In this document: positions 1 through 64,000 of the stretch, one piece after another
Numbering within the stretch: position 1 is the stretch's first letter
How the letters are laid out: each line of letters begins with the position of its first letter
Assembly (NCBI RefSeq): GCF_030684315.1
Contig: NC_081354.1
Coordinates: forward strand, 69,874,685 to 69,938,684
Direction of reading: 5' to 3'
DNA: 64,000 nt
DNA from: Stegostoma tigrinum
Taxonomy: Eukaryota
Position numbers and translations under genes: made by a program
The notes under the pieces: model-generated
What the model was told of the DNA's origin: nothing
Database searches by the model: none
Seen by the model: the letters and a program-made list of their open reading frames with translations, nothing else

Positions 1-1915
1 CCGCTGCCTTCTGGGGCAGAACATTTCCTTATATCCACCACTCTCTCGGTGAAGAAGTTTTTCCTCAACTCTGTTCTAAATGTCCTCCCCCTTATTTTTA
101 AACGGTGTCCTCTGGTTCTGGACTCATCCATCAGCAGAAACATGTTTCTTGCCTCCAGAGCATCCAAACCCTTAATAATCTTATACGTCTCAATCAGATC
201 CCCTCTCATCCTCCTAAACTCAAGTGTATACGAGCCCAGCCGCTCCAATCTTTCAACATATGATAGTCCCGCCATTCCAGGAATTGACCTCGTGAACCTA
301 CACTGCACTCCCTCAATAGCCAGAATGTCCTTCCTCAAATTTGGAGACCAAAACTCCACACAATACTCCAGGTGCGGTCTCACCAGAGCCCTGTACAGCT
401 GCAGAAGGATCTCTTTGCTCCTATACTCAATTCCTCTTGTTATGAAGGCCAGCATGCCATTAGCTTTCTTCACTGCCTGCTGTACCTGCATGCTTGCTTT
501 CATTGACTGATGTACAAGAACACCTAGATCTCGTTGTGCTTCCCCTTTACCTAACTTGACTCCATTTTGATAATAATCTGCCTTCCTGTTCTTGCCACCA
601 AAGTGGATAACCACACATTTATCCACATTAAACTGCATCTGCCATGTATCCGTCCACTCACCTAGCCTGTCCTTGTCACCCTATATTCTCATAACATCCT
701 CCTCACATTTCACACTGCCACCCAACTTTGAGTCATCAGCAAATTTGCTAATATTACTTCTAATGCCTTCGTCTATATCATTAATGTATATTGTAAACAG
801 CTGCAGTCCCAGCACCAAACCTTGTGGAACCCCACTGGTCACCGCCTGCCATTCCAAAAGGGACTCATTTATCACTACTCTTTGCTTCCTGACAGCCAGC
901 CAATTTTCAATCCAAGCCAGTATTTTGCCCCCAGTACCATGTGCCCGAATTTTGCTCACCAATCTCCTATGTGGGACTTATCAAACGCTTTCTGAAAGTC
1001 CAGGTACACGACATCCACTGGTTTTCCTTTGTCCATCTTCCTAGATACATCCTCAAAAAATTCCAGAAGATTAGTCAAGCACGATTTCCCCTTTGTAAAT
1101 CCATGCTGACTCTGACCTATCCTGTTACTGCTATCCAAATGAGTCTTAATTTCATCTTTTATAATTGACCCCAGCATCTTTCCCAACACTGACATCAGTC
1201 TAACCGGTCTATAATTTTCTGTTTTCTCTCTCCCTCCTTTCTTGAAAAGTGGGACAACATTAGCCACCCTCCAATCCGCAGGAATGGATCCTGAATCTAT
1301 AGAACATTGGAAAATGATTACCAATGCGTCCACAATTTCTAGAGCCACCTCCTTAAGTACCCTGGGATGCAGACCATCAGGTCCTGGGGTCTTATCAGCC
1401 TTCAGGCCTAACAGTCTATCTAACATCATTTCCTGCCTAATATAAATTCCCTTCAGTTCATCCATTACCCTAGGTCCTTCAGCCACTATTACATCTGGGA
1501 GATTGCTTGTGCCTTCCCTCGTGAAGACAGATCCAACGTACCTATTCAACTCTTCTGCCATTTCCTTGTTCCCCATAATAAATTCACCCATTTCTGACTT
1601 CAAGGGCCCAATTTTAGTCTTAACTATTTCTTTTCTTTTCACATACCTAAAAAAAGTTTTACTGTCCTCCTTTATATTTTTGGTCAGTTTTCCTTCGTAC
1701 CTCATTTTTTCTCTGTGTATTGCCTTTTTAGTTATCTTTTGTTGCTCTTTAAAAGCTTCCCAATCCACCAGCTTCCCACTCATCTTTGCTATGTTATGCT
1801 TCTTCTCTTTTATTTTTATATGGTCCTTAACTCCCCTTGTCAGCCACGGCCGCCCCTGCCTTCCCTTAGGATCTTTCTTCCTCTTTGGAATGAACTGATC
1901 CTGCACCTTCTGCAC
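1..1915 (-). mobile_element. CR1 LINE ORF2 (reverse transcriptase) segment, disrupted
   Basis: ORFs 956-1915 and 681-962 contain KTPGPDG, NYRPV, QHGF..GKSCLTNL, YLDFQKAFDK, GVPQG and KFADDSK. The element runs off the window start. Confidence 0.95.
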
Positions 1916-2760
1916 CTATTAGGGTGCAACCCGACCCTCTTGTACAATTTACACTTACCCCAAAACATATCCCAGTGATACAAGAATTTAAATCCTTGCT
2001 TCCGGCTCCAGTTCCTCAGCCACACGTTCAAGTCCATTATCTCCCTGTTCCTGCCCTCTCCAGCCTGAGGAACTGGAAGCAAACCGGAGATAACCACCCT
2101 GGAAGTCCTGCTTTTCAGCCTTTTTCCAAGTTCTCTGAAGTCCCACTGTAGAATGTCCCTCCTTTTCTTCCCGACATCATTAGTGAGGACATGGACCACC
2201 ACCTCTGGCTCTTCACAATCGCCCTGGAGGATTCCCTGCACTCTATCAGTGACGTCCTGGATCCTGGCACCAGGAAGGCAACACACCATCCTCAAATCCC
2301 ACCTGTTGCCGCAGAAACCCCTTTCAGTCCCTCTCACTATGGAGTCCCCTATTCCCACAGCTCTGCGTGATGTCTGGCTCCTCGGCTCTGCATCTACACC
2401 AATATTTGACTCGCAGACCTGTCTGCCTCTCGGACTGGCAGTGTCGTCTGTCTCGACAGTTTCCAAGAGAGTCAACCTGTTTACAATAGGTACTTCCCCA
2501 GGGGTCTCTTATACTTCATTCATGTCTTCCTTCCTCATCGACATCCCCCTTCTCTCTTCAGGTATCCTCAGTGTAATGACCTCACTGAAGGTCCTGTCCA
2601 GAAAATTCTCGTTCTCTTGGAAGAGCCTGAGGTCCACTAGCTCTTTCTTCAGTGCTGCACCAACACAAATGACATGGAGGTGCTGACATTGGACTGTGGT
2701 GAGCAAGGTCACAGCTTTCAATATGTCATCAATGACAGCAAACATTTCACTAAGATCATC
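1916..2760 (-). mobile_element. CR1 LINE ORF1 (SGNH/GDSL esterase-like)
   Basis: ORF 1840-2475 contains IGDSIVRG, CLPGARIQD, VVVHVLTND, VVISGLLP and GLHPN, typical of the vertebrate CR1 ORF1 esterase. Confidence 0.88.
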
Positions 2761-2789
2761 CCTACGCCTCCACTTCTCACCTTCAAACA

Positions 2790-3775
2790 ACTGCCAAACT
2801 TAAACAGACCATCATTTGCAGCAAACTACCCAGCCTTCAGGATAACATTGATCACAACACCACATGACCCTGCCACAACAACCGCTGCCAGACATCATCA
2901 ACATGGATACTACCATCGCACATGGGAACACCACCCCACGTACACAGCAGACACTCAGGTGACTCCAATAATGTCGTCCACTTCGTACACTGCAGGTAAG
3001 GATGCCGCGAGACAGGGTATATTGGCAAGACCAAGCAAACGCCAAGACAAAGATGAATGGACATCGCAGAACAATCACCAGACAGTAATGTTCCTCCCAG
3101 ATGGGGAAAACTTCGGTGGTCAAGGACATTCAGTCCCCAATCTTTAACTAAGTGCCCTTAAAGACAACCTGTGAGATGCACAACAATGCAGAATCACCGA
3201 GCAGAAACCGACAGCCAAATTCAGTAGCCATGAAGACTGCCTCAACTGTGATTTTGGGTTCATTTTGTGCTGCATGTAACCCCACCATATTGTTCTGTTT
3301 CTGTAAAATCCTCCTTACTGTCCTGTTTTGACGTCATCACTTGTTTTGATCTCTATCTTAATTAGTTTGTACAGTTTTGGATTACTGGTTACTTTGGTTA
3401 GTCCCTTGGCATGTGACTCATACCTATCGTGTTATTCTAGTCATTTGGTTTGTCTCCAGCATCACTTTAATTTTAAATTTTTTGTAATTATTTCTCTGCT
3501 CAATTAAGCAGATTATAGGTCATACCTTCACTTGCTAGTCAGCTGCTGAGACTTTACTCACACCATCTGACACTGTTGATCACCTGCAGAGATTTATAAT
3601 TCAGCTTGTCGACTCTCCACTCACTCGATTTGCATGATCTGTTGATCCCTCTACCTATAAATTATGTGCCAGTGTGCTCCTCGTCACTCCACCTGATGAA
3701 GAACCAGTGCTCTGAGAGCTTGTGATTTCAAATAAACCTGTTGGGCTATAATCTGGTGTTGTGCAACTTCTGACC
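2790..3775 (+). mobile_element. Degenerate Penelope-like element, GIY-YIG and 3' end
   Basis: Degenerate reading MNGHRRTITRQ...GENFGGQGHS around 3050-3135. The 3' end has CTGATGAAG...AATAAA at ~3693-3737. Confidence 0.6.
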
Positions 3776-3789
3776 TGGAATATATTTCC

Positions 3790-4190
3790 AAGTCAGGATG
3801 GTAAGTGACTTGGAGTGGATTTTGATAGTTCCTGGATAGTTGTCTGATAGCTCCATGTGTCTATTGCCATTGTTTTCTGATTAAGGGATTTTAGATTTGG
3901 AAAGTGTTGTTTAAGGAGCTTTGCTGTATTTCTACAGTGCATCTTGTAGATGGTAAACACTGCTGCTACTGAACACCAGTGGTGGAGGGTTGAGTGCTTG
4001 TGCATGTAGTGCTAATCAAGCGACTGCCTTGTCTTGAATGGTGTCAGGCATCTTGAGTGTTGTTGGAGCTGCAGCCATCCAGGCAAGTGGGGAATATTCC
4101 ATCACACTCCTGGCTTATGCATTTGTAGGTGGTGGACAGGCTTTGGGGGTCCAGGAGGTTACTCCCTGCAAGATTCCTAGCATCTGATCT
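3790..4190 (-). mobile_element. Old LINE 3' fragment
   Basis: Similar to the degenerate repeat at 56520-56870 (GCATCTTRTAGATGGTA...). No intact ORF. Confidence 0.5.
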
Positions 4191-4867
4191 ATTTGTGAAG
4201 CTACACTTTTTACACCAACAATTCAGTACCGTTTCTGGTCATAAAAATCCATGCGATTTTACAAGCTTTAACTTGAAATCAACCAGAATGTATCTTTTAG
4301 CATTGTTTCAGAAAAACATAGATGATTATCATTCGTCAATTCATTAAATTTATCCCCTCAAAGAAACTCACAACAGTTCATCTGAATATTAAGAAACAGT
4401 GACAACATACATTCATTATCAGAATCTCTTCTTATCTGGAGAGCAACAAAATTGCCATTAATTCTCCATTATTGCAGACATTAAAGTTGAACAATTGATA
4501 TCATCCATCTCATTGAACATCCTCTACAAGTTCAGAATGTTTTCCCCATACCTGCAGTGTGTTTTGATTAGAAATTATTTTCTGACAATGATAAAGAATT
4601 GCAAGCAAATTGATTTCAGTCACAGAATAATTTGCATAAGCAGTTACTCTTAATAAACATTTGCAAGACTATGAAAAAAAATTCAAATCTGTCTCAAAGC
4701 CTTATGAAATATATCAGGCAGTTTTCATCAGCAGTGAGTAAACAATTACAGTGTGACTGAGTTAAAAATTAAAATCATTTTCATAAAATAAAGCAGGGTA
4801 AATATTCAAACAAGCCATCAGATGGTGCTAGCAGGGAATTAATATCCCAGACAAAACAACTTTCATT

Positions 4868-7800
4868 TCACTGTCCATCATCCTCCAGGTTCGCAGGTTT
4901 GGAACTAAGTCCATCCCATTGTGGCTTCAGTTCTCTCTTGTGTGAATTGGCACCTGAAGTTTAAAACAAAAATCGTATTTCCCAGCCAACTGCAACTGTT
5001 TATTTTAGTACAAAAAATATCAGGCAGGATTTTCCTGTGTGAACATAAGGAGGACGGCAAGTGAGTTTCATGGTGTAATTTCTGCGATAACCCAGTTATG
5101 CAGTACAATTGCTCACTTCTCATCTTATTATTTGTGTAAGCCCAGTGTTAGGCGTATTATTTAGCAAATCATGTGATGAAGAAGTCACTGCTGAGACCTC
5201 CTGCACTGCCACGGTGATGCCACCCGAAGGTTGCAGGAACAGCAACTCATATTCCGCCTGGGAACCCTGCAGCCATATGGTATCAATGTGGACTTCACCA
5301 GTTTCAAAATCTCCCCTTCCCCTACTGCATCCCTAAACCAGCCCAGTTCGTCCCCTCCCCCCACTGCACCACACAACCAGCCCAGCTCTTCCCCCCGACC
5401 CACTGCATCCCAAAACCAGTCCAACCTGTCTCTGCCTCCCTAACCGGTTCTTCCTCTCACCCATCCCTTCCTCCCACCCCAAGCCGCACCCCCATCTACC
5501 TACTAACCTCATCCCACCTCCTTGACCTGTCCGTCTTCCCTGGACTGACCTATCCCCTCCCTACCTCCCCGCCTATACTCTCTCCACCTATCTTCTTTAA
5601 TCTCCATCTTCGGTCCGCCTCCCCCTCTCTCCCTATTTATTCCAGTTCCCTCTCCCCATCCCCCTCTCTGATGAAGGGTCTAGGCCTGAAACGTCAGCTT
5701 TTGTGCTCCTGAGATGCTGCTTGGCCTGCTGTGTTCATCCAGCCTCACATTTTATTATCTTGGAATTCTCCAGCATCTGCAGTTCCCATTATCACTGCTG
5801 AGACCTTCTGTCTTTCAAACTCTGAAGCCATCTTTAAAACGCAGACTGATACCACTTAAGATGCTGCAAGCCTGAAATGGCTCTTTACACTGCATTGTCC
5901 ACCTCTTAAAGTCTCAAAACGTAGTCCTGAAAAAAAAAGCCACTCCTAGTTTCAGGGAGAAAGCTCTAAAGTATTGGTGAATGGGATAATGGAGAGGTCA
6001 GTGCTCTTCCCAGGTGACCACAACAGAATACTACACTATATGACATGTCCAGCCGGGACAGAGATGGAAACATGGGTCAGTGCTGACTCCATCATCTAAA
6101 GGGATACGCAGCAGTGCAAAAAGAAAGTCAATCACATCCTGCATTCCACAAGTGTACGTGGCACCACCACCCCTCTGCTACCTCCTCTTACAAGGCCATT
6201 GCTTTAAGGTTGGGAACTCAACACCAATGGCAGGGTGATATAGAGACAAGAGATCTTAACCTTCTTCAGGTACCCCTTCCTCTCTGGGTGACAAGTGGCA
6301 CCTGGAAGCACCCACAGGAGGGACCAACACAGGCATGCAATAAGATTCTTCTCAGGACTATTGTGTCCTTCTGACAGCACCCTGCCTGTGATCCCAAAGA
6401 CTACCACAGTTCACACTGACAAGGTTGAGCCCGCATCTGGGCAAAATATTCCATGAGGCATGAGGGGCAACTGCCTTTATTTTCCAAGTCAGCAGGGTCA
6501 GAGCACACTCTCTCCACCCCAGGTTCAGGCATTGAGACTGCATCTGGTGCTGGGAAGGACAGGTGGAAGAAAACAGACTGAGGGCACACTGCTGCTACAT
6601 CATTATAAATATGCGATTAGTTCTGACAGTATATTTTCATTTGCACTGTTACAAAGTTTGCTGTCGTATTGTTTTCAGTGCAGCATCTAGTTAAATCAGA
6701 CCCATGTTCAAGATGAGGTCCTCATCCCCAGCATGTAAAGAGTTTGCATTGCAATTGCAAAAGCAATCAAGACTTTGACTGTAGAAAACTTCACACAGCA
6801 GTGATCTTTAAAATCTATCTTTGAAGACTGTAGCCAAGGCATTGCACATTAATATGAAGGACACTGAAGTTAAAGCCAATCCCTGGGGATAGTACTAAAC
6901 CCAGTGACCTACCTTATAGTTGACTGTGCAAAACCAGCAATGATTTCACACATCTCTTTTGGGAAAGGTTGTTCCTATATATGAGTTTCTCAATAACATT
7001 CAAGGCTGGGTGATGTTCACTGGCCAGCTCACATGTTCATTGCCCCTCCTAGTGCAGTTGTCTGCAGAGAAAAGCCTCTGGCAGGTCAAAGCCTGTTTTG
7101 GAGGATTTTCAAGCATGTCAAGGCAATGTTGCAGTCTCTGTCCTCCAAAATACTGAAGGAATACAGATAAAGGAAGTATCAGAAGGACTCATGTCAAACT
7201 AAAAACCAAAAGAACTGCAGATACTGTAAATCAGGAACAAAAACAAAGTTGCTCAAAAAGCTCAGCAGATCTGGCAGCATCTGTGAAGAAATTAAACAGA
7301 GTTAACATTTCGGATCCGGTGACCCTACCTCAGAACTGTCATGTCAAACTATTGGCTATCACAAGAACCTCGCTCACAAATGCCTCATATGTGTTTCCTG
7401 AAGGCACATTTCAGAGCTGCATAACTTTTGCGGCAAGTGACAAAGACACAATGTCTCATTGTTGAAGATATCATTAAGATGGATAATATAGTAGTTAGTG
7501 TATAAGAAAGAAGTGAAGAAAAAAAACGAGCAAGTTACAGATGTCCTTTACATTGTCAGGAATTTGATACAAAAACAAGCAAACAAAGTAACCAAGGAAG
7601 TGGCTGGATTTTAGGTTACCCGTGGCCTCTTTGGACCCTCTGGAATGTAATACTGGACCTCTTCATGGACGTCCTGGTGAATGTCCTAATCCTCAGCCTC
7701 AACCTCACCCTTGGGCATTAGTCTCACTGACCCATTTTGTTCCCATCAAGGGCATTCCTCCTTCATCTGTAAAACTTGTGAAGGGACCAGTAATATATAG

Positions 7801-10800
7801 CAATGATGTGGGACACTTTGCTTGGCCATGGCTGAGAAGTCCCACTGGAGCAGTCCAGCTATCAAACCTCATTCTCAGAAGGCCTATTGTCTATTCCACT
7901 ATGAGCCAATTAGAAGAGTGTCCAGCAGTGTACTGTTATTCTGCACCAGTCTGTGCATTTCCAACAGGTTTGGAGCCAGATTTGGAGAGGGTATCCCGTG
8001 TCTCCCAGCAACTCTGCCTGTATGGACCAAGAATCTTGGAAAGAAGGAGGTCCCAGTGAATATGTATGAGTTATGGCATCTGTCAGGACATCTGATCCCT
8101 GCCAGGATATTGATGCTCCTCCAGTTTAGGTGCAACCCATCCTCCCAGTACAGGTCTCACCTGCCCCAGAAGATATCCCAATGATCCACATACCTGAAAC
8201 TCTCCCTCTTACACCAGCTCTTTAGGCATGGATTTAGCTGGACTGTGAGTTATGAAATATTTATTCCTAATTTGGTGACTCTTTTGTTAAATGACCATCT
8301 TGGTCAGTCTTTGAATTAGAACAGACAATGAGAGCGCATGTCTTGCTGTCAAACAGGGACTCCAGAGTTTGGATGTTCAGGTTCACTTTCTGCCTACGTT
8401 GCCCTTGCAATTGGCCATTGATCCTTTACCCAATGGAATCAGTGCAGGGATGTTGCACACCCTACCCAATGGAGAAGAAAGCCAAGCTGGTTTTGATTCA
8501 TGCTCTCTCACTCAAGCAGAGGCATGATATGCCCCAAGGGGAGATGGAGGCCCTGAACATCATTTTCAACCTGACGAAATGTTACCATAACTTACTGAGC
8601 TGTCATATCATTCCGCTGACATATCATCCTATCTTCATATTTGGTCATCTTCAGACCAGACACTGGAATTTCCTCGACAGCAGCCTCCCTCACTGGTGAC
8701 AGCACCAGAGGTGAACCCTACTCCCTTCAGCTAACTTATATGATATAAAATACACGAGGTTGGAGCAACACGCACATGCAGATATATTGTCCAGGTTGCC
8801 CTTGCTCTCAAGTTAAGGGCAATCCAGTCTCAGGGTGAAGACTCTGTACTTCTCCCAATCAGGAAATGAGCCAGTGATGTGACACATTTGGAAATGATAC
8901 CAGAAATGATATTGTTTTCAGCCAAGTGACGGATCTGCTCCTAAAAGGGCAGAAGTCACCTGGAACTTAAGCCGTACATGTTCCAGAGTTGGGAATTGTC
9001 AGCTTAGAACAGTTGCCTATGATGGGGAATGGGTGCAATCATCTCTCCGTATATCTCTGTGATACAAGTTGCGAGAGCAGTTGCACTAGGCTTATTGTGG
9101 GTAGTGAGGTCAAAAGAGCTTGACAGGATGTATTTTTGGAGGCTGAATTTGGATAACCAGATTGAAGCCAGTTTGTACCAGGCTTGCACATAAGCCAGGA
9201 AAACAAAGCCATTGTCATCATTACACACTAGGAATGGGCTGAGGTGCCATGACAATGTGCCCACATTAATTTCACCCACCCTTTTGAGGGTCAAATGATG
9301 CTGGTGGCAGCTGGTGATCATTTCAAGTGTTTGCAGGTGATGGTAAAGAGATCCACTTCTGCAGAGTTGACCATCAAAAAAGTGGACAAAATGTTTCCGA
9401 GGTTTGGTAGCCATGAGAAAGTTGTCAGCAACAATGGCCCTCAGCTCCTCATGGAGGAAATGCACTGACTAATGGAATGCAATGACATTCAGCTTATTAA
9501 CTCAGCATCCCATCACCCCTCAGTGGTCTTGTGGAAAGGTTCATACGATCATTAAAGCACTCATTGAAAATATCAAAGGGAAAGTGAGCTAGTTAATGAA
9601 GTCAACAGCATCCTGACCATGTGCCGAACCACATCTCATGCCACTACCCAGAACTCGCAGCTTAAAAGGAAGTTAAGTACCACATTCAATTTGTAGCTAC
9701 CTGAATCATATTATCCCTGCAGTGTGGAAGCAGGCCATTTGGCTCATCACGTCCAATTGACCCTCCAGAGAGCATCACACCCATATATCTTATCTACATC
9801 CCATAACCCTGCATTTCCCATGTTTAATCCACCTAGCCTGCACATCCTGGACACTATGGGCAATTTTGTATGCATAATCCACCTAACCTGCACAACTTTG
9901 GACTGTGGGAGGAAACCAGAGCACTCAAAGGAAAATGGGAGAATGTGCAAACTCTATACCGACAGTCGCCTGAGGACAGAATCAAACCTGGGTCTCTGAT
10001 GCTGTGATGCAGTACTGCTAACCACTGAGCCACCATACTTCTCCTACCCTGCATAATCCCATGAAAAAACACACAGGATTTTTTAGAAGAATCGATTAAA
10101 CTAGATGTCCAGAAAGGAAACAAATGCGAAGAGGCACTGTTTTTGGCAGGGTAAGAGGTGGAAATCCAGCTGCAGGCCACTTGAATGGGTTACGGCCTCT
10201 GCAGGTGGACAGGCCACTTCCATATTGAGGCATCCTTATGTTGTCTTGCTTTCATCTGCAGGGCCAAGCCCTCCTGTTGGGGCTGCTAGCCTTAAATCAG
10301 TGTGAGTCTGACGATTGCTATTGCTGCATCTGGACAATGATTGAGAAGGTGGGCTAGTTAAGAGGTTGCAGTGTGGAACATTTTCCTGGTGAGCCTTCAG
10401 AACTTGTGCACATTGTAATCTCTATGTGGGTTCGATGCTGCAATCCCACTGCTGATTGGAACATAAAGTCTGAATTTTGACAAACACCAAACACCAACCT
10501 TTCTTAGCTTTAATGATAATCTTCAACCAATCAGCATCAGGGCTCACGCATAATTTCTTTCCATTTTTCATGCTGACTCTGTGAAGGTAAGGAGAGCTTT
10601 TAGAAACCAATCCACGGAAATGAGAGATCTTCCACTGAGAGTCGAGAATTTAGTTAGACTTTAACATAAATTATCTGCTTCATAAATAATGATTGATGCA
10701 ACATACTTTCAGTAAATAACAGAGTATGCAAATAGACATAATAGATGAAGAAAGGTTAAAGGTGACATTCTCACATTATCTCCAGTGTCTCACAGTGTGA

Positions 10801-11665
10801 TCCTTTGGGAATATACTTCAAGCTCTTGATGAGTTTTGGATTGATTAGCTCAGAGCTGGTGTTGGGGCACAAGCACCGGGCTTGAGTTCCTGGCAGAGGA
10901 ATGCCTGTGAAAAGATTGTTTTAACTTATTTTACATTAGTGATTGAAGTAGAGTGAATCTTTGCACTTCGTTCCAATGTGAGATCCTTAATATATTTCTG
11001 CATGGTTCACAACAAAATACCAATTGACTGTCCAAATAACGACAATCAATAAAATTATTCTGTCATCCTGGAAATAAACATTACAATTAATAAAAAGTAA
11101 TCACTGAAATGTTACAGTGCAGAAGGAAGCCGTTTGACCCATTGTCTCTGCATTGCTTTTACAAAAGATCAAAGCTCCCTGCTGCCAAACTCTTGCTTTT
11201 CCTCCAAAACCCTTGCACATTATTTCAATCCAAGTAATCATCAATACCCTCCCTCAATTGAGGCAATTGAACCTGCCACCATGACACTTCCAAGCAATGC
11301 ATTCCATACCCTAGCTACTCATTGCATGAAATAGCCCTTTCGCAAAAGAAAATGCAATCAACTCTTTTCTAGTTACTAAATTCCAGGCTAAAATTGATGA
11401 AAGTGATTAAATACAGCTATATTAATAATTCAGCATTCAAACTGGCATTGTACAGCCAGCAAAATTGGTGAGCATTAACACTTTAATAAATATCCATCCA
11501 GTGCACTGAGACATATATTGCTGGTCAATACGTCAGCAGAAAGACTATCTTCCATGTCATACTGATGGAAAAAACTAAAGCACAACAGAGAAATGTTGAC
11601 ATACCTTGTGCAGTTATACCACACAACAGCAGGATGATAGTTATCATGGTAGTTGTTTTGTTCAT
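4868..11665 (-). CDS. CXC chemokine A, ELR-negative, CXCL9/10/11-like, 118 aa with extended acidic C-terminal tail
   Basis: Coding exons 11665-11605, 10904-10775, 10578-10499, 4953-4868 (61/130/80/86 nt), all GT-AG. Translation: MNKTTTMITIILLLCGITAQGIPLPGTQARCLCPNTSSELINPKLIKSLKYIPKGSHCETLEIIVSMKNGKKLCVSPDADWLKIIIKAKKGANSHKRELKPQWDGLSSKPANLEDDGQ. It has a signal peptide, C-X-C, the HC..EII and C-x-x-P-x-x-x-W motifs. Exon 4 is assigned by homology to the paralog exon 4 sequences across a ~5.5 kb intron. Confidence 0.88.
5200..5792 (+). mobile_element. 5'-truncated Penelope-like element (family 1) in intron 3 of gene A
   Basis: GIY-YIG C-terminus (EQQLIFRLGTLQPYGINVDF), pyrimidine-rich UTR and hammerhead-like core 5668-5695. 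A 15-bp TSD TCACTGCTGAGACCT lies at 5185-5199 and 5792-5806. Confidence 0.88.
7202..7338 (-). mobile_element. Short PLE terminal fragment (family 2)
   Basis: Perfect 13-bp TSD TCATGTCAAACTA at 7189-7201 and 7339-7351. Same sequence as the arms at 25588, 37104 and 51922. Confidence 0.8.
8740..9690 (+). mobile_element. Degenerate Gypsy/LTR-retrotransposon integrase remnant
   Basis: Broken reading frames give HADILSRLP (~8772), ELDRMYFWRLNLDNQIE (~9115, zinc-binding region), VVSNNGPQL (~9420; the SDNGPQF motif) and GLVERFIRSLK (~9525). Confidence 0.65.
9705..10036 (-). mobile_element. tRNA-derived SINE (HE1/V-SINE-like)
   Basis: Minus-strand head GGTGGCTCAGTGGTTAGC (A box) with a B-box-like motif and the conserved core TTTCCTCCCACAGTCCAAAG. 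Confidence 0.85.
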
Positions 11666-11760
11666 CTTTGATTTTGTGCTGTTGAATCGATTTTTGCTGA
11701 AGGATCTTCTGTCAACCTCAGTTGAGTGAAGTTCTGCTAAATAGGGATCAAAACAGCTAT

Positions 11761-11872
11761 TATTTATTCAGATCCTCTGCTCTCACTTTGCGTAATCTCA
11801 AACAGTAAAATCTGCTAAAAATCCCGAGGAATGGAGTTTCCCTGCTCCTTGGTCAATCTTTCTTTCACTTTT
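11761..11872 (-). promoter_or_regulatory. Proximal promoter of chemokine A
   Basis: TATA-like ATAAATA 11761-11767 (minus strand); C/EBP TTGCGTAAT 11788-11796; NF-kB GGGAAACTCC 11833-11842 (minus); IRF-type AAAGTGAAAGAAAG ~11858-11872. Order and spacing match B and D. Confidence 0.7.
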
Positions 11873-12782
11873 GCACATCAATGTTGTTTACAGCAGCAAG
11901 CAGCAGGTAACATGCTGTTATATCTGGTGAATACTTTATCTATGCATTCTAAAGATGTAGAAGCACAGAAGCAGGAATTTATCATTTAGCTTTTCATCCT
12001 ACCAGTTCTTCCAGTCAATGAGATAATGGCTGAACTAAAACTTAACTGGATTGATGATCAAAAATCCATCATTCTGACTTCTTAAATTAAGAGCTGACAT
12101 TGCAGGAATTGTCATTTATGGAAGAGAGTTCCAAAGTCTACCACGAAAAAAGACAATTTCCTAATTTCACTTCTGAAAGGTCTGGCTCTAATTTTTGAAC
12201 TTTGCCACCAGTCCTTGCCTCCTCAACCAACAGAAAAAGCTGCTCTCTATTTAAACTACCTTTGATCAGGTTGCCCCTTAACTATCTAAACTCAAGAGAT
12301 TACAATCACGGTTTAGTTATTCTCTCTTTGTAATTTAACCATCGGAGTCCAGATATCATTCCTGGTAAACTGACACTCCAGTTCCTCCAAGACCAGAACA
12401 TAAATCCTAGAATCTGGAGTCAAGACTGCTCACTCTGCCCCAGGTATGTTCTGAACAAAAGGTTTGTACTGCTGAAGAATTACCTCTACCTCCTTTTATT
12501 TTGTTTCTCTTTTGTCACTTTTATTATCCACTAAATCTACTGACATTTCTTCATATTTTGTGCTATCACCTACACTGTTCGCAATGCTGCCAATCTGTAT
12601 GGTGTTGATAACTGTGAACATTTGACTTTCCTACCATCTAAACAATTACGTTCAAAAATGTGGTGAATGGTTGATCCGCCACACAGATCCATGTGGGATG
12701 CCACCAGTCATATCCGAGAATTTGTGTATCTGACCATTAACATGATCTTCTGTCATACTCAACCCAGCCAATTTCCTAACTG

Positions 12783-14553
12783 ACCAGAGAAAGGATAGGG
12801 CCGATCAAGGATTGTAAAGGGAATTTGTATACGAAGCCCCAAGAAATAGGTGAGGCCCTTAGTGAATACATTTCGTCGGTATTCACAACCGAGAGGGACC
12901 TAGTTGTGGAGGAGGACAGTGTGAAACAGGCTGGTAGGCTAGAGGAGGTGGATCTTAATAAGGAAGATGTAATAGGAATTTTGAGGAACTTGAAGATAGA
13001 TAAGACACCCAGGCCTGATCAGATTTATCCAAGGATTCCATGGGAAGCGAGGGAAGAGATCACAGGGACTTTGGCAATGATCCTTTCGTCTTCACTGTCC
13101 ACAGGTATAGTGCCAGAAGATTGGAGAAAGATAAACATAATTTCCTTGTTCAACAAAGGGAATAGGGAAAACCCCAGAAGTTATAGGCCAGTTAGTCTTA
13201 CTTCAGTGATGGGCAACTTATTGGAAAGGGCTCTGAGAGATAGGATTTATGATCACTTAGATAGGCACAGTTTGATGTGTGATAGTCAGCATAGATTTGT
13301 GAGGATCATGCCTCATAGACCTTATTGAAATCTTTGAAGTGGTGACCAAACATGTGGATAAAGGTAGAGCAGTGGATGTGTTATACATGGATTTAAATAA
13401 GTTGTTTGATAAGGTTCCCCATGGTGGGCTCATGCAGAAGGTAAGGAGGCATAGGATGGGGGAGATGTGGCAGATTGAATTCAGAATTGGCTGACCCTTA
13501 GAAGACAAAGGGTGGTAGTGGACGGACAATATCCAACATGGTGCTCAGTAACGAGTGGTGTACCACAAGGATCTGTTCTGGATCCTCTTCTATTTGTGAT
13601 TTTTGTAAATGATTTGGATGTAGGGGTGGAAGGGTGGGTTAGTAAGCCTGCGGATGATATGAAGGTGTGTCGACTTGTAGATAGTGTGGGGTCTGTTCTA
13701 GGTTACAAAGGGACATTGATAAGATGCAGAACTGGGCTGAGGAGTGGTATAATGGAGTTTAACCCAGAAAAGTGTGAGGCGATTCATTTTGGAAGGACAA
13801 ACTTGAAAGCAGAATACAGGGTTAACAGAAAGATTTTTGGCAGTTTGAAGGAGCAGAGGGATCTCGGGGTTCATGTCCACAGTTCCCTGAAAACTGCTAC
13901 CCATGTGGATAGAGTTGTTAAGAAGTTGTATGATGTGTTCGCTTTCATTAATAGAGGGATTGAGTTCAACAGCTGTGAAGTTGCTTCAGCCATACAAAAC
14001 CCTGGTTCGGCCACATCTGGAGTATTTTGTCCAGTTCTAGTTGCTTCATTACAGGAAAGATGTGGAAGCATTGGAAAATATGCAGATGAGATTTACCAGG
14101 ATGTTGTCTGGAATGGAAGGAAGGTCTTACAAGGAAATGTTGAGAGAAGTAGGGCTTTTCTCTTTAGAATGACAAAGGATGAGAGGTGACTTGATAGAGG
14201 TGTACAAAATGATCAGAGGTATAGATAGAGTGGCTAGCCAGAGACGTTTTCCTAGGGTGGAGGTAAGTATTACAGGGGGTCATAGTTTTGAAGTGAATGG
14301 AGGTAGACATAGAGAAGACGTCAGAGGAAGGCTCTTTACTCAGAGAGTGGTCAGGATGTGGAATGTATTGCCGGAGAGGGTAGTGAAGTCGGCCTCATTA
14401 GGTACATTTAAATGGCTATTTTACAGGCATATGGATGATAGTATAAGATAGGGGTGGAGGTTAGATAGACCTCATGTTTAGGGTAAAAACTCGGCACAAC
14501 ATCGTGGGCTGAAGGGCCTGTAGAGTGCTGTACTGTTCTATGTTCTTTGTTCT
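12783..14553 (+). mobile_element. 5'-truncated CR1 LINE
   Basis: Frameshifted RT ORFs 12825-13328, 13512-14189 and 14179-14451 (SYRPVSLTS, GVPQGSVL). Ends in a TGTTCTA-type 3' tail at ~14535-14553. Confidence 0.93.
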
Positions 14554-16549
14554 AGGTCAATAATGTGCCTTTAATTTTTGGAGCTTCAACATCAGCTAAC
14601 AGGCTGTCTTGAATCCATGTCCTGGACACTTAGATCAGGATTTTCAGACACTGCAGAGGACATGAAGATAAAATGGAAAGGGGTAAACAATATTAGCTTC
14701 AGCCCCAGTGTGCTGGTTTTCCAATATCATGCCAGCCATTTTGGGTAATGCTAGTTTGAGACCCAATTCAACTGGCTGGGGGATTGGTAAGTTTACATGT
14801 TTCAGAACAGGGATTCTATATCAGATCATTTGGACTTCCCAACCTTCGCATGATGTCTGCGCAGCCAAAGACTCTAACGTAGAGGAATCCTCTCACACTA
14901 ATGCCCAATGTCTTTGCCCTCCACCCCCAGCCTGTACACACATAGTTTAATGGCATCTTTCAAAACAATGTTAAGACACCCCTTGTAACTTAATGCTGAT
15001 TACAGTTGTTCCCAGGAAAATAGTATTAAACAGCTTCAAAACAATCCAATTCTAGACAACTAAATTAAAGCTTGTGAATAACTGTAAGCATTTCCCTATG
15101 CCACTGGCTGATTTTATGACCTTAAGGTCCCTTTGGACCTTAATTTGGAAAGAAACAGTAAACAGCATTTAATTTGAGGATGTAATCACTTCCTCTCTGA
15201 TATAAATATATCTCCAGTGATGTTGCACCAGTGGAACCGTTTTGTTTCTTTGTCAAACATTTCCCTGAATATTTGTTATTCAGACTGACTTATTGACACA
15301 GAGTTTAAATGGGGCTGAGACCGTGCAGGGAATCACCTTTCACAAGATATAATTGACTAGACATTAGATGTTCTTCCCCAAAATGAAGTTTCACATTGGC
15401 TACAGTTCCACATTTGATAGCTGACTTAGAGGACAGTGACACATTTTAGACTTGGCATTGATCCTTGGGATTATAATAAAAGAGAAACACGTTGCTAAGC
15501 TGAAACTTGTGAATTACAAGAAATGAGAAATCTCACAATTTAATAATACAATTTGCAATGCTGAGCTATATCTTTGGTCATATCAAAAAGTGACCACAAA
15601 CTTCATGTAATTAACTCCTTTCAGAACAAACCACACCTTAAGGCATTTTAGAGTCATCCAAGGTAAGATCATTGGCACCAAACACAGCAGATTATCACCA
15701 AATGTGACTCTCTGAACAGCATTGTCAATGCACACAGGTATCACAGCGCTGACTGATGTATGTCACTCCATAGTTTATGCCAGTGTTAGGCTACAGCCCT
15801 TCAAGATTATATTCAGAGCAAAAATCCTTATATCAACATCAGTTATACTGACTCGTCAGATAAAAAACAACAGTTCCATGACTTAATTGAGCATGCACTT
15901 CCCAACATTCTTACTCAGATTCCTGAGGTAAAATGGAACACATTTTGAGATGGCACCCTCAACTAGTGGGAGGTGACCATAGAAAAATTAAACTGGTTCA
16001 AGATGAACAGCAACTGTGAAGGAAGCTGCCATTGAAGCCTAATGGCCTGCTCTCATTACTTACAAGAGAGATCTGTGCAGGAACACTCAGGATGCAGTAG
16101 GAATTGCTCCAAGGCAAGTTCATCATGTGCCAATGACTTTATTGCAACTCCACCATAGTGTCTCGATGTTCTTTGGCACAATGATGCCAGGGATACATAT
16201 AAAAGGATTAAGTAAAAACACAGTAAAAACATTTTGACAGATGTAAAATATGCTGGTTTCAAGGAAATTGTCATTGCAGAGGCTCCAGACATGATCAAAA
16301 GCTTGCCTATCACAGTTGAGCTGAATATTGAATTCATGGTGCAGGATTTTAACAAAGATATTAGCTCACTTGTTATGGGAAAACCTCCAAGCACTGATAT
16401 TATACAGTTTGAACTCATCTAGCAGAGAAATGCAGCTTCCCTGCAGCATCTGCAGGAATTTCTTTGTCTCATGTAGAGAGAGAGAGCAATGGCCCAGCAG
16501 AGGCATGATGCAAAGATTGCAATTTTGTATCAGGACAAGGGTGACCAAT

Positions 16550-16763
16550 GATAACAAAGTGTGGAGCTGGATGTACACAGCAGGCCAAGCAGAATCTTAG
16601 CAGCACAAAAGCTGATGTTTCGGGCCTAGGCAGATTTTCTGATGAAAGGCCTGAGCCCGAAACATCAACTTTTGTGCTCCTAAGATGCTGCTTGGCCTGC
16701 TGTGTTCATCCAGCTCCACACATTGTCATCTCGGATTCTCCAGCATCTGCCGTTCCCATTGTC
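16550..16763. mobile_element. Fold-back (two inverted arms) PLE family-1 element
   Basis: Left and right arms are reverse complements. TSD CAAGG(G/A)TGACCAATGA at ~16536 and ~16763. Confidence 0.85.
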
Positions 16764-16779
16764 AAGGATGACCAATGAG

Positions 16780-18850
16780 TTTGTTATTTTTGACCTGCTC
16801 TTGTCGTCACTGGTTTTATATGGCTGATCAAGTTCAGTTTTTGCTAAATTACATGTTAGTGGGAGGTCCAAGGATGTTAATATCAAAGAGAAATGGTGAG
16901 ATTTTCAAATATTGAAGACGGCCATTCCCTGACACTTGCACTGTTTTAAATGTTTATGCCACCATCAGCATAAACGTGGATGTTGTCTAGGTCTTTCTGT
17001 CTATGGTTAAGGGTTACATCAATAACTGAGGAGTCATGAGTGGTGTTAACATTATACAATCTTCAGTGGATATTCCCACTGCAAACCTTAGGTTGAAAGA
17101 AATGCAAATGATTAAACAGTTGAAGATAATTTAGAATTCCCAGAAGAACCTCTGTAGAGATGGATAGCTATTGAAATTTGTGACGTCCAACAACTACAGC
17201 CGTCTTTCCTTCTGTTAGCCAATGGAAAGCTTTCTCCTTGATTCCCATTAATCCCAATTTTTCTAGGGCTCTTCAATACCATACTCAGTCAATTGCTATG
17301 TTGTTGTGAGGTTAAATTCCTTTTACCTTACCTCTGGAGATCAGCTTTTTTTCCCCCTTTTATTCATCAATGGGATGAGGGTATCGCTGACCAAGCAGCA
17401 TTTATTGACCATCCCTAATTGCCCAGAGGACAGTTAAGAGTCAACTACACATTGCTGTCGGCCTGGAGTCACAGATAGGCCAGACCGGGTAAGGGTGGCA
17501 GTTTCCTTCCCTAAAGGACATTAGAGAACCAGATGAATTTTTCCTGACAATCATCAATGGATTCATGGGCACCATTAGATGCTTAATTCCAGATATTTAT
17601 TAGATTCAAATTCCACCATCTGCCGTGGGATTTGAAACCACATCGCTGGAATGTTACCTGGGTCTCTGAATTAACAGTCCAGCAATAATAACACTAGGCC
17701 ATCACCTCCCTTTTGTCCCTGTTTAGACCAAGGTTGTAATGAGATCGAGATCTGAGTGACCCCGGTAAAACCCAAAGTGAGCATCAGTAAAATATTCCAC
17801 TTGGTATCACAATCAACAAGCACATTCATCACTTTGCTGATGATTCAGAGTCAATTGATAAGATAGTAATTGATCAGTGTGATTTGGATTGGATTTGTCC
17901 AGCTCTTTTGAGACAGGACATACTTGGGCAATTTTTCATTGCCAAGGAGATGCCAGTACTTATAGCTGTATTCAAACAACCAGGTGCATGGTTAGTTCTG
18001 GAGCATGGTATTTAATACTATTGTCAGATTGTTGTCAGGGCCCATAACCTTTACTGTGTCCAGTGTCTTCGTTCATTTCTTGATATCACATGAAGTGAAT
18101 CAGTCGGTTGAAGGTTTGCTTCTGTGATGCAGGGGGCCTCAGGAGGACGCCGAGATAAATCATTCATACAACACTTGTGGCTGAGGGTTGCAAATGCTTC
18201 CATCTTTTCTTTTACATTGATGTGCAGGGTTCGTCAATAATTGAGGATGAGGATATTTGTGGAGCACCCTCCCATTATTTGTTCATTAGTTGTTGTCTGC
18301 TACAATTCATGGCTCAATAAGGCAAACTACAAGGTGTAGATCTGACCCATTAGTTGTGAAATCGCTCAGCTCCATGTAACATTTGCATTGACTGGCATAC
18401 AAGTAGTATGGTGTAATTTTCCCAGGTTGGCACCTATTTTAAAGTAGGCCTGCTGTTCATCCTGGCATAGCCATTCTATACTATTCAATGAAGCAAGGTT
18501 GATCCTCCACCTTGAGACTAAAGGTACAGTTAGGGATATGACTGGCTGTGAGGTTACAGATTGTGGTAGAATTCAGTTTTGGTGCCAATGGTGTTCCACA
18601 GCACCTAATGGATATCCAGCTTTGAGCTGCTGGATTGATTCTGCATATATCTCAGTTAACACAGTAATAGGGTCACACAACACATTGGGAGACATGCTCA
18701 GTATGAAGATAGGAGTTTGGTGTCTACAAGAATTGCAGGGTGGTCACTATTATCAATACTGCCTTTGACAGACACACCTACAGCAGGCAGGGCGGTGCAG
18801 ATGAGATCAAGTAGGGTCTCCCCTTTTTTATTTGCTTCACCACTATCCAA
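16780..18850 (-). mobile_element. Old degenerate LINE with a nested SINE (~17355-17710)
   Basis: Patchy similarity to the degenerate repeat at 56830-57030. The nested element has a tRNA-like minus-strand head GGGAGGTGATGGCCTAGTG. Confidence 0.45.
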
Positions 18851-19179
18851 AGATTCTGTCCAGCAGCTTTAGTACTCAGCTAGGTTAGTCAGATATAGAG
18901 GTAAAGGAGTATTCCTAGATCGGCTTCATGGTATTGTTAATCAGTCCGTTCAGAAATGTTATTACACACATCATGGGACTTGGACTGAAGTTTCCTGACT
19001 CAGAGGTAGTGACATTACCACTGTGCCAAAGAGGCCTCATCTAGGTCTCTATCAATATTTTCTAATCAGCCTGCTCGGAGAGGTTATTTTACATCTCTGG
19101 AGCGTTTTGGAATTTGAAGGTCTCTTGGCACAGAGGTAAGGACTCTACCACTACACCACAAGAGCCCTCTGGGTTTCCC

Positions 19180-20063
19180 CGACGTAGACGAGGCCACGTT
19201 GGGAACAGCAGATACAATAAACCACATCAGACAATGTGCAGGTGAACATCCGTTTAATGTGGAAGATTTTCTCGGGGCCTGGGATGAAGGTGAAGGGGGA
19301 GGTGTAGAAGCAGGCGTAGCCCTTCCTAAGGTCATAGGGAAAAGTACCGGGTGTGGGAGCTGGAGGGGAGCGTGGAGCAGACGAGGGAGTCACAGAGATC
19401 ACGGTCCCTCTGGAAAGCAGATAAGAGTGGAAGGGAAATATATCATTGGTAATGGGGTCAGATTGTGGAGCACCTATACTCAGTTTGTGACAAACGACTA
19501 CACCTCCCAATTATGAACCACTTCAACTACTCCTCCTACTCCTTGGATGACATGTCCATCCTGGGCCTACTCTAGTGCCACAATGATGCCACCCGAAGGC
19601 TGGAGGAACAGCACCTCATATTCCGCTTGGGAGCCCTGCAGCCAAAAGGTCTCAATGTGGGCTTTACAAGTTTCAAAATCTCCCCACCCCCAACCTCATC
19701 CCAAGCCCAGTCCATCTCATCCCCGCCCCCTTGACCTGTCCGTCTTCCCTCCCATCTACCCCCCCGTCCCTCCTCACTGACCAACCCCCATCTCATCTCC
19801 CTACGTACACTCACCTCTACTGGTTTCATCCCCACCTCGTTGACATGACCTTCTTCTCTCCACCTATCTGCTCCACTATCCACCTTCTAACATCACCTCC
19901 TCCTCTATCTATTTATTTCAGAGCCCTCTTCTCCTGCCCCATTTCTTAAGAAGGGTCCAGACCTGAAACTTCAGCTTTCCTGCTCCCCTGATGCTGCCCG
20001 GTCTGCTGTGTTTATCCAGCTCTACACCTTGTTATCTTCAGCATCAGCAGTTCCAATTATCTC
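19180..20063. mobile_element. Penelope-like element with inverted 5' part
   Basis: 19180-19465 is on the minus strand (VVYCICCSQRGLVYVGET). 19470-20063 is on the plus strand and continues the same domain (HLYSVCDKRLHLPIMNHFN...LIFRLG) to the terminal repeat. Confidence 0.8.
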
Positions 20064-21267
20064 TGCTAGACCAGTTCCCACATTTTGCAATCCTATTGAT
20101 AAAATCTTGAGGATAAAATGCAGTTCAAAACTTTCAAATTGGGTATCACATGCCCCTCCCATCCCTTGGCATGTTAAACATCAGGTGTGATTGCCTAATG
20201 ATGTATGGAAATTTTTGAAGATGTCATTCCTTTATCTTTAAACAAATGTTACCAGTATTACACAAGCCAGAAGGAAAATCTGCCCAGGGCTGATTCCAGT
20301 TTCACTTTATGTGGTGAGGCCTGTAACTGTGTTGGCTGAGAGTTTGTAAAGTGGTTAAGAAAATTCCAGAGTCTGATTTCATTCAAACAGCTGCTGTGTT
20401 GGTGAACCTGTGTGAATTACTGGAAATCACACTATTTTCGATCCCAAAGATCTCTTTGGTTCAATATTCTTTGCTTCAATACAGTCGTGGGTGGCTGAGG
20501 CAAAAGTGACCAAGTATACTGAAACATTTTGTATAGTGTGGCACAAATGCAAAATGATATCCATTCATAGTTAGCTCCCAACATAATCTGAAGCCTTGAC
20601 ATTCCCCCTTAGGGATCACTGTGGATTCACAACATGTGTATTGTGCATTTGATGTGAGGCAATTAAGAGATATTCTAACCATCAGTTTGGTAATCGGGCT
20701 ATTTGAAGTATGCCTCGCACACTAAAAACATTATTCCACAGCAAACACAGCAATTTTTCCTGCTGAAAGCCACATGTGCTGGGGAATGGTTGGGTTTGGA
20801 TCTAAATATGAGAAAATTCCAAACAGTGCCAGCCGCTGAAAACGTGTCTCCAGGCAGCATGACATTTGCGTTTGTACAGCACTGGTAATAGTTAGACATG
20901 CTGCAGTGTTAATCTGTGCAGTGCTATGGAATGGCACTGAAAGCAATACTCTTTGCAAACATTGGCTGCAGTACCATCCTTGATCCACAACCATCAGAGA
21001 AGAGATAAGGTGCTGGACTGCCTCACATGAACTCCTTCAGCCTTAACGCTGTTTGCTGATAAATCATGATGCCTTTAATATTCTCCAGAATTTTATCTAC
21101 TTGCAACACACCTCCTTCTTTCTGTCAGCCCTCAAAATTTGACTTACACGTAATCTTTTGCTGTTGGTTTCAGTTTAGCGCCAACAAATTAAAACTAATT
21201 TATATCTGCTGGTCAGCGAATTTGTCTTTGGAGAACCACAACTTTCCTTTTGGCAGTGAGCTGAATA

Positions 21268-21580
21268 ATCCCTACAGTGTGGAAGCAGGCCATTCAGCCC
21301 ATCCCAACCCTCTGAAGAGCAGCCCACCCCATCCCTGTAAACTTGCATTCCCGATAGCTAATCCACCTATCCTGTGTATCCCTAGACACTGTGGGCAATT
21401 TAACATGGCCAATCTAACCAACTTGCACATCTTTGGACTGTGGGAGGTAACCGGAGCACCTAGAGGAAAACTACGCAGACATGAGGACGACATGCAAACT
21501 CCACACAGACAGTCATCTGAGGGTGGAATTGAACTCAGGTCACAAGTGCAGTGAGGCAGAAGTGCTAATCACTGAGCCAA
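21268..21580 (-). mobile_element. HE1/V-SINE-like SINE
   Basis: Same family as 9705-10036. Confidence 0.85.
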
Positions 21581-21684
21581 AGTGGATAAATTAAGATCAG
21601 AAATGATTAGGTGCAATACTTTTAAGACGACAACATCTAGTTATATTGAGATTTCAAGACAATAACCTGTGCCAATGCATTGTT

Positions 21685-21850
21685 AGTCCAAAGATGCGCA
21701 GGCTAGGTGGATCGGCCATGCTACATTGTCTGTAGTGTTCAGGGGTGTGTGGGTTACATGGGGATGGGTCTGGGTGGGATGCTTCAAGGGGCGGTGTGGA
21801 CCTGCTGGGCCGAAGGGCCTGTTTCCACATTGTAGGGAATCTAATCTAAA
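21685..21850 (+). mobile_element. HE1/V-SINE-like SINE, 5'-truncated
   Basis: Reverse complement of 39840-40010. Has a TCTAATCTAA tail. Confidence 0.85.
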
Positions 21851-22912
21851 ATATGATACCACATCCTGTAGAGAAATGTTAGGTTGGACAATTAAAGCCT
21901 TGGTCAAAGCAATAGTTTTTAAAGAGCAAGAGAAAGCCAGGAAGACAGGCAGACAGATATAGGGTGAGAATTGCAGAGTTTCTGTTAAAGGCAGTTTATG
22001 AAAAGTGCAACCACTAAAAGTAAATTACTAAAATTGTAGATGCTTAAGAGAGCAGAATTAGAGGAGACCGGGTGTCTCAGATGGCAATGGGGCTATAAAT
22101 AGCTGTAGAGATAGGGAGAGGAGCTGCCACTGAGAGATTTGTAAACAAAAGTGAGGATTTTAAAGTCTACTATCTCTGAATTGATTTTAAAGTCAAGATG
22201 TTTTTAAACTGGAAGCACACAGGACATAAAGTATTGGGCTAATGAATAAATGAGACTGCATGTAATTAAAGATCGAAGCAGAAGAGTTTTGGATGACTTC
22301 AAGTTTATGAATGTCAGAGAACAGAAAGAAGTATGTTAGAATTGTCAGGCCTACAGGCAATAAAGTCCTGATGGGGTGTTTCTGCAGAAGATAGTCCCAG
22401 GCAGGTTGTGAATGGTATGGCTTGTTACCAGATGCAGTAGTGCTTATATTATCTCCCATAATATAAGAAACTGTGTATAAATATCATGGTACTGGAGAAT
22501 GTAACTGACATTTATTTACAGCTGACTATTATGTACAAACATGGCATTCTTCCCACACATAAGGTCTTGGATAATATGAAGCTGTTAGTTACAACAGAGC
22601 AGCATGATTCTCGTAGAATTTCATTCTTTAAGTGATCTGAGTTAAGGTAGGAGCATGGGGTTATGTTGGGTTTGATCAGTTCGTAGCAAGGTGGATAAGT
22701 GGGGTGGTAGGGGATCCATTAGCTCAGTTGGCTAGACGACTGAACTGTGATGTAGAGTGTCACAAGCAACATGCGTTCAATCTCTGCACCAGCCAAAGTC
22801 ACCGTGAAGGAGCTGCCTTCTTGATCTCACCCCTCACCTAAGGCATGATGACCTTCAGGTTAAACTCATCATCAGTCATCTCTCTCTAATGAGAGAGCAA
22901 CCTTCTCAAGCA

Positions 22913-23056
22913 ATCTCCCCATCCCCCTCTCTGATGAAGGGTCTAAGCCCGAAACATCAGCTTTTGTGCTCCTGAGATGCTGCTTGGCTTGCTGTGTTCA
23001 TCCAGCTCCACACTTTATTATCTTGGATTCTCCAGCATCTGCAGTTCCCATTATCT
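22913..23056 (+). mobile_element. PLE family-1 terminal fragment
   Basis: CTGATGAAGGGTCTAAGCCCGAAAC...CAGTTCCCATTATC. Confidence 0.85.
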
Positions 23057-23099
23057 CAGCTACAGAAGTCTTATTAGCATATTGTCTGGCATGGGCATT

Positions 23100-24660
23100 T
23101 AGAAAATACTCACGGTAATCAGATAGAATCAACAGACTCTGAAATGGAAACCATGTTAAGCCAAATTATTGGAATTCTTTGAGGAAAAAACATGCTGTGG
23201 AGAAAGATAGATGCAGTATATGTAGATTTGCAAATTAAATAAGTTGCAACATAAATGGCTATTGCTGAAAATGACAGCTCATGGTGTAGTGATTAACATG
23301 TTAGAAAAGTGTCTGATGTTTGGCACAGGCTTGGTGAGCCAAAGGTCCTGTTCCTGTACACTAATGTTCTTTACTCTTGAAGGCCAATATACCATTTGCT
23401 TTCATCGTTGAATGTTGTGCCTGCCTGTCTACTTTCATTGACTGGTGTGCAAGGACCGATCCCTTTGCACTTCCTGATATATCATTATTTAAATACGGCT
23501 CCTGCCTTTACGTCTTGCACACCGAAATGTATTTCTTCACATTTAGCCACATTGTACTGCATCAGCTATGTGTTTGTCTACTCACTCAGCTTGTCTAAAT
23601 CCTCAACTAACTATCCTGGTCTCATGTTAGTCTAAATCTTGGTGCATAGGCTGCAATTTCAAATTTTTTGGATGGTATGAAACATGGAAATATTGTCACC
23701 AATGAAGAGGATAGTGTAGAACTTCAAAAGCACACAGACAAGTAGGTAGAATGGACAAATAGGAGTCAGCAACAGTTCAATGCTGAGAAGTGTGAGGTAG
23801 TACATCTTCTTTGGGAGAACATGGAAAAACTGCACAAGATAAAGGGAATAACTCTAAAGAAGGTGAAGGTACACAGTGATAATGGGAACTGCAATGCTGC
23901 AGAATCCAAGATAACAAAGTGTGAGGCTGGATGAACACAGCAGGCTCAGCAGCATCTCAGGAGCACAAAAACTGTCGTTTCGGGCCTAGACCCTTCATCA
24001 TGATGAAGGGTCTAGGCCCGAAACTTCAGCTTTTGTGCTCTGAAGGTGCACAGAGGCCTGATTAAGTATGTGCCTAGCTCATGAGAGATGGCAGGAAAGG
24101 TGAAGGGAGCAGTTAGTAAAGCACACAGTAGTATGGGTTCATTAATGAGCACATAGAAAACAAGAGCAAGGAGGTGATGTTTAACTTATTAAAAACACTT
24201 ATTTGGCCTCATCTGGAGCTTTGCTTCAGGTTCTGGAAGCACAGTCAAGGAGGGATGTGAGAGCACTGGAGAGGGGCTAGATAATGTTTATGAAACCAGT
24301 GCTGAGGAAATTCAGTTACAAAGGTAGAAGAGAGAAAGCATGCCTGCTTTGCTTGGCAAAAACAAGAGGGAAAGGAGATGTGACTGAAGTATTCAAAATC
24401 ATAAGAGATCTGCACAGAGTAAATAGGGAGAAAATATTCTGACTCCTGAAATGATTGAGAATAAAGAAAAAGCACAGATTTAATGCAGTTGTGGAAGAAA
24501 CAAAAATGCTACAAGTAAAAGCTATTTTCATGCGCCAAGTGGGTAGGACTTGGTTTGCGCTGCGTGACAATGGGGTGGTGTCAGGTCCAGCTGCAGTACT
24601 TAAATGAGAATTGTACAGCCATTTGAAAAAGAACAAAAATTAAGGGGATATAAACAGAAG
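23100..24660 (+). mobile_element. Old CR1 fragments interrupted by a PLE fold-back
   Basis: Degenerate RT-region and C-terminal readings (NLLEFFEE-like, FNAEKCEV, LELCFRFW-like). Confidence 0.6.
23878..24040. mobile_element. Fold-back PLE family-1 element
   Basis: Perfect central palindrome CGGGCCTAGACCCTTCATCA|TGATGAAGGGTCTAGGCCCG centred at 24000/24001. TSD TGAAGGT(A/G)CACAG. Confidence 0.88.
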
Positions 24661-25587
24661 GTTTTGGAGAAGTTCTGCAAGGCCGCTGACATCAATGGAG
24701 GAAGAATCAGGATTATCATTTTAAATCCACAGCTCTGAAGAAGAGTCAGATTGAACTCAAAACATGATCTCTATTTCTCTTTCCATAGATGTGGCCGGAC
24801 ATGCTGAGTATACCTAGTACATTGTGTTTTTATTTCAGATTTCAAGCATCTACAATATGTTGTTTTTTAAAAGAATTAAGGGGAGAGGTCAGGAGACTAG
24901 CACTGAGTGGAATGCTCATTCAGAGAGTTGGCAGTATCATGATGGGCTGAATGGATTCTTTCTGCACTATAATGATTTTGCGCTGTTGCAAACAGATATA
25001 TTAACCTCCACCATCTTCAATTGATTGATTAATATGCTGCTATTGAATATCAAAAATCCTTGAACTAATAGAACCTCTTTCCCCAAGTACACGGCAATGT
25101 GACTGCAGTCTACCCTGACCAGTCACTATTGAAAGTTGGTGTCGTACTGGAGGAAATAGTAAAGAGGAGATACTATGAATATGAGCAAGAAGCAATGCTG
25201 AAATTCATGGACTCCATGGGATTAAAGATGGAGTGGGTGGGGGCCAGGGAACAGGGCAATCTGAAGAAATCTCCATGTCCTTGTGACAAGATGCAAACCT
25301 CAGTTAAGATGATAAAGCTGCTTCCCATGTCTCTACTGATCATCCATTGACTCCTGCAGTGATTTGACTGTTGTTTGGCTCAGGCAGACTTATTAACGTA
25401 AATGCACATTGAATGTAGGATACATCCTGTACAGTTAGGTTGAGTGAGTTAAGAGTGGAAGGAACAAGTATGCAACTGTCCCACCATGGGCTCCGATAAA
25501 GTTACATGTTCATTCAGTTCAGAGCAGTGTTGGTTTGGGGGTGTAAATCAGTGACTAGCCATGATACAACCCATTTGAGATTTAAAT

Positions 25588-25821
25588 AAAAACTGAAAGA
25601 ACTGCGGATGCTGTAAATCAGGATCAAAAAAAGAAGTTGCTGGAAAAGCTTAGCGGGGCTGGCAGCATCTCTGAAGGAAAAAACACAGTTAATGTTATGG
25701 GTCTGGTGAACTGTTGAGGAAGTTCCAAGGAATGGTCACCGGACCCGAAACGTTAACTCTGTTCTTTCCTTCACAGATACTGCCAGACCTACTGAGCTTT
25801 TCCTGCAACTTTGTTTTTGTT
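25588..25821. mobile_element. Fold-back PLE family-2 element
   Basis: Inverted arms with TSD CCATT(T)GAGATTTA. The paralogous site near 44570 is empty. Confidence 0.8.
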
Positions 25822-27434
25822 CCATTGAGATTTAGCTGGTGTGTAATCTCAAATCTTTCACAGTGCAAATATTGTGCCTGTTTTCATGCTTCTCAAGGAC
25901 TGACCTGAACAGGTTGTTAATTTTAGTCATATCACTAAATAAACCTACTCAACAATTGTTTTTGCTGAAGGTTATGAAATGGTGACAAGGTATTCTTCAT
26001 GAAATTTTCTTTATTTTCATCTCTTAAAAAGGATTTAAAGGTACAAAAACCTAAAATAACTCATATACATATAATTCAGATACATACAGCATTTTTGGAG
26101 TTGCACTCCTGTATACAATACAACTTTTACACAAAATTTTCTGAGGTCAACAAAATCCTAGGCTGAAAACTCATCTGTACAAAAATGTCACTGCACAGAG
26201 AAGAGTTTTATTTATCAATGCTATTACTTCTGATTAATATTAATGATAAGCAGCATTTTCTCCCAAAATGTTAGTATTTCGCAAACATCATTTCTTTGCA
26301 CAGACTTCAGTTTTGGAGGCTTGATATCATACAAACAAAGTCCGGAGAGGTTCACTTAAAATGTAAATAACTGATGTAAACACGGCAGCAAAATCATGTA
26401 GACTGCACAGGCTTTCAAAAGCACAGAAAGACTGTTTCAAACGAATTTACAGCTAAATTTGAAACAATGTCAATCTTCTTGTACTTCCACATTCCCTGTA
26501 TGAATATTGTGTCTTCATTCTTCTATATTGTTCCACTACAGCTCAGCACAGGCTAAAGAAACGTGATATCAATTTTAGACAGGCCACTTTACAGTCCCAT
26601 TATCAACACTATGGTGAACATTTTACAAATCATAAGTCCTGCCTGCTCCACCTTCTCATTGGACAGTAGGGTATTGTTCGCCGTTCTGCATCTTCTCATT
26701 TGCACCTCTTCAAAACATAGTTTTTGTTCCCTCACTTGACCATTCTTATCTATTTTGCCTTGCACCACTGTGCCTCCAGTCATCAGACTTCTCCTCTCTT
26801 TAGTGCCACAAGGACTGCAGCATTTCAACAAAGGAGCTTGCCAGCACAGTCACACAAGCAAAAAGGAATGGAGGATAAGTGTTGAGTTTGGCAACCATGC
26901 ACAAATTTTGTGAAATAATTTTCTAACCATCAATAAATCAAATTGTTGAAAAATTAGTATTGATTATCTTAATTCAAACAATAACATTTAAATGCCGACA
27001 AATTTGTCTTATTTTGATTTCTCCCCAAGTTCATAAGGCCGTTAATATTTCCTGTCCACCTCTTCGGTGAACACAAATTATTTTCCAATGCGAATGGAGT
27101 AAGTTAACAGATTGCTTTCAGTTGTACGGCATCTCCTAACACTGCCAGATCACATCCAGAATAATTCTACAAAACTTATCTCGTGAAAAGAAAACCGGCA
27201 GCGCGGCACGAAGTTTCGCAATAGCTGCCTGACCTCTTAGACCATGTGTAAACAACTACAGCGCAAAAGGGTTAAACACTGAAAATTGTTTCAGAGATTT
27301 AATGCTCAACCAACATATCGAACGGTGATATCAGAAAGAGGAATGCCCCGCAGTGACTTCCTTCACTTCAGTGTTCACTCTACGGCAAGTTCCCCGGGTG
27401 GGCAATCCAGTCAATCCCATTGCAGCTTCAATTC

Positions 27435-28780
27435 TTAGTTACGTGGTCTGGAACCTGAAATAAAATTAAATAAATTAATTATTCCCCTGACAACTGTAGA
27501 TATTTGTTTTATAGTGAGAGCAGTTAACAAAAGGTTCAACAATTATGCACTAGGGCTGTTTACAATGCAGAGCAGAACATCATGGAGCTGACTGTGACGG
27601 AAGGAAGCATGAAAAGGAGTGAAAGTTCCCGTTTTGATCACTGGGATACATTGAATTGGCCGACATCAGCTGGCTGCTGAAGGTATGTCAACCGTGGGTG
27701 CTGGAGCATGGAATCACCCAGCATTCCTGCACCAGGTTACTGACAAGTGACACCCCCAGCTCCTCCCCGATTTACCACAAATGGGTGAGGCTGAGAACGG
27801 TGTAGGAATCAATCCCTCTGCCACTGTGGATGAAGAGCTCGTTAGCATCCACTTTCACAGCTCACATGCAAATACCAGATTTAGGGACAAAGTAACAGAA
27901 TGCATCAAGAGCCTGCAGGAGTGGGCAGCAGACTGGTGTTAAAGCCTTGGCCAAAGAGCCGAGGACACACATGAGAAAAGCACTCCACTCGAGCAGATTT
28001 ATTCATAGATAACAAATACAAGTTTACAAGCACTAACCTTTCCTGGATTTAATGATTATCTTCACCCACTTGGCATCAGGGCTCACACAAACTTGCTGCC
28101 CACTTTTCTTGGTGACGCTGTGAGGAAAACATAAAACTTCAAAATCCAACTCACAGAAATTGGATATTACCCATAGAAGGTAAGAATCAGTCATCAAAAC
28201 ACAATCCTTCAAATCCGCTACATGAAGAAATTGCAATTGATCCAACTTATTTACAAAGAAATTGCATCATCTCAATAGGAATAGGAAAATGAGAGAAGTT
28301 AAAGGTGATACTCAAGCCATTTACTCACATTATCTCCTCTGCCTCACAATTTGATCCTTTGGGAAGGTATTGTAAAGTCTTGATGGTTCTTGGATCAATA
28401 AAATTGGAGCTGGTCGCAGGACACCGACACCGTCCTTGATTACCTGGGACTGGAATACCTGTAAATGAAATAAACTGAACTTCAATTCAGATTTTGATTG
28501 CAGTTGACAGAAAAGTGATATGTTATTTAAGCACTGAATTCAGTATTAAAACGTATATATCATATTATCAAAACATGTATCAGTGACTGTTTAATTCTTT
28601 AATAAACAACCAGTCAACACATTGTCTCACGTACGGCTGCTCAATAAATCAGCAGAAAGACTCCTTTCCATATTATACGGCAGGAAAAACTTAAACACAA
28701 CACAGAAATGTTAACATACCCAGTACAGCAGTAGTACACAGGAGCAGGATAACAGTCATTACAGCTGTTGCTCTGTTCAT
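27435..28780 (-). CDS. CXC chemokine B, ELR-negative, CXCL9/10/11-like, 96 aa
   Basis: Coding exons 28780-28720, 28458-28329, 28117-28038, 27454-27435 (61/130/80/20 nt), GT-AG. Translation: MNRATAVMTVILLLCTTAVLGIPVPGNQGRCRCPATSSNFIDPRTIKTLQYLPKGSNCEAEEIIVTKKSGQQVCVSPDAKWVKIIIKSRKGSRPRN. Confidence 0.93.
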
Positions 28781-28886
28781 CTTTGATTTTGTTGCTGAAT
28801 AGGCTCCTGCAGAAGGATCTTCTGTTTGCTTCAGTGCCACTCTCTCTGTTGAATGAAGTTGTGCTGTAGACAGGTCCAAAAGCTCC

Positions 28887-28996
28887 TATTTATGGAGATC
28901 TTTTACTTTCGTGTTGCGTAATCCTGACCAGTGAAAGCTGTGAAAATTCTGTGGAAGGGGATTTCCCTGATCCTGAGTCAACTTTCTTTCACTTTT
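28887..28996 (-). promoter_or_regulatory. Proximal promoter of chemokine B
   Basis: TATA-like 28887-28893; C/EBP TTGCGTAAT 28914-28922; NF-kB GGGGATTTCCC 28957-28967; AP-1 TGAGTCA 28974-28980; IRF/ISRE-like ACTTTCTTTCACTTT 28981-28995. Confidence 0.75.
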
Positions 28997-29541
28997 GCAG
29001 TTTTAATGATTTTACCATGTTACATAATTCACAGCAGCAACAGGCAGGTCAGGTAAGCTGAATATTTAAGTCTAATTTTAAAAGAGTGAATCACGGCTTT
29101 CAAAAATACAATATAGAAGTCACCTTTGGCAAAAATGCGAAAGGAAAGGTGTGTGGAGATAAACGGCCTTGTGTGAAATTTGTCCACTGATTAGCTTCAC
29201 AATAGAAGTGATATAGGTACCTGATTTACCACTGAGTCATAAATAATATTGTCAAATTTCCAAAGACACTTAAAGAAAAGTTTAATGAATTTCGCAAATT
29301 CTCATTGAATGAAGTCCTTTTAGAGTGGTAATAATACCTTTCCTTCATTACTAGTTCACTTTCAATGGCAGTTAAGATTTGCTAAAATCAAAGCCCCTCT
29401 AGATATGCTTTTTATTGATTTTCTTTAGACAGATTAACACCGGATGATCTGCAAAATAATCCAGTTCTAGATTGTACTGAGGTAGGGCCCCGGACCCAAA
29501 ACATTAACTCTGATTTCTCCTCACAGATGCTTCCTGACCTG

Positions 29542-31260
29542 AGATAACAAAGTGTGGAGTTGGATGAACACAACAGACCAAGCAGCATCTTAGGAGCACA
29601 AAAGCTGACATTTCAGGTCAAGACTCTTCAACAGAAAAGGGGAGGGGGAGAGGGTTCTGAAATAAATTGGGAGAGAGGGGGAGGCGGATCGAAGATGGAT
29701 AGAGGAGAAGATAGGTGGAGCGGAGACAGACAAGTTAAAGAGACGGGGATGGACCCAGTAGAGGTGAGTGTAGGTGGGAAGGTAGGAAGGGGATAGGTCA
29801 GTCCAGGGAGGATGGACAGGTCAAGGGGGTGGGATGAGGTTAGTAGGTAGGAAATGGAGGTGTGGCTTGAGGTAGGAGGAGGGGATAGGGGAGAGGAAGA
29901 ACAGGTTAGGGAGGTGGGGATGAGCTGGGCTGGTTTTGGGATGCAGTAGGGGGAGGGGAGATTTTGAAGCTTGTAACATCCACATTGATACCATTGCAGG
30001 GTTCGCAAGCAGAATATGAGTTGCTGTTCCTGCAACCTTCGCATGGCATTGTTGTGGCACTCCAGGAGGCCCATGATGGACATGTCGTCTAAGGAATGGG
30101 AGGGGGAGTTAAAATGGTTCGTGACTAGGAGGAGCAGCTGTTTATTGCGAACCGAGCGGAGGTGTTCTGCAAAGCCATCCCTAAGCCTCCACTTGGGTTG
30201 CCCAATGTAGAGGAGGCCACAGCCTCCTCTACAGGAGGGTACAGCAGATGCAGTGTACCACATTGGCAGATGTGCAGGTGAACATCAGCTTGATGGGGAA
30301 CGTCATCTTGGGGCCTGGGATGGGGGTGAGGGAGGAGGTGTGGGGCCAGGTGTAGCACTTCCTGTGTTTGCAGGCGAAAGTGCCAGGTGTGGTGGGGTTG
30401 GAGGGGAGTGTGGAGCAGACAAGGGAGTCATGGAGAGAGTGGTCCCTCTCGCAAACAGACAAGGGTGGGGAGGGAAAAATGTCTTTGGTGGTCGGGTTGG
30501 ATTGTAGATGGCGGAAGTGTTGGAGGATGATGCGTTAGATCCAGAGGTTGGTGGGTTGGTACGTGAGGACAATGGGGATTTTGTTTTGGTGGTTATTGCG
30601 GGGACGGGGTATGAGCGATGTGTTGCGGGAAATGCGGGAGACATGGTCAAGGGCATTCTCGACCACTGCAGGGTGGGGTGATGGTGGGTAGTTGCGGTCC
30701 TTGAAAAACGAGGACATCTGAGATGTACAGGAGTGGAATGCCTCATCCTGGGAGCAGATGCAGTGGAATCGAAGGAATTGGGAATAAGGGATGGCATTTT
30801 TGCAGGAAGGAGGGTGGAAGGAGGTGTATTCTAGGTAGCTGTGGGAGTCAGTGGGCTTGAAGTGGATATCGGTTTCGAGGTGGGTGCCTGAGATGGAGAC
30901 AGACAGGCCCAGGAAGGTGAGGGAGGTATTAGAGATAGTTCAGGTGAACTTGAGGTTGGGGTGGAAGGTGTTGGTGAAGTGGATGAACTGTTCAAGTTCC
31001 TCGTGGGAGCACAAGGTGACGCCAACACAGTCATCTATGTAACGGAGGAAGAGGTGGGGTTTAGGGCCAGTGTAGGCACGGAAGACGGATTGTTCCGCGT
31101 AACCTATCAAGAAGCAGGCATAGCTTGGGCCCATGCGGATACCCATGGTCACCCCCAATGAATGGTCTTGTGCTCCTAAGATGCTGCTTGGCCTGCTGTG
31201 TTCATCCAGCTCTGCAATTTGGTATCTCGGATTCTCCAGCATCTGCAGTTCCCATTACCG
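29542..31260 (-). mobile_element. Penelope-like retroelement (RT + GIY-YIG) with inverted terminal arms
   Basis: RT motif GVTMGIRMGPSYA...FLRYIDD (ORF 30940-31242) and GIY-YIG (CGLLYIGQ...NHFNS; ORF 29628-30263). Terminal arms at 29542-29632 and 31168-31260 are inverted. TSD TGCTTCCTGACCTG. Confidence 0.92.
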
Positions 31261-32188
31261 CTGCTTCCTGACCTGCTCACTTTTCCAGCAATTTAAGCTT
31301 TTGTTCTAGATTGTACACCTCAGCCACCGGGGAGCTTTTCATCAACATAACAGAAAACACAGAACAAATCAATGGAGCTGCATCGTATAATTTATGGGGA
31401 ACATTTCTGTCTTTCATTGGCTATGTTTTATGATGTGACCCTTGGACCTGAAGGTTGAGGTGTGGAAAGAGGTGAAGTTGTGAAAATGTCTTTCTGGATT
31501 TGTTTAGAGATGGCACTCGTAAGCAAATTTTAGTTTGAGGATGCAGTGACTTCAGTTCTGGAATTTCTTTGAACTCCTTGTTCTAGTGCAGATATTTAAT
31601 ATCATTCAATGTCAGAATCTATGTTGATTGTTTGTTCTTCAATCTGCATTACTAACACAAAATTAAAATGTTTCAGAAATATATAGCAATCACTTATCAC
31701 AAATTAAAATAGATTATATTTTATATATTCATTCCCTGAATTGACAATTCAAATTGACTGTGGGAAATTTTAGTTCTGCATTTTGCAGGTGACCCAGAGA
31801 ATAATGTTACTCTTCACAGTTGGCACTGTTCCCTGGAATGAGATAAGGAAGCAAGCACTGAGCTAAAAAGCGTGATTTACAAGAAATAGATCATCCCATA
31901 ATTTGACAATACAAGTTGCAGAATTTGCTCATTTACAATGTTCAAGCATCAATTGTAAATGGGTTGGATGTTAAAATAATGATTTTCATCTGCAAAGCTT
32001 TTTCAAAATCTGCAACATTATCACATAAGGGTGAGCAGGGATGAAAATAAGCAAGAGGCAGACTTAGGCTTTACGCAGCCACACAAAGAGAATTTGACCC
32101 AAAATAATCTGACTTCCTGGAATTCATACAAATTCACAATGAAATCTGACTCCAAAATGTTATGAATCACAAATCCAGAGAGACAAGT

Positions 32189-33797
32189 TAGAACATAGAA
32201 CATAGAACATTACAGCACAGTACAGGCCCTTCGGCCCTCGATGTTGTGCCGACATGTCAGACCGATCTCAAGCCCATCGAACCTACACTATTCCACGTAC
32301 GTCCATATGCTTATCCAATGATGACTTAAATATACCTAAAGTTGGCGAATCTACTACCGTTGCAGGCAAAGCATTCCATTCCCTTACTACTCTCTGAGTA
32401 AAGAAACAACCTCTGACATCTTTCCTAGTCACCTCTCAACCTTCTTCTCTCTAATGAAAACAGCCTCAAGTCCCTCAGCCTTTCCTCGTAAGACCTTCCC
32501 TGCATACCAGGCAACATCCTCGTAAATCTCCTCTGAACCCTTTCCAAAGCTTCCACATCCTTCTTATAGTGCGGTGACCAGAACTGTACACAATACTCCA
32601 AGTGCAGCCGCACCAGAGTTTTATACAGCTTCACCATAACCTCTTGGTTCCGGAACTCGATCCCTCTATTAATAAAAACTAAAACACTGTACGCCTTTTA
32701 ACAGCCCTGTCAACCTGGGTGGCAACTTTGAAGGATCTGTGTACATGGACACCGAGATCTCTCTGCTCATCTACACTACTAAGGATCTTACCATTAGCCC
32801 AGTACTTTGCCTTCTGGTTACTCCTACCAAAGTGCATCACCTCACACTTGTCTGCATTAAGCTCCATTTGCCACCTCTCAGCCCAGCTCTGCAGCTTATC
32901 TATGTCTCTCTGCAACCTACAGCATCCTTCGTCACTATCCACAACTCCACCGACCTTAGTGTGGTCTGCAAATTTACTAACCCATCCTTCTACGCCCTCA
33001 TCCAGGTCATTTATAAAAATGACAAACAGCAGTGGACCCAACACCGACCCTTGCGGTACACCACTAGTAACTGCTCTCCAGGATTAACATTTCCCATCAA
33101 TTCCCACCCTCTGTCTTCTTTCAGCAAGCCAATTTCCAATCCAAACTGCTATATCTCCCACAATTCCATTCCTCCGCATTTTGTACAATAGCCTATTGTG
33201 CGGAACCTTATCGAACGCCTTGCTGAAATCCATATACACCACATCAACCGGTTTACTCTCATCTACCTGTTTGGTCACCTTCTCAAAGAACTCAATAAGG
33301 TTTGTGAGGCATGACCTTCCCTTCACAAAACCATGCTGACTATCCCTAATCAATTTATTCTTTTCTAGATGATTATAAATCCTATCCCTTATAACCTTTT
33401 CCAACACTTTACCAACAACTGAGGTAAGGCTCACTGGTCTATAATTACCAGGGTTGTCTCTATTCCCCTTCTTGAACAGGGGAACCACATTTGCTATCCT
33501 CCAGTCATCTGGCACTATTCCTGTAGACAATGACGAGTTAAAGATCAATGCCAAAGGCTCGGCAATCTCCTCCCTGGCTTCCCAGAGGATCTGAGGATAA
33601 ATCCCATCTGGCCCAGGGGACTTATCAATCTTCACCCTCTGAAGGATTTCTAATACCTCTTCCTTGTGAACCTCAATCCCACCTAGTCTAGTTGCCTGTA
33701 TCTCAGTATTCTGCTCGACAACATTGTCGTTTGCTAGAGTGAATACTGTTGCAAAATATTCATTTAGCGCTTCCCCTATCTCATCTGACTCCACAGC
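32189..33797 (-). mobile_element. Relatively young 5'-truncated CR1 LINE
   Basis: ORFs 33084-33794, 32679-33044 and 32425-32637 carry RT motifs. An (AGAACAT)n tail lies at 32189-32210, and there is an internal deletion near 32425. Confidence 0.95.
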
Positions 33798-34179
33798 ACC
33801 AACCCCAAGACATTATTTCATTCCTGATGAGCATATGAACAGTGACCATGGTGAACTTTTGTCCTTTGAAAGGAATGATATCTGCAAGGGTTTTCGTCCT
33901 TCAATAGCCAGTCCCTCATGCTGTTTCACGGGTTAATAAGGTTGGATGGGGAAAGTGCCAGAACTGGATCTGAAAGCACTGGTGAGGGGTTTCCCTAGAG
34001 TGGGTATCAGTGGGAATGTCCAATGTGGGCAGAGGCTCAGGAGGTGGTTCAAGTGGCTGACAAAAGCTTCAGCAGAGAGGCTAATACAACTGTGTAAGGT
34101 GTGTATCCGGACTCTTCTGTCTGGTCCCTTTGTCTGTACTCAACCTGTTTATTGAGAACTGTCAATGTGATTTTGGTCA

Positions 34180-34720
34180 CCTCAATTTCTCTGTACCCCC
34201 TGACCCATTCAAAGTTATCTCCATCTGAACTGAATGCATCCTGACTTTGTAAATAAGCCTGCCGACAAGGGTGGTGCTGTTGTCTGCAATATTGATCTTT
34301 ACATTCAGCTCTCAGATACCTCCTTTCTGTCTCCCCCTGGACCATGACCCCATCTTGGAACATGAGGCCATTGTGTCCATTATGTAACTAAGCTCACTTT
34401 ATCATGATATCACCCCAGCCTCCACTGCCTCCAACTCTGGGTGTCCCAAAGCCCCTCACTACCTGCTTCTACCAGTTTCCCAAAAACCACAAACTGGACT
34501 TCCTGGGCAGAGCTATTTGCCCTGCATGCTCCAATCCGATAGAACTCATCTCCTCCGACCTCAACTCGATTTTTTCTCCCTTTATCTGGTCCCTTCCCAT
34601 TTACATTTACAATTCTTCAGACACTTTATCTATTTCAGAATTTCCAGTTCGCAGGCTCCAGACACCTCTTCTTTATCATGGACATGCAATCTCCTTACAC
34701 ATCCAACCCCTATCAGGATG
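34180..34720 (+). mobile_element. Degenerate Penelope-like RT fragment
   Basis: ADKGGAVV (~34261) and FYQFPKNHK..LGRAICPACSNPIELISS (ORF 34404-34874). Confidence 0.7.
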
Positions 34721-34724
34721 GCCT

Positions 34725-34912
34725 CAAAGTCTGGAAGGAAGCCATTTGGCCCATCGAGAAACCACAAACCCTCTGAGCAGGTCACCCAGAACCAGCCCCC
34801 TACCATATCCCTGTAGCCCCACATTTACCATGCCTAATCCACCGAGCCTACGCATCCCTGCACACTGTGGATAATTTCAGCAGAGCCAGCCCACTTAACC
34901 TGCACCTCTTTG
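34725..34912 (-). mobile_element. SINE 3' fragment (HE1-like)
   Basis: Matches the 3' half of the other HE1-like copies. Confidence 0.7.
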
Positions 34913-35249
34913 AATATTTGGCAGCTCTTTGTTTTGCATTTGATTTTTGTTGCTCAGTTCAACTACAAAACTCCAGTAGAATTGAAACTGTTTATGTTAA
35001 ACTCTGTCTTTGTGTAATTTTTCGAAATTCAACCTGTTCAGAGGAATTATGACAAACTCGGAGCAGATGAAACTTGAACCCAGCCACTGTGCCACAACGG
35101 CCCTCCTGTCCTTTCGTATTCTTCAAAGGAGAAACCACAAGATGTATCTGGAAAATAATTCACGGGGGATGGGCTGCTGCTGAGCAGGCGAATGATTAGC
35201 CTCTTGTTAGCTTTAGGGTCACAAGAGATCACAGCCCAGTCTGTTTTGA

Positions 35250-35465
35250 TCAGAGATAATGGGAACTGCAGATGCTGGAGAATCCAAGATAACAAAGTGT
35301 GGGGCTGGATGAACACAGCAGGCCAAGCAGCATCTTAGGAGCACAAAAGCTGATGTTTCGGGCCTAGACCCTTCATCAGAAATGGTCTAGGCCCGAAAAA
35401 CCAGCTTTTGTGCTCCTAAGATGCTGTTTGGCCTGCTGTGTTCATCCAGCTCCACACTTTATTAT
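35250..35465. mobile_element. Fold-back PLE family-1 element
   Basis: Long arm on the left, short arm on the right. TSD CCAGTCTGTTTTGA at 35236-35249 and 35466-35479. Confidence 0.88.
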
Positions 35466-36615
35466 CCAGTCTGTTTTGACTTGTCTTTCGAAAATGGCCC
35501 AGCCTTTATCTCCTCCCTTATCCATTCACAATCTTGATGGGCTAGGAAGGAGCAGTTCACACTTTAGGGAGTGCCACTGTTTATAATGTTTATAATGGGG
35601 TTACAGTGGACTTTGTCTCCCAATGGAATGAAATGTGCCGTCTCGTATGCAAATCAGCGGCTACTTTAATTACATGTCTGTTTTGCAAAGCCGCAGTTTT
35701 TAAAACTTCTATATATGACCAGCTAACGAGATGATTATTCAAAATTTGATATAGCGCATCTTATTGACAGTGCGTCAGTCACATCATTAACTACGGCCAG
35801 TGAAGGGAATCAAGATTTCCTGTAAATCACAGGCTTTAGTTCCACTGACTGATCTGTGCTTTCTTTCACTTCTCTGAGTTCCCCAATGGGTTAGCTGTAA
35901 AATCTGGAACTGGATTTTTCTCCAAATTATCTGATGCTCCTTGCTTGAAAAACACCAATAAAATCATCAAATTTTTGAGGCTTGAATTTATGAATTTCTA
36001 ATCATTTGTTGATTAAATCTATTCTATCCATTGAATGGTATTAAGATAAAAGGCCGAAATATTGTGGTAAATTTCAATAATAGCGCATCTGTCACACATT
36101 TAAGTCAGCTTAGATCAGTAAATCCGGCATCTAGATCTGCCTTACAGTGAAGCTGGTTAAATCTAGTTGCAGAGAGTAATTTGAAATCTAGACATACTTA
36201 GGTAAAAATCTATCACAGCAGCTCACATGTCAGTGACTGAGGTATGCTGCAGAAAATTGTGAATATAATTCAAACTACAATATGAAAGAACACTGTCTCA
36301 AGATCAGGGACCTTTCAATATTTTTGTGGCTGCTGCAGTTCAATTCAATACCCAGTGAATGACAATGCACAGGATGCTAATAGTGGAGGATTCCGCGATG
36401 GTATCGCTAATGAATGTCAAGTGAGGCTGGTTTGATTCTATCTTGTTGGCTTCCCCCGGACTTGCATTGACTCCAGTTTTTCTGAGCCCATTCATACCAC
36501 ACTCAATGAAACATTACCTTGATGTCAAGGCAGTTGGTCTCATGTTTTCACCTTTTCAGTGGAACACATCCAGTTTCTGTGAGTTATATTTTAAAGGATT
36601 ACTTTCTCTTCACAG

Positions 36616-37896
36616 TATCACCTTGCAAAATGGGAAAAACTGATGTGTGAGTCCTAATGTGGAGTGGGTGAAGATTATCATTCAAGCTCAGAGAGGTTGG
36701 TGCCTGCATCTACATTTGGGAAATCCAGGAGAAGGTGGGAATGTCACTGGATACCACTAGATGCAGGAATGCTGAGTGATGCCATAAGACCATGAGATAT
36801 AGTAGTGAAAGGAGGCTATTCAGCCCATCATGTCAGCTCTGCCATTCAATGAGCTGATCTGTCGACAAGACAAATGGCAATTCATTTCATCCAGTAAGGA
36901 TTCACAGCTAGTTTTTCACTTTTGTTGAGTGCGTGATTTTAAAGAGTCAGCACTCACGTCTGCAACTGAATTCACGACGGCCAAGCTGAATTCAAGTTTG
37001 TAGCACTCCAAACCCAACATTTTCTTCTCTGTAACATCCCATCCAGCTATCAAAATTAATATTTGCACTGACTAGGTATCAAACCAAGCCCTCCCACTGG
37101 ATAAGAACCAAAAGAACTGCAGATGCTGTAAATCAGGAACAAACACAAAGTTGCTGGAAAAGCTCAGCAGGTCTGGAGGCATCTGTGGAGGAGAAAAAAG
37201 AGTTGACATTTGGGGTCCGGTGACGTTTCCTCAGAACCCGTTCTGCGGAAGCGTCACCGGACCCGAAACATTAACTCTTTTTTCTCCTCCACAGATGCCT
37301 ACAGACCTGCTGAGCTTTTCCAGCAACTTTGTTTTTGTTCCTCCCACTGGAGTCAGCCAAATGAGATCAGCCAACTTGATACATCCCATTAAAAAATGGA
37401 CTTTGTGTGCTTTTCATGTGCCTTCCTTCATGGTCAGTTCTGTGATATTCTGCACAGCATTGTAAGCAGGCAATGTGTAGATTTTCTTTAACTTTTTGTG
37501 ATCTCTTTGATTTTGAATCTTTAAAGTAATATTCTACAGAATTTTTTCAACTACAACTACATAGGCCTTTCATGTGTTAAATCAATTTTGTAAAATTCAT
37601 CATAAAATCACAATCATTAGCAATGCTGGAAATGTCGATCATACCCTATAATTATGTTCCGTGAAGACAATAAGTCCTTGATGTCAACTAAAATAAGTAT
37701 CTGATTTTAGAAGCAAACAATACCTTGTTTTAATTTTATAGCAGGTGCCAAGTCACACAACAGGGAAATGAAGGTGCACTGGGATTCACTCAATTGCATA
37801 CTGGGGAATTTGCTGTGGAGTCAACATGGAAATGAAGGAAACCCCCTGCAGGGTGGTCACTTTCTGATGTTACCTTCCAATAGATTTTTTGAGTAG
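36616..37896 (+). pseudogene. CXC chemokine pseudogene C (exons 3-4 only)
   Basis: Exon 3 at 36616-36695 (ITLQNGKN*CVSPNVEWVKIIIQAQR) has an in-frame TGA at 36641-36643. Exon 4 starts at 37745 (GAKSHNREMKVHWD...). Exons 1-2 and the TATA region are absent; comparison with copy E places a ~2.6 kb deletion near 36318. Confidence 0.85.
37104..37339. mobile_element. Fold-back PLE family-2 element in intron 3 of pseudogene C
   Basis: Inverted arms with TSD CCTCCCACTGGA at 37090-37101 and 37340-37351. The paralogous site near 57727 is empty. Confidence 0.85.
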
Positions 37897-38544
37897 TTAC
37901 CTTGCACTGATTCCTGAAACTTATTTAACTGTTTAATTTTGTAACAGTGGAAATATTTACACACAGCCTAAGAAATCAGGATGACATTAAGGAATTTTGT
38001 GCAAAGAACTCCATTTTGTTGTCACACTATATGCGATTATTCAGAATTAAGTCTGACATTGTTAAAACTTATCCTATGACTGGCATTGAACATTTCTCCA
38101 TAATTGTTGGGAAATAATTTCAAAACATCTAAAGGTGCAAATACAAAAGGAAAATATGAGTGGAACTTATAACTTACGAAAGAATAGAAATTAAATAAGT
38201 TCAGTTGCTCTATTTTAATAGTTGAAGTAAAAGTGGAAATTAATAACAATTGGGGAATGATTCAATCTTTTATTTATTATTTCATACAATTCAAGTGTCT
38301 GTGCTGAAGCCAACACTTATTGCTCAGTCATCATTTCCTATTTGAGTGTGATGGTAAGATATCTATTGAACTGCTGCTATTGTATGTAGTAAAGGTACAT
38401 GCACTTGGCCATGAAGCTAACCTGATTGAAATTTAGCATGTCATCATTTCTTTGTGACGTTTGCTCTCCATACTTCTACTTATTTTACGAATGAGTGTCC
38501 AGTTAGCAGATTTATCCTCGAATGAAAAATTTTATGGAGCAGGG

Positions 38545-39150
38545 AACAAAGAACAAAGGACAGTGCAGTACATTACAGGCCCTTCGGCCCATAATGTTGA
38601 GCCAACATGTTATGCTCCTAAGATCAATCTACCCTGCGTACCCTACATTTTACTATCCTCCATGTGCCTGTCCAAGAGTCACTTAAAAGTCTCTAAAGTA
38701 TCTGACTCCACTACCACTGCCAGCAATGCATTTCACATGCTCACCACTCTCTGTGTGAAGTACCTACCTCTGACATTTCCCCTTATACCTTCCTCCAATC
38801 ACCTTCAAATCATGCCCCCTTGTAATAGTCATTTTCGCCCTGGCATAACGTCTCAGATTATCCACTCTATCTTTGCCTCTCATCATCTTGTGCACCTCTA
38901 TCAAGTCACCTCTCATCCTTTTTCGCTCCAATGATGAAAGCCCTCGCTCCCTCAACCTTTTCTCATCAGACCTGCCCTTCAGTCCAGGCAGCATCCTTGT
39001 AAATCTGCTCTGCACCCTCTCCGAAGCTTCCACATTTTTCCTGTAATGTATTAGAGCTGCAGCATAACCTCATGGCTCTTAAACTTAATTCCCCTGCCAA
39101 TGAAAGCCAACACACCATATGTCTTATTTACAGCCCTATCAACTTGCTAC
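38545..39150 (-). mobile_element. CR1 LINE 3' fragment
   Basis: ORF 38764-39033 (ERVQSRFTRMLPGL...RGDLIEV...TRGH). Absent from the paralogous site near 59000. Confidence 0.88.
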
Positions 39151-39837
39151 GCCTTCTTTTCAACCCTGTCAACTTGTTGCAACCCTATACAACCCTATCA
39201 ACTTTATATATTAAACAAAAACATTTCTCCTCTTGTTTACAGACCTACAGAAATGTGAAATAAAAATCACGAAGCATACTGGAGATCCTCAGCAATTCTG
39301 ATAGTATCTTTTGAAGGGACACCATTCCTGCTTTAGCTGGATGATTCCTCATCAGAGTTGTAAGCACCTAAAGAGGCAACAGTTTTGAAAAAAGACTTGG
39401 AAATTGGTTGAGAAGAGGAGATAAAAACAAAAGGAAATGCCTTGCTAACATTGTAGATAGGAGATATTTAATGACAAAATGGATTATGTAACATGGTCAA
39501 AGAAGAGAGTAATGGGCCTAAACATCTTCTTCCATGTCCTTCACCCACCTCCTCACCCCAGGCATTGTCATCACATGGGCTTGCTTTCAGTACAGCCAAC
39601 CTACTTTCATCTACTTATGGACCCCATTACCAGTTTTTCTCCTTCCCTGGCTTACCATTACCCATCCCTTTGTTTGCCTAACAGGTTTTCTTTCCCTTTG
39701 GGCTCTGTTCAACCTATCTTTTCATTCTTTTACCCCCATGTCTCAACTTCTCTCTTTAGCATACCGCCTTTTCCGAGCAACTATTAGTTCTGTTGAATGA
39801 TCTCTGAATCTAACACGTTAACTCTGCTGTCTCTCCA

Positions 39838-40152
39838 TAGATTAGATTAGATTCACTACAGTGTGGAAACAGGCCCTTCGGCCCAACAAGTCCACACCAC
39901 CCCTTGAAGCATCCCAGCCAGACCCATTCCCCTATAATCCACACACCCCTGAACACTATGGGCAATTTAGCATGGCCAATCCACCTAGCCTGCACATCTT
40001 TGGACTGTGGGAGGAAACTGGAGCACCTGGAGGAAACCCACGCAGACACGGGGAGAATGTGCAAACTCCACACAGACAGTTGCCCGAGGTTGGAATTGAA
40101 CATGGGTCCCTGGCACTGTGAGGCTGCAGTGCTAACCACTGAGCCTCCATGC
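39838..40152 (-). mobile_element. HE1/V-SINE-like SINE, full length
   Basis: Has the tRNA-like head, conserved core and (TCTAA)n tail. It is inserted in an older PLE tail and absent at the paralogous site ~59630. Confidence 0.9.
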
Positions 40153-41014
40153 CAAACCTGCTGAGTTTCTTCAGCAATTTCTGTATTTGTTAGAGCTAGT
40201 AACGGTGCAGGGGAAGAATTAAAATTTATGTCTAGTGGAGGTGCAAACAAGAAAATGCAGAATCACTCCTAACCACTACTGTTAAAAGAAAGGGTGTAGG
40301 TTGGGGCTTACGTATGGAGGAGAGGAGAGGATCTGAAATCATTGAACTGAATGTTGATTGCAGAGGGCTGTAAAGTGAGCTGTCAGAAAATGAGATTCTG
40401 ATACTTCAGTTACACTAAGTGTTTGTGCAACAATGTATCAGAATGAGGACACATTTCAGAGTGAAAGTGAAGAATTACTGAAATGTGACATCTCAAAACC
40501 AAGTTGATGCAATCTTTTATTTTTGCTGTTGAATGCTGCTATTCCATATGATATATTGATCGTAAAGTATATGTAAGACAAGATTTTTAATTGTTGACTG
40601 TATGCACAATGCTGTGATTTCTTCTGACTGCATGCAAGGGCCCTTTCACCTCTTCCACCACATTCACTGCATGGGAACACAATCAATCATTAACACAGCT
40701 ACTGGAGCGTAAAATCATCTGATTTCCGGGAATGCACAAATTCACCAACACTCACTGGTATTTGAATGAACTTTGTCTCTGGAATATTACCAACCACTGT
40801 ACAAACCCAGGGGGAGGAGTCAGCACAGTCATAACTATGTTACAAACTTAAAGTGAAATTTGAATCAGCTCCAGGTACTCTGGAAGCTTTCATTTCATCA
40901 CAAGCCATCACTTTCGGATGACATGATCCACACTTGGCACTGATCCCTGGGATTATATGATTAAGCAAGCATACACCTGAGCTGAAGGTCATGAATTGCA
41001 TCCTGGGAAGGTCG

Positions 41015-41207
41015 CAGTGAAACATTCTGGGAAAGGTGTCCTCGCAGTCAGTGTCATGGTGAAACATTCTGGGAAGGGTGTCCTCGCAGTCGCTGTCACG
41101 GTGAAGCCTTCTGGGAAGGGTGTCCTCGCAGTCGGTGTCACAGTGAAGCCTTCTGGGAAGTGTGTCCTTGCAGTCAGTGTCACAGTGAAGCATTCTGGGA
41201 AGGGTGA
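41015..41207. repeat. 42-bp minisatellite carrying TTCTGGGAA
   Basis: Unit ~CATTCTGGGAAGGGTGTCCTCGCAGTCAGTGTCACRGTGAAR. TTCTGGGAA starts at 41025, 41067, 41109, 41151 and 41193. Confidence 0.95.
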
Positions 41208-41335
41208 CACCAGCTGTTCCATGGCAATAGATGTTGCAGTTCTGTCAGATGATGTTGTTCTGGGGTTAACAAATGTTTTTGGTGAGGCTTCGTGTAAGTT
41301 CAAACTACAGGAAGCAAACACTTGGATGTAGCATA

Positions 41336-41537
41336 AGATAACAAAGTGTGAAGCTGGATGAACACAGCAGGCCAAGCAACATCTCAGGAGCACAAAAGCT
41401 GACGTTTCGGGCCTAGATGAAGGGTCTAGGCCTGAAATGTCAGCTTTTGTGCTCCTGAGATGCGGCTTAGCCTGCTGTGTTCATCCAGCTTCACACTTGT
41501 TATCTTGGATTCTCCAGCATCTGCAGTTCCCATTATC
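41336..41537. mobile_element. Fold-back PLE family-1 element
   Basis: Inverted arms. TSD CACT(T/G)GGATGTA(G/A)CA at 41319-41333 and 41537-41551. Confidence 0.88.
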
Positions 41538-41734
41538 ACTGGGATGTAACAGCCTGGACTCTGGATCTAAATTCCAGGGTATCTGAAAACAGCCTAGATG
41601 AGGAGATTGCTCCAGGTTTTGCCAACACACAGATGGAATATCAATATGGCTAAGGAAAAGGAAGAACAAGGTGCCAAGGAGGATGCTAAGAAAGCAATGA
41701 ACAGGCCTCAGGCAAAGAGTGGCAAAAAGAGGAG

Positions 41735-42041
41735 AAATTTAGAACCACTGAATCCCTACAGTGTGGAAAGAAGCCGTTAGGCACTTATAATCTGCACTGA
41801 CTCTATAAAAGCAGAGCTCCCATACCTTATTCTAAACCTATAACCCTGCATTTACTGTGGCTAGTCCACCTAATCTGCACATCTTTGGATTGTGGGAAGA
41901 AACCAGAGCACCTGGAGGAAACCCACATAGACATGGGGAAAATGTGTGAACTCCACCCAGACAGCCATCTGAGGGTGGAATCAAACCCAGCCCTCGGCAC
42001 TACAAGGCAGCAGTGCTAACCACTGAATCACTGTGTTGCCC
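41735..42041 (-). mobile_element. HE1/V-SINE-like SINE (shared with 62190-62531, so it pre-dates the duplication)
   Basis: Same flanks in both duplication units. Confidence 0.82.
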
Positions 42042-42969
42042 AAAAGTAACAGCACCTACATCTACAGACTAATGAAATAGGTTCATCCCAACACTGGGAT
42101 CTCCTCTAAGGACAATACCTTCATTATTTCATTTGTCAATGATATTTGAGAGCACGGGAATAGCTTCCTGCCTTGGCCCATGATAACCAGTGCAGCAATG
42201 TCAGCTCCCAAGAGATCCAGATTGTCATGTGCCTGCTGATACCAGGGGAGCTGGAAAAGTTCAGAGGATCAAAGACAAGGATCAAGTCCACCAGCTCCAT
42301 GTGAAACTCGACATTGTACTGAAAAAAAGACACACACAGTAGTAGGGAATGCATGGAACGACGTGTTGCAACTACATGGGTAAGCTGAACATCAGAGGGA
42401 CTGTATGTACTGGAAAAAGACCATCAGACTCAGGACCGACATCAGAGATTTATATTAGTGCATTGCTAATGTCCAGGAATCTGGGACTATGGTTGTTAAT
42501 TCACATGGCTGAGTCAGCACGAGGGGTTCCATAGTGTGAAAAGCATGAGGTCTCTTATCGCTCTGGGGTGAACTGGGAGTTTTGTTAGAAATTAGAAATA
42601 TGATGACAAATAAATAAAAAACTAGATTAGTGCAATAAGTTTTGTTTTACTGAAATCTTACTAAGGTTCTAGTAAGGCTCAAGCTGATGAGATGATTGTT
42701 TTTAGGTGATGATCAATCAACTTGATCTGAAACATAGCCCGCAGCTGGGTAAATGTTTTGTAACAGACAGAATGCATGTCCACTCGTTCTGTTTGTTATC
42801 AGTATGTTTTATATCAAAATGTGTGCCTATTCATACACTTTTGAGTGTGCTTTGCAATTAAAATTTCAGCAGCCATTTTGTGAGTTGAAAATGAAAGAGT
42901 TGTATTTATTCACATACACAAACCTCACCCTGATGCATTATCAGACTCCACCATACATCCTCTGCTCTA

Positions 42970-42970
<1 letters not shown>

Positions 42971-43006
<36 letters not shown>
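42971..43006. repeat. (CA)18 microsatellite
   Basis: Read directly from the sequence. Confidence 0.97.
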
Positions 43007-43012
<6 letters not shown>

Positions 43013-46000
43013 CTGAGTAAATAAAAATGCAAGCATAGATGCAAATCAGAAAAACTGAATCAGTTTCTAATTTACACTCCTTGGTCTCCCATGTGATCAG
43101 GCTTATGGATTTTAACTGGATTTAATGTTTTAAAGTTGAATAGGACATTCTGTAAAATAAAAGCTTCAATGTAGGTTTTAACATTGGTTGCTTAGAATGC
43201 AGTTTCAAATCTGTCCAAGTTCTCATGCTAAAGGTATGCTCAACCCAAACTGGCCTGATATTGTTACATTGGAACACTAAATCTTTCATTTTGTTTCATA
43301 TAAAGTTGCAGACTTTGAAAAGTGTTGAAGATGAAAAATGATTGTTTCTAACATCCTGAAATATAGTTGCTCCACTGTGTTTACCCTTGACCCCGAGCTT
43401 TTAAATGAGCAAATGTATAGAATGATTATCGTCTTTTCCCACAAGTTACTTTACCGCAACAGGTTTTGAATTTTGAAAATGTTTCCGTTGCCAATTCAAT
43501 AGGTACTTCACCGTGTGCAGTTTGTAAACATTCAGCCAGTCAGGAATGTGCGAGTTATACAAGTAACACCAGCTGAGAGGTAAAAATAATTTCAAAATGT
43601 TAAAAATATAGAAATACATCCTACTCCCTAATAACACACGCATACATAATCTGTTTTGTTAACAAAAAAAAACACAATCAACCACAACATATTTGGTATA
43701 GAGTACTCGAGATTGAACTTGGTTAAGTAAAATGCAGATTAAACTAAAGGAATGTCAGTAAGGATACACTAATTTATCTACCTGTTTTTCAGATGAGGTT
43801 GTTGGTTTGAGGTTTCCCCAGTGTTTTCTGTTTTCATTTCAGATTTCCAGCATCTGCAGCATGTTTCTTTCATAAGAATCAACTGGAGAGATCTGGAGAT
43901 TAGCACTAACTTAGATCCTCATTCGGAGAGCTAGCTTAGTCATGATGGGCTGAATGGCTTCTTTTTGCATTGTTACAATTTTGTGTTGTTGCAACCATAT
44001 GTATTACCCTGGACCATCTTCAGTTGACGGATTATTGCCACATTTAATTTGGAAGAAAATTAATATCCCACTATTGAATATCAAAGATCCCTCAACTAGT
44101 GGAAACCTCTTTTCCCAAAAACACAACAATGTGACAATCTGATCCGTCACTAGTGGAAGTTATTGTTGTGCTGATGGAAATAGTAGAGAGGAGATGCTAT
44201 GAATGTGAGTAAGATGCAAGACTGAAATTCTTGAACTCCATGGGATTGAGGATGGAATGGGTGGGAGCTAGAGGAGAACTTGTCTGTCCTTGTTGCAAGA
44301 AGGAATGATGGTTAAGATGACTAGGCTACTTCTTATGTCTCCACTGGTCATCTCTTTGACTGTTGCTTGGCTCAGGATGACTTACAATTATCGTAAATTC
44401 ACATTGAATGTAGGAACACCCTGCACAGTTATTTTGAGATGAGTTACAATGGAAAGAACATGCACACAAGTGTTGCACCACGGACTCTGATAACATTACT
44501 CTTTAACAGACTACTTATCCAGTTCACAATGGTGCCAGTCTGGGGGAGTAGGTCAGTGACATGAGACAACCCAGTGAGATTTTCCAGAATTTGCACAATT
44601 GTTTAGCTGATGATTATGAAACACTGACAAGGCATTTTTCGTGAAATCTTGTTTATTTTAGTCACTTAAATACGCTTAAGGATAAAGGTACAAAAACCTC
44701 AAACAATTCATAAACATACAATTCAGGTACAAGTAACAATTTTTCAGAGTGACACTCACATTTACAAGACAACTTTTACACAAAGTGTTCTGAGGTTTGT
44801 AGTCAACATATTTTCTGCATGAAAATCTCTCAGTACAAAAATCTGCCTTCACCGAAATAAGTTTTATTTAAAAATGTTGTTAATGCCTGTTAATATTATG
44901 TGATTAACAGCAATATTTCCCAAAATGTAAGGATTTAACATGTAATATAATTTCTATTGATTTACTTCTCACGGACTTCAGCTTTGGATACGTCCTGAGG
45001 TTTGACGTCATAGCAACAAATTCCCAAGGTTTACTTAAAATGTCAGTGATTGTTAAAAACTACAGTAAAATTGTGGCAACGTCAATGTGAATCAATTGAT
45101 CTTGAATTTTGACATGAAAGGTTTCATTCAAGCTGGCACTAAAGATTAAATTTGGATTGTAACTGGGATTGAAACAATGTCACATTACAGTGTTTCTAAA
45201 TTCCCACTTTAAATACTATGTCCATATTTTCCTGTATTGTTCCAATACAGCTCAGTATTGTCTCAGGAAACATTACCTCAATTTTTGACAGGCCACTTTA
45301 CAGCCTCCAGAATCAACACTATGGTAAACAGTTTCCAATCACAATGCCTGGACCTACATTTTCTGGTTCGGCTGTGGCGATTTACAGCTCCTCGAAACAC
45401 AGCTTTTGTCCCTTTGCTTGCCTCATTGTTGTCTATTTTGCTTTGAACCATTATCCTTTTTTTATCACCAGATCTTTCCTCTCTTCAGAGCCACAAGGAC
45501 CGCAACAGTTCAACAAAATAGCTTACCAGCACATTCACGTGTGCATAAAGGAATGGGTGAGGCCTTTGGCAGCAATGCACAAATTTAGTGAAATATTTTA
45601 CTAATCGTCAATAAATCAAATAAATCAAAATGTTTTCAATTGTCTGAATTTGAAAACCAACAGATCTGTTTTATTTTGATCCCTTCCTAAGTTCACAAAT
45701 TAATAATTCCTTTACTACCTGCACCTTTTGATGATCAGAAATTATTTTCCAACGCTTAGGGAGAAAGTTAACAAATTGCTTTCAGTCGTAGGGTATTTGG
45801 TGACAGTGCTCGACCGTTTTTGGATTAATCCTACAAATCATATCCCATGAAAAGAAAACCTCCAACAAGGCACAAACTTTCACAATAGCAGCCTGATTTC
45901 TTAGACTCTGTGTATACAATCACAAAATAAGAAGGTTAAACAGTGAAATACTTCTCAGAGAGTCAATGTAGAGGAATTGTCAAACAACATACAGAACAGT

Positions 46001-46107
46001 GATATCAGAAAGTGAATGCCCTGCAGGGACCTTCCTTCATTTCAGTGTTCACTGTACAGCACATTCCTCAGTCTGCAATCAAGTGAATCCCATTGCAGCT
46101 TCATTTC

Positions 46108-47564
46108 TTAGTTTTTTGCCCTGGAACCTGAAATAAAATTGAATAAAGTATTATATTTCCCACAGTATTTACTTCGCTACTGAGGACAATATCTTCACCA
46201 AACTTAGTTATGGGACATTATCGACTGCACTCTTAAACAAGATTGCAAACAGTTAATTCATTATTTCATTAATTTTATTCTATTATATTATTAAACACAG
46301 AATCCAAGGAAGTTGTGGCGAACAATTAATATTGCCAAATTTTCACTTTGTACATAAAGATAGATGACAAAAACATACAGATGACAAAATGTTTAAGAAC
46401 TGCGCACTAAGGCTGCTTACAATGCACAGCAGAACATCATGGAGCTGACCATGAAGGAAGGAAGCGTGAAAAGGAGTTAAAGTCTCTGTTTTAATCACAG
46501 GGATACATTGAATTGGCCGACATCAGCTGGCTGCAGAAGATATGACAACCGTGGTAGGTACGACAATCATCCACCATTCCTGCACCAGGTTACTGACCAG
46601 TGACACTCCCAGCTCTTCCTGGATTAATATCTTGTTAGCATTCACTGTCACAGCTCGCATACAAATATCAGATTTAGGGACAAAGTAACAAAATGCAACA
46701 GGAGCCTGCACAAATGGGCTGGAGTTAAAGCCTTGGCCAAGGTGCTGAGGACAACATGATAAAAGCACTTCGCTCAAGCATATTTATTCACAGATAATGT
46801 ATGCATGTTTACAAGCACCAACCTTTCCTGGATCTAATGATAATCTTCACCCACTCAGCATCAGGGCTCACACAAAATCTCTGCCCTTTTTTCGTGGTGA
46901 TGCTGTAAAGTGAAGATAAATTGTCAAAATCTCTTCCACAGAAATTGGATGTCTCTCATGCCAGGTTATAATCAGTGGCACAAACACAATCCTGAAAATC
47001 TGCTACATAAAGAAATTGCAATTGATCCAACACATTCACAAAAATATTACTGCACCTAACCAGAAAGAGGAAAATGAGAACCATTAAAGCTGATATTCTG
47101 ACCCATTTACTCACATTATCTCTTGTGTCTCACAATGCGGTCCTTTGGGAATGTATTGTAAATTCTTGATGATCTTTGGATTAATAAAATCAGAGCTGGT
47201 CCTGGGACACTGACACCGTCCTTGGGTATCTAGGATTGGAATACCTGTGAATGAAATAAATTGCATTTCAATTTTAAGTTTGGTTGTCATTGACAGGATG
47301 TTGACTTTTTATTTAACATTGAATTCAGCAATAAAACAAGCATCATATTATCAGTAACATGTACCATCAGTGACCGTCAATTCTTTAATGAACAGCCAAG
47401 AAGCACACAGACGTCTACGGCTGCTCAATAAATCAGCAGAAAGACTCCTTTCCATATTACACAGCAGGAAAATCTAAGTACCAAGACAGAAATGTTAACA
47501 TACCCTGTGCAGCAAGAGCACACAGGAGCAGGATGGCAGTCATTACAGCTGTTGCTCTGTTCAT
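46108..47564 (-). CDS. CXC chemokine D, ELR-negative, CXCL9/10/11-like, 96 aa
   Basis: Coding exons 47564-47504, 47244-47115, 46902-46823, 46127-46108 (61/130/80/20 nt), GT-AG. Translation: MNRATAVMTAILLLCALAAQGIPILDTQGRCQCPRTSSDFINPKIIKNLQYIPKGPHCETQEIIITTKKGQRFCVSPDAEWVKIIIRSRKGSRAKN. Confidence 0.93.
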
Positions 47565-47672
47565 CTTTGACTTTGTTGCTGAATAGATTTCTGCTGCAGG
47601 ATCTGTTGTCTACTTCAGTGACACTCGTTATCCTGAATGAAGTTCTGCTGATGACGGGCCTAAATAAACCCC

Positions 47673-47780
47673 TATTTATTGAGATCCTCTACTTTCGTTC
47701 TGTATAATCTCAAACAGTGAAAGCTGTGCAAATTCTGTGCAAGGTAATTTCCCTGCTCCTGAGTCAACTTTCTTTCATTT
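47673..47780 (-). promoter_or_regulatory. Proximal promoter of chemokine D
   Basis: TATA-like 47673-47679; NF-kB GGGAAATTAC 47744-47753 (minus); AP-1 TGAGTCA 47760-47766; IRF-like ACTTTCTTTCATTT 47767-47780. The C/EBP position is degenerate. Confidence 0.72.
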
Positions 47781-49403
47781 TGCAGTTTAACAAGTTTTGG
47801 CATGTTACGTAATCCATAACAGCAACAGGCAAACCAGGTAAACTGAATTAGTTTAATCTAGATTCAGAAGAAGTGCAATTTTCAGAAATTTCCACCTTTG
47901 CCAAAGTGTAAAAAAAAGTGTGGGCAGAGACAATGTCAAATTTGCCTCCCAATGAGTTTAATTGTAAAAGTGATATAGTTGCCAGATCTACTACTGAGTG
48001 ATTAACACATTTGTCAATTTTCCAAACACTCTCAAGTTGAATTATTTTCCCAGTTGTACACTGTGCTCTTGGAAATTATCTTGTAAATCATCAAGTCCTT
48101 TTGTACTGGTCATAATACGTTCCTTTCAGTCTTAATTAGTTTCAATGACAATAAAAATTGCAAAAATCAAACTGCATCAGTTTAATGCTTTTTATCGATT
48201 TTCCCAAAGCAATTAACATCAGATGACTTGAATAATTCAGTTCTAGATCTCGCAGCTCAGTCACTGGGGACTTTTTCATCAACCTAACAGTAAGCACAGA
48301 CAAATCAACGGAACTGCACTTTAAAATTTACAGAGAATATTTCTGTCTTTCATTGGTTTTACTTTCTGCTGTGACTCTTAGATCTGAATGTTCATGTTTG
48401 GAAAAAGTTGAAATGGTATAAATGTCATTTTGGATTTATTTAGAGATGCCACTTTTAATTCAACTTTTGATTAAAAATGCTGTAATGTTGGTCCTGGAAA
48501 AGAAATATCGCCAAAATTTTTGTTCCAGTGCAGATATTTAAATCATTGACCAGACTTTATTTTGGTTGTTTGTTGTTCGAACTGCATTATCAACTGACAA
48601 TTTAAATATCTCAATAAGTTTGCAGCGATCATTTATCAAACTAAAATAGATTATAGTTTAGATATTCGTCACCTAAATGAATAGTTTCAATTTGACTGTG
48701 GAAAATTTTAGTTCTGCTTTTTGCAGTTGACCCAGGGAACAAGGTCATTTCACACTTGGCACAGATCCCTGGGAATATATGAGGAAGCAAGTACACGCCT
48801 GAGCTGAATATCATGAATTACAAGAAATGGATCATCCTCTAACATGACAACTCAAGGAGCGCAGTTTGCTTACTTACAAAGCATAAGCATCAATTGTAAA
48901 TGCAATGCATGTTAAAATAGTGATTTTCATCTACAAGGCATTTTCAAAGTCTGCAACACATCTTAAGGCAAAACGAAACATTTAGTAATATGAAAATATC
49001 AGGGTGATCAGGGATGAATGAGAATATGAGGCAGATCTAGACTTTCTACAATCATGAAGAGACCTCTACCCAAACTAACCAGATTTCCTGGAACTTACAT
49101 GAGTTCACCTTCAAATGGATGCAGTTTATCTGACAAGCATGTGAACAGTGACTGTCATTGCTGTAACTCAGCTGGCTCCTCCCCCTGAGTTTGTATTGTG
49201 GTTGGTGACGGTGTAGAGTCAGACTTCATTCAGACAGCAGCTGGTGTTTGTGAACCCATGTGAATTCCAGGAAATCCCATTGTTTTATACTCCATGTAGC
49301 TGTGTCAATGATTGGCTTTGTCCCCAATCATTAGTGGGTGGATGAGGTTAACGGGCCCTTGCAGACAGTCAGATGAGATCACAGTATTGTGCAGTTTTTC
49401 TGA

Positions 49404-49491
49404 AGAAGGGTCTAGGCCGGAAACGTCAGCTTACCTGCTCCAATGATGCTGCTTGGCCTTCAGTGTTCATCCAGCTCCAGGCCTTGTTATC
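49404..49491 (+). mobile_element. PLE family-1 single arm
   Basis: CTGAAGAAGGGTCTAGGCCGGAAACGTC with TSD TCACAG(T/C)ATTGTG. Confidence 0.8.
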
Positions 49492-49639
49492 TCACAGCAT
49501 TGTGGGTGGTCTAGCAAAGATACAAATAACTTCGACTGTTACTCAGCTCCTAAAAAGTACTGATGGAAGCAAAAAATGCTGGAGATCGCAACAGGACAGG
49601 CAGCATCCATGCAAGAAAAGCAAGTTAACATCTCCAGGT

Positions 49640-52500
49640 TTACTAATGAAGAAGCTATCTATCGCTGTCTTAAATACACACAATGACATGGCCTGTACAG
49701 CTCTCTGCAGCAATGACATCCAAAGGTTCACTAACCTATGGCTGAAGAAATTCCTCCTCATCTCGTACAAAGGCTCATCCCTTCACTTAGCCTGTGCCTT
49801 GGAGCATAGTGTCTCTAACTAATGGAAACATCTTCTCAACGTCCAGTTGGCCCTGGCCTCTTCGTATTCTCTAAGAGTCAATCAGATCAACCCTTATCCT
49901 TTACACTTCAGCAAGTACAGGCCCAGATTCCTAAACTGCTCCCTGTTGACAAGGCCTTCAGACCTGGGATTATTCTTGTCCATATCCTCTGGGCACCCTC
50001 CAAAATGTGTACATCCTTCCTTAGTAATAAGTTACCGAGCCCAAAACTGCTCACAATATTCCAAATGCGGTCTGACAAGATCCTTATAGAAACTCAACAG
50101 TGCATCCCTTTTCTTGTATTCTAGCCCTCTTGAAAATGAAGGCCAACATTGTATTTGCCTTTCTAACTGCCAACCAAACCTACAAGTTGAGAGAATTCTG
50201 AACTAAGACTCCTAAGTACCTTGTGCTTTAGATTTTTGAAGTCTTCCCTTCTTTAGAAAATAATCTACACCCTTAATCTTCTTACAAAAATACATCATCT
50301 CACATTTTTCCACAGTGTACTCCATCTGCTACATCTTTGCCCACTTGCCTAGCATGTCCAAATCCTTCTACAGCCTTCCTGCTACCTCAACAATAACTCT
50401 CCCATCACCTATCTTTGTGTTCTCTGTAAACTTACCAACAATGCCCTCAGCTCCATCGTCCAGATCATTAATGTATAACATGAGTAGTTATGATTCCAAC
50501 AATGACTCCAGCAAAACATCGCTGGTCACCGGCTACCATCCTAAAAAAGATCCCTTTATCCCCACTTCTGCCTTTTGCCAGTCAGTCAATCCTTTATCCC
50601 AGCTGGCATCTTGCTCCAAACATCATGGTATCTTATCATATTTAGCAGCCTGCTATGCAACACCTCATCAAAGGCCTTCTAGAAATCCAAATATGTCACA
50701 TCCATTATATCTCCTGCATCTAACATTGTATTTTTACTTCCTTAAACATTCTTACAGATTTGTCAGACATTACCCCTCCTTGATGAAGCTCTATTTTACC
50801 ATGCATTTCCAAACAATGTGCAATTTCATCCTTAATAATGGATTTAAATCTTAGCAACTGCCAAAGTGAATGCTAACTGACCTATAGTTTCTTGTCTTCT
50901 GCATCCCTCCCTTCCTAAACACTGCGCCATTTTCCAGTCTGGGAAATCTGGGATCCTCCCTGATACCCAATGGTTCCTGAAAGATCGCCTCTACCTCTTC
51001 AGCCTCATTTTCCAGCGAACAATGTCCACTTTTGCCTCTTCCTTACCTTTTAAATATCTCAAAAAAAGGTCCTTGCCCAACTTATTTTATATTGGTAGCT
51101 AAATTATCTTTACACTCCACCTTAATTTCCCCTCAGGTTTTTCAATTATTCCATGCTGGTTTTTAGAGACTTCCCAATCCTCTGGCTTCCCACTAATCTT
51201 CACCACATTGTCTGCTTTTTACTCAGTTTTTATGCTGTTGCTGACTTCACTCATCAGCCATGGTTACCTCGTCCTTGTTTCATATGGTTCTTCTTCCTCA
51301 TTAGGATGAATTTCTGCTGTGCCTCCCAAACCACCCCAGAAACTTATGCCATCGCTGTTCCACCATTTACCCTGCAAGATATCCCTTCCAATCAAATTTG
51401 ACCAGTTCTTCCCTCATATCTTTGAGGTTACCTTTATTCAAATTGATTACCATTACATCTGATTCCAGTTTCTCCCTCTCAAACAGCAGGACGAATTCTA
51501 TCATATTATGGTCACTGCTCCTTGGGGTTCCTTCACTTTAAGCTCCCTGATCAAGTCTGCCTCATGACACATCATCAAAATCTATGACTTCGTACTCCCT
51601 ACCACAAGCCGTTCTAAAAAGCTATCTCATAGACACTTCACAAATTCCTCTCATTGAGATCCATTGCAAACTGATTTTCCAGTCGACATGCATATTGAAG
51701 CCCCATAGGACTATTGAGTGCCTTTTCTATCTCATGATTTATTTCTCGCCCTACGTCCTGATGACTGCTAGGAGGCCAGTACATAATTCCCATGCGAGTC
51801 TTTTTTCCTTTGTGGTTCCTCAATTCTACCGACACTGATTCTATGCCTTCTGACTCCATATCACTCCTTGCCATTGGCTTCATTTCATTTTCTTACCAAC
51901 AAGACAACCATGCCCTCTCTAAATAAAAATTGAAAAAAAACTGTGGATGCTGTAAATCAGGAACAAAAACAGAAGTTGCTGGAAAAACTCAGCAGGCCTC
52001 AACATTTCCGCTCCTGTGAGGAAGGGTCACCAGACCCGAAACGTTAACTCCGATTTTTCTTCACAGATGCTGCCAGGCCTGCTGAACTTTTCCAGCAAGT
52101 AGGCCCTTTCTACTCATCTGTCTGTCCTTTAGATTGGAAGCATATCCGTGGATATTTAGTCCCCAGATCTGATATCCTTGCAGCCGCGTCTGATGCCCAC
52201 AACACCGTATCCGTCAATTTCAATCTGGGCTACAAGTTTATTTAAGACAACATGGTGTGAAGCTGGATGAACACAGCAGGCCAAGCAGCATCAGAGGAGC
52301 AGGAAAGTTTGACATTTCAGTTCAGGACCCTTCTTCAGCTTATTTACCTTGTTTTGTATTCTGTATGCATTTAAGTACAACACCCACAGTCCTGCATTGA
52401 CTGCCCCCCTTCTCATAGTTGTCCCGTTATCTGATGTGGCTGAAGTTAGATTCCTGACACTTTCCATTCTGCCTCTCCTATTTCTTGCTGTGGAAATTAA
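49640..52500 (-). mobile_element. Old CR1 LINE with several internal deletions and nested PLE pieces (51922-52100, 52245-52340)
   Basis: 3' end RRNFFSHRLVNLW (ORF 49543-49770) and endonuclease region ESVSVELRNHKGKKTRMGIMYWPPS (ORF 51638-51883). Confidence 0.8.
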
Positions 52501-53006
52501 CTTCCTTCGCCTTTCTATTCCTTGTCATGTCTGACTGAATTCCTGCATTCAGGGTAATTAAAAAGTCATTTTGTTTTATTCTAAAGAACAGTCACTGGAC
52601 TCGAAATGTTTTTGCTCTATAGATGCTGCCAGACTTGCTGACATTCTCCAGAAATTTCTGTTTTAGTTTCAGATTTGCAGCATCTGCAGTTTTTTGCTTT
52701 ACATTTGCTTTTTGTTGTCTAGGTCAACCTGGAGTGCAATTGAAAACTGTTTTACGTTAACCCCTGTCCTTGCGTATTTTTCTAAATTCAACCTGTTCAG
52801 ATGAATTATGACACAACTTGGAGCAGATGGAACTTGAACCCGGCCACTGTGCCACAACAGCCCTCCTGTCTTTGCAGATTTTTCAAAGGAGAAACCACAA
52901 GATGTGTCTGGGAAATAACTCACCAGGGGTGGCTTGCTGCTGAGCAGGAGGGATAAGCCCCTTGTTACCTTTAGGGTCACAAGAGATCACAGCCCGTCTG
53001 TTTTGA

Positions 53007-53218
53007 GATAACAAGGTGTAGAGCTGGATGAGCACAGCAGGCCAAGTATCAGAGGAGCAGGAAACTTGACGTTTCAGGCCTACACCCTTCTTCTGAAGAA
53101 GGGTCCAGACCCAAGACATCAGCTTTCCTGCTCTTCTGATGCTGCTTGGTCTGCTGTGTTCATCCAGCTCTACACCTTGTTATCTCAGATTCTACAGCAC
53201 CAGCAGTTCCCACTATCT
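53007..53218. mobile_element. Fold-back PLE element (family-1 variant subfamily)
   Basis: Short arm on the left, long arm on the right. The TSD matches CCAGTCTGTTTTGA with 1 mismatch on each side. Confidence 0.85.
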
Positions 53219-53405
53219 TCCAGCCTGTTTTGACTTGTCTTTCTAAATTGGCCCAGCCTTTAACTCCTCCCTCATCCATTCACAATCTTGATGGGTTAGG
53301 AAGGAGCAGTTCACACCTTAGGGAATGCCACTGTTTACTTTGTCTCCCAATGAAATGGAATGTGCCATCTCATACGCAAATCAGAAGCTACTTTAATTTC
53401 ATAGG

Positions 53406-53648
53406 GATATTGGGAACTGCAGATGCTGGAGAATCCAAAATAACCAAGTGTGGAGCTGGATGAACACAGCAGGCCAAGCAGCATCTTGGGAGCAGGAAAG
53501 CTGACATTTCGGGCCTAGACCCTTCATCAGATAAGGCTTCATCAGCAATAACTTTTCTGATGAAGGGTCTAGGCCCGAAACGTCAGCTTTTGTGCTCCTA
53601 AGATGCTGCTTAGACTGCTGTGTTCATCCAGCTCTACATCTTGTTATC
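53406..53648. mobile_element. Fold-back PLE family-1 element
   Basis: Inverted arms. Intact core CTGATGAAGGGTCTAGGCCCGAAACGTC at ~53557-53584. The paralogous site near 35670 is empty. Confidence 0.88.
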
Positions 53649-54219
53649 CCTAGATTCATGCCCGATTCTCAAAGCCGCAGTTTTTAAAAGCTTCTTTATA
53701 TGACCAGCTAATGAGATGATTATTCAAAATTTGATATAGCACATCTTACTGACAGTGCGTCAGTCACATCATTAACTACGGCCAGTGAAGGGAATCAAGA
53801 TTTCCTGTAAATCACAGGCTTTAGTTCCACTGACTGATCCGTGCTTTCTTTCACTTCCCTGAGTTCTCCAATGTGTCAGCTGTAAAATCTGGAACTGGAC
53901 TTTTCTCTAAATTGTCTGATGCTCCTGGCTTGAGGAACACCAGTAAAATCATCAAATTTTTGAGGCTTGCATTTATCAATGTTTAATTATTTGTTGTTTA
54001 AAGCCACTCCACTCAATGTATAGTTATTAAGATAAAAGGCTGAAGTATTGCAGTAAAATACAATGATATCCGGGCAGAAATTGGAGATCAGTGCATTTGC
54101 ACACGTTAAGTGACCTTGGATCAGTAAATCTGACATCCACATCTGTTTTACAGTGAAGCTGATTGAATCTAGCTGCAATCAGTTATTTGAAATCTAGACA
54201 TTCTTAATGAAGAATCTAT

Positions 54220-54328
54220 ATGAAAGTAAAACAATTTGCCTCAGGAGCAGGGAGATTCTCTTACGCAATTTTGACCGTTTTCACTTCTTGAGGTTACACA
54301 AAACAAAAGAAGAGGTTTTTAATAAATA
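54220..54328 (+). promoter_or_regulatory. Residual promoter of pseudogene E
   Basis: kB-like GGGAGATTCT 54250-54259, C/EBP TTACGCAA 54261-54268, TATA-like AATAAATA 54321-54328. Homologous to the A/B/D promoters in reverse orientation. Confidence 0.55.
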
Positions 54329-54435
54329 GAACCTTACTGGATCCCTCTTAAGAAGAACTTGATTCAACAGAAAGAGCAGCACTGAAGCAGTCAACAGATC
54401 CTTCAGCAGAAATCCATTCAGCAACAAAGTCAAAG

Positions 54436-57400
54436 ATGAACACAACAATAGCTGTAATGACTGTCATCCTGCTCCTGTGTGCTATTGCTGTATGTTAACA
54501 TTTCTAATATTTGTTTTATCTTTTTGTTGCATTGTAGTATAAAAGGAGCTGTTCTGCTGACTTATTAACCAGCCATGCATTTCTAAGGTCAATAGTTAAT
54601 TGTTCATTAATGAATTAAAAGGCCAATGATTGTACATGCTGTTGACAATACAGTGCTTGTTTTAACACTGATATCGACGCTTAAACAAAATGCCAAGTTT
54701 GTGACAACTGCAATCAATGTCTATAATTAACTTCTGTTGATTTCATTCACAGGTATTCCAATCCCAGGTACTCAAGTACGGTGCCATTGCCCCAAAACAA
54801 GCTCCGATTTTATTGGTCCAAGAATCATCAAGAGTTTGAAGTCCATTCCCAAAAGATCACATTGAGACACAGGAGATAATGTGAGTAAATGAGTCAGAAC
54901 AGCATACAGCCTCAGGGTCATAAAGCACAGAAACAGGCCATTTGGTCCAACTCATCCATGTCAACCAAGCGTCCATTTCTCGGCATTCTGTCCACATTCC
55001 TCTGAACTGTTCCCACACTTGTACGTGTCCAAATATCTTACAACTTTCATAACTGTGTCTGCATCTATCACATCCTCTGGCAGCTTGATCCACATACACA
55101 TGAGCCTCTGTGTGAAAAAGCTACCCCTCAGGCCCCTTTTAAACCTTTACGCTCTCACTTTAAACCTATCTGACCAAGTTTTGAAATCCCCTGCCCTGGG
55201 GAAAAGACTTTGACTCTTCATCTTATCCATACCTCACATGATATTATAAACCTCTACCTCTACCTCCTACACTGCATGCAGAAAATGTCCCAGCCTATCC
55301 AGCCTCTCCTTGTCATTCATTTTTTCTAGTCTCGGTAACATCCTTCCAAACCCCTTTCAGGGATGTACTACTGATGTACTGTATAAAGCTCTGGTCAGAA
55401 CACGTTTGGAGTATTGTGTGCAGTTTGGGGCCCCCTATCTCAGGAAGAATGCACTGGCACTGGAGCTCGTTCAGGGGAAATTCACGAGAATAGTCCCAGG
55501 AATGGAAAGCTTAACATACGGAGAACGTTTGAGGATTCTGGGATATACTCATTGGAGTTTAGAAGGATGAGTGGGGATCTAATTTAAACTTACAGAATAT
55601 TGAATGGCCCGGACTGAGTGGATGTTGGGAAGATGCTTCCATTGGTAGGAGAGACTAGGACTCAAGGGCGCAGCTTTAGAGTAAAGGGAAAACCTTTTAG
55701 AACTAGATAAGGAGGAAATTCTACAGCCAGAGATTGATGAATCTGTGGAATTCACTGCCACAGAAGGCTGTCAAGGCCAGGCCATTGAGCACATTTAAGA
55801 CTGAGATAGATATGTTCTGGATTATCAAGGAGTTCAAGGATTACAGGGAGAAAGTGGGAGAATGAAATTGAGAAATTTATCAGCCATGATTGAAGGGTAG
55901 AGCAGAACCGACGGGTTGAATGGCCTAATTTCTCTCCTATGTCTTATGATCTTATGGTCTTAAATTGTTTTTGCATGCTGTCCAGTTTAATAACATCAGT
56001 GTGACCAGAATTTTACACAATACTCCCCAAACGTAGCCTTATCAGTGCCTTGTACAGCTACGACATGACATCCCAACTCATGTACTCAATGCTCTGACCA
56101 ATAAAGGCATACATGCCAAACACCTTCTGAACTATTCTGTCTATCTACGACATTACCTTTAACCTTTCTCCTACACCTACTTTGTTTAGAAGCTGTGCTA
56201 CTTATTGAAAACCAATTGGATTCGTCTCAGTTTGTTTTTGAAACAGATGTCTTCTATTTGTTCATAGGATGTGGGTGCCACAGACTGGACAATTACCTAT
56301 TGCCCATTTCTACCTGCTCTACAGAATTTGCTGATGGACTGACCTCTTGAAGCATTGCAATCCTGGAGGGTACAGAGTCACCCACAGTGTTGCTTAGAAG
56401 GAAATCCCAGGATTTTGACTCAGCAACGATGAAGGAATGGAGAATTATTACTAAGTCAGTCTGGTGTGAGTTTTCAAGGAGAATCTTGAAGGCTATTCCC
56501 ATATCACCAATAACTCCAACCTTGTAGTTCTAGGTGATAGATTTAGAAAGTACCCAGAGCAGTCTTGATGAGCTGCTGCAGAGCATCTTATAGATGGTAT
56601 TCACGGCTTCTACTGGGCATCAATGATGAAGGGTGTGAATGTTGAAGATGATGGAAAAGATGCCAATCAGTTGGACTAATTTGTCCTAGATAGTATAGAG
56701 CTCTTGAGAATTGTTGGAACTGGATTCTGGAGAGTATTTTATCTCATTCTTGATTTATGCCTTTTTGTTTTTAGGTTGGCTTTTGGGAGCCAGCATGTGA
56801 ATTAATTGCGAAGAAATTCCTAGCCTCTGAACTGCTCTTGTAGCCACAGTATTTTTATGGCTGCTGCAGTTCAGTTCAATACCCAGTGACCAGTAATGCA
56901 CAGGATGCTAATAGTGGAGGATTCCACGATGGTATCGCTAATGAATGTCAAGTGATAATGGTTTGATTCTATCTTGTTGGCTTCCCTGGATTTGCGTTGA
57001 CTCCAGTTTTTCTGAGCCCATTCATACCACACTCAAGGAAACATTATCTTGATGTCAAGGTAGTTGGTCTCATGTTTTCACCTTTTCAGTGGGATACATC
57101 CAGTTTCTGTGAGTTATATTTTAAAATATTACTCTCTCTTTACAGTGTCACAATGCAAAATGGGAAAAAACTCATGTGTGAGTCCTAATGTGGAGTGGGT
57201 AAAGATTGTCGTTCAAGCTCAGAGAGGTTGGTGCCTGCTTTTGGATAGAATTCAGATTTTCGTCTGAATAAAAATGAATGCCGTGAATTTTTTTTAACCG
57301 TGTTTGTCCTCTCCATGATAAAGGCCTGTTGCCAATTCCCACATGTTCTTGGTGCATTCTGTCACTTTACCCAAGTCTCCTGTAAGGTGAGACTCAATAT

Positions 57401-58244
57401 TCACAAACTATTCAGCCACCATTGACTTTGGGGCTTGATCTTCCTCTGTTCTCATCCTGCATCTATATTTGGGAATTCAATGAGATCATCACTGATCTGA
57501 CGACAAGAAAAATGCAACTGACTTCATCCAGTAAGGATTCACAGTTGGTTTTTAACTTTTGTTAAGTGTGTGATTTTAAAGAGACAGCACCCTTGACTGG
57601 AACTGAATTCACAACAGCCAAGCTGAATTCAAGTTTGCAGCACTCCAAACCCAACATTTTCTCCTGTGTAACATCACATCCAGCTATCAAAAATAATGTT
57701 TGCATTGATTGGAAATCAAACCAAGGCCTCCTGCTGGACAGGCTGCAATTTCACCACTGAATTACCAAAGCAACTGCGGTTTTGTTGAACTGTTGTGCCC
57801 TTCTCCATTACCCACAAAGCTGTGATCAATTGTCATATCTTCAAGTAGCCAGCTGGGATCAGCCAATTCAACACATCCCAGTGAAATTAATCTCATTTTC
57901 ATGTGCCTTCTTTCATGGTCAGCTCTGTGATATTGTGCATTGCATTGCAAGCAGGTCTCATGCAGATTTTCCTTAACTTTTCATTATCTTTTTGATTTTG
58001 AATCTTTCATGTAAAATTCTACAGAAATTTTTTTACTACAACTGCAGAGATCCCGCATGCGTTAAATTCATTTTGTAAAATTTATAATAAAATCACAACC
58101 ATTAGCAATGCTGGAACCGGATAATGCCCTATAATTTTGCTTGGTGAAGCCATAAGTCCTTGATATTAACCTAAATAAATACCTCCTTTTAGATGAAAAC
58201 AATATTTTATTAATTTCATTTCAGGTGCCAAATCGCACAACTAA
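54436..58244 (+). pseudogene. CXC chemokine pseudogene E (all 4 exons, frameshifted)
   Basis: Exon 1 54436-54489 (MNTTIAVMTVILLLCAIA) is 54 nt rather than 61. Exon 2 54753-54880 (GIPIPGTQVRCHCPKTSSDFIGPRIIKSLKSIPKRSH*) is 128 nt; a 2-nt loss destroys the third Cys. Exon 3 57146-57226 is 81 nt (+1 in an A run). Exon 4 58225-58244 reads GAKSHN*. Confidence 0.87.
54900..56150. mobile_element. Nested CR1 3' fragments in intron 2 of pseudogene E
   Basis: A minus-strand CR1 (54900-55350 plus 55965-56150) is interrupted by a plus-strand CR1 (55375-55960; LYKALVRTRLEYCVQF; TCTTATG tail). Confidence 0.8.
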
Positions 58245-60215
58245 GAAATGAAGGTGCGCTGGGATTCACTCGATTGCACACTGGGGAATTCGCTACACAG
58301 TTAACATGGAAATGAAGGAAACCCCTTGCAGGGTGGTCACTTTCTGATGTTACCTTCCAATAGGTTTGTTGAGTAGTTACCTTGCACTGATTCCTAGAAC
58401 TTATTTAACTGCTTAACCCTGTAACTGTGTAAATATTTACACACAGCCTAAGAAATCAGGCTGACGTTAAGGAATTTTGTGCAAAGAACTCCATTTTGTT
58501 GTCACACTATATGTGATTACTCAGAATTAAGTCTGACATTGTTAAAACTTACTGTATGGCTGGCATTGAACATTTCTTCATAATTGTTGGGAAATAATTT
58601 CAAAACATCAAAAAGGTGCAAGTACAAAAGGAAATATAGTGGAACTTGTAACTTATGAAAGAATTGAAATTAAATAAGTTCAGTTGCTCTATTTTAATAG
58701 TTGAAGTAAAAGTGGGAATTAATAACAATTGGGAAATTTATTTATTATTTCATACAATTCAAGTGCCTGTGCCGAAGCCAACACTTATTGCTCAGTCATC
58801 ATTTCCTATTTGAGTGTGATGGTAAGGTATCTATTGAACTGCCGCTATTGTATGTAGTAAAGGTACATGCACTTGGCCATGAAGCTAACCTGATTGAAAC
58901 TGAACATGTTATTAATTTTTCATGATGTGTGCCCTCCACACTTCTATCTGTTTTACCTGGAATGAATTCTTAAAGTTTTAGATTAGCTGAATTATCCTTC
59001 AACGAAGAATGTAATATACCAAGCAAGCACCATCTTCCTTTTGTTTACATATGTAGAGAAATGTGAAGTAAAGCTCATGAAACATACTGGAGATCCTCAG
59101 AAATTCTGGTAGTGTCTGTTGACAGGGAAGCAGTTCCTCATCGAAATTGTAAGCACATAAAGCTGTAAAATTTTGAAAAAAAGGCTTGCAAATTGGTCGA
59201 GAACAGGAGATACAAACAAAAGAAAATGCCTGTGCTAACATTGTAAATAGCAGAGATTTAATGATGAAATATATTTTGTAACATGGTCAAAGAAGAGAGT
59301 AATGGGCCTTATCACCTTCTTCTATGTCGTTTACCTGCTGCCACAGCCCAGACATTGTCATCACATGGGCTTGCTTTCAGTACAGCCAACCTACTTTCAC
59401 CTTCTTGTGGCCTCCATTACCAGTTTTTCTCCTTCCCTGGATTACCATTACCCATCCCTTTGTTTTCCAAACAGGTTTTCTTTCCCTTTGGGCTCTGTCT
59501 TCACCTATCTTCTCATTCTTTTACCCCCATGTCTCAACCTCTCTCTTTAGCATACCGCCTTTTCCGAGCAACTATTAGTTCTGTTGAAGGATCACTGAGT
59601 CTAATATGCTAATTCTGCTTTCTCTCCACAGATGTTGCTGGAATACTGAGATTTTTCATCAATTTCTGCATTTGTTAGAGATAGTAATGGTGCAAATTTA
59701 TGGCTAGTGGAGGCGCAAACGAAAAAATGCAGAATCACTGCCAACCATTAATGCTACAAGAAAAAGTGTAGTAGGGTTGGTGTTGGTACAGAGAAGAGAT
59801 CATGTCTGAAATTGTTGAACTAAATGTTGTTTGCAAAGGACTGTAAAGTGAGCAGTCAGAAAATGAGATTATGATACTTGCATTACACTGTGTGTATCAG
59901 TGTGTCAGAATGAGGACACAGTTCAGAGTGAAAGTAAAGTGAAGAATTACTAAAATGCGATATCTCAAAACCAATCAGATACAATCTTCTTTTTGCCGTT
60001 GAATGTTGCTATTCCATATGATATATTGATCACAAAGTATACAACAGGAGAAGAATTTTAATTGTTGCCTAATGCTAATTTGAATGAAAGCTCTATGTCA
60101 AAGTTCAGTTCTCATTCACACAGATGACAAATTAGAGCAGTATTTATTGATCATTAACATTTTTTAACTGAACTGAGGGATATTTTATTTCCAAAACAAC
60201 AAATCTTAGCACCTG

Positions 60216-60433
60216 AGATAAAGGGAGCTGCAGATGCTGGAGAATTCAAGATAACAAGGTGTGGAGCTGGATGAACACAGCAGGCCAAGCAGCATCTTAG
60301 GAGCACAAAAGCTGATGTTTCGGGCCTAGATCCTTCATCAGAAAAGAGGGATGGGGCGAGGGTTCTGAAATAAATGGGGGGGGAAGGTGGATCGAAGGTG
60401 GATACAGGAGAAGATAGGTGGAGAGGAGACAGA
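60216..60433 (-). mobile_element. PLE family-1 3' fragment
   Basis: Terminal arm plus purine-rich UTR, flanked by a repeated TAGCACCTG. Confidence 0.82.
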
Positions 60434-62189
60434 TAGCACCTGTCTGATACTTAAGTCTATAGATAGAAATAATATTGCTTGTAAAATAATTCATTTTAAA
60501 ATGTTGCTTAGATGATATAGATGGGCATAAATTCTACAAGTAAATAGACGAGATTTTGGTCACGAGGTAGCACTGTTTTGTGTAACTCATACACGATTGT
60601 TAAACTCAACTAACCATCAATCACACTCATTTCTGCAGACGTTTCTCTTCCATTCACAAGTTGCCCCAGGCCGAGCGTATCCTTTGGACGGATTTCTCCA
60701 GAAACTAACCCAGATGGAAGGAATAGTTTGATCACATCATCCCATGTGAGAGAAGCCATCAATTTAGAGATTTTTAATGCTCAGTGTCGGAATCTTCATA
60801 GCTCCCTGTTGAAATAGAACACAGTCGATGAACCGAAGGTGTTCACATTTACAAACTATCTTTCTGCACCATTTTGCCAAGAAAGCCAAATCAATTCCTG
60901 AATTCTAGGTTGAGCTGAAATGTTGTCATTCAGTTTTTTTGACATTCTAACATGATTACCAAATCTCCCAATGCATTGTTGATTATCTATGACATAAAAC
61001 ATTATCATTCAAATGTAAGCAAATCCTGCAATGCTGCAATTCTGAAACAAACACAGAGAATGCGGGAGAAATCTGTCCCTCTATATCCTTCATAATCTGT
61101 TTATGGACACCAGGAGAAGGCATTGCCAGGTGTATTTGGCAATTCAAAGGATGTTAATATTGTTTTTGAGGCATAACCTCTTCTGTGTATTGTCAAGGAA
61201 GACATGGTGTGGTTATCAGAATTGACAGCTAGAATGTTCGTTGTTAATCTCACAGCCAAATACATGGATAAGTTGTTAAACTCCAGGAGCACTTGGGGGT
61301 GGGGGTGTGTGTGTGGGGGGCGGCGGGGAAAAGTGCTGGTGGTGGGGGGGGCAAGTCAAACCATCAGAATTTCTTAGGAACTAAGTGACAGTCAAAGTTC
61401 TTTGTATCCCTGGTCTACCACCCACATTGCTGCGATCTCTTCTGACTGTATGCAAAAGCCCTTTCACCTCATGCACCACTACCGCATGGGGACACAACCA
61501 ATCATTGACATAGCTACATGGAGTGTAAAATCATGCAATGTCCCAGATTATACGGGTTCACCAACTCCGGCTGTTATTCGAATGAGCTCTGACTCTGGAA
61601 TATTACCAAGCACTGTACAAACCCATGTTTGGTGGGGGGGGAGCAGTCAGCACAGTCATAGCCCCAACACTATGTTGCAAACATGAACTGAAACTTGAGT
61701 CGGCCGCAGGCCCTCCGGAAACTTGTTCTTCATCACAGATTAGTATTTTTCAGTTGCCGTGTTCCGCATTGGCACTGATCCCTGGGATAGTATGATAAAG
61801 TAAGCGCACATTTGAGCTGATCGTGAAATGCATTCTGGGAAGGGTTACTTCACAGTCAGTGTCATGGTGAAGCATTCTGGGAAGAGTGTTATGAGCTGGA
61901 TGGTATGGTTCGGTAGAGTAAATGTTGTTCCTATGTCAACAGACATTTCCTGTGAGGTTTCATGTAAATTAATACCACAGGAAACAAGTATTTGAATATT
62001 GCAGGCTGGATCCTGGATCAAAGTTCCAGAACAGTTGAAAGAGATCTAGATCAGGAATTCATTCCAGGTTTTACAGCACACTGAGGGTGTATCAACATGC
62101 TTGAGGAAAAGTCAGAACAAGTCGCCAAGGAAGACGTTAAGAAAGCAGTGAACTGGCCTCAGGCAAACGCTGACAAGAAGAGGAGAAAG

Positions 62190-62531
62190 GTAGAAACATA
62201 GAATAGAATAGAAAACCTGCAGTGTAGAGAGGGGCCATTCAGCCCATAATGCCTGCACTGACCCCCTGAAAATAAATCACACAGACCCCATCCTATCACC
62301 CTGTGTTAACCATGGATGCACATCCCTGGGCAAAACAGCACAATTTAGCATAACCAATCCACCCAACCTGCACACCTTTGAACTGTGGGAGGAAACTGGA
62401 GCACCTGGAGGAAATCCATGCAGACACAGGTAGAACGTGCAAACTCCTCGGGCTGTCACCCGAGGCTGGAATTGAACCCAGGTCCCTGGCACTGTGAGAT
62501 AGCAGTGCTAACCACTGAGTCACCGTGCCAT
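62190..62531 (-). mobile_element. HE1/V-SINE-like SINE
   Basis: tRNA-like head at ~62470-62531 with the conserved core. Confidence 0.85.
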
Positions 62532-62894
62532 CCAAAAGTTACACCAGCTACATCGACAAACTAATGGAGTAGGTTCACCCTGACACTGGGATCTCCACCA
62601 AGGCCACAAACTACATGATCTCATTTGTTCAAGATATTTTACAGGGTATCATGAGAAGGCTTCTTGCTTGGCACATTACAACCCCTGCAGCAGCTTCAGC
62701 TCCTGAGTGATCCAAACTGCCATTTGCCTGCAGCTGCCAGGGGAACTGGCAAAGTACAGAGAGGGCAAAGCCAGAGACCAAGTCTACCAGCTCCACTTGA
62801 ACATTATATTGTACTGAAACAAAAACACACGCACAGCTAGATATTGCATGAACTGATGTGTTGCAACCTTAGGGAATAAGTTGAGCATCAAAGT

Positions 62895-63595
62895 GTAGCA
62901 CTTCACCTGCCCCTGCACCTCCCCTCTCACCTCCGTTCAAGGCCCAAGACAAACCTTTCCACATTAGACAGGGGTTCACCTCCATATCTATCAATGTGGC
63001 CTATTGCATCCGCTGCTCCCGATGTGGCCTCTTCTACATCAGTGATACCAAATGGATGCTCAGAGGCTGCTTTGTAGAACATCTGTGCTCTGTTTGCAAA
63101 TGACAACACCTTCCAGTTGCGAACCATTTTAACTGCCTCTCCCACTCCCTGGGTGACATGTCCATCCTGGGCCTCCTCCAGTGTCACAATGACACCATCT
63201 GCAAACTGGAGGAGAAGCACCGCATATTCAACCTTGGGAGCCCACAGGCCAATGGCCTAAATGTTTCAAAATCTCTGCACCCCCGACCTCAGCACCTGTT
63301 CAACCCTTCCTCTCAAACCCTCCTCCTGGACCTGAGACAACCTGCCCAACTTCTCTCCCACCTATTCGCTCCTCCCACCTCACTGGCCAAACCCCACCAC
63401 TCCCTACCTGCAATCACCTATCACCATCCCACCTACCTTCCCCAGCCCCACCCCTCCTCTTGCTATTTATTTCTGAACTCGCTTCACCCTCCTGATTTCT
63501 GAAGAAGGGTCCTAACCCAAAATGTTAACTTTCCTGCTCCTCTGATACTGCCTGGCCTGCTGTGTTCCTCCAGCTCCACATTGTGTTGCTTCTGT
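62895..63595 (+). mobile_element. Penelope-like element 3' part (GIY-YIG)
   Basis: VAYCIRCSRCGLFYISDT...NHFN...MSILGLLQC...IFNLGS, followed by a terminal repeat with a CTGAAGAAGGGTCC core. Confidence 0.82.
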
Positions 63596-64000
63596 TTTTG
63601 TTCTCAATTTACAGCATCTTCAGCCCTTTTAGTTTTTATTTGCTAATTTACACTTCTCGGTTTCAGAATTCAAATGGATTTAATTTTTGTAGTGGATTAG
63701 AACGTTCTGTAAAGTAAAAGGCACATTGTACATTGTACACTGAACATTAGTGTGCAGTTTTTCAAAAGATAATTCTCAGGTGAACTTCAATTTTGAACAG
63801 GTTTGGAAGAAGACACTCTCTCAATTGTGATGCTACACTTTCAAAGTATTGTTGCTTGATGACTTGCATTGTGTTTGTGATCTGTCTCTCTTTCCGATGA
63901 CAACTGGTGGCTGTCTGCAAAGAGCTCTTAGCTGATTTTAGAAAGTAGATAAAAAATGTGTTTGCCTCACCATGTAGTTCCAATAAGACTATTTGTGCTG

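Follow-up and report, generated by a model that had tools for sequence, protein, structure and literature searches.

Short inverted-pair insertions in a shark CXC-chemokine cluster are the short end of a continuum of head-to-head Penelope-like element insertions, probably remade at each site

The window, a 64,000-nt stretch of the Stegostoma tigrinum genome (NC_081354.1, positions 69,874,685 to 69,938,684), lies in a CXC-chemokine cluster. An earlier note, made from the sequence alone, had described at least nine insertions in it that consist of two inverted copies of an element terminus, in two families. All nine (9/9) were located as head-to-head inverted pairs (Table 1), with arms of 74-126 nt and a complementarity of 82-93% for the largest. 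Most had been said to carry TSDs of 12-15 bp; we measured TSDs of 10-16 bp around seven of the nine, while that of the 51922 copy is weak and the 53406 copy has no TSD of 8 bp or more at its flanks, showing instead a 5-bp TTCAT repeat and extra bases. Taking the C of CUGAUGA in the hammerhead core as +1, the outer ends lie, as reported, at a TTATC-like site, either the internal one (about +93) or the terminal one (about +130); only the short arm of 23878 departs from this (about +41). The centre of this fold-back, 24000/24001, is indeed a palindrome without a spacer. The 53007 and 35250 fold-backs occupy the same site in paralogous segments.

Absent from the earlier note are about ten single-arm stubs and a long member at 29542..31261, the short-ended arm of which reaches -1526, inside the RT/EN coding region (minus), and the tailed arm of which covers +34..+129 (plus). 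The single copy at 5197..5797 retains the end of the EN-coding sequence together with a TATA-like TATTTAT at about -33. No fold-back lies inside a chemokine exon, among the exons located in the window. Stub density here does not exceed roughly twice the average (9 were seen, or 8 by the counting rule, against 4.1 expected; p = 0.025 for 9), and a rough extrapolation gives some 1.6e5 + 0.5e5 stubs genome-wide. The immune-locus connection drawn in the earlier note is weak, the stubs being found genome-wide.

Table 1. Fold-backs and single copies in the window (element numbering as in the text)
Feature	Positions	Strand	Extent	TSD
Single family-1 copy, 5'-truncated	5197..5797	+	-464..+129	present
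Single family-2 stub	7204..7336	-	start ~-3/-4, tail present	
Family-1 fold-back	16550..16763	.	short arm +13..+96 (minus) joined to tailed arm 0..+125 (plus)	16536-16551 / 16763-16778, ~16 bp, 1 mismatch
Single older family-1 3' end	19855..20068	+	-88..+132; upstream pieces to 19166	
Single family-1 stub	22914..23063	+	-16..+133	
Family-1 fold-back	23877..24040	.	tailed arm +2..+129 (minus); short arm stops ~+41	23864-23876 / 24041-24053, 13 bp, 1 mismatch
Family-2 fold-back	25585..25824	.	tailed arm minus; short arm plus, start ~-3	10 bp, 0 mismatches
Long member, fold-back layout	29542..31261	.	1.7 kb	14 bp, TGCTTCCTGACCTG
Family-1 fold-back	35250..35465	.	tailed arm 0..+131 (minus), short arm +7..+92 (plus)	35236-35249 / 35466-35479, 14 bp, 0 mismatches
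Family-2 fold-back	37102..37339	.	two arms start ~-2, two cores mutated	12 bp, 0 mismatches
Family-1 fold-back	41334..41536	.	short arm +12..+94 (minus), tailed arm +3..+129 (plus); junction overlap 2 nt	12-15 bp (15 bp with 2 mismatches)
Single older family-1 stub	49399..49492	+	start ~0	
Family-2 fold-back	51922..52102	.	tailed arm start ~+61, short arm ~+2	weak, 10 bp, 1 mismatch
Single older family-1 stub	52244..52338	-	start +1	
Family-1 fold-back, older subfamily	53007..53219	.	short arm minus, tailed arm plus	14 bp, 2 mismatches
Family-1 fold-back	53406..53648	.	two arms start at 0; 24-nt filler between	
Single family-1 3' end	60207..60425	-	-87..+135	
Single older family-1 3' end	63451..63587	+	upstream pieces to 62901	

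The stub arms correspond to the 3' terminus (pLTR) of RT + GIY-YIG elements. A full-length family-1 copy (G000:C1:1175506-1180577) comprises a 5' pLTR, an ORF, a 3' pLTR, an inverted truncated copy and a TSD, and bears out the PLE origin proposed in the earlier note. Its ORF is frame-broken, with the order RT (YIDD)-CX4CxxC-GIY-YIG; the match to PF01541 (E 7.5e-4, 20.2 bits) is slightly below the 22.6 cut-off, and Pfam RT and PDB searches with pieces of the ORF gave no match. The translation of the coding relative shows YIDD, GVAMG and VVYCIHCTRCGFLYIG, and has the RT followed by a GIY-YIG endonuclease with the CCHH motif, as in EN+ PLEs with a C-terminal EN. The layout is also that of EN+ PLEs, with pLTRs in partial tandem, an optional inverted 5'-truncated copy, a one-sided tail and a TSD. 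The CNRRKCYTC upstream of GIY-YIG has the form of the CX2-5CxxC motif, which in the RT-EN linker marks the Neptune and Nematis clades (PMC8557442), and by this linker motif the parents are classed as Neptune/Nematis-type Penelope-like retroelements. A long family-2 copy encodes an RT-EN 55% identical to that of family 1. Head-to-head PLE insertions form a continuum of sizes with the stubs at its short end, and their layout is already published.

Pair statistics were collected from 1.66 Mb of genome blocks, hand-picked rather than random, with identity cut-offs of 88%, 85% or 80% depending on the count. Arms ending before +66 were not scored as arms, which places the window copy 23878 outside the pair counts, and a 14-match tandem array (block C1a 5000-5800) was left out. 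Genome-wide core and junction counts are pattern matches, and intact cores were defined by CTGA.GA-(9-16)-GAAA..TH. A tail-ended arm is joined to a short-ended arm in 104 of 110 family-1 pairs, against 49% expected from 85 long and 109 short singles (p ~2e-24), and in 27/27 family-2 pairs; only one tail-to-tail pair was seen. The outer end is at about +93 on one arm and about +130 on the other, with a single TSD around the pair. TSDs flank 56 of 64 young pairs (37 of the 56 being 14-16 bp), compared to 0/64 in mismatched-flank controls, and the target-site consensus of these 56 has only a weak symmetrical A/T bias. In vitro, a PLE protein cuts and extends both strands, and its RT begins at two internal positions between which the tail lies (PMC11167929). 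The combination of one tailed and one short arm matches these two start sites, suggesting that both target nicks were likely primed on RNA. The strict rule of one start site per arm is not explained by that assay, because the two strands used the same start sites there (PMC11167929).

The 5' reach of the two arms is strongly coupled: both are short in 79 pairs, both long in 18, and mixed in only 7 (n=104; Fisher p 4e-14). Shortness is therefore a property of the template, and not of a stall hit independently by each arm. In 9 of 25 long pairs, one of which is a tandem, the tail-less arm extends further 5' than the tailed arm, an outcome that copying of one arm from the other cannot yield. Arm-to-arm mismatch is 10.8%, against 44.8% for shuffled pairs, and is compatible with one RNA or with two RNAs of the same source. 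The tail/short pairing in both families and the longer tail-less arms support one of the two origins offered in the earlier note, priming from both staggered target ends. As the shortest class among ordinary head-to-head PLE insertions, the stubs were likely remade at each site by priming of both nicks. Both strands of a 14-16-nt staggered cut would be primed on element RNA, one nick per start site, and the template would be an RNA with its 5' end only 95-135 nt upstream of the RT start sites, supplied either by the mRNA with its 5' pLTR or by read-out transcription from any 3' pLTR. Both cDNAs would probably run off the nearby RNA 5' end, after which the two ends would be trimmed and end-joined via 1-6 nt of microhomology or filler. 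The stubs would be dead ends, since they lack the promoter region upstream.

In both families, the distribution of arm 5' ends has a sharp upstream edge, located at -5..+3. Young family-1 starts (n=236) occur at 7.4 per nt in -5..+3, 0.53 at -20..-6, 0.075 at -60..-21 and 0.021 farther upstream, and the same scheme gives 6.1, 0.67 and 0.025 for family 2 (n=129). About 30 nt upstream of the edge, both families have a TATA-like box (TATTTAT at -33 in family 1, CATATAAA at about -33 in family 2), and family 2 has TCAGTT with its A at -3; the boxes and TCAGTT resemble the TATA and Inr consensus. Judged from these motifs, the edge is rather probably a transcription start; against this reading, D. 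virilis Penelope is described as having an internal promoter without TATA (PMC2377424). An extra C on the cDNA side of several junctions is suggestive of a cap-derived extra G, and 9 of the 14 family-2 arms at -2 have a G preceding the start; neither is separable from microhomology or subfamily variants. In a search of the openly readable literature, we found no account of the stub class or of 5'-end hot spots.

The minimal-hammerhead motif recognized in the earlier note is borne out. The family sequence has the features of a minimal type I hammerhead (core, stem II, palindromic 15.2-16.2), with the same CUGANGA...GAAA-CG-UH as the minimal PLE hammerheads of Cervera and de la Pena 2014 (PMC4209133), and its 28-mer core is matched exactly at 92,176 places genome-wide, versus 0 for a reversed control. 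The predicted stem II pair probability is 0.57 in an isolated arm, and helix I has 2 bp in family 1 and 4 bp in family 2. No hammerhead model matched in an Rfam search, which returned only generic hairpin (miRNA-model) matches below gathering score. The statement that cores sit on both strands does not hold for most copies: both are intact in one window fold-back (53406), one in two (16550 and 35250) and neither in six, and the 84 short family-1 fold-backs of the wider sample have both intact in 8, one in 26 and none in 50. A recurrent precise core deletion in long copies was considered and rejected, with only 9 genome-wide matches and varied ends.

Family 1 has a second 5'-end edge at +29, the predicted hammerhead cut. 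Its palindromic junctions number 771 at AGCT (+29..32), against 53 at ACGT (+24), 154 at CTAG (+13) and 24 at GGCC (+56). There are 1,460 asymmetric junctions, of which the first 100 were tallied by eye: about 29-31 lie at +29 (14 being ambiguous within +28..+30), 9 at +24..+28 and about 59 at +30..+36. Other microhomology sites (+8, +12/13, +38) peak locally as high as +29 in the 1.66 Mb. In family 2 there is no edge at the predicted cut (+31), with 4 starts at +30..+32 versus 20 at +13..+29, and only 7 palindromic junctions fall at this cut; the family-2 cut control (139 matches) is not clean, since it also catches CTAG-centred junctions of other subfamilies. By eye, 32 of the first 100 of 384 family-2 junctions are upstream of the cut versus 15 at or after it. 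Family 2 lacks the edge despite a helix I that looks better than that of family 1. The anole element could insert in vitro without cleavage, and its RNA reads showed no ends at the cut (PMC11167929). From sequence features, the case for the family-1 +29 edge being a hammerhead-cleaved 5' end is evenly balanced.

If a single antisense RNA or cDNA folded back near the hammerhead and primed itself, the resulting hairpin could be inserted, with the tail difference arising from endonuclease resolution, as proposed by Arkhipova 2013 and Craig 2021. Palindromic junctions are common, this is their published reading (PMC3846280), and the arms mostly share subfamily sites (60 of 73 pairs counted as differing at no more than one, with 49 at none and 15 at one). 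Snap-back of a sense-templated cDNA, however, cannot yield the longer tail-less arms, nor pairs of mixed subfamily, in which the arms differ at three or more of five sites (3/73). Many junctions have kilobase loops with 0-4 nt of overlap or filler, and the outer ends match the sense-strand RT start sites measured in vitro (PMC11167929). Self-priming is improbable, and its antisense-template version is weakened. A somewhat less improbable, though still unlikely, alternative keeps twin priming and takes the edges not as RNA 5' ends but as RT stalls or a splice junction, with a pause on structured or protein-bound RNA at +29 and, at about -2, a pause at helix I or a 3' splice site. The family-2 upstream sequence fits a branch point, a pyrimidine tract and an AG at -3/-2, resembling a splice acceptor that ends at -2, several family-2 copies have G-rich bases replacing the template at that edge, the cut-site edge is missing in family 2, and the D. 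virilis Penelope intron ends at helix I (PMC4209133). Yet the arms are short together, unlike independent stalls, long copies read through that stretch, no AG stands at the family-1 edge, and the junctions examined share no common upstream exon longer than about 4 nt.

The other origin offered in the earlier note, that the fold-backs are non-autonomous units, transcribed and re-inserted as viroid- or retrozyme-like rods with a working hammerhead in each polarity, appears very improbable. Their number is very high (2,885 with both cores within 0-8 nt, and 771 that share a single junction), the predicted rods are stable (about -140 to -180 kcal/mol), and the core is slightly better kept than its neighbours in the fold-back arms (5/342 vs 63/1882, p 0.06; arm to arm, p 0.09). 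This test leaves out variable subfamily columns, which inflate the non-core count (p 0.008 with them, invalid); the trend falls short of significance, the core is rich in A, and long arms lean the same way. Against the rods, 64 young pairs have 63 distinct junctions, and 20 loci sampled for the commonest junction fall into four subfamily haplotypes, are unrelated in their flanks and have short arms that end between +47 and +98. Relative to the tail, the same junction is found in either polarity. Identical junctions do recur at unrelated loci, as the note had asked, but they do not indicate mobilisation as a unit, since they were re-made across subfamilies and polarities; the note had also held that unique and randomly placed junctions would mark ordinary truncated PLEs, and the junctions are near-unique but far from random. 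Both cores are rarely intact, opening the rod into the hammerhead fold is predicted to cost about 44 kcal/mol, with a stem II probability of about 1e-21 in the rod, the cores lie on opposite strands and give no dimer of the kind that minimal hammerheads need (PMC4209133), and the stubs are without the upstream promoter region. We found neither the fixed structure shared by dispersed copies in clades that characterizes a SINE- or MITE-like unit nor the direct tandem units, each with a complete hammerhead, of non-LTR retrozymes, the pairs being inverted. A minority of unit-copied stubs may still exist, the sample being 1.66 Mb.

LINE-1 twin priming, in which both target ends prime reverse transcription, likewise produces a head-to-head inversion with one TSD and junction microhomology. 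There the two pieces derive from separate, non-overlapping stretches of one RNA, whereas both stub arms copy the same terminal segment. Published EN+ PLE insertions (Adineta Pen2a/Pen2/Pen3a, PMC3846280; scheme in PMC8557442; D. virilis form C, PMC2377424) share the head-to-head layout and the one-sided tail, which measures 30-40 bp (PMC3846280). In Adineta-type elements one TSD surrounds the whole insert and junctions are palindromic, as in the stubs, and the inverted arm is shorter by 37 bp in Pen2a versus 35-40 nt in the stubs (PMC3846280). TSDs of 8-10 bp are given for published EN+ PLEs, as against 14-16 bp in the shark stubs; the shark insertions further differ in their dominant ORF-less class (79/104 pairs), in numbering some 10^5 copies and in their sharp 5' edges, which we did not find described. 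Poseidon_Ac (PAc; Frangieh 2024, PMC11167929) shares two internal RT start sites, cutting and extension of both strands, and a hammerhead upstream of the start sites; it belongs to another clade, Poseidon, without the CX2-5CxxC linker. Its report describes no strand-specific site use and no trace of cleavage in RNA reads, in contrast to the shark insertions, with one site per nick and a family-1 edge at the cut. Thousands of dispersed minimal hammerheads have been ascribed to truncated PLEs, and dual min-HHRs about 100-700 bp apart on opposite strands were noted earlier in Schistosoma (PMC4209133). In the text of that paper junctions are not mapped, and cleavage and circularisation are proposed without in vivo evidence; the cores here are known from sequence. 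Non-LTR retrozymes (bioRxiv 10.64898/2026.07.22.740005) resemble the stubs in being short, non-coding, related to PLE pLTRs and provided with a type I hammerhead, but consist of direct tandem repeats in which every unit carries an intact hammerhead, unlike the inverted pairs with mostly broken cores.

The stubs themselves are ordinary PLE debris of published layout, and their value lies in the data. The origin of inverted pLTRs and tails and in vivo cutting by the weak PLE hammerheads are stated as open questions (PMC8557442, PMC3846280, PMC11167929). It is conceivable, if somewhat less than evenly likely, that the stubs are a fossil run-off assay of the PLE cycle in a vertebrate germline, in which a protein dimer primes one nick per start site and the cDNAs end at the transcription start, placed at hammerhead helix I, or, in family 1, at the +29 cut. 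If so, they would be genomic evidence that the minimal PLE hammerhead cuts template RNA in vivo, and antisense self-priming would be replaced as the explanation of inverted pLTRs. The counts yield testable coordinates: strict pairing of one long with one short arm, an RNA start expected at -5..+3 and a 5'-OH end expected at +29. If the stubs stem from read-out transcripts of any pLTR, this would explain some 10^5 dispersed minimal hammerheads without a SINE-like master.

All nine inverted pairs listed for the window in the earlier note were found. In these fold-backs, named here by their start, two copies (arms) of the 3' terminus (pLTR) of a Penelope-like element (PLE) of family 1 or 2 are joined head to head. 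Positions follow a scale that includes position 0, with +1 at the C of the hammerhead core (CTGATGA in family 1, CTGAGGA in family 2); the predicted cuts fall after +28 and after +30, respectively. L arms carry the tail and end at about +125 to +135, and S arms end at about +90 to +98. Target-site duplications (TSDs), claimed for most copies, are clear in seven of the nine (10-16 bp) but weak for 51922 and lacking for 53406. Hammerhead cores on both strands, presented as typical, proved to be the exception (1/9 window copies and 8/84 short family-1 fold-backs in the sample). The window additionally contains about 10 single stubs.

Two paralogous segments upstream of chemokine-like genes, with flanks 78-88% identical, carry different fold-backs (35236-35479 and 52993-53233) at the identical nucleotide position and with an identical 14-bp TSD; one is of a young and the other of an older subfamily, and their tails lie on opposite sides. 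The measured target-site bias is too weak to account for the shared site, which may reflect repeated insertion at a hot site or replacement of an ancestral insertion.

The exact 28-nt family-1 core has 92,176 copies in the 3.2-Gb genome. Our sample comprised the window and 1.6 Mb of the same genome in 16 hand-picked blocks, five of them from the first contig and picked partly for known matches. It holds 414 family-1 arms, with 110 head-to-head pairs, one tail-to-tail pair, and 194 singles (85 L, 109 S). Pairs of one L and one S arm account for 104/110, against 49% predicted from the singles, and for 27/27 in family 2. TSDs flank 56/64 young pairs and 0/64 controls (mode 14 bp), with insertions ranging from ~140 bp to 4.2 kb. 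Among the 104 L+S pairs, both arms are short (without the coding part) in 79, both long in 18, and mixed in 7. Where a long arm is present (25 pairs), the L arm extends further 5' in 15 and the S arm in nine (including one tandem and four older copies below 88% identity), with one tie. The tail cannot come from an S arm, nor the extra length of S from a shorter L arm; therefore, each arm of these S-longer pairs was copied from RNA. Arms of a pair mostly agree at five subfamily sites (37/343 mismatches within pairs versus 44.8% when shuffled), which may reflect no more than which source was active. Two RNAs were sometimes used, because 9/73 pairs differ at two or more of these sites and 3/73 at three or more. 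In a single long head-to-head insertion (L050:3983-3997; G000:C1:521984-521996), the junction filler consists of roughly two telomeric repeats that read as TTAGGG-type along the cDNA strand and follow a GGTT end, which looks like telomerase extension of one cDNA end.

The proposal of rod-like, two-polarity ribozyme units is not supported: in the loci sampled, the fold-backs are not mobilised as a unit, and 64 young pairs have 63 distinct junctions between them. An identical junction does recur at unrelated loci, but in four subfamily haplotypes: the 20 loci taken from 771 with the commonest junction have unrelated flanks (19 L+S, TSDs in 17, S ends from +47 to +98). Among 15 loci taken from the 2,885 with both cores, an identical junction is seen in either polarity with respect to the tail. 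For copy 53406, the rod folds at -168.8 kcal/mol versus -124.3 kcal/mol for the hammerhead-constrained structure, and stem II has a probability of 3e-21 in the rod versus 0.57 in the isolated arm. Core conservation in fold-backs shows no significant excess over background. A new ribozyme element was rejected because junctions differ, haplotypes and polarities are mixed, and the rod disfavours the hammerhead.

Long arms continue upstream into a 3.5-kb element. Its ORF, broken in frame, encodes an RT of YIDD type, then a CX4CxxC linker and a cysteine-containing GIY-YIG domain, as described for Neptune/Nematis PLEs (PMC8557442). One copy has the whole published layout (pLTR-ORF-pLTR, inverted truncated copy, and TSD), and a long family-2 copy encodes an RT-EN protein with 55% identity. 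An ADGTPP(T/M) repeat of variable number precedes the RT (L038 N-terminal half; L056). On the minus strand of L038:9034-9120, the pLTR has an ATG (+47) that shares the frame of the main ORF; a TGA at the tail end, kept across copies, separates the two, and the ATG is no more than a candidate start codon. Internally deleted copies (L059:7013-7874 and the L140 region; blocks C2 87013-87874 and C1c 29650-31125), in which the 5' pLTR and a short ORF-start piece are followed at once by the 3' pLTR, may represent genuine non-autonomous derivatives; the 5' pLTR of L059:7013-7874 begins at 0. At L031:5047-5840, ~14 tandem units of ~50 bp come from +46..+82 of the family-1 pLTR, with an inverted arm at the end.

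Starts of young family-1 arms (n=236) concentrate at -5..+3 (7.4 per nt), falling to 0.53 at -20..-6, 0.075 at -60..-21, and 0.021 beyond, with a decaying tail downstream. Family-1 single stubs share this edge, and family 2 repeats it (n=129; 6.1, 0.67, and 0.025 per nt). About 30 nt above it, both families have a TATA-like box, TATTTAT at -33 in family 1 and CATATAAA at ~-33 in family 2, where TCAGTT lies at -5..0. The sharp upstream edge, the downstream decay, and the joint shortness of the arms fit a process in which the cDNAs of both arms would run off the template RNA at its 5' end and then be trimmed. Because PLE RT starts internally (PMC11167929), an RNA beginning in any pLTR would have its start sites merely 95-135 nt from its 5' end. 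As caveats, the D. virilis Penelope promoter is described as TATA-less (PMC2377424), an intron of that element ends at helix I (PMC4209133), and in family 2 the sequence above the edge is also readable as a splice acceptor.

A second family-1 edge coincides with the predicted hammerhead cut: +29..+31 holds the starts of 11 young arms, or 3.7 per nt, versus 0.75 at +13..+28. Four 4-nt palindromes were compared across the genome for perfect palindromic junctions (patterns of 20-22 nt, CpG-tolerant where needed), which number 771 at +29, 154 at +13, 53 at +24, and 24 at +56. This ranking is not due to annealing strength, because the +13 site lies closer to the main edge with a longer imperfect self-complement. 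In print, junction palindromes are put down to self-priming on an antisense template. A tally by eye of the first 100 asymmetric junctions, out of 1,460, places ~29-31 at +29 (5 without overlap, 10 with an AG overlap, 14 ambiguous over +28..+30, 2 doubtful), nine at +24..+28, where the gap limit under-samples +24/+25, and ~59 at +30..+36. The edge could also be an RT pause instead of a cleavage end. Counting against a cut-related edge, the small sample has local peaks about as high at +8, +12/13, and +38, and the anole in vitro study (PMC11167929) saw no RNA ends at the hammerhead cut. In family 2, an edge at the predicted cut was looked for and not found.

Further features of the window around the fold-backs
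Feature	Position	Strand	Remarks
CXC-chemokine gene or piece	10420-11700	-	RCxC-motif exon-2 piece 10780-10902 matches PF00048 (IL8/chemokine family)
CXC-chemokine gene or piece	27900-28800	-	same match, 28334-28456
1.7-kb insertion with fold-back layout	29542-31261		TSD 14 bp
CXC-chemokine gene or piece	36600-36700	+	exon-like pieces
42-bp tandem repeat	40995-41244		GAS-like TTCNNNGAA per unit; directly upstream of fold-back 41336
CXC-chemokine gene or piece	46700-47600	-	same match, 47120-47242
CXC-chemokine gene or piece	54430-57300	+	exon-like pieces

The fold-backs lie between chemokine exons or upstream of them. Rough extrapolation gives 1.6e5 (family 1) and 0.5e5 (family 2) short fold-backs genome-wide, and the window holds 9 (8 by the counting rule) versus 4.1 expected. 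In the 36.6-kb copy, the exon-3-like piece opens with a stop, with fold-back 37104 ~400 bp beyond; in the 54.4-kb copy, the first splice donor may be altered. Two chemokine starts have NF-kB-like sequence matches a short way upstream (11842; 28957/28967), and an ISRE-like match lies at 23141. Nothing found in the sequence links the hairpins to these genes.

The inverted-pair layout is already in print (PMC3846280, PMC8557442, PMC2377424, PMC8969392). Pairs of minimal hammerheads on opposite strands have been published as well (PMC4209133), and so have the two RT start sites (PMC11167929). The dominant stub class, the one-each rule, and the 5'-end edges were not found in the literature, although supplements, Repbase/Dfam, and subscription papers may hold them. 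The fold-backs are real and of an ordinary, already known kind. Tentatively, at somewhat less than an even chance, the stubs would be a run-off record, with one start site used per nick and cDNAs extending to the RNA 5' end (a start at helix I or, in family 1, the +29 cut). As a natural read-out, the fold-backs can inform on the PLE cycle.
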